A stretch of 64,000 nt of DNA from Azolla caroliniana (taxonomy: Eukaryota; Plantae; Polypodiophyta). The notes under the pieces are model-generated. The model saw nothing but the letters and a program-made list of their open reading frames with translations, was not told the origin of the DNA and searched no databases. The position numbers and the translations under genes were made by a program. Location of the stretch: assembly GCA_043228905.1 (NCBI GenBank), contig JBHGNT010000018.1, positions 14,756,001 through 14,820,000 of the forward strand, in the 5' to 3' direction. This document shows positions 1 through 64,000 of the stretch, piece by piece; position 1 is the first letter of the stretch; each line of letters begins with the position of its first letter.

Positions 1-1853
1 AACCGGCCATAAGTTGAAGGTAGTCCGAGCGGACAATGGCGGAGAGTACCGCGGACCATTCAAAGAATATTGCCGAAAAGAAGGAATCCGGCTTGAGTAT
101 ACTGTACCAAAAACGCTGGAGCTGAATGGGTTGGCCGAGAGAATGAATTGGACCATAATGGAGAGAGTATGAAGCATGCTTGCACATGCAAAATTACCGA
201 AAACGTTCTGGGCTGAGGCGCTAATGACAACAACATATGTGATAAACCAATCACCCTCAATAACGTTGGACGGTGATATTCCACAATGGGTGTGGAGCGG
301 CAAAGACGTGTCGTACTGACATTTGAGGGTGTTCAGTTGTCTTGCTTTTGTGCTTGTGGCAAAGGACTAGAGGGGGAAATTAGACCCGAAATCTCGGCCG
401 TGCATATTTCTCGGTTACGGTGATGATGAGTTTGGCTATTGGCTCTAGGACTTAGCCGAGAAGAAGGTGATTAGGAGCCGAGACATTATCTTCATGGAAG
501 AGGAGACAATGATTGATTGGGAGAATGAGAAAAAGTCTCCAACCACCGAATCGAGCCAAGTTGATGCTCAACTGGATCGTGTAGATGACGGTTTGATACC
601 AGTCGATCGATCTAATACTCGGCAAAATCAAGAAACAACTGATGACCGGGGAGTCGGCCGAACAAGGAACCGAAATTGACTCGAATGAAGAGGTTAAAGA
701 CGAACTAACCGTACCAAACGCAGGCCGAAGATACACCCTTAGAGAGCGAAGAGCCCCCCAAAGATTTTCGGATGAAGAACACGTACTGCTAACCGATGAG
801 GGGGAGCCCAAAAGCTACAAAGAAGCTAAGAAAGATACCCACAACCGAGAGTGGTTACGTACCATGCAAGAGGAGATGAATTCCTTGCATGAGAACCACA
901 CATATGAACTGACCAAGTTGCCGAAGGGGAAGAAGGCACTCCGAAATAAGTGGGTATACAAGTTGAAACCGGGAGATGGCCAAAATCTACCCAAATATAA
1001 AGCACGAATTGTCGTAAAAGGGTTTCAATAGAAGAAGGGCGTGGATTTCAACGAAATATTTGCCCCGGTAGTGAAGATGACATCCATCCGAACCGCGCTG
1101 AGCATTGTGGCCAGCATGGATCTCGAAGTCGTACAATTGGATGTCAAGACAGTGTTTCTGCATAGAGATCTCGAGGAGATATATATGCAACAGCCAGAAG
1201 GATTCATAATGAAAGGTAAAGAAAACCTGTTATATCGATTGAGGAAGAGCCTGTACGGGTTGAAGCAGGCTCCACGACAATGGTACCAAAAATTCGAATC
1301 CTTCATGACCGAAAACGGGTACCACAAAACGCAAGCCGATCACTGCGTATTTGTGAAGAAGTTCGATGGAGGAGATTTCCTCATCCTTTTATTGTACGTG
1401 GACAACATGCTAATTGTCGGACGGGACCATATGAAGATCCGAGCACTGAAGAAGGCCTTGAACGGGTCATTCTCGATGAAGGATATGGGTCCGACAAAGC
1501 AAATCCTGGGTATGCACATTGTTCGGGATAGAACAAAGAAATTGTTATGGCTGTCACAGGAGAAATATGTGACAAAGGTGCTCCAAAGATTCGACATGGA
1601 AGGCGCGAAACTGGTCGGCTCGACACTGCGACGAACTACAAGTTGAGTAAAGATCAATGTTTGAAATCGAAAACCGAAAAGGCTGAGATGTCAAAAGTCC
1701 CCTATGCCTCGGCAGTTGGAAGCCTGATGTACGCAATGGTGTGTACCAGGCCGGACATTGGATACGTCGTTAGAGTGGTCAGCCGATATATGAGCAATCC
1801 TGGGAAAGAGCATTAGGCTGCCTTGAAATGGATATTTCAGTACCTGAGAGGCA
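1..1853 (+). mobile_element. Ty1/copia (Tnt1/Tork-like) internal fragment: integrase C-terminal half and RT, degenerate
   Basis: ORFs 642-1031, 1041-1646 and 1547-1816 give [40 protein letters not shown] and KVPYASAVGSLMYAMVCTRPDI, broken by stops and frameshifts. It ends abruptly after WIFQYLRG. Confidence 0.93.
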
Positions 1854-1928
1854 TGTTTCAACATAACCGGGTCGCTTTGGCTCTCGAAGTTTGAGAAACC
1901 ATTCTTTATGAGATGTCATATGGTTTGA
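1854..1928 (-). other. Locally inverted ~75-bp piece of a copia protease region
   Basis: The reverse complement reads SNHMTSHKEWFLKLREPKRPGYVET, which is the peptide expected directly before the + strand GDDTMHPI at 1929 (compare SNHMTSHKEWFSYLEKPIQPGVVATGDDTPHPI in ORF 16907-17428). Confidence 0.85.
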
Positions 1929-2620
1929 GAGATGACACTATGCACCCGATTCAGCACATTGGCAATGTTCCGTTCGGCGAAATAGGTAAGCAAACATACA
2001 TTAAAAATGTCTTGCATGTTCCCACAATCACAAAGAATTTGGTCTTGGTCAGCCAAATGGTTGAGCAAGGGATGCACGTACGATTCGACCAAGAAGGGTG
2101 CTTCATTGAAAAAGAGGGCTGAATCATCGCGCACTGAAGAAGAGAGGGCCGGATGTTCATTCTCGATTCACATGAGATGAAATCCACCATGTTCGCAAAA
2201 AGCACGAAAGCCAACTCCAACATAGAGCTTTGGCACAAGCGAATCGGCCACATCAATCTCAACAAACTCAAAGCAATGAAATCGAAAGGAGTCATCATCA
2301 CACTCCCGACATTCAAAGAGAAGGAGATTGAAGGTGTATGCGAAGCGCGCCAATTCGGCAAGCAACACCGACATCCATTCCCGAAAGAGCAATGTCGTGT
2401 GAATCTTCACACACTATGTAAAAAAATAATGAAACAATTATTTTAGGTTAGATTAGTAGCTTGTTATAGAAATATGGATGTACTCAAGAGCTTCAAAACG
2501 CATTTTACTACATACAAAATAGACAACTACATATCAAGTTAGGTGGAGATGAAGCTTGAGAAGATAGGGAAAATACAATTGTGAAGTATCCCACATAGAT
2601 AGGAAACTTAATGCCCTGGC

Positions 2621-3689
2621 TAGGGATCGGCAACGGTTCGGTTTAGGCTTAGCCGGTTTGGCCTAATCCAAGCCAAACCGGCTAAGCCTAAACCGTTTAC
2701 AGGATCTCAAACCTGAGCCGAGCCGGTTCACAAACCGGTTTAGGCTAAACCGGTTTATGCTAAACCGGTTTGTGAACCGGCTTGGTAAACGGCTTGTAAA
2801 CCGGTTTCCAAACCGGCTTGGAAACCGGTTTAGAAACCTCCGTCTCTCCCTCTCTCTCTCTCCCTACCTCCCTCTCTCTCTTAGATGATCCCTCCCACTC
2901 TCTCTCACGTCTGTGGTCTCGACTCTCTCTCCCTCTCCCTCTCTCTCCCCTCTATGTAAATCCTCTCTCTCTCCCCTCTATGTAGTTCCTCTCTCTCTCT
3001 CTCTCTCTCTCTCTCACGTCTATGGTCTCGACTCTCCCTCCCTTTCTCTCTCTCTCCCCTCTATGTAGTTCATCTCTCTCTCTCTCTCTCTCCCCTCTAT
3101 GTAGTCTCTCTCTCTCTCCCCTCTATGTAGTTCCTCTCTCTCTCTCTCTCTCTCTCCCCTCTATGTAGTTCCTCTCTCTCTCTCTCTCTCTCTCCCCTCT
3201 GTGTAGTCTCTCTCTCTCTCTCTCTCTCCCCTTTGTGTAGTCTCTCTGTCTCTCCCCTCTCTGTCTCTCCCCTCTATGTAGTTCCTCTCTCTCTCTCTGT
3301 CTCTCTCCTTATATGTTGTCTCCCTCCCTCTCTCTCTCTCTCCTCGTTTGTGTAGTCTCTCTCTCTCTCTCTCCTTATATGTTGTCTCCCTCCCTCTGTC
3401 TCTCTCTCCTCGTCTATGTAGTTCTCCCTCCCTTACTCTCTCTCTCTCTTTCCCCTTGTCTGTTTGTCTCTCTCCCCCTCTCTAAAGTTTATAAACGGCT
3501 TAAACGGTTTATCCGGCTTAGCCGGCTTGAGCCGGTTTGGCGAGGCTCAAGCCAAGCCGAGCCGAGCTCAAACTGTTAAGGCAAGTTCAAGCCTAAACCG
3601 AGCCGAGCCGAGCCGCTAAGCCGCTAAGCCGTTTTCAAGCCGGCTAAGCCAAACGGTTTAGGCTTGAGCCGAGCCGTTGCCGATCCCTA
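2621..3689. mobile_element. Non-autonomous hAT (Ac/Ds-like) DNA transposon, 1069 bp
   Basis: Perfect 8-bp TSD GCCCTGGC (2613-2620 and 3690-3697). 16-bp perfect TIR TAGGGATCGGCAACGG. Dense subterminal AAACCGG/AAACGG repeats at both ends and no transposase ORF. Confidence 0.93.
2824..3483. repeat. (CT)n-rich minisatellite (units CCCCTCTATGTAGTTC(CT)n) inside the hAT element
   Basis: Directly visible tandem units separated by CT runs of variable length. Confidence 0.9.
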
Positions 3690-4224
3690 GCCCTGGCTAT
3701 ATAAGCACATTGAGATCCCTCATTTTTCATTTGTGCTAAGAACACTTTGGCCACTTTGTCTTGATGGATGATGGTGGCCAAGTTCCCAAAAACCGGAAAC
3801 CGGTTGGTAAGCAACCCGGAACCGGCCGGAAAGCAAACCGGAACCAGCCGGTAAGCAATCCGGAACTGGCGAAATCGGCAATCGGATGGTGTCGGAAATC
3901 GGGCGGATTCGACAACCGACGACGATCGAGACGGACAGATGATAGAATCATGTGGCTAATTAAAGTGAAGTGAAGAAAACTAAAGTAAAGGTCATGTGGA
4001 CGGTTGCATGCAACTAAAAGAAAAAGCCATGCAACTAAAAATAGATGCAACTAAAAGAAAAAGCTATGCAACTAAAAGTAGAGGCCATGCAACAAAAAGT
4101 GGACATGCATATGATCAATGGGGAACTCCATATAAAATTCCATTTTTTTTACACTCATACTCTCTCCATATTTTTTTTTTCTTTTTTTTCTTAGCTCTCT
4201 TATCTTATCGAAGCGATATCTCTC

Positions 4225-4385
4225 ATAAACCCTAATTTCCTTACGGAAACCAAAAACCCTAATTTTCCCTACGGAAACCAAAAACCCTAAATTTCCCTAC
4301 GGAAGCCAAAAACCCTAATTTTCCATACGGAAGCTATTGAACTCATAAACCATAATCTCTTATCAAAGCCAAAAACCCTAAATTT
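4225..4385 (+). repeat. Tandem ~28-29-bp repeats containing telo-box AAACCCTAA within the gypsy LTR
   Basis: Repeated GGAAACCAAAAACCCTAATTTTCCCTAC-like units. Confidence 0.8.
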
Positions 4386-6550
4386 CTATTGAATCCATAT
4401 TTAGTTTCTTCTAATCTCCATAAGCTAAACTTTTGTAATCCCAATCTTGGGATTGATTGTAATCTTTCTTTCTATTTGTTAATGAAATTTGTCAATCTTT
4501 CTTATTTCGGTTAATTCTTAGTACATAAATACACAAATTTGATATTCTCTGGTCGGAGGCCCCGGGGTCCTGCCTCAAGTTCACATATCCTTGTCGTATT
4601 TTCGCGACATCTTTGGTGAACCCGTTCATGTATTCTCGTCGTATTTTTGCGACAGCGGAACATGAGCAAAGGTCTACTCGACGTAGTCCATTTCGACGTA
4701 TGGGGACCGGCGTAACCGGCTACATTCGATGGATGCTGATATTACGTGCTCTTCATCGACAACTTCTCCAAGCACACGTGGCTCTATTCGATGCGGCAAA
4801 AGAGCAAAGTGTTCAGACACTTCGAAGGTTTAAAAATGAAGTCGAAAAAGCCACTGGTCGTCATGTACGATGCCTTCGATCGGATGGCGGCAAGGAGTAC
4901 TTCTCGGACGATTTCACGACGTATCTCCGAAAGGAAGGAATTCAGCGAGAATTCAGCGATGGATTGAAGCCATGAACGAGGAGATGCAGGCACTACGCAA
5001 GAAGGAGACGTGGGATCTCGTTCCCACCTCACCACACAAAAGGTGATCAGATGTAGATGGATTTACAAAGTGAAGTACAACGCCGACGGTTCCGTCAACC
5101 GCTACAAAGCGTGACTTGTAGCGAAAGGCTACACACAAACGCACGGAGTTGACTACGAAGAGACCTTTGCCCCGGTGGCAAAGATGACGACGGTATGGAC
5201 CGTAATTGCACTTGCTACGGCGAAAGGGTGGCACCTCCATCAAATGGACGTCAAGAACGCCTTTCTACAAGGCGAATTAGAAGAGGAGGTGTACATGCTA
5301 CAACACCCCGCCTTCAACTTGATCACCCATCCGAAAGCTGTATGCTGACTCAAGAAGCCACTTTACGGCCTCAAACAAGCACCGCGTTCTTGGCATTCGA
5401 AGATAATGCAATATCTTCATCAAATCGGCTTCCGTATGTCAAAATCGGACAACTCCCTCTACATACGAAACGATTCCGCAAGTCCGATCGTCATCATCTT
5501 ATATGTGGATAACCTAGTCATTGGAGGTGAGCATCTCGTCGAAATCAATAAGGTTAAATCCCTCCTTTCCGACAAGTTCGAGATGACGGACATGAAGGGG
5601 CTCCACTACTTCCTCGGCATCGAGGTAATTCGGACTCCGGCCGGAATCATGATCTCTCAACGACACTACATCCTCAACTTGTTATACAAGTTCAGTATGG
5701 ATGAGTGCAAATCTGCGGCAACCCCACTCAATCGCAATCTCAAACTAGATAAGAACTCCGACACCAAAGCATGTGAGCCGACTCATTATTGGCAACTCAT
5801 CGGGAGTCTCATCTACCTCACGATCACACGACCCAATCTGAGTTATCCGGTCGGTCTCCTTAGCCAATTTATGCAAACATTGCGTAATACTCACTTGGAT
5901 TGCGCTAAGGGAGTTCTACAATACGTGAGCGGCACAATGGATTGTGGCATCCTCTACAAGACCGCGATGCTAATACGACTCGAGGGGTACATAGACGCCA
6001 ATTGGGCCGGCTACAAAGTCGAGAGAAGATCAACCTTCGGATTTGTTTTTTCTCTCGGTAGCGGAGCAATATCTTGGAGCAGCAAAAAGCAACCAACCGT
6101 CGGTCTTTCGAGCACAGAGGCGGAATATAGGGGCGCAGCAGTGGCCGTATGTGAAGCCGTCTGGCTCAAAAGGATACTCATGTTGTCGCTCTTGATTCTT
6201 TACATATTCATCGATGATAGTGTACATGTTGATGGCGTTAACCGAAATTATGTGTTGATCGTGAAGATAGCTGAAGTCCACGACTTCCTCGATTTCGCCG
6301 ATGGTGTCGTTAAATGAGGGTTCTTCTATAATATTAGTCACGAACTCTTCCATTTCAATTATGTTTTCTTCTTTCAGCATCTTCTCGAAGTCTTGTATTC
6401 GACGCATGTCCTTCTTGTCGGGTAGTACTAGTTTACATGCGCCACTAGGTGTGACACATGTTGCTTCTCCGCGCAATCCACGTGCTCTATTTTCTTGTGG
6501 GGACTTGTGATTGCTCGGACTATTTGTTCCTCATGCTCCAATAGTCCGCT

Positions 6551-7181
6551 CTAAAAATCTAGGGATTCGCCTCCAAGACTATCTCGATTTCTTTCATGAT
6601 TAGCTCGCACCGTTAGGAATTGAACGGATCTTTGATTGTCAAGACTCTTGATTCGCGCGAAGGCTGCTCCATTATCGAACACCTTGGTCTGCATCCGGGA
6701 TGATGTGATATACGGTTGTCCTAGGATGACAGGATGCGACGCCGATTCTTGCACGAAGAAGTGTTGATCCATCTCCACATCCCCGATCGTGACTTTAACA
6801 TTGGGACAAGCTCCGTACAAGTCCTCTGTAGACTTTGTAGCCACTCGAATCTTCCATCCGTGGTTTGTATTGATTGGCCATCTTCCTTTTTTGTAGAAAT
6901 CAGTTGACATGAGGTTGATCTCCGAGCCATGGTCGATCAAGGCTACCACGGTCTCTTTCTTCTCCCTAATCTTCACCGGTGTCTCTGTTGTCGCTCGTGC
7001 CCAATTAGGTGAAGTATAGTGGCTGTCCACCATATCTTCATCGACTTCATCCCTTTCCATCGTTATGGCATTTGTTTCTGCTTTTTGTGGCTTCTCTTCT
7101 TCCTCATCCGATTGTTGCCTCTTTCTCTTTACAAGGTCTACGATCGTGTCATGGAACTCCTTCTTCATAATGCCAAGTAAT
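6551..7181 (-). pseudogene. Gypsy aspartic protease region (end of the gag-PR ORF)
   Basis: ORF 6551-7195 contains VVALIDHGSEINLM...HPVILGQPY and ends ...SLDF-stop. Confidence 0.88.
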
Positions 7182-7795
7182 TGTCGCACTTCCATGCTCG
7201 GCCACCACCAAGGAACAGAATCGATTCACAGAAAACGGGAAGTACAAGAATGCACGAAAAACAATAGAGAGAAGGGTACACTGGATGTTTTACGTGGAAA
7301 ACCCTAAATGGGAAAAACCACGGGAGTGCAAGACTCCAACTATCACTATGCGCGGGAATGTACAATGGCGAGCTGCAAGGCGACGACCTTGAGCTCGCTG
7401 TCCTCGCCACAGGCGGCGGTATTACACAGAGGCGTCGACCTCTTCCTTCCTCCTTCTCTCTCACTCTCTCTCGGCTGCTCTCACTTCGCTCCCTCTTAGT
7501 GGAAAACAGAAAAAAATGAGCAACAACATAAACTGTTTGCCCTAAGTCATATTTATACACATATGACTTTCGGGCTATTTACAAATATAGCCTCAAGGGC
7601 TCTTGGCAAACATATTCACAAATATGTCCCCGCATCCGGATCTCCCTCCGGGTCATTCGTCATCCGGCTCCGTAGCCGGGGTATTCATCATCCGGCTCCG
7701 TAGCCAGGTTCTTCGTCATCCGGCTCCGTAACCACAACCGGGCTTGCCGTCATTCATCTCCGGACATCCCATCCGGAGGGACCGAAATCCCAACA
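7182..7795 (-). repeat. 3' LTR of copia A (614 bp)
   Basis: TG...CA ends, adjacent to the PPT, with three 28-bp U3 repeat units. Confidence 0.97.
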
Positions 7796-7805
7796 AACTC
7801 CCCCT

Positions 7806-10800
7806 TCACTTCGGCATGGGATGTCTCTCCAGTCCGATCCTCTTCCGGCATGCTTCCAGCTTGTCGGGTGTGAGCACCTTGGTCAGCATATCCGACCCGT
7901 TCTCGTCCGTGTGGACCTTCGTCAGCACGAACTCCTTGTCTTCTATCCTTTCCCGGATCCAGTGATATCTTCGCTGGATGTGCTTCGTCCGGGAGTGATA
8001 AGCCGCGTTCTTCGCAAGGTGGATGGCACTCTGACTGTCGCAGTAGAGTCGGTACTCCTCCTGCTGGATACCGAGCTCTCTAATGAAGTCCTTCATCCAT
8101 ATTATTTCCTTGCTGGCTTCAACAGCCGCCATGTACTCCGCCTCCGTGGTGGACAACGCAACCGTCTTCTGCAGCCTCGACTGCCACGAAACAGCTCCAC
8201 CTGCATACGTCATCACATACCCTGATGTGGACCGGCTGGTATCTGCATCAGCCGACATATCCGAATCGGTAAAGCCGTCGAATTCGGGCTTACCGGAGCC
8301 GAATCGGAGGCACACGTTTGCCGTGCCCTTCAGGTATCGGAGTATCCACTTGACCGCGTTCCAGTGCTCTTTGCCGGGATTGCTCATGTACCGGCTCACC
8401 ACTCCAACTGCATATCCTATGTCCGGTCTTGTACACACCATTGCGTACATTAAGCTTCCGACGGCAGAGGCATATGGTACTTTCGTCATGTCCTCCTTCT
8501 CAGCCTTTGTCTTGGGGCTTTGCTTGCTGGACAACTTGCAGTTTCCCGGGAGGGTTGACCCGACCGGTCTTGCTTCCGACATGTTGAACCGGTGAAGCAC
8601 CTTTGTCACGTACTTCTCCTGTGACAGCCACAACTGCTTCTTCTTCCGGTCCCGGATGATGTGCATCCCTAGTATTTGCCTCGCCGGACCCAGGTCCTTC
8701 ATTGAGAAGGTTCGGTGAAGCGCTTTCTTCAGCGTCCGTATCTTGACCTGGTCCCGTCCGACGATCAACATGTCGTCCACGTACAGGAGGAGTATTAGGG
8801 AGTCTCCTCCTTCGAACTTCTTCACAAACACGCAGTGATCAGACTGCGTTTTGTGGTACCCTTCGTCGGTCATGAAGGAGTCGAACTTCCGGTACCATTG
8901 CCGGGGAGCCTGCTTCAGTCCGTAAAGGCTCTTCTTCAACCGGCATACCAGGTGCTCCTTCCCTTTCTTCTCGAATCCTTCCGGTTGCTGCATGTAGATC
9001 TCTTCTTCGAGGTCACCGTGAAGGAATGCCGTCTTCACGTCCATCTGTTCTACCTCGAGGTCCATGCTTGCCGCTATGCTCAGCACCGTCCGGATGGAGG
9101 TCATCTTCACTACCGGGGCGAATATCTCGTCGAAGTCGACGCCCTTCTTCTGCTGAAACCCCTTCACCACGATCCTGGCTTTGTATCTCGGGGGGTTTCC
9201 GGCATCTCCCGGTTTCAGCTTGAACACCCACTTGTTTCGAAGTGCCCGCTTTCCTTTCGGCAACTCCACAAGTTCTTATGTGTGGTTCTCATGCAGGGAA
9301 TCCATCTCGTCCTGCATGGCACTCAACCACCTGCGGCTCTGGGTGTCATGCTTTGCTTCTTCAAAGCTCTCCGGCTCCCCTTCGTCGGTTAGCAGCACGT
9401 GCTCTGGTTCCGGAAATCTCCGGGGGGCCCTTCTCTCTCTTAGAGGATATCTCCGTTCCGGAGCTTCGGTAACCGGTTCTTCCGATTCTTCTTCATCCGA
9501 ATCCATTTCGGGATCGGGGCCGGTTCCGGTATCATTCTCATCTTCTTCGGCCGGTTCTGTTTCTTCACCGTCTTCGGCCGGATCCTCGAGTGTTAACCGG
9601 TCCCTTGCCGGTCGGGACTGCTCCTCGTAGAGTTGATCCTCACCGGTCGACTTGGAGCTCTTCATCTTCTTCTCCGACTCCCAGTCGGCGAGTGTCTTGT
9701 CCTCCATGAAGATGATGTCTCGACTCCTGAATATCTTCTTGTCGACCGGGTCCCATACTCGGTAGCCGAACTCGTCGTCGCCGTAACCGAGGAATATGCA
9801 TGGCCGGGTCTTTGGATCTAGCTTTCCTCTCCGGTCCTTTGCCACATGCACGTATGCGAGACACCCGAACACCTTCAGATGCCGGTAGGACACTTCCTTA
9901 CCGGTCCACACTTTCTGCGGCGTGTCTCCGTCCAAAGGTACTGAGGGTGATCTGTTTATCACGTATGTCGCCGTCGACATTGCCTCAGCCCAAAACCCCT
10001 TGGGTAATTTCGCATGCGCCAGCATACTCCGGACCCTCTCCATTATGGTCCGGTTCATCCTCTTGGCCAGCCCGTTTAGTTCCGGCGTCTTCGGCACAGT
10101 AAACTCGAGCCGGATTCCCTTCGAGCGACAGTACTCCTGGAACTGCCCCCGGTATTCCCCTCCGTTATCCGCTCGTATCGCTTTCAGCTTCTTGCCGGAT
10201 TCCCTTTCCACTCTCGCATGGAGTTCTTTGAAGACGGACAACACTTGGTCCTTTGTCTTCAACGGCGCCGTCCACAGCTTCCGGCTGTGATCATCAATGA
10301 AAGTCACGAAGTACTGGGCTCCGCCATGTGACTTCGTTTCTACCTGACACACATCAGTGTGCACCAACTCCAATGGTGTGCTACGTCTCGTCGGTGGCCT
10401 TGAGTGGAAGGAGGTTCGGTTCTGCTTACCGGCCAGGCAATCAGTGCACTTCTCCAGGTGCACATGCTTTACTGGAATAAGGTTGTCTTCTGCAAGCCTC
10501 TTCATCCCCTTCTCACTCATGTGGCACAGTCTTTTGTGCCACAGCTCACCGGCAGTGTCGGCTGCCACATTCAGCTCTTCCGGACACAACCAGGCATTCA
10601 TAAGGTACAGTGTGTTGACTTTCCGGGCCCGAGACACTATCAGGCTTCCCTTGCTGAACTTCATTACGCCGTTCCGGATGCTACCTGTGTAGCCTTCATC
10701 GTCTAGCCTCCCGGCCGAAATCAGGTTCAATCGAACCTCCGGAACGTGTCGGACATCCTTCAGCAGCATTTTGCATCCGGTCGGGGTTGTCAACCATACG

Positions 10801-11879
10801 TCTCCTATGCCGGCAATCTGGCACGTACCTTCATTTCCCATCCGAACACAGCCATGTTCACCGGCTGTGTAGGATGAGAAGTATCTGCTTTCCGGGGTCA
10901 GGTGGAACAACGCTCCGGAATCGACCACCCAGGTAGTCTCATCGCCGGCAATGTTTAGTTCACCTTCTTCGATGATGAGCATGATCTCCTCTTCACTTGC
11001 CGCGAGTGCCGTCGTTCCTTTCCGGTCCTGCCCTCGCCGATCCGGACCTCTCCGGTCCGTGGCTCCCCGGTATGCACCGTTTCTCTCCGGTGACTTCTTC
11101 GAATCGGTGTCGTCGGCTCCGTTGTCCTTTCGGTAATGCCGACAATTCTTCCGGAAGTGCCCCGGCTTCCCATAGTGGAAGCATGTTGGCCTTCCTCTTG
11201 ACTGCGACCGGGTCCCCGACTTCTCCCGTCTTTGCGGACTCCGGTTCCATTGTCTTCCCCGTTCCGATTCGGTAAGCAGCGCCTTCGAGTCGGAGACCGG
11301 TTCTTTATCTCTCCGACGCGCTTCTTCGTTCAAAATACTTGTCTTTACCGTTTGTAGGGACAAGTTATCTTCGGCGCAGGAGGTGCTGAGAGTCACCACC
11401 AAGTTCTCCCAGCTGTCCGGCAATGTACACATTAGGATGATGGCTTGCATTGCATCCTCCAACGGGAACTTGATCGCCGCAAGCTGGTTCACGAATCCCA
11501 TGAACGTGCTTACGTGTTCCACCATACTCTCGCCGTCCCGGTACTTGAGGTTCACTATCTTTCTCATCAGGGAGGTCCGGTTCAACGCATTCTTCCTCTC
11601 GTAGAGGCCCGACAGCTTCCTCCACATCTCATATGCGTTGGTGTCGTTCGCCACGTGTTGTAGAACGCTCACGTCGACGTATTGCCGAATGGTTGCAACG
11701 GCTTTCCGGTTCAGAAGCCTCCACTCCGTCTCAAGTACCCCCTTGGGTATTTCCGACCTGTCGATCGGTTCATACAGGTCCCGAACAATGAGCAGATCCT
11801 CCATCTTTATCTTCCAGTCGGCGTAGTTCTGCGCATTCAGCACCATCATCCCCGGCTGCCCGCTGCTGCCGCCTTCCAT
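7806..11879 (-). pseudogene. Copia A gag-pol polyprotein (~1357 aa) with a single in-frame TAA at 9276-9278
   Basis: ORFs 9276-11918 and 7806-9269 are in the same frame. Motifs WVVDSG, LWHKRLCH, HTDV..FIDD..RADNGGEY, LYVDD, FTDSD, EAEY and YHSRTKHI. Likely ATG at 11879 (MEGGSS). Confidence 0.95.
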
Positions 11880-11895
11880 TTTCTGTGTTACCGTC

Positions 11896-11907
11896 GCTCT
11901 GATACCA
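11896..11907 (-). promoter_or_regulatory. Primer-binding site, initiator tRNA-Met
   Basis: TGGTATCAGAGC lies 3 nt inside the 5' LTR. Confidence 0.95.
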
Positions 11908-11910
11908 CTT

Positions 11911-12553
11911 TGTCGCACTTCCGTGCTCGGCCACCACCAAGGAACAGGATCGATTCACAGAAAACGGGAAGTACAAGAATGCACGAAAAACAATAGAGAG
12001 AAGGGTACACTGGATGTTTTACGTGGAAAACCCTAAATGGGAAAAACCACGGGAGTGCAAGACTCCAACTATCACTATGCGCGGGAATGTACAATGGCGA
12101 GCTGCAAGGCGACGACCTTGAGCTCGCTGTCCTCGCCACAGGCGGCGGTATTACACAGAGGCGTCGACCTCTTCCTTCCTCCTTCTCTCTCACTCTCTCT
12201 CGGCTGCTCTCACTTCGCTCCCTCTTAGTGGAAAACAGAAAAAAAATGAGCAACAACATAAACTGTTTGCCCTAAGTCATATTTATACACATATGACTTT
12301 CGGGCTATTTACAAATATAGCCTCAAGGGCTCTTGGCAAACATATTCACAAATATGTCCCCGCATCCGGATCTCCCTCCGGGTCATTCGTCATCCGGCTC
12401 CGTAACCGGGGTCTTCAGCATCCGGCTCCGTAGTCGGGGTATTCATCATCCGGCTCCGTAGCCAGGTTCTTCGTCATCCGGCTCCGTAACCACAACCGGG
12501 CTTGCCGTCATTCATCTCCGGACATCCCATCCGGAGGGACCGAAATCCCAACA
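11911..12553 (-). repeat. 5' LTR of copia A (643 bp)
   Basis: Matches 7182-7795 apart from a few substitutions, one extra A and one extra 28-bp repeat unit. Confidence 0.97.
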
Positions 12554-13087
12554 GTAATTACCTTAAGGACAAAGTCATGTGGCTATCAAGAATGCGTTCC
12601 TCGAGAATCTTCTTCAGGTCTGTCTTCTGCTCTATGTCCAACCTTAGCTTATAGGTAGGCATAGTCCTTGTCTTTCGAGCGGGGCCTTTAGCACCAACCT
12701 TCACGGGCCGAACCATTTCTTCGACTCGTTTGCTCGATTCCCCTTTCCGGCTTGAGTCTCCTTCCTCAGTTTGTAAAGGTTGACTCGTTTCTGCATCTTC
12801 TTTCTTTTTCGTGTTCCTTGTTTCATGTCTTTTTGATGGGCCTTGCTCTTGTATTCTTTTTCTCTTTTCTTCGATGAACACCTCGTGGTTGTCGCACATC
12901 ACTTCCGCAGGTATGGTATTGTCATCCATCGGATCCGACCACCCGGTTATGCTTTGCACGCTTCGGTCCGCAAGCTCTACCTCGTTCAATGTGACCTTCC
13001 CCGTCTTCTCATACTTGAGAACGGAAGACGAAACCTTTGCTCCCACTTTCGCAGCTTCATTTTTGTCTTTCCCGACTCCTATTCCGG

Positions 13088-13185
13088 CCGTTGCAGCATA
13101 GTGCATCGCATCCACATCAGTCGCCTCAACATCTTCCGTTGCAGCATAGTGCATCGCATCCACATCAGTCGCCTCAACATCTTCC
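13088..13185 (-). repeat. Perfect 48-bp in-frame tandem duplication in gypsy gag
   Basis: EDVEATDVDAMHYAAT occurs twice. The sister element near 21110-21165 has a single copy. Confidence 0.92.
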
Positions 13186-13206
13186 ATAGATTTCTTCATT
13201 CCCCCT

Positions 13207-16200
13207 TGTAGAAAGTAACGTGCGGAAGCAAGTATGAAGACGGAACAGAAGGAAGGAAACTCAGGTTCAATGGAGAGCTTGAGCTTACACGGTATACGTA
13301 GGAGAGATAGAGGGAGTGAGAGAGAAGACACAAAAATATATAACAGAAGTACACAATCTCTATTCACCACACTCTATACATATGTGTGTTCCATGAACAC
13401 TTTTATACAAGTCCTCGAAGGACTGACCGAAGTACTGACCGTACTTCAATGCTCTTTAAGAGCTCCTACACTAACTCCCAAATATATTCCTCACGGAATA
13501 TCTTTCCTAACGGCCTCCCGGTTTACGCACTCGGCCTAACCGATCGGTCCCAACCGATCCGGTCCTCGGCTTCTTCAGCCGATCCAGCCGATGTTGAGCT
13601 TGTCTCTGAACACTCCCCCTCAAGCTCAACTTGAGGCTCTTCGGGATCTTCACAGCACCGGTTCCTCCCGGCTTCACGCCTCGCTCGCGCTCCTCGACCT
13701 GTTCGACTCCGCGCGCTTCGACCCTTCCGGTCGGCTTGTCTGCTCATGTGGCCCTTATCAGCTCTTCTGCTGTTGCGGTGTCGACCCTTCTTATGCTGCC
13801 TTTTCTTCCGCTTGGGCCTCGGTTGATTCAACGTGTCTGAATCAAACATCCGAACCGACTTGGCTACCTCCGATCGGTCTTCGCTCTCGTCCGAGTTGGC
13901 TGTCTCCAACTCGTCTTCGGTCTTCTCGCCCTCGATGGCATCATCTTCCCCATGCATGTTTGGCTTCGGCTCTCTCTTTCGGTTGCTCCCCTTCTGTCCG
14001 CTTTTGAACTTTTCCGTGGGTCTGCCCTCGGCTTCTTCAGCCGATCCGAAGTCGAACTCGACAACCGAGTCAACCGACTCGGTGGTGTCGCGGTCTCCGC
14101 TCCTTTCCTGCTGCCTTGCTTGGTCGTTCGGGACTGTTCTCCCCCTCAAGTTTGGCACGTCGAGGTGACACAATCCGAGCGAACCTGAGAATTGCCGCAA
14201 CTTGTCCAAACTAAGAGGCTTGGTGAAGATGTCGGCAGTCTGCCGATCCGTTGGAACGTACTGAAGTTCGACTTCACCAGAAAGGACACGCTCACGGACG
14301 AAATGGTAGTGCACCTGAATGTGCTTGGTCCGTGCGTGTAAAACTGGGTTCTTCACGAGCTAGACGCTGCTGAGGTTGTCGTAGTAGATCGTTGTCGGAT
14401 CTGACACCTCCTCTTGTAGGTCCTTAAGTAGCCACTTCAACCATATGGCTTCGGATGTCGCGACAGCCGCTCCTCGGTACTCAACTTCGGTGCTCGACAG
14501 TGCAACTGTCGGCGGCTTCTTACTACTCCACGCGATCGCGGCACTCCTGAGGGAGCACGCGTATCCGGACGTGGATCGGCGATCGGCGGCGTTGCCAGCC
14601 CAATCAGCATCAATGTAGCCGACTAGCTGCTCGGCTGCACCGGTCCGATATAGCAGTCCGCGGTCCTTAGTGCCGCTTACGTACCGCAGTACGCGTTGCG
14701 CACACTGAAGGTGCTCCTCGGTAGGTCGCGCCATGAACTGACTGATCACCCCGACTGGATAACTGAGGTTGGGTCGGGTGATGGTCAAGTATATGAGGCT
14801 TCCGACAATTTGTCGGAACCTCGTCGGGTCGCATACCTTTCCCGTATCGGGACGAAGCTTGATGGTTATGTCCAGAGGAGTCGAGACGGACTTACAATCG
14901 GCCATCCCGAGTTTGAAGAGCATACCCAGCACGTAATGAAGTTGGCTGATCAATATGCCTTCGGGTGTACGGATCACTTCGATCCCGACGAAGGAATGAA
15001 GGTCCCCCAGATCCTTCATATCGAACGATGCCGCAAGCTGGAGCTTCATGCGGTTGATTTCACCTAGGTCGGCACCGGTGATGACCAAGTCATCGACATA
15101 TAGTAGAATACTAACCGGTCCGAGTCGACCTTTCCGGATGAATAGGGAAGAGTCCGATTTTGACGTGACGAAGCCCATCCGACGCAGTTGTTGCGTGATC
15201 TTCGCGTTCCAGGCACGCGGGGCTTGCTTTAGTCCATAAAGGGACTTCTTCAATCAGCATACTGCCGAGGAGTTCGTTCCGGAGTGAAATCCGGGGGGCT
15301 GTACCATGTACACTTGTTCCTCAAGGTCACCTTGCAGGAACGCATTCTTTACATCCACTTGATGTAGGTGCCACCCCTTGGCCGCGGCCACTGCGAGCAA
15401 AACACGGACGGTCATCATTTTCGCGACCGGCGCAAATGTCTCATCGTAGTCGATGCCGTGTTTCTGTGCGTAGCCCTTTGCCACTAGCCGAGCCTTGTAC
15501 CGGTTGATCGAGCCATCGGTGTTGTACTTGACCTTGTACACCCACCTACACCCGATCGGTTTTACCCCTATTGGTGCGTCAACCAGGTCCCAGGTCTCGT
15601 TCTCTGCCAATGCGTGCATCTCTTCCTCCATCGTGGCACGCCAATTCGCGTCGTTAGCCGCTTCTGCGTAGCTCTCCGGCTCACGCACTTCCGCTACACG
15701 GGTCATGTACGCATAATGATGCTCCATGTACTCGTTGTATCCGAACCACAAAACAGGATTCTTCTGGCGGGTAGATCGGCGTAATCTAGCATTAGCCGAT
15801 GTTGAGGCCTTCTCGGTCGACGCGGTCTTCATCTTTAAAGACCCATCACTGGTTCCCTCGGAGTCGGACTCGCGTCGGTCTAACTCGTTCCTATCCGTGC
15901 CGGAATCCGACACCTTCTTCCCTTTCTCTTTGCGCGTAAGCCGTCTCCTTGGCTTCTTGCGTGGGGAATGCACGGCCGAGTCTCCACTACTCGCCGGCTC
16001 TTCATCGGACTGGTCGTACCGACTCAGTCGTCCAATTGGTCCACTCAACCGGAGTGAAATCGGACTCTCTTCGCGGGTCTCCATTTCGGGCTCATCCGGA
16101 GGCATCTCAGCCTCGCTGACCTCATCGTCAGAGCTCGGATTGGAGTCGAGGTTCGTAGTCGGGGACAGGTACCAGGATGCGGACTCGTCAAACTCAACGT

Positions 16201-18914
16201 CGCGGCTAACACGCGGTTTTTTGATGCGAGGGTTATAGCACTTATAACCCTTCTGCTCGTTCGAGTAACCGACCAAGATGCATTTCTCGGCCTTTGCGTC
16301 CAACTTCCTCCTTTTCTCCTTCGGTACATGCACATATGGAATGTTACCGAACACCTTTAAGTGTCGCAAGTTCGGCTTCGTTCCGAAATATAGCTCGTGC
16401 ATCGACACTTTGTCTCCGATCCGGTTCTGGATGTATACTGCGGTCCTTACCGCCTCGGCCCAGTAGAACTTGGGCAAGCTCTTTTCCTCCAGCATTGCCC
16501 GTGCTGCTTCCACAACTGACCGATTCTTCCTCTCGGCCACGTCGTTCTGCTCAGGCGTGTATCTACAACTGAATTCGCGCCGAATTCCCATTTGTTGTAG
16601 ATAACCGTTAAATTGACCAGAAAAGTACTCTTTCCCGCCATCCGACCGCATGCACTTGATCTTCCGTCCCATTTCCGTTTCCATGAACCCTTTGAGGTCC
16701 CGGAAACAGTCGAAGACTTCGCTCTTCCTCTCAATGAGGTAGATCCATGTATGCCACGTGTGGTCGTCGATGAAGGAGACGCAATATCGGCTCCCGCCAA
16801 GACTAACGTTTTGTGCTGGCCCCCATACATCGGAGTGTATAAGGTCGAGCTTGTTCCGGCTCCGATTTTGCTCGTTTGGGAAAGGAAGTCGGTGTTGCTT
16901 CCCGAGCTAGCAGGCTTCACAAATTTGTGCCTTTCGGTCACTAAATTTGGGCAATCCGAACACTACATGTGTCGATTGCAGATCTTGAAGCCGATGGTGG
17001 TTCACGTGGCCTATCTGCTTGTGCCACAAGTCGATGTCCGACTCGGTTTTTTGTCCCCTCGCGAACATTGCGGTGCCGCCGTCAGTGGAGTCGAGGATGA
17101 ACATCCTCCCGTCTTTGCGCCCTTGCACAATCACATGGCCTTCTTCCTCAATGAAGCACCCGAGGTGTGTAAACCGGACCTCCATCCCTTGGTCGACAAT
17201 CTGTCCGACCGAGACCAAGTTCTTCATGATTGTTGGAACGTGCAGCACGTTCATGAGTTTCCCTTTCTGCTCGACATGGCTAAGGGGAACTTCTCCGACA
17301 TTCGCAATCGGATGCGGAGTGTCGTCTCCAGTTGCGACTACTCCAGGTTGTATCGGTTTTTCAAGGTACGAGAACCACTCCTTATGGCTCGTCATGTGGT
17401 TTGACGCGCCGGAGTCTACGTACCACACCTCGTCCGATCTCGGGGTGCTCTATTTCATTGAGTTTGCTTCGTGTCTCGTCACGAAGACAGACCCTTCTCC
17501 GACTCTCCCGGAGTCTTTGGCATAGTGCGATCGCTGCCGATTTCCCTTGTCGGTATGTCCGGAGCTGTTTCCGGAACCGGTTCTCTTCAAATCGGCGCGC
17601 TTCTTCCAACACTCACTTTCCCTGTGCCTTTTCTTGCCACAGTACCAGCACTCCGCGATAGCCTTCCCTTGCCGGTTCTCATCGCTTCGACTCCCCCTGT
17701 TTCTGGAGGGTCCGGAGTTGCTGTCGGCATCACTTCGGTGCCTTCTTCCTTGATCTTGTCGGCCGCTTCCATTGCGTGCCAACTCGCCTCATCCTCCACG
17801 TCCACGGGGCCTATCTCCCTCCGTGTACAACATTCTGTTGTCGGTGTGCGTGCTTGTAGACGCACCTGCGTGGTTCTCCTCTACCAGGAGCATTGACTGT
17901 AAGTCAATAAAGGACGACGTATTCTCCCGAGTACACACAGCCGTTCGGAATGCTCCGAACTTCGACGCGAAACCTCCGAGACAGATCTGGACCATCTCGC
18001 TCTCCTCGATGTTCACCTCTATGGAGGCGAGGGAGTCGCAGATATCCTTGATCTTCGAGGTATAGTCCGCCACTGACAAGTCACGTTGTCGTAGGTTGCT
18101 CAACTTCTGTCGGAGCTGAAGCTTCCTGGCTGTGGTGCTCGCGGCGAAAATCTTCTTCAGATTTTCCCACGCAACCTTCGGCATCTTTGCATCCCGGACA
18201 TAGCTCAATGGCTAATCGCCCACACACGACGTGAAGCAGTATAGTACCCTGCTCGCCGATTGCTCCCACGACGGGAAGTCTCTGTGTGTCGATTCGGGTG
18301 CCGCATCATTAGCTCCTTCGACATAACTCCAGTACCCGTGCCCGAGCAGGTACTGGTGCATCTTGTAGGACCAAGACGCGTAGTTGGTTCTGTCGAGCTT
18401 CTCTGTTGGAAGCGAGCTCGCCATGCCTCTATCCATCGTTCTTCTCGTTCTTCTTCGTCAAGCTGTGTCGGCTGTAGAGAGGTTCTCAACCCTCGCGCTC
18501 TGATACCATGTAGAAAGTAACGTGCGGAAGCAAGTATGAAGATGGAACAGAAGGAAGGAAACTCAGGTTCAATGGAGAGCTTGAGCTTACACGGTATACG
18601 TGGGAGAGACAGAGGGAGTGAGAGAGAAGACACAAAAATATATAACAGAAGCACACAATCTCTATTCACCACACTCTATACATATGTGTGTTCCATGAAC
18701 ACTTTTATACAAATCCTCGAAGGATTGACCGAAGTATTGACCGTACTTCAATGCTCTTTAAGAGCTCCTACACTAACTCCCAAATATATTCCTCACGGAA
18801 TATCTTTCCTAACGGCCTCCCGGTTTACGCACTCGGCCTAACCGATCGGTCCCAACCGATCCGGTCCTCGGCTTCTTCAGCCGATCCGGCCGATGTTGAG
18901 CTTGTCTCTCAACA
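13207..18914 (-). mobile_element. Full-length Ty1/copia element B
   Basis: TSD CCCCT (13202-13206 and 18915-18919). LTRs 13207-13612 and 18509-18914 are 406 bp each and I count 9 substitutions. iMet PBS at 18497-18508 abuts the LTR. PPT AGCTTGAGGGGGAG at 13613-13626. Confidence 0.97.
13523..18436 (-). pseudogene. Copia B gag-pol, broken by several stops and frameshifts, with a C-terminal extension beyond RNase H
   Basis: [59 protein letters not shown] and HARTKHI. Confidence 0.92.
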
Positions 18915-19960
18915 CCCCTCTTCCGAAATTCACCCGTAGGGGTCTTCGAGTTTCAGTTGAGCAGATCATGTTGTCATCCATGTATACGATATTTTGTCGG
19001 ATCGCCTCTCGAAGGCTCGCACAATCCCTTCTCATGTGGTCCATGCTATCACACCACACACATCTAAAGGGTTCTTTTCCTTTGGAGCCCTGACGATTCA
19101 TGATGGCTAGCGTGACCATCTTGAACTTCTTCGCTAGCTTTTCGATGATGTCGTCATCAATCTTCTTTACTTCCGGGCGACTTTGTTTGGGCGGCTCATC
19201 TACTTTCGATTGTCATGTTTTCTCCGCGACAGTCGATCCCGTGAAGTCGGTGTCATCAACCCACTAACAACGCTTGTCAAGCCTATTGCATGCTTGCTTC
19301 AACGCAACCCAGTTCACCACAAGCCCGTTCGCTTGGGTATCATCTTCGAGGAGAGTACCAAGCTCTCGTCTATCCTTTATATCTATAGCCTTTAGGAAGT
19401 ACAAAGTTTTGTCCTCCTCAAGTAGCACTTGGTCTGTGGTGGGGAGACGACGAAACATTTGGTCGAATTCATCGTACACCCTTGAGGCACTCATCTTCTT
19501 ATTCTTCTTATTCTATCCACTTCATCAAAGCATGTCGAGTCATCCTCGACAAATCTTCCGTCGCGAACTCCGCTAATATCGCTTTCTCGAACTCCAACCA
19601 CGTTGTGTTCCCTTTTTGAAGCTTGATGACACGCCTTTGGATGTTGTTAGCGATCACTCTCTTGAAACTTGTGATTTGACGCGCTTCAGACACGTCCCTT
19701 TGATTCATCTCCCTTTTGTATGCATCAGGGAAATTCGTAATGTTCCTTCCGTCAAATTGACCCTTGAGCTCAACGAGATGGTCGACAACCTTCTCCATGC
19801 TCGCATTATTGTCTCGAGATCTCATCATTTGTTCGATGATCAACATTCTCCTTTCGAACTCTCCTGTTTGATTGCTTGAGGACACCATTTCCAAGTATCG
19901 GTTGATCCTCGATTTGATCCTTCCTACCGCCTCTTTCACATTGGCTTCACCACTTAATTA

Positions 19961-21066
19961 TATCGTGAAGATCCGTCACTATGTGCGGATTGCGAGGCGG
20001 AACCACCGGGGTCCTGAACCGGAAGGATTCGAAGTTTGCACTAGTTTAGCAAGAAGTATTTAAGATAGATTGAAAGAGAGAGATTGATATGGCGAGAGAG
20101 AGAGAGATAGAGAGAGAGAGATTAAGATTGAACCCTTGACTTTAGACTTAAGAAACAAGATACACCATCAATTAGTTAACGAATTTTCTTCCTCTTAATT
20201 TCTTGATTAATACATCGCTGCCTTTTGTCTTTTTCATCCACCCTTTTATAGATGCTCCCATGCATATGATGCATGTGAGGGTACAAAACATGCATACAAT
20301 GCATGGAATGCATGTGATGCATGTTTGCTATTTGGCGCTCATGCACCACATGTCACTCAATTAAGCTCTAATATGAGAATTTGCATGTAAAACTATAATG
20401 ATAGGAAAAAATATTTCTAAGGAAATGACATAGTGTAGTGGTAACTCTATTGATTTCTATCTTGGAGGTGCAAGGTTCAAGTCTTGCTTACATCCCTTTT
20501 TAAGCACAAAATACTATTAGGCTTTTGGACCAGATATCTTTAAAACACCATGCACTGTGATCAACCGACACGACCAATCCGTCTCATTTGCATCCGTTCG
20601 GTTTGGCCCGGTTTGGTCCGCATCCCGAGGTCGCCGGATGTCGGATGCCATCACCGTCCGGTTCCGTCGCCGTCCAAAACCAATGGACTTGGCTACATCC
20701 ATTCGTCAAGTCATTTAACTCATCCTTTCTATTCTCCAGACATAGACACAAAAATAATAGCTTTTGCTCTTGCTTATATATGGTGAGATCCTTATTTGTC
20801 CTGTTTATGTGGGATATCTTATAGTTTATCTTTCTCTTTTCCTTCTCAAACTTCACGTTCACATAACTTGACACTAATTTGTCCATTTCACATGTAGTAA
20901 AATTCATTCGGAAGATCTTGAAGACCTCCATCTTCTCTTACAAATATATTAAGCTGATCTAAAATAGTATCTTCTCTATTATTGTTTTATGTCTCGTGTG
21001 AAGAACCGCACGTGATTTTGTACGTTCCATGCAATTTTCACACCGTTGCCGAAAATCTTCGCGACA
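19961..21066 (-). repeat. 5' LTR of gypsy copy 1 (~1106 bp)
   Basis: Homologous to 22223-23346. Minus-strand TATA (CTATAAAAGG) near 20243-20252. Ends ...CGACA. Confidence 0.9.
20424..20501 (+). other. tRNA-like Pol III cassette inside the gypsy LTR U3
   Basis: A-box TAGTGTAGTGG (20431), B-box GGTTCAAGTC (20474), partial acceptor stem, then a T5 run. Confidence 0.6.
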
Positions 21067-23346
21067 CCGTTCTAGTAGCTTCATTTTTATCTTTTCCGAC
21101 TCTAATTCTAGCCGTTGCAGCATAGTGCATTGCATCCACATGAGTCTCCTCAGCATCTTCCATAGATTTCTTCATTCCCCCTCTTCCGAAATTCACCCGT
21201 AGGGGTCTTCGAGTTTCAGTCGAGTAGATCCTGTTGTCATCCATGTATATGATATTTTGTCGGATCGCCTCTTGAAGGCTCACACAATCCCTTCTCATGT
21301 GGTCCATGCTATCGCACGACACACATTTAAAGGGTTCTTTTCCTTTGGGGCCCCGACGATTCATGTTGGCTAGTGTGACCATCTTGAACTTCTTCGCTAG
21401 CTCTTCGATGATGTCCTCATCAATCATCTTTTATTCCGGGCGGCTTTGTTTGGGCAGCTCATCTACTTTCGATTGTCATGTTTTCTCCGCGACAGTTGAT
21501 CCCATGAAGTCGGTGTCATCAACCCACTAACGACCCTTGTCGAGCCTATTGCATGCTTGCTTCAACGCAACCTAGTCCGCCACAAGCCCGTTCGCTTGGG
21601 TATCATCTTCGATGAGAGTACCTTGTTCTCGTCTATCCTTTATATCTATAGCCTTTAGGAAGTACAAAGTTTTGTCCTCCTCAAGTAGCACTTGGTCTGT
21701 GGCGGGGAGACGACGAAACATTTGTTCGAATTCGTTGTACACCCTTGAGGCGCTCATCTTCTTATTCTTCTTTTCTATCCACTTCATCAAGGCATGTCAA
21801 GTCATCCTCGACAAATATTCCATCGTGAACTCCGCTAATATCGCTTTCTCGAACTCCAACCACGTTGTCTTCCCTTCTTGAAGCTTGATGACACGCCTTT
21901 GGATGTTGTTGGCGACCACTCTCTTGAAACTTGTGATTTGACGCGCTTCAGACACGTCCCTCTGATTCATCTCCCTTTCGTATGCATCAAGGAACTTCGT
22001 AATGTTCCTTCCATCAAATTGACCCTCGAGCTCAATGACACGGTCGACAACCTTCTCCATGCTCGCATTATTGTCTCGAGATCTCATCATTTGTTCGATG
22101 ATCAACATCATCGTTTCGAACTCTCCCGCTTGGTTGCTTGAGGATGCCATCTCCAAGTATCGGTTGATCGTCGATTTGATCCTTCTTGCCGCCTCTTTCA
22201 CGTCGGGTTGACCACTTAATTATGTGGTGAAGATCAGTCACTAGGTGCGGATTGTGAGGCGGAACCACTGGGGTCCTGGACCGGAAGGATTCGAAGTTTG
22301 CACTAGCTTTAGCGAGAAAGGATTTAAGATTGATTGAGAGAGAGATTGAGATAAGATAGAACACTTGACTTTAGATTGAGAGAGATTGATTGAACTCTTG
22401 ACTTTAGATTTGAAGAACAAGATTGATACATAATTTGGATAATGAATTTCTTACTTTTAATTTCTTGATTAATACATCGCTCCCTTTTAATCTTTTTCAT
22501 CCACCCTTTTATAGATGCTCCCATGTATATGATGCATGTGAGGGTACAAGACATGCATACAATGCATGGAATGTATGTGATGCATGTTTGCCATTCGACG
22601 CTCATGCATCACATGTCACTCAATCAAGCTCTAATATGAGAATTGACATGTAAAACTATAATGATAGGAAAAACTTTTTTTAAGGAAATGACATAGTGTA
22701 GTGGTAAGTCTATTGCCTCCTATCTTGGAGGTGTAGGGTTCAAGTCTTGCTTACATCCTTTTTAAAGCACAAAATACTAATAGGCTTTTGGACCAAATAT
22801 CTTTAAAACACCATGCACTGTAATCCGTCTGATTTTCATCCGTTCGGTTTGGCCCGGTTCGGTCCGCATCCCGACCGGATCCATTGTTGTCCGTCACCGG
22901 ATGCCGGACCTGTCGCCGGTCTCGCCGGCCCCGTCGGTTGACGTCGTCGGATCCGTCCAAAACACATAATTATATGCATTTAGCTACATCTATTCATTAA
23001 GTCATACAACTTAACCTTTCTATACTCCATACATAAACACAAGGATAATAGCTTTTGCTCTGTCTTATGTATGGTGGGATCAATATTTGTCTTGTCTATG
23101 TGGGATATCACATTGTTTTATTTTTCTCTTCTTCTTTGCAAACTTCATACCCACATAACTTGACACTTAGATGTATGTTTGTTATGGAGTAAAGTGCATT
23201 TAAAAGCTTTTCAAGATCTCCATCTTTTTGTACGAAGATATTAAAATTATTTACATTATTATTGTTTTATATTGTGTGAAATGAACTACACTCGATTTTG
23301 TACGTTCCATGCAATTTTCACACCGTTGCCAAAAATCTTCACGACA
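21067..23346 (-). mobile_element. Ty3/gypsy copy 2 (same family as copy 1): 5' LTR 22223-23346, Trp PBS and gag; interrupted by copy 1
   Basis: Gag ORFs 21797-22201, 21572-21790 and 21038-21427 are homologous to 19508-19939 and neighbours. PBS TGGTCAACCCGACGTGA at 22198-22214. Confidence 0.9.
22687..22763 (+). other. tRNA-like Pol III cassette inside the gypsy LTR U3 (second copy)
   Basis: TAGTGTAGTGGTAAGT ... CCTCC/GGAGG stem-loop ... GGTTCAAGTC ... TTTTT. Confidence 0.62.
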
Positions 23347-24555
23347 ACATAACTAGTCATGTCTTGTGACTTGATCATTTTTGAAACGATATGTAATCAT
23401 TAGTAAATGCGTTAGTCTATTTATGTACTCTTTGAGACGAAATTCTATTATCAAACCCTTGAAAACTTTGTATTACTAAGTTTGTGTAAGTATTATGATC
23501 CTTCAAGTGCTTGGAAATTGATCTTTTCCATCTCCCTTGAAAAAGAAAAGGAGTTCTAAATGAAAACTAGTTGACTCTCACATTGAATCCACTTATCCCC
23601 CAAAACCTCTTGCATATGCATCAATGCATATGATCTTCCATTGGAATAATATCATGCTTTTCATAGAAAACCACTTCACAATGATATCCTTCTCACTATC
23701 CGCGATTTTATGTTTGTGCATTGAAAATAGGATCATCATGTCTTGGTTGCATTCCATGCACAATCTAACCTCTTTTCCATTACATCGAGTGTCGTGTATG
23801 ACATTTGACCGGGATCTTCCTTCATAAGTTAAAACATTATATATACTAACCTTTTTAGGTTGCCATCTATATGTATCCTAAATATTCTGATTCACCTATG
23901 CTTTCTAACAACCTATAGTTTGTTAGGAATATGTCCCTCCTATGGGAGGTGCCGACTGGTTGGATAGAGAGCCGACAGTCGAGGACAAGGGGTAGCCGAC
24001 TAGTCTGGTTGAGAGTCGATAGTCGAAGACATGGAGAGTCGACTAGGAGAGTTGAACATATAAGAGATCCAAGTCAAAGACACAACCGATTAGTTGGGCC
24101 GACCAGATGGTCGATGACAAGGCCGACTAGTCGAGCCGACTGGACAATCGACATAAGAGTCGGGTAGTCGAAAAGACTAGACGACCAATCAAATGAATAA
24201 TTGTTATTGTCATTAGTATAGTAATAGGAATGAAAGTAGTAGAGGCCACATTTGTAAATAGCCATATTGTGTATAAGTATAAATACACTTAGGGCAAACA
24301 TAGAGATGTAGAAGTAGAACAATAGATACAAATTAGAGTTTCTGTAGCAGAGTGTGTGGGAGAGACCGACGATTAACTTCAGTGAACCTGTTAAGAACCC
24401 TACGTAGTAATCCACTGAGTATCAGAGAAGAGTTGTAACTATTCTTGTATTCTCTAGTATAGTGGAAGATCAATTTTCCCGTTGTCGGGTTGTTGCGCTC
24501 TACGCGTGTGGAAAGAGGCGGGACCGCGGGGGCCTAGTACCAAGGAGCGAGAGAA

Positions 24556-24593
<38 letters not shown>

Positions 24594-25048
24594 AGCTTGC
24601 AGAAACACAGAGGGAGAAAGAGAGGGAGAACAATGTCTTAATTATAAATCAATAACGATTACAACCGGCAAGCCGGGACAGACCCCACTTAGGCGAACAC
24701 ACACACACACACGATGCTCACGCACGCACACCGCCTGACTGTACAGTGGAGCCTTTGCGCCATTGCAACCTTGTTTTCATCAATTTATTCTCTGTCCTTT
24801 CGGGCAGAGATACTCCTTGATTTCCTAGACATTCAATGCGTCACATCTAGTCTCTTTGCTCCCACCGTCCTACTCGTAGTTATTTACAAGGTATCAATTG
24901 GTGTGGGAAAGTGCAAGCCCGGGTCATGCACCTTGCTTCGCCGATTCCGCTTCTAGCCGGTTTTCTTCACGACATCCGCCCCCACTAAACCGCGCATCCA
25001 CCAGTATGCACTGGAGAGGGACAGATACCATAGAAAACCGGCTCGCGT

Positions 25049-28000
25049 TCACTCGTCGCCCTCCGGACTATCGACATCCCTAAACCGATCGTCATCGTTA
25101 TCGCTCCCCCGATCTGGCTCGTCTACGTACCGCTTCTTGAATGCTTTAATCCGCTTCCCGGCTACCGGCACCGCCAATCGTGTCCCGTCGAGCTCTGCAA
25201 GATGGTATGTGCCGTTGTCGTTCGTGCTCGTCACCGCATAGGGCCCGAACCATTTCCGGGCCGCCTTGTGCTGGTTGTCGAGGTTGCTATCGTAAATCAA
25301 CACCCTGTTGCCTTCCTCGATCTTCTGTGGTCGTAGCCAGTGCGTCCTATCGAACCGGGCTTTGTTCAGTTCCCTTGTTGCGCGCAAGTTCTCCTTTGCC
25401 CATTCCACATCCTTCGGCCTCTGCTCAAGTTGCCGGATCCGTGCCGCCAACAACTCGTCCCGGCTCATTTCGTTCTTCCAGCCCACTGCAGCCCACGAAG
25501 AAATTGTCGTTCCACCGGCATGACCGGCTTTTGCCCGTACATTAGTTCCGCCGGCATGAACCCCGTTACCAAACTGTGCGTCGTCCGGTCCACCCACAAC
25601 GCATAGGGTAAGAGCCGCGGCCAATTCCCGACTTGGCCTCACGCCCGTAGTGACGCTTTGACGATCGGCCCGTGTCTGTGTTCCACCTTCCCGTTAGCCT
25701 CCGGATTGTACGCTGTGGTGAGAGAGAGTTTAACCCCTAGCCAGTCAAATAGCTCTTCCGCCTCTTGTGCGTCCAATTCCCCACGGTCGGCCACGATCTT
25801 ACCGACGCACCCGTACCGGCATACCACATCTTCGATTAGAAACTGGCACACGACCGAGGTCCTTTTGTTCTGCAACGCTCGGCCTTCCACCTAGTTCGTC
25901 AGGTCCTCCCGAGCCAGCACCATATATCGCATCTGCCCTACCCCCATCGGCATTGTCACCAGATCCACCATCCACTTGAAGTGGACGGTCGGAGGGTAGG
26001 GCGGGTGAAGCTCGTCTCGATGTCGGACTATGGAGTGCATCTGACAGCTTTCGCAAGTCGTCACAAACCGAGGCACGTGCCGGTATAGTCTCGGCCACCA
26101 GTACTTCCCCTTCAACTTCTCGAATGTGGCCCATGTCCCGTGGTGTCTAGCCCAAGGGCTGTCGTGATATGCCGTAAGCAATGCTCTCTACTCGTCTTCC
26201 CTCGCCACGTGGAGTGGGGTGCCGCTACACTTCTTTGGATGCCTCCATATGCATCCTCCTCGTAGGAAGAACTGGTACCCTTCTTCCGCAGCCGATTGGC
26301 CTCTTCTCTAGTCCACGTCGTGTCCGACGTCGTTGTGCGTAGGAACCTTCCTATCTGGATCCACTCCCCGTCGTGTTCGCTCTCATCGAACTCGTTAAGC
26401 GCCGGAGTGCTCCCCGTCCTAGTTGCCACGTTAGTTGACCCGAAGAAGTCCTCGCCGACTTCCTCGTTATCCGAAACCATGCCGTCCTCGTCACTGAACC
26501 TCGCCCTTGAAAGCATAGTGACCATGGAATTATCCTTTTCGGAGATGTGCCGTATCTCCGGGTTCAGGGACTTGATGTATGCGATCCACCTGAGCATCGC
26601 CAGGTTCGGAGTCGCACATCTGGAGACCATACCTAGAATCGGTAGGCAGTACGTCTCGATGATCACTTCCGTCCTGATCAGATAGTCCTTGTCGGCTTTG
26701 GCTACCGAAACGATACCCCATAGCTTGCGTTTAGCTTGGGCGTATCCTCGCTGCCGCTTGCTCAATACCTTCGCCCCGAACCGGATCGGGAACCGTACAC
26801 CGTCCTTGTCCTCCTGACTGATCACCCACCCGATCCTAGTCGGGCTCGTGTCCATCGTCACGTAGATGGGGACTTCCTTGCCGTAAACCGCTTTCCGGAG
26901 AGCCGGTGCCACGGCGAGCGCCTCCTTCAGTCTCCGAACCGCCTCTGTGTGCTCCATCTTCCTCTCAAACCTACGCCCTTTCTTCAATAGCCCTTAGAGC
27001 GGTTCCGCGACATGTGCGTAGTGCGGAATCCAGATATGGTAGAACACGCACACACCCAAAAATCAGCGGACCTCAGTAACTGACTCGCAATCGTCCTTCA
27101 TCACGGAGATGGCTTCTACCTTTGCCGGGGACGGTTTCCGGCCGTAGGGCCGGTGACCGATTACCAAGATCTCCGTCTGCCCGAACGCTGATTTCTCTTT
27201 AGAGAAGGTGAGCCACATGCTCTCGAGCCTCTGCAACACCTTCTTACCGTCGTTGATGTGGTTCACAACGAACCTCCGGCATCCGTCCGGCCCAACCGTA
27301 TCGTCCGCGTCCTCCACCGGACACCCCTTTATCGGTACGTCGTCGAGGAATGACATAGTGATGTTCGGGATGTAGTCCCTTAACACCTTGTTCATCGCAT
27401 TCACCATGTGCGCCACCGAATTGGTTCCTCCTTGCGGTAGGGTACAAATCCGCACCAAGCCGAGAGGAGTCCACATTGTCGTGATGTCCCTGCTCTCTAC
27501 GGCTCGTTGGAACTGGTCGTACCCTGAGTATAAGTCACCGACCGAATAGATCGACCTCTCCGCGAAGGCCTCCGCAAAATCGTCTATGGTCGGCCCGATT
27601 CCTGCGTTACGGATGGTCACCTTGTTGACCGGTTGTAGGTTCTGTACGAAGCGCAACGTGCGGTTCTTCTTTGGCACCGTGAACCACTGATTCGAGTATG
27701 GGGCACTCGACGGTTCAAGGATACCCATATCCACCTTCTGCTTCAGTAGCTCCATCAACATCGGGATGTGAGCTCTGGGCACCGGAATTGGCTTGAGATT
27801 CCATGACACATGCGGTACCGTGAAGATCACCATTGGCTCGACGATGGTCGGGTCTACGCACCCGATCTCCTCCGGCGAGAATGCGAAGGCCTTCCTGTAC
27901 CTCCCGAGCATCCTCTGAAACCGATCCTCCTCCTCCGGCAGTAGAAAGCCAACCCCACCAACCTTGACCTCCCGTAGTGTTATGTCGGTGAACCGGTGCC

Positions 28001-29021
28001 CTATGCCGGCTGGATTTTGTAAACTTGTGTCCGACGCGACCCCCTTTATCGGCTCTCCGCTGCCCTCCGGCAAGGGTGCCGCAACTGGCCTCACCTTCCG
28101 GTCCACAGTCTTGTACTTTGTATCCACGCGGGCCGTTCGATCCGGCCCGATCCTCTCCCCGAAGTCCGCGATGACTTCGTACATACCCGTCGAGCTAACC
28201 GGAACGGTCCGGTCTTCGCTAAGGCCTTTACCGACCACCTCTCGTAATTCGCACAAGATGTCGTCAAAAGAGACCGCCTCCACGGCACCGCTAATTTCTT
28301 CGTCGAGGGAGAGGACTCCACACTCCCTAAGTCGTCTCTCTGCCTACTTCCTCTCTTGGCTACTGATGCCGATTAGTGTCCAACCTCCGTTTTCGGAGAG
28401 CCAAAATTTCCTACCTATAATACATGTGTGGGGTCTTCCGGTGTCGCGTTGTTACGCGCGTGCGTGTAGAATGGGCAGGACCACAGGGGTCTCGGACTAG
28501 GGAGTAGAGGAGAAAGAATAAGATATGATATGGAGGCTTAGCTCAAGAGGAGAAGAGGAAAGAATAAGACCATGATATAGAAGGAGAGATCGGCGGAGGC
28601 AATATGCTCAACAAGTTATATTAAAACAAACGAATGGTTACAACAATGGTGGCCACATGGGCCGCACCAAACTTATGAGAAAACCCTAACCGGGGATGAA
28701 CAAGGAGACCCTAAACGAAACCCTAACCCTAAAATGGTAAGAACTCTACACTAAGTGGTATACCTTTCATGCGTAAAATAGGCAACCCCGTCATAAGTGA
28801 CCCCTCCCTTCCTTTTATAGCCCAAGGAGGGAGGGACCTTACAATGTGGGACAAAAATTTCCCCTCTCTTTCTATACACCATATCCTAGTATACATGTGC
28901 ACATGTTGCACACCACCGACTTGCCCTTTCCACCCCAGTTTCCGCCTATGGATGAAAATCTTCACGACACTGGGGTGTCCGGACTATCGTGGCTCCACGT
29001 CTTGATAGCCCTTTCTAAAAA
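25049..29021 (-). pseudogene. Gypsy copy 3 pol (RT-RNase H-integrase), degenerate and interrupted by a solo LTR
   Basis: ORFs 27063-28283, 26112-26987, 25891-26181, 25639-25890 and 25049-25642. Confidence 0.9.
28442..28969 (-). mobile_element. Solo LTR of a related gypsy (528 bp)
   Basis: TGTCG...CTTCACGACA, the same terminus as the other gypsy LTRs here. 4-bp TSD CCGG/CTGG, telo-box repeats and a minus-strand TATA near 28815. Confidence 0.88.
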
Positions 29022-31142
29022 TTCCCTCGGCTGTCGGCGCCGAGGGTCTCACGGTTTCGCTTGTGGTTGGGTCGCACTGTCATGAATTGTACGGAATGCC
29101 GACCGTCTTGGCTCTTGACGCGTGCATACGCTGAACAGTTGTCCAGTACTTTCGTCTCTGCGTGCTGTCGTAATGTACGGTTCGCCAAGAATTACCGGGT
29201 GCGAGGAAGTCTCCTGCACGAAGAAATGATGATCTATCTCGACGTCGCCGATCTTCACGCGTACGTTCGGGCACGCACCATGCAACTCCTCTGTAGCGCA
29301 CGTCGCCGCGCGTATCTTCCACTCGTGCTTGGTGTTGATCGGCCATTTCCCCTTTTTATAGAAATCCATGAACATCAGGTTAATCTCTGAACCATGGTCT
29401 ACCAATGCCACCACCGGCTCCTGGACGTCGCCGATCTGAACAGGGATTTCTGTAGGGGCCCTAGCCTAATGCGGCTTGGCGTAGTGGTTTTTCGCCAACT
29501 CATCCTCTAGGGCCATGTCTTCTAAGTGCGTCGTCCGCACTTCCACCGGCCTCTTCAGTTCCGGCTCCGTCGAGAGCCTCTTCCGCTTTACCAAGTCCAC
29601 GATGGAGTCGTGGAACTCCTTGGCGATTCCTAGCACCTCCCGTAGTGACAGCTCAACCTTACTGTCGAGAATTCTCTCTTCTAGGACCTTCCACAGGTCC
29701 ATTGTTCGGTCGATTTCGGTGCTCAGTCGGAAGTCAACCTGCTTCTTTTTCTCTGGCACGCCGTCGTTGGTGGCCTCATTTGTCTTCGGTCCAAATCGGG
29801 TCTCGTAGCGCTGCGAGTGCCCGGCCCCTCCGGCCTTTCCCGCGCGCTTGTCTTCTACTAGAACCTCGTAGTTCTAGCATGCGGCTGCAAAAAAGCCAAT
29901 CTTTTCTTCCATCGGGTCGTCCCATCCGGTGCTCTCCTGGATCCGCTGTTCCGCGCAGTTTGCCTCTTCCTTCTTCAGCCGTACTCTGGAGAGACCCTCT
30001 AGCACCAGCGGCTAGAATCCAGAGTCCTTCGCTTTCTGGGCCTCATCATCCCCGACCCGGAATCCTGCCGACGTCGAGTAGGTAACGGCCTGTGCATGTT
30101 GTGCCACGGCCTCTTCCATCAACCGCTTCATTCCACCACACGCCGTATTCAACTCTAGGGCTTTCCGGGTCTTGCTCGCGTGCACCCACCCATTCCAGAG
30201 GTACACCACGTCGGTCCCAAGCGCCTCGGCGAAATCCGCGCATTCTTTCCGGATGTGGCCAACCGCGTCGCACCACATGCACCGTTGCCCCGCCGGCGGC
30301 CTTCGGTCACGAGACTGTTCGCCGTTGTCCCTCCGGGCCTGTGCGATTTGGAGATCTCGCACCATCTGCGACAGCTCTTCAAGAGTCGCGCCTCCAGAGG
30401 GACCTTTGACCACTCCGCTTCGGGTTGATCCCGTCTAAAGCCAACTCCAAGTTTCTTCCTTCCTAGTCGGTACCGACACCGGCTCCTCGAGCTCCCTCGC
30501 TGGGACCGGCCTTGCCGCCAACGAGCCCTCATCGCTCCACTCACGCTGCTTGTCGAAATGACCGCAGACCCTCCTTACCATGGCCCAGTCTGCCGTGAGC
30601 CCTTCATCCGTTTCCAACAGGAGACCCACCTTCTCCCGGTCCATGGTGTCCACTGACTTGACGAATAGTAGAACCCGACTTGTGTCGAGCATGGTCCGGT
30701 CCAATGTTGACAGCCGTGCGAACCGTTTCTCGAACTCTTGGAGGAGAGCTGACACGTTCCTCCCCTTCCCAAGGCTCTCAACCCACGTCATGAAGTCTCG
30801 CTTCGACAACCGGAGCGAGTCATCAAACCCATACATCTCGAGGAGCCGCAACTCAAACTCCTCCCAAGTCTGGCACTCGGCCAACACCTCGAGCACCTCT
30901 GCGTGGATGCTCGGCGTCAACACCGGAGGGAATCTGGACATCTGCCTGTTCACCAAGATATTCCTCATGATCATTTCGGCCTGGTAGGCCTCCAAGTAGG
31001 TTGTGGAATTCTTCCCACCGAATCGACCTATGGTGCCGATGATCAACTTAATGGCCCTATCGAGGGCACCCGTTCCCTCGCAAGTGCTCACTAGCCGGTC
31101 GACGGCTACGACCATAGCTTCAGCAAGCTCGGATCCCCTCAT
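29015..31142 (-). pseudogene. Gypsy copy 3 gag-protease, degenerate
   Basis: ORFs 30435-31142, 30012-30413 (CMWCDAVGHIRKEC), 29466-29759 and 29049-29414 (ALVDHGSEINL). Confidence 0.9.
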
Positions 31143-31165
31143 CCTTCACTCCTTTGCCGCCTATC

Positions 31166-31182
31166 TCACGTCGGGTTCACCA
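31166..31182 (-). promoter_or_regulatory. Primer-binding site complementary to tRNA-Trp(CCA)
   Basis: TGGTGAACCCGACGTGA is complementary to the plant tRNA-Trp 3' end ...TCACGTCGGGTTCACCA and lies 4 nt from the LTR. Confidence 0.88.
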
Positions 31183-31259
31183 AATATGTCAGGTTGTTGC
31201 GCTCTACGCGTGTGGAAAGAGGCGGAACCGCGGGGGCCTTGTACCAAGGAGCGAGAGAA

Positions 31260-31297
<38 letters not shown>

Positions 31298-33720
31298 AGC
31301 TTGTAGAAACACAGAGGGAGAAAGAGAGGGAGAACAATGTCTTAATTATAAATCAATAACGATTACAATCGGCAAGCCGGCGACAGACCCCACTCAAGCG
31401 AACACACACACACACGATGCTCACGCACGCACACCGCATGACTGTATAGTGGAGCCTTTGCTGGAAGCACACGGGTTGTCCATGAAGCAGAGGCAACATA
31501 GGCCGAAATCCTGTAGAGAGAGATGAACAATGGAGGAGAGAGCTTGGTCCCGGTCCGACAACACTTCGTCCTCGCTCCCCAAAACGCGATTTTTTTCATC
31601 CACCTTCTTCCTTCCCTTTTATAGGCCGTCGAGGCACGCTATTGCACCCTTGTTTTCATCAATTTATTCTCTGTCCTTTCGGGCAGAGATACTCCTTGAT
31701 TTCCTAGACATTTAATGCGTCACATCTAGTCTCTTTGCTCCCATCGTCCTACTCCTAGTTAATTACAAGGTATCAATTGGTGTGGGAAAGTGCAGGCCTG
31801 GGTAATGCGCCTTGCTTCACCGATTCCGCTTTTGGCCGGTTTTCTTCACGACACCGTGGATTTCCCCATTTAGGGTTTCCACGTAAAACTGTGTGCATTG
31901 CATATTCTTGTTAGTTTGTTGCTTTCGGTTTTGAATTGTGTATTCTGCATATCTTTCTCACAGATATTCGATTACATCCCAACAAACTAGTATCAGAGCT
32001 TGAGGTACAAGCATGGAAGGAGGTGTGAGTGGGTTCCCAAGTATGATAGTTCTAAACTCTCAGAACTATGTAGACTAGAAGATGAAGATGTAAGACCTTC
32101 TCATAGTTAAAAGACGTGTATGAGCCCATCGACAGAGTAGAAATATACATGGGGGTATTAGAGTCTAAATGGAAACTTCTGAATAGAAAGGCGGTGGCCA
32201 CCATCAGACAACGCGTCGATGTAAGTGTCCTTGTCCTTCAGCATGTGGCGAATGACACAAATGCCCACGAGATGTGGCAGAAGCTGTCAGGTCTATATGA
32301 GAGGAAGAACGCCCTCAACAAAACATCCTTGATGAGAAAGATTGTGAGGTTGATGTATAGGGACGGAGAAAGCATAGTGGAGCATGTAAGCACATTCATG
32401 GGGTATGTGAACCAGCTTGCGGCCACCAAGTTTCCTCTTGAGGATGGAATGCATGCCATTCTACTACTGTGTACCCTATTGGACAGCTGAGAGAATGTTG
32501 TGGTGACTCTTAGCACCTAGTGTCAAGAAGAGAACTTGTCTCTACAAGTGGTAAAGACAAGCATCTTGAACAAGGAGACAAAAAGGAAGGACAAGAGTGT
32601 CCTGTCTCAGTTGGAGTCAAACTTGAATCAACATACTGGCACAGGAAGGAACCGACAAAGAAGTCCACAAAGGAGGGACAAACCTCATGCCAAGTCCAAG
32701 TCTAGAGGCAAACTAACATGCTTCTATTGTGGAAAGTGTGGACACTTCTAAAAGGACTGCCAACACCTTAAGAAGAACAAAGGTGTCGGTAATTATGTCA
32801 AACCCAAGAAGATTCCTGATGAAAAGGGCACATCAGTCGTAGCTACATGTGTAGAGGAGATCCTGCTCATTTGTGAATAGGCAAGCAAAAATCTTGCAAG
32901 TGAAGAGTGCACATGGGTGATTGACTCTGGAGCATCATTTCATATAACTCCCTCGAGAGAATGTTTCTCGACTTACATAGCCGGTGATCATGGCTATGTA
33001 AAGATGGGAGATAACGGAGAGTGCAAGATAGCTGGCATAGGAAGTGTAAGCCTGATGATGTCGACAGGTTGTCGACTGAACTTGAGGGAAGTTCGACATG
33101 CCCCAGATATTAGATTGGATCTGATATAGATTGGAAGGTTGGAAGATGAAGGCTATAGTGGTAGCTTCCGAAATGGAAACTAGAAATTCACCCGTGGAAA
33201 CCTCATAGTGGCCCGAGCACAGAAAGAGGGCACACTGTATATGATGCATGCCCGACTGTGCAAGTTGGAAGCAAAAATGGCAACTGACTCGAGTGGAGAG
33301 TTATGGCATAAAATGCTAGGTCACATGAGCGAAAAAGGAATGTATATCTTGGCCGACTAGGAACTTCTCCTAGAAGGGAAAGGAGTGCAATTGGAGAAGT
33401 GTGTTGATTGCTTAGTCAAAAAGTAGAACAGAGCAACATTCCACACAAGACCACCGAGAATAAGAGAAGTGCCACTGGAACTGGTACACACCGATGTGTG
33501 CTATGTAGATGCTCCATCGCACCGAGGTGGAGAGTACGTCGTGATGTTCATTGACGACTATAGTCAGAAGACATGGGACTTCGTACTGAAGTCAAAGGAT
33601 CAAGTACTGTCAATGTTCAAGGAGTTCTAGGCAAGGGCTGAAAGAGAGTCAGGTCGGAAGTTGAAGTTGTCCGAAATGATAACGGTGGCGAATATAGAGG
33701 GTAGTTCGAAGAATACTGCT

Positions 33721-35350
33721 TGAAGGCCCAACGTATTTGAATCGAACCTTTCAACACACATGCAAATGGTGTTTGACAGATCATCAATCATCTCTGTCTC
33801 ATTTGAGTATTAACACATTTGCGTTCACAAGAGGAAGGATCACGCACAAATGGAAGGATAAGGAATATTCCGTCTGATTTTGGGGCTTTTTTGGCCATTT
33901 CACAAAACACCTTGATACCAGTACTACATGTTCTCAAAAACTTGATGAAAAAGCCAAACTTTTCACCATTTGGTAAAATTGAAAAATGCCAACTTTTGGC
34001 CAAATACGAAAAGAAACTTTGTGTATTTTTAAGGAGAAATTACAACTAGTAGTATTTTAGATCCTAATGAAATCATAAGCGAAAGATTTCAAAATAATCA
34101 ACTTTTTTTTTCCCAAACAAAAACTCCTTCCATTAGTCAACTTTTTTATTTCATTCGATAAAATGTTGTCTAAATTTCTTACATATTGTTGCACAAAAAA
34201 TACATTTAGGAGTTATTTGCATCACCATCATCATTCCTTTCATGAGAATCACGACTATAGCTAATATACAATTGTGACTCTTCCTCCTCATTTTCAAATG
34301 TACCAATCAAATCATTGTCTTCACTAAATGGTGTCTCCAAATTGTGTGCACTAAATCTTGTTCGCCTTCAATCAGAGATATCTTCTAGTCTTGGTAATAT
34401 CTTTTTTATTATGTCTATCGTTGTTGTCCTTAAACATCCAACTTTTGTCAGTGTAAAGTCATACACAATGATATCCACCTCACTAATGTCAATGATAGAT
34501 GTATTACAAAAGTTTGATGCATCACCACATCCAAAACTTTACCAATGCAGAATTAGTGCCCTAGGTCATGGCCATCTACATGTGTAGCTATTAATATCCC
34601 CACCTTGAGTTCTTGCAAGTTTCCTTGTCACCTGAGTTATGCTCGTGTTGTCATCCTTAGTTCCACATAAATGTTTCTCTCTTGTACATGAACCAAACTA
34701 TGAAGATCAACATTAAGTGCTTGAAGTGGTGATTAAGAACCACGAGAATATTTTGCAAGGTTGAATTACCATCAACACAATTATTAATGGTTTTTTGTTA
34801 ATCAATGAAGCACATGTTCACCATAAGGTGTCTTGTTGTGCAACATACTTCTTTGTAGCATCGATATGCATCTTTTCTCTTGGAAAAATAGAGATTTTAG
34901 TACAATTTGAGTTCATGTAAACCCTAAACCTCTTTTATTTGAAAAAAAAGAAGATTTCTAAACATGAACTCCATACATTGTATCGAGTTGATGTAAAAAC
35001 CAGAGTTTTGATCACAATTAAATACAATGTATTAAATTCATGTTCAAAGTTTTTTTCTCAGATTTAAAAAAATAAAAAAATAAAAATAGAGCTTGAGTTG
35101 ATGAAAAAACTAGTTTTTTCACCATAATTCAATACAATGTATAAAGTTCATGTTTAAAGTAATTTTTTAAAATTGTTTTCAATTTTTTTTCAAATATTTT
35201 TGAATTTTTATTTTGGGAAAAAAAACTTTAAACATGAATTCGATACATTGTATCGACTTGTGATGAAAACTCTAGTTTTTTCATCACTTCAAAATTAAGA
35301 AAAAAACAAACAAAAGACCCAAAATAAATAGAAAAAAAGAAAAAACTTTA
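33721..35350 (-). other. AT-rich remnant, possibly of a DNA transposon: decayed minus-strand coding fragment plus nested inverted repeats
   Basis: Minus strand ~34206-34620 gives ELKVGILIATHVDGHDLGH*FCIGKVLDV and IIVYDFTLTKVGCLRTTTIDIIKKIL plus an acidic tail. Palindromic AACATGAA..ATACATTGTAT repeats at 34900-35300. It truncates copia D on the left and the copia C LTR on the right. Confidence 0.4.
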
Positions 35351-38300
35351 AGTACCCGGCTACGGAGAGCCGGATGGTGTAGACCCGGTGAGAACCGGAT
35401 GAGGAGAACCCGGCTACAGAGAGCCGGATGGCGCAGACTTGGTGAGAACCGGATGAGGAGAACTTGGCTACGGAGAGCCGGATGGTGCAGACCCGGTGAG
35501 AATCGGATGAGGAGACATACTTGTAAATATGTTTCTGAGAGTCCATCATGGCTATATTTGTAAATACCCGAAAAGTCATATTAGTATAAATATGACTTAG
35601 GGCAAACTTTTGATTGTGTGGTTGTCATTCTTGTTGGTGCAAGAAGAGAGAGCACGTAACAGTGTACAGAGAGAGAGAGAGAGAGACAGACAGACGAAGA
35701 GTTCGTATCTGTTCACATCTCTGTTGTAATCGCTGACGGTGGCGAAGATAGCAAGCTCGAGGTTGTTGCCTCGGTGCTCCACCATTGTACATTCTTATAT
35801 AGTGATAGTTTGGAGTCTGTGAACTCTCGTGGTTTTTCCCTCTAAGGGTTTTCCACATTAACACCCTGTGTACTCTTCTCTCCTTTGTGTCGTGCATTTT
35901 TTTTTTCATTTCCCGTCTTCTGTGTATGATTCTAAGCTCGGTTGAGGCCGAGCATTGCGCATACGGAGCGTGCAGTTCTTGTCAAAGTGGTATCAGAGCG
36001 AAACGACACAGAAAATGGACGATTCGTTGGGAGGCATGTTCAAGCTCACCGGCTCCAACTATTCGGTGTGGAAGTCGAAGATGAGGGACATGCTCGTGGT
36101 TAAAGACCTCTGGCTACCGGTTCAGTTCGGGGACAAGAGATCGGACAAAATCGACGCCCCGATATGGGAAGTAATGCACATGAAGACAACGGTGTACATA
36201 CGATGCTTCATCGACATGAGCCTATACAACAACTTCAATGAAGAGAGCAAGGCTCATGAGCTCTGGGAGAAGATCGACATTATGTTCCAGAACAAAAATG
36301 TTGTTAATCAGGTTTCGGTATTCCGGAAGCTAGTAAGACTCCGGTACCAAGATGGCTCCAGCATGGCGGACCACATGAATGCCTTCCAGGGGCTAATACA
36401 CCAGGCAACATCATTGGAAGTACCTCTCGCCGAAGAGGTACTAGCACTACTCCTGCTCGGTTCCCTCCCAGATAGCTGGGAGACGTTGGTTGTCACCTTG
36501 GGCAACGCCGGGCCGGAAGGGAAACGGTTATCCCTACCAAGAGTAAAGTCGAGCTTGGTAGATGAGGAGGCGCGTCGGAAAGATAAGGATACGAGCTCTG
36601 ACTCCAAAGCGCTCCTCAACGAATCGGAACGCGGAAGACAAAGGAACCGTAGTCCCCAGAACCGGGAAAAGTCGGGGACACGGTCAAAGTCAAGGGGGAG
36701 GCCTACTTACTTCTATTGCGGCAAGCTGGGACACTTCTAGAAGAACTGTCGGCATTTCCGAAAGGACAAGGAAACTGACGGTACCGATTCGAAGCGGATA
36801 CCGGACCGGAATGGTAAAGACTGGAGGGGAACGGACTGGAAGGGGATGACGGCAATCGCGGCAAGTGAAGAAGAGTTGATGCTCATCACCGAGGAGAGTG
36901 AGATAAGCCTTGCCGGCGACGAGATGAACTGGGTGGTCGACTCCGGAGCATCGTTCCACCTTACCCCGGAACGTAAATGCTTCTCATCCTACTCAGCCAG
37001 TGATCACGGCTGTGTCCGGATGGGGAATGAAGGAACATGCCGAATTGTCGGCATAGGAGACGTGTGGCTAACAACACCAACCGGATGCAAGCTGCTGCTG
37101 AAGGATGTCCGACACGTTCTGGAGGTTCGTCTGAACCTAATATCAGCCGGTCGGCTAGATGATGAAGGCTACATGGGTAGTATCCGGAACGGTGTCATGA
37201 AGTTCAGCAAAGGGAGCCTGATTGTGGCTCCGGCCCGGAAGGTAAACACCCTGTACCTGATGAATGCCCGGTTATGTTCGGAGGAAATGAACGTGGCATC
37301 CGACACTGCCGGTGAGTTGTGGCACAAAAGGCTGTGTCACATGAGCGAGAAGGGGATGAAGAGGCTTGTAGACGACAACCTCATTCTAGTGAAGAACGTG
37401 CACTTGGAGAAGTGCACTGATTGTCTGGCCGGTAAGCAAAACCGGACCTCCTTCCGACCAAGGCCACCGATGAGACGTAATGCGCCACTGGAGTTGGTAC
37501 ATATTGATGTGTGTCAAGTGGATACGAAGTCACATGCCGGATCACAGTACTTCGTGACGTTCATAGTTGACCACAGCTGGAAGCTGTGGGCCACACCGTT
37601 GAAGACGAAGGATTAGGTGTTATCCGTCTTCAAAGAACTCCACGCGAGAGTGGAAAGAGAAACCGGCTGGAAGCTGAAGGCGGTTCGAGCAGATAACGGA
37701 GTTGAATACCGGGGGCAGTTCGAGGAGTATTGTCGCTCGAAGGGAATCGGGCTCGAATTTACCGGTCCGAAGACGCTAGAACTAAACGGGCTGGCCGAGA
37801 GGATGAACCGGACCATAATGGAGAGGGTCCGGAGTATGCTGGCGCATGCAAAACTACCCAAGAAGTTTTGGGCTGAGGCACTATCGACGACGACATATGT
37901 GATAAACAGATCACCCTCAGTACCCTTGGACGGAGACACGCCACAGAGAGTCTGGACTGGTAAGGAAGTGTCCTACCGGCATCTAAAGGTATTCGGGTGT
38001 CTCACGTACGTGCATGTAGCTAAGGACCGGAGAGGAAAGTTAGATCTAAAGACCCGACCATGCATATTCCTCGGTTATGGCGATGATGAGTTCGGCTACC
38101 GAGTGTAGGACCTGGTCGACAAGAAGGTATTCCAGAGTCGAGATATTATCTTCATGGAGGACAAGACGCTCGCCGACTGGGAGTCGGAGAAGAAGATAAT
38201 GAACTCCGAGTCGACCGGTAAGGATCGATTCTACGATGAGCAGACCCAACCGGCAAGAGATCGGTTAGCACTCGAGGAACTAGCCGGTTACGGTGAGGAT

Positions 38301-39889
38301 ACCGAACCGGCAGAAGAAGAAGTAGAGGAAGCTGAAACCGGAACCGGCCAAGACCCCGAATCAGATTCGGATGAAGAACAAATGGAGGAGCCGGTTACCG
38401 AAGCCCAGAGACTGAGATATCCTCTCAGAGAGAGAAGGGCCCCCCGGAGATTTCCGGATGCAGAGCATGTGCTGCTAACCGATGAGGGGGAGCCAGAAAG
38501 CTTCGAAGAAGCGAAGGATGACACCTACAGCCGCAAATGGTTAAGTGTCATGCAGGATGAGATGGATTCCCTGCATGAGAACCATACGTACGAATTGGTG
38601 GAGTTGCCGAAAGGAAAGCGGTCACTCCGAAATAAGTGGGTGTACAAGTTGAAACCGGGAGATGCCGGCAACCCCCCAAGATACAAAGCCAGGATCGTGG
38701 TGAAGGGGTTCCAGCAGAAGAAGCGCGTGGACTTCGACGAGATATTTGCCCCGGTAGTAAAGATGACCTCCATCCGGACGATGCTGAGTATAGCGGCAAG
38801 CATGGACCTGGAGGTAGAGCAGCTGGAAGTGAAGACAACATTCCTTCACGGTGACCTCGAAGAGGAGATCTACATGCAGCAACCGGAAGGATTTGTGGAG
38901 AAAGGGAAGGAGCACCTGGTATGCCGGTTGAGGAAGAGTCTGTACGGATTGAAGCAGGCTCCTCGACAATGGTACCGGAAGTTCCACTCCTTCATGGCCG
39001 ATCAAGGGTACCACAAGACACAGACCGATCACTGCGTGTTTGTGAAGAAGTTCGAAGGAGGCGACTTCCTAATACTCCTTCTGTACGTGGATGACATGTT
39101 GATCGTCGGACGGGACCAAGTCAAAATACGGATGCTGAAGAAGGCTCTTAACCAGACCTTCTCAATGAAAGATTTGGGTCTGGCAAGACAAATGCTGGGG
39201 ATGCATATTATCCGGAACTGGTCAGTGAAGTAATTGTGGCTATCACAGGAGAAGTACGTAACAAAGGTGCTTCACCGGTTCAACGTGTCAGATGCGAAAC
39301 CGGTCGGATCGACACTTCCCGCAAACTGCAGGTTATCCGGTAAGTAAAGCCCGAAGAAGAAAGCAGAAAAGACGGATATGATGAAGATTCCATATGCCTC
39401 TGCCGTCGGGAGCTTAATGTACGCAATGGTGTGTACCGACCGGATATAGGATACGCAGTCGGAGTGGTGAGCCGGTTCATGAGCAATCCCGGCAAGGAGC
39501 ACTGGAACACAGTCAAATGGATACTCTGGTACTTGAAGGGCACTTCACATATGTGTCTCCGATTTGGCTCCGGAAAACCTCAACTTGACAGTTTTACCGA
39601 TTCGGACATGTTGGCTGATGAGGATACCAGCCGGTTTACATCCGGGTATGTAATGACATATGCAGGGGGAGTTGTTTCATGGCAGTCGAGGTTGCAGAAG
39701 ACGGTTGCGTTGTCAACCACGGAGGCGGAGTACATGGCAGCTGTGGAAGCCGGCAAGGAACTATTATGGATGAAGGACTTCATCGGAGAGCTCGGTATCC
39801 GGCAAGATGAATACCGGCTCTATTGCGACAGTCAAAGTGCCATCCACCTTGCTAAGAATGCGGCCTACTATTCCCGGACGAAGCATATT

Positions 39890-40283
39890 TGTTACCGGCC
39901 GGCAAAGGAGTCCAAAGTGGGAAACGGGGAGTTATTTAAGTAGTAGGAATGTGGTTGTAATTAAGTTATGAGTGTGGACGGACGGACCGGAATCAGATGG
40001 CACCGTTTTGTAATACAGGCCGGAAACCTATTTAAAGGCCCGGATACAATGTAATGAATAGCGGTTAATTAATAAAGCTTAGTGTTGTTATCTCTCTGTG
40101 TTAATTGCCGTTCTGCCTTAATTGTTATATCTTACGCGTGTGATTATGAAAGACGATCATGCTAAGTAACTTAATTAAGTCGGATTAATCGTTGAGTCTA
40201 ATCCTGCTTCCGTAACACCCTTTGGTGAAGTGTCTTCCGTAGACACCCTGTGTTAGGCCATTGTCCGGCCCTAAGAGTTAACA
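39890..40283 (+). mobile_element. Solo LTR X, copy 1 (394 bp)
   Basis: TGTTAC...GTTAACA. Flanks ATATT and CTCCT. Inverted repeat of 40718-41151 with a 40-bp deletion. Confidence 0.9.
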
Positions 40284-40717
40284 CTCCTCATCCGGTTCTC
40301 ACCAGGTCTGCACCATCCGGCTCTCCGTAGCCAGGTTCTCCTCATTCGGTTCTCACCGGGTCTGCGCCATCCGGCTCTCCGTAGCCGGGTTCTCCTCATC
40401 CGGTTCTCACCGGGTTTGCACCATCCGGCTCTCCATAGCTGGGTACTCGTCATCCCCTTTCGGCCTCGGCCGAGTTTGCTCGTCAGCATTGTTCTTCTTC
40501 CTTCTCATCCGGAGGGACATGTTTCCTAACAAACTCCCCCTTCACTCTGGCATGGGATGTCTTACTAGTCCGACTCGCTTCCGGCATGCATCCAGGTTGT
40601 CGGGTATCAATACTTTGGTCAGCATATCTGACCCGTTCTCGGCCGTGTGGATCTTCGTCAACGCGAACTCCTGGTCATCTACTCTTTCCCGGATCCAGTG
40701 ATACCTTTGCTGAATAT
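40284..40717 (-). other. Inverted segment: copia C RNase H end, PPT and first part of the 3' LTR
   Basis: The minus strand reads IQQRYHWIRERVDD...HPMPE, the PPT GAAGGGGGAGTT and the LTR start TGTTAGGAAAC. This continues the + strand TKHI at ~39889. Confidence 0.95.
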
Positions 40718-41151
40718 TGTTAACTCTTAGGGCCGGACAATGGCCTAACACAGGATGTCTACGGAAGACACTTCACCAAAGGGTGTTACGGCAACAGGAT
40801 TAAACTCAACGATTAATCCGACTTAATTAAGTTACTTAGCATGATCGTCTTTCATAATCACACGCGTAAGATATAACAATTAAGGCAGAACGGCAATTAA
40901 CACAGAGAGATAACAACACTAAGATTTATTAATTAACCGCTATTCATTACATTGTATCCGGGCCTTTAAATAGGTTTCCGGTCTGTATTACAAAACGGTG
41001 CCATCCGCACCTGTTCGGGATCGGTCCGGATCCGGAACGGCATATCGATTCCGGTCCGTCCGTCCACACTCATAGCTTAATTACAACCACATTCCTACTA
41101 CTTAAATAACTCCCCGTTTCCCACTCTGGACTCCTTTGCCGGCCGGTAATA
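40718..41151 (-). mobile_element. Solo LTR X, copy 2 (434 bp), opposite orientation
   Basis: Reverse complement of 39890-40283. Flanks AATAT and AGGAG. Confidence 0.9.
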
Positions 41152-41659
41152 AGGAGAACCCGGCTACAGAGAGCCGGATGGTGCAGACCCGATGAGAATC
41201 GGATGAGGAGACATACTCGTAAATATGTTTCTGAGAGTTCATCGTGGCTATATTTGTAAATACCTGAAAAGTCATATTAGTATAAATATGACTTAGGGCA
41301 AACTTTTGATTGTGTGGTTGTGATTCTTGTTGGTGCAAGAAGAGAGAGCACGTAATAGTGTACAGAGAGAGAGAGAGAGAGAGAAACAAACGAAGAGTTC
41401 GCATCTGTTCACATCTCTATTGTAACCGCCGACAGTGGCGAAGATAGCAAGCTCAAGATTGTTGCCTCGGTGCTCCACCATAGTTTGGAGTCTGTGGAAT
41501 CCTGTGGTTTTTCCCTCTAAGGGTTTTCCACGTTAACACCCTGTGTACTCTTCTCTCCTTTGTGTCGTGCATTTTTTTTTTCATTTCCCATCTTTTGTGT
41601 ATGATTCTAGGCTCGGTTGAGGCCGAGTGTTGCGCATACGGAGCGTGTAGTTCTTGTCA

Positions 41660-43741
41660 AATACACCGCCGTGCTCTACCCACCCGAAGCTCAGCTTCCA
41701 CGCCAGCAATTGGCGCTCCCCGCCCCGCCCCCGAAACATAAACGATGCCGCACGTTGCCTCACTAGGAGTGGACTTAGGCTGAGAGCCCTGTAGGATCAA
41801 CAACTCACGGAGGGGATTCACACTCCGAGGACGAGTCCAGGAGACACCAAAGCTCACCTCTCCTCGCCCTGATCAAAACACGAGCACACAGGTTGCAACA
41901 CCTCGCTCCGGAGGACCACAACTGAAACGCGGCCATGAGGAAACATCCTCACCTAAGCCAGATGCCACAAAATGCCACCTTACATACCAGGACTACGCCC
42001 ATCAACTTGACCATTTGGGAGCGACAACAACTTTGTTGGTAGCACCAGATATGACACTCGTGGTCGTTCCTGGCCACACCAAAAAGGGCGAGGCGTCGAA
42101 ATTTTCTGAAGACGACGTCTTCACGCTGCGAAACATGCTTGCCGAATATTTTGAACTAGGCGCTTTATTGCAACATGGCACGACATACTAACTCATTGAT
42201 TTCCTGGCCAGATTATAAGTAGCTGTTGCGGCCCGGATGGCGCAAGAAGATGCCGAGCAACAAGTAATTGAAAGGGCCCTTGATAATGAGCCTGCTTCGG
42301 ACGACAAGCCGAAACTCCAAAAAGTCAGCAGAAAAAGGGCAACAAAGAAATGACACACCCGTATTGAGCTCCCTAAGCTCAATACAACATTAGTCGAAAA
42401 TTACAGAGAGCTCGACCACGTAACACGCATGGCTAAGGATATGGCCGCAAACATTAAAATTGCTCGTCAACAGGCCAAAATAGCAACAGAGCTTTGGTAG
42501 AATTCGGAAACGCAACGAGCCGAGTTAGAGCAAAAGCTTGGTGTGGTGCCTCTCACACCAGCACCAACTCTCCCACCCCCTTCTTCAGACCAAACAACAG
42601 AAACGGAGCCCCCCGCACGACAGCAGCAATGGCAACCCAGACATCGCCCACAACCTATTTCAAATTGGTAGGCACACAAACAGAGGCCGACGACGCCACG
42701 ACGATATAAAAACTAGAAGAAGACATCATCACATACAAAGCCATCGCCAATAAAGCCAAAGAACAGCTGGACGAAGCTTGTAAAGCCACTGATCAATGTG
42801 AAGTGGCGCTCAGGAAAACCATCGCGGAACAAAGCGCGCAAATGCGGGATGCGGATGCCAAAGTCATGACCGCGATCTCATCATTTCAAGATATAGCGAC
42901 AACGTAGATCACGGTGGTAACAAAAGAGCTGAAAGAAATGCAGGCAACGTCAGCTATGTTTTTGCAGAAGTTTGAAACAACCGAAAAGGAGTACTCACGT
43001 CTATACAATGAGCTCCTCGAATATCAAATGACAACTATCTTAGAACGCAAGGCTAAGCACAAAAAGCACATACAGGCCTTAGACGACGCCTGCGCCGAGT
43101 TCAGCCACGAAGTCGACAAGATAACGGCGGAAACAGAAGCCAGGGTTTAATCAATGAACACAACATATGAAGTAATTGTGACCCAATTACGGCTAGAACT
43201 CGAGCAAACTAAACAAGATAACTTGGCTCTTCAAGCATTGCACGATGAAAGGGAGAACCGAACCAACACATTGGTTATGAAGCAATGCCAGAAATTGAAT
43301 CGCAAGATCGACGACACGCTCGACGCCGGATGGAAGAAATGGTCGGCTCAAGCAGCCGAATTACAAGTTTTACGGGTGGACGCCAAGAATCGTCAGAAAG
43401 AAGGCAAAGGATTTTTTAAAATGGACAAAACGAGCATTGGTATGATCCGAGAAGACCTCGAGGAGGATTTCTATGCCCTCGCCGATGGCCACACAAAAGC
43501 CATTTCCGTGCTCCTGGAGGAATTCAACGACGATCAGATGGTGTTGCTGATCGCCGCTGAGCAAGCCATGGACATTACACCAACCGATAGCGACGAAGGA
43601 CCAAGCAAACTAGTTATAGGCACCTCCCTGAACGATCAGAGCAACGAGCCAAGGGACGAAGGAAGCAACGATGTATGGTCTGAACCAGAGACCGTAACAG
43701 AACCAGCGGAGGGCATCCTCCACATCCTCACGGAGGATTAA
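41660..43741 (+). pseudogene. Degenerate Pro-rich and coiled-coil ORF, antisense to the adjacent Tat-like LTR element
   Basis: ORFs 42914-43150 and 43154-43741 share a frame and are rich in E/K/Q/L heptads. Upstream PPEAQLPRQQLALPAPPP. The 5' part is cut off by copia C. Confidence 0.65.
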
Positions 43742-43817
43742 TTGTCCTTTAGATTTTCTTTTCTTTTTCGATTTTGAATTTTGTGTTTTTTTGTGCGTTC
43801 GACATGCCACGACACTG

Positions 43818-44342
43818 CCCCACGGGCGTGCTAGGTGTTGTTTGTGGGACTAAAAATGTAATATCATTTGGAAACCGTATATGTAAATACCTAGAAAGAA
43901 TCCTAATACGAAAAGTAGGTAAAAGTAGGTAAACGAGTCATACGCAGCCGAGGAAAGAGTAAGTACACGCGCCAAAGAAGTTGAAGACAATAAACTATAT
44001 AAGAGAAGAAGTTGAAGACAGTAACAGAGATATAGAAGGATCAGAATAGAATCAGACATATAGTCTAGAGTGACAGAATTAATCCGGCATATAGCCGTGA
44101 GCATGTAATTCATGATCTATTTAATATAACAGAGTTGGGTTTTGATCTGTGTTTTCGTGGTATTTCCGTAATGCCACAGAGTGAGTTTTTCTATTTCGTG
44201 CACTAAGTACTGTGTTTCATCGGTGAAGGTGTTGTAAACTCCTCGCCATTTATCAAGGGTAACTTGGGGACTACTTGTACCACGTCTCTTGGTCCGATTC
44301 CAAGCAGGGATCAAAGGTGTTGCTTCCAGATAGGCGGTAACA
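43818..44342 (-). mobile_element. 5' LTR (43839-44342) and tRNA-Arg-like PBS of a Tat-lineage gypsy
   Basis: Minus-strand LTR TGTTAC...GTCCCACAAACA followed by TAGCACGCCCGTGGGG, resembling the Arg(UCU)-type PBS TGGCACGCCCGGTGGGA. Copia sequence resumes at 44343. Confidence 0.65.
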
Positions 44343-44603
44343 CATAGTTGTTTATATGATCAATAGGTCTCCCTCAGTACCATTGAAAGGTGATTTCCCA
44401 TAGAGGGTGTAGACCGGAAAGGAAGTCTCCTACCGACACCTGAGGGTGTTCGGACATTTGGTGTATATGTATGTGGCTAAAGATCGGAGGTTGAAGCTCG
44501 ATAGTAAGTCGAAACCATGCATATTCATGGGGTACTGGAAGTATGAGTTCAGCTAAAGGTTGTGGGACTTAGTCAATAAGAAAGTAGTGAGGAGTTGGGA
44601 CGT

Positions 44604-45410
44604 TGTCATGCCTTTTGGCACCGGATCGTTGCGTGAGTCGGGTGGAAACCGTTGAGGTTATAGACTAGGAGGAGGAGAGTTTTAAGGCTAATAAGAATAT
44701 GAGTATATTATAAGAAAGAGATAAGAAAAACCTTGTAAATCCTACAAGTGTATTGTATTATATTATTCAACGCTTAGAATTCTAATAGTAAATTGGATTA
44801 GATTAGAAAAGATAGATCGAAAATTGGGAATTCCCGAATTTAGTCAATTAGATCAATATTTAGAACCCCAAATCAACAACAACCCTTTACAATTTGCTCC
44901 CCTATCCTTATATAGTGATGGGAGAGTCTAAGTTTACCACATACAAGCATCATGCCTTTTCTAACTCTAGTGTACATGCACACTACATGTCCATCATTAA
45001 CTTTTCCCATCATGCTTTTGCTTTAACTCAAGTGTTCATGCACACTACATGTCCATCATTAACTTTTCCCATCATGCTTTTGCTTTAACTCAAGTGTTCA
45101 TGCACACTACATGTGCATGGTTAGCTTTTCTATCGCAGTTTTTCATTTAACTCGAGTGTGTATGCATGAATAGCTTTTTCTATCATGCTTATCTAGAATA
45201 TTTACATGGGATAAAGTTTAGTATAACTTAAATACTCATAATGTGCTAGTATAATGGAAAGGCTTGAAATTGTTAACATGGAGGTATAGGGTTCAAATCT
45301 TGCCCTATGCATGTAATATAATTATTTTAGTATTTTCTCCTATTTCTTTATACTTAGTCAATTGGATACTCCACACATATTTTACGTAGTGAACAAAGTA
45401 CACTATGACA
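44604..45410 (-). mobile_element. Solo LTR (807 bp) with a 4-bp TSD
   Basis: TGTCAT...ATGACA. TSD ACGT (44600-44603) and ACAT (45411-45414). The host frame WDV|VFLEDK is restored on removal. ~62-bp tandem repeats at 44950-45190. Confidence 0.88.
45240..45305 (+). other. tRNA-like A/B-box remnant in the solo LTR
   Basis: TAGTATAATGG at 45247 ... TGGAGGTATAGGGTTCAAATCTTGC, similar to TGGAGGTGTAGGGTTCAAGTCTTGC in the gypsy copy 2 LTR. Confidence 0.55.
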
Positions 45411-46355
45411 ACATTGTCTTCTTGGAAGACAAGACGATTGAGGACTGGAAGCAACAGAAGTCGGAATCAACTTCCTAGTCAACTCCCACTACCATAGACT
45501 TAAGGTGAATCGAACCGACACAGTTGGCTATTTGGAGATAGCCAGTTGGCACATCCAAATCCGAGTCGGCTGACTCGGAGCAACCTACCAACACAGATGA
45601 GTCGGAGTTGGCGAACTTATTGAGGTCGATCGAGGAATGCGAGTTGGAATCAACAAACCCTCAATGACCAATCGGCACATATGAACCTGAGCCGAGAGAA
45701 GAGTCAGTAGAAACATCTGAACTAGTGCCGACAACGAGTGGAAGGAGATACCCACTTAGAGAAAGGAGAGCACCAACGACATATGCCAGTCAATACATCC
45801 TCTTGACTAATGAAGGTGAGCTTGAGTGCTATGATGAAGCCATTGCCAATGAGCACAAGTCGAAATGGCATAGTGCAATGCAAGATGAGATGGAATCCTT
45901 GCACGAAAATTATACTTACGACTTGGTGGAGCTACTAAAAGATAAGAAAGCACTAGAAAACAAATGGGTCTACAAGGTGAAGACTAGAGAAGTCGACAAC
46001 ACACCCAAATATAAAGCCCGCATTGTGATGAAGGGATTTCAACAGAAAGAGGGTGTTGACTTTGATGAAATATTCGCACTAGTCGTGAAGATGACATCCA
46101 TCAGAACTATTCTGAGTATAGCTGTCAATATAGATTTGGAGATCGACCAATTAGATGTCCAAACAACATTCTTGCATGGGGAGATGGATGAAGAGAGCTA
46201 CATGCAACAACTTGAAGGCTTTGTGGAGAAAGGGAAAGAGAACCCGGTGTGTTGACTGAAGAAAAGCTTGTATGGTTTGAAACAAGCTCCATGCCAATGG
46301 TACAAGAAATTTGAGCCCTTCATGTAGGAACATAGGTTCCAAAAGACATAGGCAG

Positions 46356-49300
46356 TGTTGAGTGGACAAGCTCAACCGGAGCCGTATCGGTATCCGGAAC
46401 GAAGAGCCGGATAAGTATCCAGATCCGTAACCGGAACCAAGAGCCGGATTGGATTGTAACCAGTAAGCCGTTAGAGGCGTACAATCTTAGCCTAGTACAT
46501 AGGCATATTCCTTGGAGTTAGTGTCAGTCACTCGTATGAGCATTGAAGTACTTGTGAGTACTTTTGTCAGTCCTTTTAAGGACTTGTATAAAAAGTGTTT
46601 TGTAGGACATATGTATGCATAGAGTGATATTTTGTAATTAAGCTTTTACTGTTCTGCTCTCTTTGTCTCTCCTATTTACTCTCTCTATGTGATTAAGCTT
46701 TCCATTAAACCTGTGTATATTTTCTGTTAACATCCGGTGAAATCGGTTAAGTCTTCAAGCTTCCGCACGTAATTATTTACATGGTATCAGAGTGCGAGGG
46801 TTGAGAATCCTCTACTGTTGACAAAAAGCCTAAGTAGTGTGAGAATTTATGCTATTTTCACATAGGTAGAAGAGTAGTAGGCCATTTGTAATTCATAATA
46901 TATGTTTAATTAGTGATAGAAATTGAAATCTCATGAGACATAAGAAGAAATTCATGTAATTAGACAAGCATATACATGAAATAGATTATATTAGAAGAGG
47001 ATTATTGCTTATACATGAGCATGAATAGCTTAGATGATTTAGGAGAGAAGAGGATTAACATAAGTTAATCCTAGCTTGTGGAAGGTGCTTCTTTATTTTT
47101 AGCACACACTCTTACATCCAAACATTGCCTTTTATAGGAGAAGTTGTCTCTTTCTAGTTGCATGTCTAATTTGAGTGTTTCGTCATTTCCATATATTTTT
47201 GACCATTGCTTTGCTCCTCTTTTTCTTCCTTCATGCACACTTCTTTGCTCCACCATAGAATTACTCTTTTACTTTTTTTCTTGCTCACTACTTTTAAAGT
47301 AAACACATAGATATATGTCTAATATAAAATCTTTATAACATATTTTAATTATTAGTATTATCAACTATGTTATTATATTTTAATAATATACTAGGCTACT
47401 TAATATATACTTATTTATTAAATAAAACTTATATCCTAGTTATAAAAACTCAATATACTAATGAGCTTGCTTATTTCAACAAGTAGACCAAAGAAAAACT
47501 AACTTCCGGAAAAGAGAACGGACCAAAGAAAGAATGGACAAAGGTATGGCAAGCTCGTTTCCTACAAAGAAGCTTGATAGAAGCAATTATGCATCTTGGT
47601 CTTACAAGATCCACCCGTACTTTCTTGGACACAGTTATTTGAGCTATGTCGAGGGAGCGAATGAAGTGGCACTAGAGCCGACACACAAAGACTTCCCGGC
47701 ATGGCAGCAAGGAACGACTAGAGTGTTGTACTGCCTTGCATCTTGTGTGCACGATCAGATGTGGCCGGCCAGACTTTGTGATGAAGTACAAGGGAAACTC
47801 GATGAAGAAGACCACTTCCACATTAGAGGAAGTGTGGTATGTTAACTCCAGAGCATCAAACCACATGACGAGCCATGAAGAGTGGTTCACATATTTGGAA
47901 AAACTAGAGCAACCGGGAGTTGTCGAAACCGGAGACGACACTCCTCACCCGATCGAGCATGTCGGTGAAGTCCCTTTGAGTCATGTCGGACAAAAGGGAA
48001 AGTTGGTGAATGTTTTACATGTTCTAACAATCACGAATAACCTGGTGTCAGTCAGACAGATCATCGACCAGAGGATGCAAGTGTGATTTACGCACCTCGG
48101 GTGCTTCATCGAGGAAGAGGGCTGGATCATCGCGCAAGGGTGTCGGGACTAGAGGATGTTTATCCTCGATACCAATGAGATCAGCATCACTTTGTTCGCA
48201 AAAGGTCAGAAGGTTGAGTCGGATATCGACTTGTGCCATAAGAGGATAAGACACGTTAACTATTGGAGGCTTCAAGCTCTGCAATCGAAACAAATTGTTT
48301 TTGGATTGTTGAAATTTAGTGGCCGGAAGGCCCAAATTTGTGAAGCCTGCCAGCTCGGGAAGCAACACCGGCTTTCATTCCCCACCGAGAGAAAGATCAA
48401 GTGCTAGTAGTCGGATGGTAGAAAATGGTATTTTTCCTACCAATTCAATAGTGTTATCTGCAACAGAAAGGAATTAGGAGGGAATTCAGCTGCTGATACA
48501 CTCCGGAATAAAACTATGTGGCCGAAAGGAAGAACTAGTCGATTTTGGAGGCGGCACGGGCAATGCTGGAAGAGAAGAGCATGCCCAAATTCTTTTGGGC
48601 CGAAGCAGTCCTGACGGCCATCTACATCCAAAACCGGATCGGGGAGAAGATGTCAAGACACGAGCTGTATTTCAGGTGGAAGTTGAACTTAAGACACCTC
48701 ATGATATTCGGTAGCATAGCCTATGTGCATGTATCGGATGAGAAACAAAGGAAGCTAAGTCTGAAGTCGGAGAAGTGAATACTAGTCGACTGCTCACATG
48801 AGCAAAAAGGGGAATAAGCATTATAACCCCCGAACAAAACAAGTTCGAGTATATGCCGAGACGTCGAGTTCGATGAGTCTGCATCATGGTACTCTTTACC
48901 AACTCCAACCCGATTTTGGAAGATGAAGCTAGTGAGCCCAAAACAATCCGGACAGAATAGTTTGGTACTCTAGATGAGAGTCCGATCTTATTCTGGCTGA
49001 GTGACTCAATGAAGAGCTGAGTCGAAAAGACCAGCATGATGATGAGCTAGTGAGTAGTGGAGACACAACAGTGCTCTCCCCGCATAAGGAATCGAGGAGA
49101 CGGTTCACACACAAAGAGAAGGGGAAGAAAAAGATGCCCAAATATGACATCGGAAGAGACAAGTCAAATAAGAGTCAATCCGACTCTGGAAAGAACGAAT
49201 ACGGACCTTCATAGACGAACGAAGTTCGAGTGGGCCAAGAGGGCCTTGAAATCGGCTAACGAGAAGTTATGCCGATCGACACGCCAGAAGAACCCCATAA

Positions 49301-49583
49301 AATAGTATGGGTATAATGAGTACATGGTGCATCACTACGCGTACATGACGAGAGTGGCGGAAGTGCGTGAGCCGGAGTGTTATGCAGAAGCGGCAAAGGA
49401 CATGTAATGTTGTGCCGAGATGGAGGAAGAGATGTGGGCACTTCATGCCAACAACACATGAGACTTGTTTGATCCTCCCTGACATTGGAAACCGATCGGT
49501 TGCAAGTGGGTGTACAAGGTAGAGTATAACGCCAACGGTTCGGTCAACCGGTACAAGGCCCGGTTAGTGTCCAAGGGATATGT
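46356..49583 (+). mobile_element. Copia of family B: 5' LTR 46356-46781 and internally deleted, degenerate gag-pol
   Basis: LTR ends resemble element B and PBS TGGTATCAGAG abuts the LTR. MDKGMASS..., SNHMTSHEEWF, FWAEAV. Deletions near 47762 and 48392. Confidence 0.9.
46838..47481 (-). mobile_element. AT-rich solo LTR (644 bp) in the copia leader
   Basis: TG...CA ends, perfect 5-bp TSD AGTAG (46833-46837 and 47482-47486), minus-strand CTATAAAAGG near 47135. Confidence 0.85.
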
Positions 49584-52500
49584 TGTTGGGAATTCGGTCC
49601 CTCTGAATGGGATCCGGATCGGACGAGTCCAAGGAAGGAACCAGACCGGACCGGAAGATATCCGGATGGATCTGGTGTGAACTAGATCCAGGGACATATC
49701 TTCATTTATATGTTTTTGGTGTGCTTATAAAGGCTATATTTGTAAATAGTCTTAAATTCATATAAGTATAAATATGACTTAGGGCAATCACTTTGTTGTT
49801 GTTGTTGTTGTTAGTTGTATCATAGTAGTATATATATAGAGAGAGAAGTGAAGCCACCGATTTGTGAAGATACAAAGCTCGAGGTCGTCGCCTTTGAGTC
49901 TCCTGTTGTACCTCCTTTCTCGTATAGTGATAGTTGGAGTCTATGGGCTCCCGTGGTTTTTCCCTATTAGGGTCTTCCATGTAAACATCCAGTGTCATCT
50001 CTTCTGTGTAAGTGTACGAACCTTCATCTCTATTTTGTTCTTTCATAAATTATTTGAGTCTCAGTTGTGGCCAAATGCTATTCTGCACAAACTGGTATGA
50101 GAGCAAACAAGAAAATGGAAGAGTCATTCGGAAGCATGTTCAAGCTCACCGACTCCAACTATCCAGTGTGGAAATCGAAGATGAGGGACATGCTCGTGGT
50201 CAAAGATCTCTGGTTGTTGGTACAATTCGGGGAAAAGAAACTCGACAAGATCGATGCCACGATATGGGAGGTGATGCACATGAAGACAACGACATACATA
50301 AGATGTTTCATTGACATGAGCCTGTACAACAACTTCAACGAAGAAAGCAAGGCTCATGAACTTTGGGAGAAGGTAGGCATCATGTTCCTGAACAAGAATG
50401 TCGTGAATCAAGTCTCGATTTTCCAAAAGCTAGAGAGACTCGGATATCAAGACGGCTCGAGGATGGCAGAGCACATGAATGGCTTCCATGGGCTCATAAA
50501 TCAAGCCACCTCGTTGGAAGTACCTCGGGCCGATTAGGTACTTGCATTGCTATTGCTCGATTCCTTCCCGGATAGTTGGGAAACGTTAGTTGTCACTTTG
50601 GGTAACGTCGGGCCGGAGGGAAGCAACTATCCCTAGCAAGAGTGAAGTCGAGCTTGCTAGATGAAGAGGCGCGTCGGAAAGACAAGGAAGTGATCTCCGA
50701 CCCAAAAACCTTGATTTCCGAATCCGACACACAACGAGGGAGAAACCGGTACCAGAGTCCCTAGAACCGGGAAAAGTCGGGGACAAGGTCAAAGTCAAGG
50801 GGGAGGCCTACTTGCTTCTATGGTGGGGTGCCAGGACAGTTCCAGAAGAACTGTCGGCACTTTCGGAAAGAGAAAGGGACCGGCAACACCGATTCAAAGA
50901 AGAGTTCGGACCGAAATGGTTCAGATCGGAGGGGTCCGGATCGGAAAGGAACGTTGGCAATCGTGACAAGTGAAGAAAAACTGTTGCTCATCATCGAGGA
51001 GAATGAGTTAAACCTTGTTGGCGATGAGACAACGTAGGTTGTCGATTCCAAAGCATCGTTCCACCTGACGCCGAACCGGAAATGCTTCTCATCCTACACT
51101 ACCGGAGATCACGGTCGTGTCCAAATGGGGAATGAAGGGTCATGCCGAAGTCTCAACATAGGAGATGTGTGGTTGACGACATCAACCGGGTGCAAGTTGC
51201 TGCTGAAGGCTGTCTGACACATTCCGTAGGTTCAGTTGAACCTGATATCAGCCGGTCGGCTAAATGATGAAGGCTACATGGGTAGCATCCGGAACGGAGT
51301 CATGAAATTCAGCAAAGGAAGCCTGATTGTGGCTCGAGCCTGGAAGATCAACATGTTGTACTTGATGCATTCCTAGATATGCCGGGAAGAAGTGAACATA
51401 GCATCCGACAATACGGTGAGCTGCGGCACAAGAGACTGTGTCATATGAACCAGAAGGGGATGAGAAGACTTGCTGAAGATAACCTCATTCTGGAGGTGAA
51501 AGACTTGCATCTTGAGAAATGCACCGATTTCTTGGCCGGCAAGCAAAACTGAACCTCCTTTCGGTCAAGACCACTGATGAGATGGAATGCATCACTAGAG
51601 CTGGTACATACCAATGTGTGTCAAATAGACACAAAGTCACATGCCGGATCACAGTACTTCGTGACGTTCATAGACGACCACGGCCGGAAGCTGTGGGTCT
51701 CATCGTTGAAGACGAAGGATTAGGTGTTGTCCCTCTTCAAAGAGCTCCACGCGAGAGTGGAAAGGGAAACTGGCTGGAAGCTAAAGGCAGTTCGAGAAGA
51801 TAACGGAGGCGAATATTGGGGGCAGTTCGAGGAGTACTTCAGGTCGAAGGGAATTTGGCTTGAATTCACTGTGCCGATGACGCCGGAATTGAACGAGTTG
51901 GCTGAACAAATGAACTGGACCATAATGGAGAGAGTCCAAAGCATGCTAGCACATGCAAAGTTATCCAAGATGTTTTGGGCTGAGGCACTGATGATGGCGA
52001 CGTTCATGATTAACATATCACCCTCAACACCCTTGGAAGGAGACACACCACAAAGAGTATGGACCGATAAAGACGTGCCTTATCGGCATCTGAAGGTGTT
52101 CGGGTGTCTCGCATATGTCAATGTCGCAAAGGAGAAGAGAGCAAAGTGGACCTGAAGTCCTGTCCATGCATATTCCTTGGATACAGCGATCATGGGTTCG
52201 GTTACCGAGTGTGGGATTTGGTCAACAAGAAGGTGTTCCGTAGTCGGGACATAGTCTTCATGGAAGACAAGACCATTGCCGACTTGGAGTCGGAGAAGAA
52301 GATGATGGACTCCGGATCAACCAACGAAAACTGGTTTGAGGACACAAGGACTTACTTGGTTGAAAACCGAAAGTTAGCTGGTAACCAGACGACACTCGAT
52401 GAACTGACCGGATTTGGACAAGAAACCGAACCGACTGAAGACGAAGAAGAAGAAGACATTGGAACCGGACAGGATGAGGAGCAAATGGAGGAACCAGTAG

Positions 52501-53990
52501 TCGGAAATCAAGGACGGAGATATCCTCTAAGAGAGAGAAGAGCCCCCGAGAGATTTCCGAAGGCAAAGCATGTGCTATTAAGTGATGAAGGGCAGCCAAA
52601 AAGCTTCGAAGAAGCTAAGAAAGACACCCACAACCGCAAGTGGTTGAGTGCCATGCAGGATGAGATGGATTCCCTGCATGAGAACCATACATATGAGTTG
52701 ACGGAGCTGCGGAAAGGAAATAGGGCACTCTGAAACAAGTGGGTGTACAAGCTGAAACCGGGAGATGCAGGAAATCCACTCAGGTACAAAGCCCGGATTG
52801 TGGTGAAGGGGTTTCAGTAGAAGAAAGGTGTGGATTTCGATGAGATCTTCGTCTCAATTGTAATGATGACATCCATCCGAACGGTATTGAGCATAGCAGC
52901 AAGCATGAACCTCGAGGTCGAGCAGCTCGACGTCAAGATGGCGTTCCCTCATGGTGAACTCAAGGAAGAAATCTACATGCAGCAACTAGAAGGATTTGAG
53001 AAGAATGGGAAGGAGTACCTAGTGTGCTGGCTGAAGAAGAGCTTATACGGATTGATGCAAGCTCCCCGACAATGGTACCAGAAGTTTGACTCCTTCATGA
53101 CTGACCAAGGGTACCACAAGACGCAAGACGATCATTGCGTATTTCTGAAGAACTTTGATGGAGGAGACTTCCAAATACTCCTTCTATACGTGGACGGCAT
53201 GTTGATCGTCGGATGAGACCAAATCAAGATCCGAATGCTGAAGAAGGCCCAGAACCAGACCTTCTGAATGAAAGATTTGGGTCTAGCAAGATAGATTTTG
53301 GGGATGCACATCATCCACAACAGGTCTAAAAAGCTGTTGTGGCTGTCACAAGAGAAGTACGTGACAAAGGTGCTTTTAGAGGTTCAACATGGCAGACACA
53401 AAGCCAGTTGGGTCAACACTGCTAGTGAACTGCAAGTTGTCCCGAAAACAGATCCTGAGGATGAAGGGAGAGAAGTCGGATATGATGAAGGTACCATATG
53501 CCTTTTCCGTTGGAAGCTTGATGTATGCAATGGTGTGCACCCGGCCGGATATTGCTTATGCTGTAGGAGTAGTTAGCCGATTCATGAGCAATCCGGGAAG
53601 AGAACACTGGAACGCGGTCAAGTGGATACTCCGGTACATGAAAGGCACCTCAAGTATGTGCCTGCGAGTATGTTGGCTGATGTGGATACTAGCCGAACCA
53701 CATTTTTGATACGTCATGACATATGCAGGGGGCGCCATATCGTGGCAGTCGAGGCTGCAGAAGTCCGTTGCACTGTGAACAACAAAAGCGGAGTACATTA
53801 CAGCTGTGGAAGCCAGCAAGGAAGTAATCTAGATGAAGGACTTCATCGGAGGAGCCGGATCAAACGAGCTGAAGGAAGGAACCAGACCGGGTGCCGCAAC
53901 CGGACCGGATCGGAAGATATTCGGATGGATCCGGTGTGAACCGGATTTAGGGACATATCTACAAAGGGACATATCTGCAAAGGGACATAT
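49584..53990 (+). mobile_element. Copia of C type: 5' LTR 49584-50089, degenerate gag-pol, deletion fusing RNase H to a 3' LTR fragment
   Basis: PBS TGGTATGAGAGC at 50093 and ATG at 50115 (MEESFGSMFKL). Many stops. 53853-53990 matches the U3 of the 5' LTR. Confidence 0.9.
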
Positions 53991-56900
53991 TTGCAAATGG
54001 TCTCAAACCCGACACCGACATAGAGCTATGGCATAAAAGAATCGGCCATATCAATCTCAACAAACTCAAGGCAATGCAATCGAAAGGAGTCGTCATCGGG
54101 CTCCCGACCTTCAAAGAGAAAGAGTTTGAAGGAGTGTGTGAAGCATGCCAATTCGGCAAGCAACATTGGCACCCATTGCCAAAGGAGATGAACGTGAGCA
54201 AAGGCCTATTGGACGTAGTCCACTCCGATGTGTGGGGACCGGCACAAACGGCTACGTTCAGAGGATGTTGGTACTATGTTACCTTCATCAATGACTTCTC
54301 TAGATACACAAGGATCTTCCCCATGAGGATGAAGAGCGAAGTGTTTACACACTTCCAAAAATTCAAAAGCGAAGTTGAAATGACAACTGGCCACCATGTA
54401 CGATGTCTTCGGTCAAATGGAGAAAAGGAATACTTCTCCGATGCATTCACGGCATACCTTTGACAAGAAGGAATTCGGCGAGAATTCACTTGCCGACACA
54501 CACCGCAACAGAATGGTGTAGCCGAACGAAAGAATCGACACCTCCTCGAGGTAGCACAGACCATGCTCAACGAGAAGCATATACCTAAGTCATATTAGGT
54601 AGAAGCTGCATATACCGCCGCCTACCTCATGAACCGGTGCACAACATCCGGAGTGCACGAGGTCACCCCACACGAGAAATACTATGGGAAGAAGTTGGAT
54701 GTATCCCATGTAAGGATATTCGGCTCCATTGCATACGTGCACATTCCCGATGAGAAGCGGCAAAAGCTTGACCCAAAATCAAAGAACTACATCCTCGTGG
54801 GGCACTCACTGGAGCAGAAGGGGTATAAGTGCCTCAACCCCTCTACTCGGAAGACTCATGTAAGTGGGGATGTCGTCTTTAACGAATCGACATCATGGTA
54901 CAAACCCGGGCCGACTCCTCCCGAACCATCTATGAACGATCTCGACAACACAGAAGAGGATGATCAACTAAAGTCAATACTCGAAGAGAGTCCGATCTCA
55001 AGCAGATTGAGCGGACCACAAGAGCCTTTGAGCAACCAAAGGACATCTCAGCCAAGTCCAAAGATGGACAAAGGGAAGGCCAAAATTACGGAATATGAAG
55101 ACGATGACTTCGACGACAACGAATCAACTCATTCACTCAATAGTGAGTTCGATGGATTTGATGTGCCTCTTATGGGGTCACCCGGAGTTGAGAAAGCACT
55201 CACATCGGCAAATGAGAAACTCCGTCACTCCACCCGAGAGAAGAATTTGGTTAGCCGATTCAGCTACAACGGCTATATGGCATACCACTATGCCTTTATG
55301 ATCAAGGTGGCAGCAGTTCGAGAACCAGAGAGCTTTGCCAAAGATGTTAAAGATCTGCGATGGGTCAAAGCGATGAATGAGGAGATGCAAGGTTTTAGCA
55401 AGAATGAGACATGGGATCTCGTTCCTCACTCACCGCACAAGAAGGCAATCAGTTGTAGATGGATATACAAAGTGAAGTATAATGCCGACAGTTCCGTCAA
55501 CCGCTACAAAGTGTTAGGAAACAGGTCCCTCCGGATGGGAAGTGAGAAGAATAGTATTGATGAGCAAACTTGGCCGAGGCCTGTCGGCCTCGGCCGAAAC
55601 CAGATGTGGAGTACCTAGCAACGGAAGACCCGGTGAGAACCGGATGAGTAGTACCCGGCAAGAGCCGGATGGTGAAGACCCGATGAGAACCGGATGAAGA
55701 GTACCCGGCTAGAGCCGGATGGTGAAGGCCCGGTGAGAACCGGATGACAAGTGCTCGGCAAGAGCCGGATGATCCAGGCCCGGTGAGGAGTGCTCACCAG
55801 ATGAAGGGACATATTCGTAAATATGTTTTCTGAGAGTCCATCGGGGCTATATTTGTAAATAGCCGAAAAGTCACATTATTATAAATATGACTTAGGGCAA
55901 ACTCTTTTAAAGAGTTGTTGTCATTCTTGTTGGCGCAAGACTAGAGAGCGCGTAACAGTGTACAGAGAAGGAGAGAGAGAGGAAGAGGTCGTTGCCTCTA
56001 TTGTAACCGCCGCTTGTGGCGAAGATCGTGAGCACGAGGTTGTTGCCTCCGTGAGCTCACTGTTGTAATCATTGTGATATAGTGATAGTTAGCAGTTAGT
56101 GGACTGCCATGGTTTTTCCCTCTCAGGGTTTTCCATGTTAACATCCTGTGTACTCTTCTCTTCTTTGTGTCGTGCGTTCATTATCCGATTTCTGTGTTTG
56201 ATCTTAGACTCGGTTGTGGCCGAGTGTTGTTCATCGGGAGCATGTAGTTCCTGTCACAAAGCTCGACTCGTAGCAAAGGGCTATGCACAAACACAGGGCA
56301 TCGACAATGAAGAGACCTTTGCCCCGATGGAAAATATGACAACCGTGCGAACCGTGATAGCGCTTGCAGCAACGAAAGGGTGGCACCTCCACCAAATGGA
56401 TGTCAAGAACGCTTTTCTTCAAGGCGGATTAGAAGAGGAGGTGTACATGGTACAACCACCCGGCTTCGAATCCAACATTCATCCAAAAGTCATCTGTCAA
56501 CTCAAGAAGCCTCTCTACGGCCTTAAGCAAGCACCACGTGCTTAGCACTCGAAGATAACACAATATCTTCATGGAATCGGCTTCCGAATGTCAAAATCCG
56601 ACAATTCTCTCTATGTAAGAAGCGATTCTGAAAGTCCGATCGTCATCATCATATACGTGGATGATCTGGTCATTCGAGGTGAGCATCTAGTCAACATCAA
56701 CAAGGTCAAATCCCTCCTTTCCAACAAATTCAAGATGACGGACATGAAAGAGCTCCACTACTTCCTTGGCATCGAGGTAATTCGGATTCCAGCCGGGATT
56801 ATGGTCTCCCAACATCACTACATTCTCAACTTGTTATACAAGTTCAAGATAACTGAGTGCAAGTTTGTGGAAACATCAAACTAGATGCCAATTCTGGCAC

Positions 56901-57948
56901 CACAGAGTTTGAGCCGACTCAGTATCGACAACTAATCAGTAGTCTTATCTACCTCACGATCACTTGACCAGACCTGAGCTATCCAGTTGGCCTTCTTAGC
57001 TAGTTCATGCAAATGCCATGATATATCCATTTGGATTGTACTAAGAGAGTGCTACGATATATGAGTGGAACGATGGACTATGGCATTCTCTATAAGTCGG
57101 CCACACCAATTCAACTTGAGGGGTACACAGATGCCGATTGGGCAGGCTACAAAGCCGACCGACGATCAACCTCTGGTTTCATCTTCTCCCTCAAAAGTGG
57201 AGCCATCTCTTGGAGTAGCAAGAAGCAACCAACTATCGCTCTTTCAAGCGTAGAGGCCGAATACAGGGGCTCGGCAGTGGCTGCATGTGAAGCCGTATGG
57301 CTCAAGAGGATATTAAAGGATCTAGGCGTTCCCATCAACAATTTGATTCTCCTTTACTACGACAACATGGGCAGTATTTATCTACCTCGGAACCTGGTGT
57401 TCCACACATGCACGAAGCATATCGAAGTGCACTATCACTTCATTCGAGAGCGTGTTCAAACTGGCGATGTTGACCTTCAACATATCACTATGAATCTTCA
57501 AACAACCGACATCTTCACCAAATCCCTAGGAACCGACAAGCTTTGGCAATTCCTGTTGTCAATCCCTAGGTTGAGCTTGAGGGGGCGTGTTGAGAATCAA
57601 GCTCAACCTAATCTAGTGTGTGAACACACCCTTGAGAGTGTGCACTCAAAAGACAAAAGTCAGCACTCTTATCTACACATTAACTATGTGTCATAGAATC
57701 ATATTCTATGACACATAACTAATGTGTTTTCACATTCCCCATGACCCATGAGCTTCGGTAGTTAATGAAGAGCGAGAGAGAATATATAAAGCACTCTCCT
57801 CCTACTTTGTAATTAGTTCGGTTAATCTCCTTTGTAATATACATCTTCTTGAGTATTCTATTGTTTTTAAAAATCTATCTATCTTGTGTATGTGTGTGTG
57901 TGTGTGTGTGTGTGTCTCTCTCTCTCTCATACACACACACTCACAACA
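53991..57948 (+). mobile_element. Copia family B' 3' portion (INT-RT-RH, PPT, 3' LTR 57588-57948)
   Basis: ORFs 54074-54463, 54629-55618, 56588-56884 and 57031-57696. PPT AGCTTGAGGGGGCG. LTR TGTTGAG...CACAACA with (TG)n(TC)n. Confidence 0.9.
55512..56256 (+). mobile_element. Solo LTR of copia C type (745 bp)
   Basis: TGTTAGGAAAC...CCTGTCA with a perfect TSD CAAAG (55507-55511 and 56257-56261). The host frame NRYK|ARLVAKG is restored on removal. Confidence 0.95.
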
Positions 57949-59660
57949 CATATCTCTAGTCTATTCCACTACACAAGAATCACCATCGATTCTTTACACA
58001 TCCAAATAGTTTTGCCATTAATGAGCCAACCATGATGGTTCGATAGTTGTTGACATTATTTACATCTCCGCCTTTATGTAAAGGTTTGATCCAATTTGTA
58101 GTCCAATCATATGGCATACCATGTTGCAATGCATCATTAAACATATCGCATATCCATATATGTGCTTCCTTTCTCGTCCATTTGAGCATTTCAACTTTTA
58201 TACATTGAAGATCGCTTGCCTTTCGAGAGGCCAATTTCTTAAGTCCTATACATATATCTTCAATTGTAAAAAAGGGAGACATATGTGAAAGAGAACCATA
58301 ACACATCATCTTTCCGGCAAGAGATAACTCATATAAATTCTTACAATGCATAGACAAGTCATGAAGAGTTAAGTCACCATAACTCTTAACACGTTTCCCC
58401 TTTAGATTTCCCCAAAATTTAGCACATGCATGTGCTTTCTTTTGTGTTTGGAGAAGTTGTTGAGTAACTTCCCATATTCGTCTCTTTCTTTGAATAAGCC
58501 TTTTATAGTCATGCAAATGCTTTTGGTAATTTTCTTTATCCTTAACTACATCCAAAACCATAAGGCACTTTCGAGCTTCATGACATTCTTTATCAAACTA
58601 TTTTTTCTTACATTTCTTGGTGCATTTCCATGATATGCGGTTGGTCGAAAAACATTTGTTTGTACAAGAGATAATGACATTTGCATTCTAGTATGGCACC
58701 ATGTTCTATCTTTGTCATTTGTAACATATCCTCAACCATCTTAGAATACATGGGCGCTCGCTTAAGATTCATGCTCAAGTGCGTTTGTTTACAATCTTCA
58801 ATGACCTTCGCGCAATCAAGCCTATGCATACATTTGAGATCAGTACATAAATTCCTATGATCGGATTCCGATGTCCATTCCACTAGTGAGAATTTATGTA
58901 TACGATCCAAAATACCTTTGGAAAGTATCACATAGTCAATCACACTATTTCAATTGTGTTTTCTACATGTAAAGCCGTTAGTATAGAGCCACAAGGAAAT
59001 ACCATTTGCAATAAGCAACCCGGTACTATTGCACATTTGTAGGAGTAGTTTCCCAAATTGGTCCGGATCATTTTCATCGCTAGAAGATCGACTATACATT
59101 TGCATATCCTCTTGCATCCTTGAGATATGTGGCATGAAAGATTCTTGTGAATCAAGTTGGAAACTTCTTGTATGAGCATTCATGTCACCAAAGACAATAA
59201 CTTTCCCTTTGGATTTGAAATAAGCAATATCATCTTCTAGATTTGCAAAAGGTTGATCTTTATCCAAACAAGCATAGAAGTTAGAATCTTGGTGAGGAAT
59301 ATAATATCCAACAACAAAAGTGGGCAAATCATTAGGTATTTCTATTTTGAGCCATATGTAGCATTTATGTTCATCATTTTTTACGATTGATACATATTTC
59401 TCTATTTCCTTCTTAATCAAACATGCCACCCCTCCTTGTCCTCTTCTTTGTCTTGGATTTTTCTCCCATATCAAAGAGTGTACATTATAGTTTCCTAAAC
59501 CTAGAACCCTTTGAGTATCATGCTCCCATGTTTCAACAAGAAGTGTGATATCTGAGTCATCGACGAACTCCTCTATGCCGAATCCCACATTCCATGGGTA
59601 TCCATTGCAATTCCAAAAACATAGTCGTAAATGACGTGGTTTAGTTAATAGGTTACGTGA
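57949..59660 (-). pseudogene. LINE ORF2 (APE endonuclease and RT N-terminus), broken
   Basis: ORFs 58950-59588, 58608-58943 and 57980-58561. Confidence 0.88.
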
Positions 59661-59662
59661 CC

Positions 59663-60541
59663 CTATTTGCCTACATTTCCATCTTTAAGCACATCCTTAA
59701 CCTTATTTTTCAATCTTTCTTCATATGCTTTACGATGGGCATTTTGTTGTGAGATAGTACGATCTTCACTCACAAAGCATTGCGTACCTTGGAGGTATAC
59801 CCAACTATTTTCGAGTATGATCCGCTGCTTTGTATCATACGTCATTGTGCATACAATGGGCCTTTCTCCGGAGCGAGTAACAACATGTTTCCCAACTCGA
59901 TGTGCCACATATACATTCACATCTGATATCCCATAATGCATGCTAAAAAATTCACCAATGGCCTTTCCAAGGGAAGTGGGTGTTTCCATACTCTCCTCTT
60001 TAATCCCACGGATAACAATGTTCCTTGATCTTCGTTCACGCTCTTTCAATTCTCGGGCATCTATGATTTCTATATTCTTCTCTTGATGCATCACATGCAT
60101 ATTAGATGAGTTTGATACCCCATCCCAACCACATACATCGGCCCATGATATCGTTGTACATACATTTTTCATCTCACTTACATCCCGCCTCATCGTGTCT
60201 AATTTTCCTTCTTTTAATGCTTCCTTTAACCCAATCTTATTAAGGCACTCATTTGTTTCGAAAGAAGCTCTTTTACATTCTTGAATCTCTTCTTTAAGTT
60301 TTGGAACCACTTTCTTAAGAATTGCATTCTCAATGGCAATAGTTTGGAAATTAGCATTCTCTTTCATTAACATCCTAATCTCTTCACCTTGCTTGTTTAT
60401 GGTTTCTTGAAGAGAAATCAAGTGACTCATAAGCATTTTGTCCATTGTGTTTGTTGCATTGTAATCAACATTTGTTGGTGATTTCAGTTCATTATCAATC
60501 ATACTCCTGAACTTTGAGGCGGCCTTACAAGTGTGTGTCAT
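59663..60541 (-). CDS. LINE ORF1 protein (coiled coil plus RRM/CTD-like region), 292 aa, still open
   Basis: N-terminal heptads, SWADV, ERRSRNIVIRGIKE, HRVG, RPIV and FVSEDRT motifs typical of L1/L2/CR1-type ORF1. It lies directly upstream of the APE endonuclease. Confidence 0.85.
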   Translation of the reverse strand: MTHTCKAASKFRSMIDNELKSPTNVDYNATNTMDKMLMSHLISLQETINKQGEEIRMLMKENANFQTIAIENAILKKVVPKLKEEIQECKRASFETNECLNKIGLKEALKEGKLDTMRRDVSEMKNVCTTISWADVCGWDGVSNSSNMHVMHQEKNIEIIDARELKERERRSRNIVIRGIKEESMETPTSLGKAIGEFFSMHYGISDVNVYVAHRVGKHVVTRSGERPIVCTMTYDTKQRIILENSWVYLQGTQCFVSEDRTISQQNAHRKAYEERLKNKVKDVLKDGNVGK

Positions 60542-61199
60542 TGTGGGACCAAACCCTACAAGAAGAGAGAGGGAGAGAGGGAGAGAGGGAGAGAGGGAGA
60601 GAGAAAATGTACCTTTCAGTTGATTTGGGGCTTCAAAATCTACCTTGCGTTTGAGGAGCCGTGGGCAAAGATGGAGAGAGAGAGAGAGAGAGAGAGAAAG
60701 ATATATTAACGTCTTCTAAGGCCAAAATTGGCCCATGAGACAAATGGTTTTCAATAAAAAATGGGATATTTACGCATTCATCAAAAGTAAAAAATAAAAA
60801 TAAAAATAGAGTTTTAAGCTAAATAGTTCTAGTAAAATAACAAACATGTTCTGCAATGAAAATGATGTTATACAAGGCCTAATTTCATTTCCCTCCAACT
60901 GTCTTGAAGAGAAGCGGGAGGTCACAGGGTTTCAATGTGGATGTGGCACGTGGTCCCAATGTAAAAGGTACCCCAACCATAGCTCTAGTCGACGTAGCTC
61001 ACGCTCCCTTATCTTCTTAATCTTTTCTACTCCGTGTCAACTTGTTTTGAAGCCCAACATGCGAGGGCGCTTGGTTGTTCATTGCATTTCGGCTTCCTCA
61101 ACAGAGAGGTCGAGTGGCGTAAGTGTATCCACATTCATACTCTCCCCTTGTTCCTGAAAATTTACACTATTTACAAGTTGATGAATAGTAAAAGGGTTA

Positions 61200-62000
61200 T
61201 GGTTAACACTTTGTAATTTATTGTCCCTATGTTGTTTTAGCTCTAAGATATACCTACCTAGTCTCTTCACATCCGGGGTATCTAATAGTTTGGAAAGGTC
61301 CCTAATATGTCTTGGTATTCCACTCATATCTTGGCATAAGTTGGGCACTTGCATGTGAAGTGATACTCATCCTCTATCTCTATGTGCCACAACCTACATA
61401 GCCTTTCCTCTCTAGGGACTGTATTAGCCCGACCATTCTGAATCTCAAGTTGGTGAGATGATATCCTAAGTTGTCCAATGGCCTTAGTGCATTTGATAAG
61501 AATGTATCTAGATATCTTGGTCGTGTAATAAAACCTAATTGAGGGAAGTGCAAGAAGTGTTCCTTATAGTACAACATTTTAGATGGGAGTGACTCTTGTG
61601 GGGTGATCCATTTATATCGAGTGTAAATTTGCCATATTTCTTGGCATATCACTTTATTACGGTCTTTAAGAGATATTAGAATTTGATCAATCCCATGGTT
61701 GTACTTAAGGGGGGGTTGGTTATTAATGTCTATGTCGTTTGCAAGTAACCAACTCACCACAATGCTATACCAAGAGCTAGTGTCTCCAAACTCCATGTAG
61801 GGATTGGGATGCCTCAAAGGCTCGAAGAGATATCCTATCTTGTGGTTGGCTATGTATCTGATGAATAAAAACTACCACTTGAAAAAGTGCTTCTACTAAC
61901 ATCGTGGGCAAACTAAACTTTGCTCTAATAATGAGACAAATGATACAATTACGAAATGTGTACTCAATCATCAAAGATAAATAAAAAAGTGACTTAAAGG
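61200..62000 (-). mobile_element. 3' end of a LINE ORF2 (C-terminal Cys/His domain), degenerate
   Basis: The minus strand gives SKMLYYK, RYLDT and, in a shifted frame, GQLRISSHQLEIQNGR...REERLCRLW..EDEYHFTCKCPTY. Confidence 0.78.
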
Positions 62001-62372
62001 CCCAATCATGGGATTTAAATTGGACAATGGAACATAAGTAAAAGAGTTATATCATGGTACAAAAGTGTGATGGCATGTAGTATGTTCTATAAAGGAATGG
62101 TTATGTGATGAGACTACGTTCATTTCCATCCAAGCTCCTTGAAAAGGACTGGGGTTGAAGGGTTTCGATGTGGGTGTGGCCCATGGTATTGATGTAATGG
62201 TATCATGAGCATAGGTTCTAGGAGAGGTAAATGATATTCTCTTATCTTCTTAATGTCTACTGCACGACAACAAGTTACTTTGAAAGCCCGATATTCGAGG
62301 GCGTTTGATTGCTCTCTTGTTTTCTGCTTCATAGAGGGAGAGACTGAGTGATTTAGGTGTGTTCATGTTCAT

Positions 62373-64000
62373 TGTTCGGGCCCCTATTCTTGAAATAATT
62401 CAATGGTTATGCCTACCTAGTTTGTTTATGTCTGAGGTATCCAATAATTGGGAGAGACATAAGTGCGAGCCAGATTGGAGTCTCCAGAGCCAGCCTTGGA
62501 CAAGAAAAGTCAGAACGGGATGGAAGAGCACGAGCCGGATCAGATAGATCTGAAGTAGACTGGAAACCAGATCTGGAGACACATCCTGTAGGATCCAGAT
62601 GAAGCATCCAGAAATGGCCATATTTGTAAATAGGTTTTGTTGTGCCTATTTGGGCCAGAATTATAAATAGCCCTAAAGTTCTATTAGTGTAAATACAACA
62701 AGGGCAAATCATTAGACTGTGATGAATTGTTAGTGTTGGTAGTTTCCTTCGTAACCAAGTGTGTGTATGAGAGTAAGAGTGTGTTGTAACTCTATTGTAA
62801 CCGTCGTCTAAAGAGGAGGTCAAGGTTGTTGCCTTAGACTCTCCTGTGTATATTCCTCTTACCATAGTGATATAGTTCAGAGTTTGTGGACTCCCGTGAC
62901 TTTTCCCCTTTCTAGGTTTTCCACGTAAAATACTTGTGTCTCTGTGCCTTTGTCTTTCCGTCTTCTGTCATTTCTGCCATTTCAATCTTTTCACTCGCAT
63001 TTGCACACATGATAACCGTTTGTGGCTGGTAGTATCCTCATCAAACTGGTATCATAGCAATGGACAAACATCTTGATGGAATGTTCAAGTTAACCGGATC
63101 CAACTACTCTATGTGAAAGTCAAAGATGCAGGACATGTTGGTGTGAAAAGACCTATGGCTGCCAGTGCAATTTAAAGATGGAAAACTAGAAAAAATTGAT
63201 GCATCGACCTGGGAGGTGATGCATATGATGACAACAACGTATATAAGATGTTTTATAGACATGATTCTATATAACAACTTAAACAAGGAGACCAAGGCGA
63301 ACATCCTATGGAAGAAGATCGACATAATGTTTGAGAACAAGAATGTCGTCAACAGAGTCTCAGTATTCTGGAAGATTGTTAGACTCTGGTATACAGGATG
63401 ACTCCAGCATGGAAGAGCACTTGAATGCCTTCTAGGGACCAATAAACCAAAGCACCTCTCTAGAAGTACCACTTGCCGACAAGGTACTAGCACTGTTGAT
63501 GCCGGGATCCCTTTTAGATAGTTGGGAAATGTTGCTTGTCACATTCGGTAATGCCAAACTAAAAGGGAAACACCTATCCCTAGAGACGGTGAAGTTGAGC
63601 TTGTTGAATGAGGAAGCTTGCTAGAAGGACAAAGAGTCTGTAACCGACCCGAAGGACTTAGTCACAGAAGGTGACATGAACCGGGGAAGAGGCCGGAAGA
63701 GAAGTCCCTAGAACCAGGAGAAGTCGGGGACAAGGTCAAAGTTGAGAGAAAGGCCCATGTGCTTCTATTGTAGGAAGTCGAGGCATTCCCAGAAGAGTTG
63801 TCGACATTTCCTGAAAGAGAAATGGGGAGCTGATGGTCTAGAGCTGAAGAAGATTCCGGACAGAAAAGGCACCTCAGGCGATTGCGACAAGTGAAGAGGA
63901 ACTAATGCTGATTAGTGAGTAGACTGATGTGCACTATGTCAGCGACGAAACAACATAGGTGGTTGACTCTGGAGCGTCGTTCCACTTGACCCCTGACCAG
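62373..64000 (+). mobile_element. Copia (C-type gag): 5' LTR ~62373-63043, PBS and degenerate gag-PR running off the window
   Basis: PBS TGGTATCATAGC at 63047 and ATG at 63060 (MDKHLDGMFKL). CFYCRK and VVDSGASFH. The left end of the LTR is approximate. Confidence 0.88.

What the first reader, a model, noticed from the sequence alone, without database searches (positions are those of the whole stretch)
20424..45305. tRNA-like Pol III cassette embedded antisense in the U3 of gypsy LTRs
Seen: three LTRs from two otherwise dissimilar LTR families (20424-20501, 22687-22763, 45240-45305) carry an A-box (TAGTGTAGTGG / TAGTATAATGG) and a B-box (GGTTCAAGTC / GGTTCAAATC) at tRNA spacing. They share TGGAGGT..AGG-GTTCAA.TCTTGC. 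The first two also show a partial acceptor stem and an immediate T5 run (a Pol III terminator), and copy 2 has a CCTCC/GGAGG stem-loop. In all three the cassette sits upstream of the minus-strand TATA and points away from it. Established analogy: Cassandra TRIMs carry 5S rRNA Pol III promoters in their LTRs, and tRNA genes act as chromatin barriers. Inference: a captured tRNA or SINE head kept as an insulator or divergent promoter.
Basis: partly seen in the sequence, partly recalled or inferred. Interest (0 to 1): 0.72.

Follow-up and report, generated by a model that had tools for sequence, protein, structure and literature searches.

The report
Backward tRNA promoter in retrotransposon LTRs
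A clade of plant jumping genes carries, in its end-repeats, a worn tRNA-gene copy that faces away from the element's predicted promoter and keeps its two RNA polymerase III boxes better than the DNA between them, so it likely still recruits that machinery and would help keep the promoter open, although no binding or transcript has been shown.

Summary
The three sites are the only strict A-box/B-box pairs in the window (44-nt spacing; 0 in 100 shuffles). They lie antisense in U3 of Phygy-like gypsy LTRs. The cassette is not a tRNA: ARAGORN and Rfam find nothing and the cloverleaf is lost.

Of 20 related LTR loci found with a motif outside the cassette, 16 keep a gap-free 53-nt cassette, 3 are broken and 1 lacks it. 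It is therefore an inherited LTR part, not a stray SINE. Box positions change less than the spacer (p about 0.03-0.04) but no less than the TATA-side U3. Only 4 of 20 keep both boxes perfect, and sister elements lack the cassette.

New here: a 3' hairpin with double changes, a TATA-like motif at -25 to -30, and a decayed B-box motif on the other side of the TATA.

Best reading: a captured tRNA/SINE head under moderate selection as a TFIIIC/Pol III module that helps keep the promoter open (0.5); passenger 0.3. It differs from Helenus/Cassandra in being antisense and in protein-coding elements. The scan noted LTR-borne tRNA boxes before in fungal-type genomes, not this cassette.

The parts
20424..20501 (+). 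tRNA-derived cassette, copy 1 (A box 20431-20441, B box 20474-20483, T5 20497-20501)
22687..22763 (+). tRNA-derived cassette, copy 2 (A box 22694-22704, B box 22737-22746, hairpin arms 22731-22737 and 22750-22756, T5 22759-22763)
45240..45328 (+). tRNA-derived cassette, copy 3 (A box 45247-45257, B box 45290-45299, hairpin arms 45284-45290 and 45304-45310, first T4 45325-45328)
20394..20399 (+). TATAAT at -30 of cassette 1, near the place of the plant tRNA-gene TATA motif (copy 2: 22657-22662)
   Evidence: PMC3082873 passages
19961..21066 (-). LTR1: 5' LTR of a Phygy-like gypsy element, inserted into the gag of a member of the same family
22223..23346 (-). LTR2: 5' LTR of the interrupted member
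44604..45410 (-). LTR3: solo LTR inside a copia integrase region, target duplication ACGT/ACAT
20243..20250 (-). predicted Pol II TATA box of LTR1 (LTR2: 22506-22513; LTR3: 44906-44914); assigned by motif and position only
20251..20423 (.). conserved TATA-proximal U3 block rich in CATGCA/TGCATG repeats (8 in 172 nt; window mean 1.2 per kb)
20124..20186 (-). second, decayed B-box-type motif downstream of the TATA, element-sense (LTR2: 22389-22446); B box broken here, intact in L005, L015, L016, L012, L021
22199..22214 (-). primer-binding site 8 nt after LTR2 (LTR1: 19937-19952); read as tRNA-Trp type from recall
   Evidence: Phygy PBS type in PMC6317226 supplement
21041..22150 (-). broken gag of element 2 (78% to P0003 over 370 aa)
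18898..19888 (-). broken gag of element 1; continues at 13214-12552 and, as protease, at 7198-6554 beyond two nested copia elements

Best explanation
An ancestor of this gypsy clade likely captured a tRNA gene or tRNA-derived SINE head back to front in U3, and the A and B boxes are likely kept by moderate selection as a TFIIIC/Pol III module that would hold the neighbouring Pol II promoter open against silencing. Shown: the cassette, its position and orientation, its spread across subfamilies, loss of the cloverleaf, better conservation of boxes and spacing than of the spacer. Inferred: TFIIIC binds the boxes; TFIIIB loads on the TA(T/C)AAT at -25 to -30, in the stretch between cassette and Pol II TATA; Pol III makes a short antisense RNA ending in a hairpin and a T run; the bound complex acts as a nucleosome-free barrier. 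It is helpful, not essential: sister elements lack it.
For: Only 3 strict box pairs in 64 kb, 0 in 100 shuffles. 16 of 20 loci found by an outside motif hold the cassette; in 16 intact rows (14 loci plus copies 1 and 2) there are 0 gap intervals in 53 columns against 21 in the 181 upstream and 9 in the 40 downstream. Parsimony steps per column on 19 rows: 11 invariant box positions 1.00, 45 other cassette positions 1.82 (p 0.029), 23 AT-flank positions 2.00 (p 0.044). Contigs of four runs laid on copy 2: 0 of 11 invariant positions and 14 of 49 others vary at 10% or more in X1 or X2 (p 0.039); A-box variation sits only at positions 9, 11, 12, 15 and strong B-box variation only at 59, 60. Deep pairs: L006 vs four others, boxes 9-10/11, spacer 13-14/33, upstream U3 73-83%; copy 3 vs copies 1, 2 and L001, boxes 11/11, spacer 19-20/33. 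TA(T/C)AWW at -25 to -30 in 18 of 22 rows. Barrier precedent: PMC2040200 abstract.
Against: Boxes are no better kept than the TATA-side U3 (0.97 steps, p 0.61). Both boxes are perfect in only 4 of 20 loci; B box intact 11, C56 to T 5, broken or absent 4. L002, L004, L008 with C56T group together in the tree, so a lineage may have multiplied with a damaged B box. In the laid contigs C56T (4-11%) is within the range of some non-box C positions. The first T4 run lies 12-62 nt after C61 in 12 of 18 rows and is not in the stretch examined in 6. The sister element with gag, protease, RT, RNase H and integrase regions at 24.5-31.9 kb, the related LTR at 2393 and L007 have no cassette. The p values are marginal, copies are related, and the upstream region is repeat-rich and slips easily. 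No binding, chromatin or RNA data.
Confidence: 0.5

Rival explanations
1. Neutral passenger: a SINE head or tRNA copy inserted once into an ancestral LTR and is carried along; the boxes look conserved because the clade is young and the cassette sits beside a conserved promoter.
For: Perfect boxes in only 4 of 20 loci, a C56T subclade, cassette-free relatives, marginal p values. Helenus paper: 'not a few LTRs' in Repbase contain tRNA-like pieces. The second motif has decayed in the window's own family.
Against: In L006 the spacer is about 40% identical while boxes are 9-10/11, the spacing is exact and upstream U3 is 73-83% identical; copy 3 keeps 11/11 where the rest of its LTR cannot be aligned (copy 3 was picked for its boxes, L006 was not).
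Confidence: 0.3
2. What is selected is the hairpin (tRNA positions 46-52 paired with 66-72, B box in the loop), acting as RNA or single-stranded DNA in the 3' U3 of the genomic RNA or in a small antisense RNA, not a chromatin barrier.
For: 81% of cells paired, 9 cells with changes on both sides, 0 of 500 shuffles as high; copy 3 pairs 7/7 with three double changes. Folding z of -2 or lower in 9 of 18 rows.
Against: The structure was read off these same sequences, and related rows inflate the test (tool caveat). Palindrome-templated repair can give double changes without selection (recalled). It does not explain the A box, the 44-nt spacing or the -30 motif. Copies 1 and 3 fold no better than shuffles (z 0.31, 0.13).
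Confidence: 0.12
3. Landing pad or Helenus-like promoter: the boxes draw integrases that target Pol III sites, or drive the element's own template RNA.
For: Lead from another scan note (e1-10420520, unchecked); LTR1's element sits inside a member of its own family; Helenus and Cassandra precedents.
Against: No pile-up of insertions upstream of the cassette in 20 loci; insertion sites follow the NCGN motif; the cassette faces the wrong way to make genomic RNA; U3 has several T4 runs on the sense strand; only a 7-nt word matches the PBS complement, in 3 of 18 rows.
Confidence: 0.08

Closest known systems
Helenus (TRIMp3; Kojima 2024, PMC10886601; parts 1-4 of 6 of the text, searched passages and supplement hits read)
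   Same: tRNA-derived sequence in an LTR, conserved around boxes A and B, not a working tRNA, proposed origin by SINE insertion into an LTR.
   Different: Helenus are non-coding TRIMs of 311-1263 bp; in the three LTR sequences I saw in the supplement the boxes are on the sense strand, and the proposed role is to make the template RNA. Here the cassette is antisense in U3, in 0.6-1.1 kb LTRs that keep a TATA box, in elements that encode gag (with or without protease), with 4-bp NCGN duplications (plant Helenus 5 bp).
Cassandra and Ajax (5S rRNA-derived LTRs; as described in PMC10886601)
   Same: Pol III-type internal promoter inside an LTR.
   Different: 5S-type boxes, non-coding TRIMs, and for Cassandra transcription from 5' LTR to 3' LTR; here tRNA-type boxes facing outward.
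Phygy, non-chromovirus Ty3/gypsy (Neumann et al. 2019, PMC6317226; passages and one supplement row read)
   Same: 4-bp NCGN target duplication; PBS read as tRNA-Trp type; protease region 48-63% identical to Physcomitrium proteins, with Riccia and Adiantum relatives.
   Different: No tRNA-like LTR cassette in the passages read; no RT tree was made for the cassette-bearing elements; some members are gag-only.
tDNA and B-box chromatin boundaries of fission yeast (PMC2040200, PMC7474672; abstracts and opening text only)
   Same: Box-bearing DNA beside a domain; at cen1 the barrier needs TFIIIC and Pol III and works in either orientation; IR-L/IR-R are inverted B-box repeats on both sides of a domain.
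   Different: Host chromosomal elements, not mobile; IR-L/IR-R favour the heterochromatin between them, the opposite of the effect proposed here; nothing shown in plants in what I read.

Membership tests
functional tRNA gene | cloverleaf with paired stems | tested here: not met
   44.8% of cells paired, 233 of 500 shuffles as high; ARAGORN 0 in window and 21 loci; not among 33 hits at 80% threshold; no Rfam tRNA hit at E 10
type 2 Pol III promoter | A box and B box at tRNA spacing | tested here: met
   perfect in the 3 window copies and 4 of 20 loci; B box intact in 11 of 20
type 2 Pol III promoter | plant upstream TATA (about -34 to -29) and CAA (-7 to -3) | tested here: inconclusive
   TA(T/C)AWW at -25 to -30 in 18 of 22 rows; CAA at -5 or -6 in 8 of 22
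type 2 Pol III promoter | T4+ terminator right after the unit | tested here: inconclusive
   12-14 nt after C61 in 4 of 18 rows, 23-62 nt in 8, not in the stretch examined in 6
type 2 Pol III promoter | TFIIIC/Pol III occupancy and transcript | not testable with these tools
   no ChIP data; no raw RNA reads offered
Helenus/TRIMp3 | tRNA-derived sequence in the LTR with conserved boxes | tested here: met
Helenus/TRIMp3 | short non-coding element (up to about 1.3 kb) | tested here: not met
   LTRs alone are 0.6-1.1 kb and are followed by gag or gag-protease
Helenus/TRIMp3 | cassette oriented to transcribe the element | tested here: not met
   antisense to gag, PBS and TATA
free SINE | dispersed copies outside LTRs with own target duplication and tail | tested here: inconclusive
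   no copy outside an LTR in the window and 21 loci; no depth spike over the LTR flanks in X1 (52-84k vs 57-69k) but a 7- to 50-fold spike in X12; no genome held; the TTTTAAG-like repeat around copies 1 and 2 is not in relatives
Phygy | 4-bp NCGN target duplication | tested here: met
   LTR3 ACGT/ACAT; NCGN at most LTR ends in the loci
Phygy | tRNA-Trp PBS | tested here: inconclusive
   PBS found; its reading as Trp is recalled, no tRNA set was available
Phygy | placement by RT/RH/INT phylogeny | not tested
   no RT linked to a cassette-bearing LTR was found

The most novel reading that the evidence does not exclude
A protein-coding plant gypsy clade brackets its Pol II core promoter with two outward-facing tRNA-derived box modules: an antisense one in U3 that keeps full A and B boxes, an upstream TATA and a 3' hairpin, and a sense one after the TATA reduced to a B box. 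Together they form a mobile, self-carried TFIIIC boundary pair that shields the promoter from host silencing and scatters thousands of Pol III sites through the genome.
Probability: 0.2. Interest if true: 0.8.

Novelty: new variant of a known kind. Interest (0 to 1): 0.52.

Why it matters
Small-RNA-derived boxes in LTRs are described as the sense promoters of tiny non-coding elements, and the Helenus paper argues that coding partners must use Pol II and not share such LTR sequence. A conserved outward-facing module next to an intact TATA in coding elements would be a cis-acting way for a plant transposon to resist silencing. It would also give a natural series of intact, mutated and cassette-free LTRs for testing whether tRNA-type boxes act as chromatin barriers in plants.

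Tried and rejected
No whole genome is held and the loci's records could not be searched further, so free SINE copies could not be counted. ARAGORN and Rfam found no tRNA. Cassette patterns found nothing in viral or prokaryote contigs; gag-protease found nothing in viral contigs. No RNA holder was listed; this says nothing on expression. The LTR1/LTR2 pair alone cannot separate boxes (21/21) from flanks (170/183, 55/57). The apparent acceptor stem and target duplication of copies 1 and 2 are not kept in relatives. Self-priming by the cassette: only a 7-nt match to the PBS complement. Homology of the two motifs is weak: profile of the antisense cassette hits the sense motif at 13-14 bits (reversed-sequence control 8.7), the reverse search gives 8 bits (control 11). 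Pairing of the sense motif with the PBS was not seen in folds of the two window copies. A hairpin in the sister element's U3 (24910-24950) has no boxes at the right spacing and was dropped. Rows dropped: L013 (chance match of the anchor) from all counts; L007, L009, L021 from the tree, with L011, L014, L016 masked after their breaks; L007, L011, L014, L016 and the duplicates L009, L021 from the gap count.
Full report
Setting. The window is a nest of plant LTR retrotransposons. No genome is held. The protease region of the host element has named relatives in Physcomitrium, Riccia and Adiantum, which points to a seed-free land plant.

The observation. All motifs are at the stated places. A strict A box plus B box scan of both strands returns these 3 sites and no other, each with 44 nt from T8 to G53, the spacing of a tRNA with a short variable loop (numbering and box consensus recalled; the Helenus paper gives TRGCY, YGG and GGTTC). 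One hundred dinucleotide shuffles gave none. ARAGORN and Rfam find no tRNA.

The host elements. LTR2 (22223-23346) and LTR1 (19961-21066) are minus-strand 5' LTRs with 12-bp inverted ends, a PBS 8 nt downstream and gag behind it. Element 1 inserted into the gag of element 2, and the two LTRs are 925/1066 identical. LTR3 (44604-45410) is a solo LTR in a copia, flanked by ACGT/ACAT. NCGN flanks most LTR ends in the related loci. Neumann et al. list a 4-bp NCGN duplication and a tRNA-Trp PBS for Phygy, so these are Phygy-like; no RT tree was possible. After the protease, element 1 has a weak 46-aa match to the pre-RT region of the sister element and is then cut. One related subfamily is gag-only. 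A full pol behind a cassette-bearing LTR is not shown.

An unbiased set of relatives. I searched metagenome contigs with a 20-nt motif next to the TATA, outside the cassette, and got 21 loci, one a chance match. Of the 20, 16 hold a full-length cassette at the same place, 3 are broken inside it (L011, L014, L016) and L007 has a complete U3 without it. Some relatives look more tRNA-like than the window copies: L001 and L003 have textbook boxes and the loop CTCTTAA (a Lys-type loop, from recall), and L012 has a 5/5 T stem. None is a tRNA by ARAGORN or Rfam, and the cloverleaf is no better paired than shuffles. A profile search found no copy outside an LTR in the window or loci, and showed that L006 also holds a second LTR of the copy-3 type. 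Contigs of four runs show many copies. In X1 the cassette is no deeper than its LTR flanks, so there is no sign of a large free SINE family there; in X12 it is 7 to 50 times deeper than its flanks, which fits either diverged LTR subfamilies or free copies.

Are the boxes selected? For: on a 19-row tree the 11 invariant box positions take 1.00 steps per column, other cassette positions 1.82 (p 0.029) and the AT flank 2.00 (p 0.044). The 53 columns from T8 to C61 have no gap in 16 rows, against 21 gap intervals upstream and 9 downstream. In contigs laid on copy 2, 0 of 11 invariant and 14 of 49 other positions vary at 10% or more (p 0.039), and A-box changes fall on the R, Y, N and R positions. 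L006 keeps 9-10 of 11 box positions while its spacer is 13-14 of 33 identical and its upstream U3 73-83%. A TA(T/C)AWW motif lies at -25 to -30 in 18 of 22 rows, close to the plant tRNA-gene TATA.

Against: the U3 between TATA and cassette is as conserved as the boxes (0.97 steps). Only 4 of 20 loci have both boxes perfect; C56 is T in 5, three of them grouped in the tree; A14 or G10 is changed in whole subfamilies. The T run is not fixed. A sister element with all pol domains and the same PBS, PPT and TATA context, and a related LTR at 2393, have no cassette. The p values are marginal and the rows are related. The fair reading is moderate selection on a dispensable module.

First, positions 46-52 pair with 66-72, putting the B box in a hairpin loop: 81% of cells pair, 9 change on both sides, 0 of 500 shuffles reach this, and copy 3 pairs 7/7 through three double changes. 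The structure was read from these rows, so the test leans in its favour. Second, a decayed B-box-type motif lies on the sense strand downstream of the TATA. Its B box is intact in 5 of 22 rows and broken in the window's family, and its homology to the antisense cassette is weak. If it is a second tRNA relic, the promoter is bracketed by two outward-facing modules.

Mechanism. Most likely TFIIIC binds the U3 boxes, TFIIIB loads on the motif at -30, and Pol III reads away from the element's promoter into a short hairpin RNA; the bound complex would keep the TATA-side block open. In fission yeast a tRNA-gene barrier needs TFIIIC and Pol III and works in either orientation (abstract), but B-box inverted repeats there can also favour silencing between them (abstract), so the direction of any effect is not given. 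Every functional step is inferred. Rivals are a passenger (0.3), a selected hairpin (0.12), and a landing pad or template promoter (0.08).

Comparison and novelty. Helenus, Ajax and Cassandra are the known LTRs with small-RNA-derived boxes. They are short non-coding elements thought to use the boxes to make their own RNA, so this finding fails membership on size, coding and orientation. Seven full-text searches listed no paper that, by title and abstract start, describes an antisense tRNA-type module in a coding plant gypsy LTR. The library lacks most subscription journals and Repbase notes, and Kojima remarks that many Repbase LTRs hold tRNA-like pieces without describing them. A 2026 sugar-beet paper cites only Cassandra and Helenus/Ajax for such motifs (passages). 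The scan's earlier notes show LTR-borne tRNA boxes in fungal-type genomes (unchecked) and nothing on this cassette.

Verdict. A real feature, a new variant of a known kind, with fair evidence of selection and untested function. Interest 0.52.

Noticed in passing
window 20124-20186 and 22389-22446 (-); L005, L015, L016, L012, L021, L006: Second B-box-type motif 65-130 nt downstream of the TATA on the element's sense strand; B box intact in 5 of 22 rows, A-box-like sequence 45-48 nt upstream in L006 and L016. It also resembles the complement of the PBS over about 10 nt with a 2-nt bulge.
   Followed up: partly
L010:2104-3018 (-): The gag homologue P0006 (681 aa, no Pfam hit) ends about 75 nt before the PPT, so this cassette-bearing subfamily is a gag-only element (like TR-GAG elements, name recalled).
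   Followed up: partly
window 20251-20423, 22514-22686: Dense CATGCA/TGCATG (RY-type, label recalled) repeats between TATA and cassette; the best-covered part of the LTR in four runs.
   Followed up: partly
window 2393-4550 (+): LTR that shares its first 210 nt with LTR1/LTR2 but lacks the cassette; holds a 1.08-kb element with terminal inverted repeats, a direct repeat at its ends and a CT-rich array (about 2613-3696).
   Followed up: partly
window 24483-31853 (-): Sister gypsy element with gag, protease, RT, RNase H and integrase regions, LTRs 94-96% alike, same PBS, PPT and TATA context, no cassette.
   Followed up: partly
window 58953-59684 (-): Endonuclease/exonuclease/phosphatase domain, probably a LINE fragment.
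   Followed up: no
window 34989-35292 and 39996-41005: A 300-nt self-palindromic AT-rich stretch and a 295-nt inverted repeat pair 97% complementary.
   Followed up: no
window 41784-43741 (+): Broken coiled-coil-like reading frames after a copia-type LTR, no Pfam hit for the part tested.
   Followed up: no
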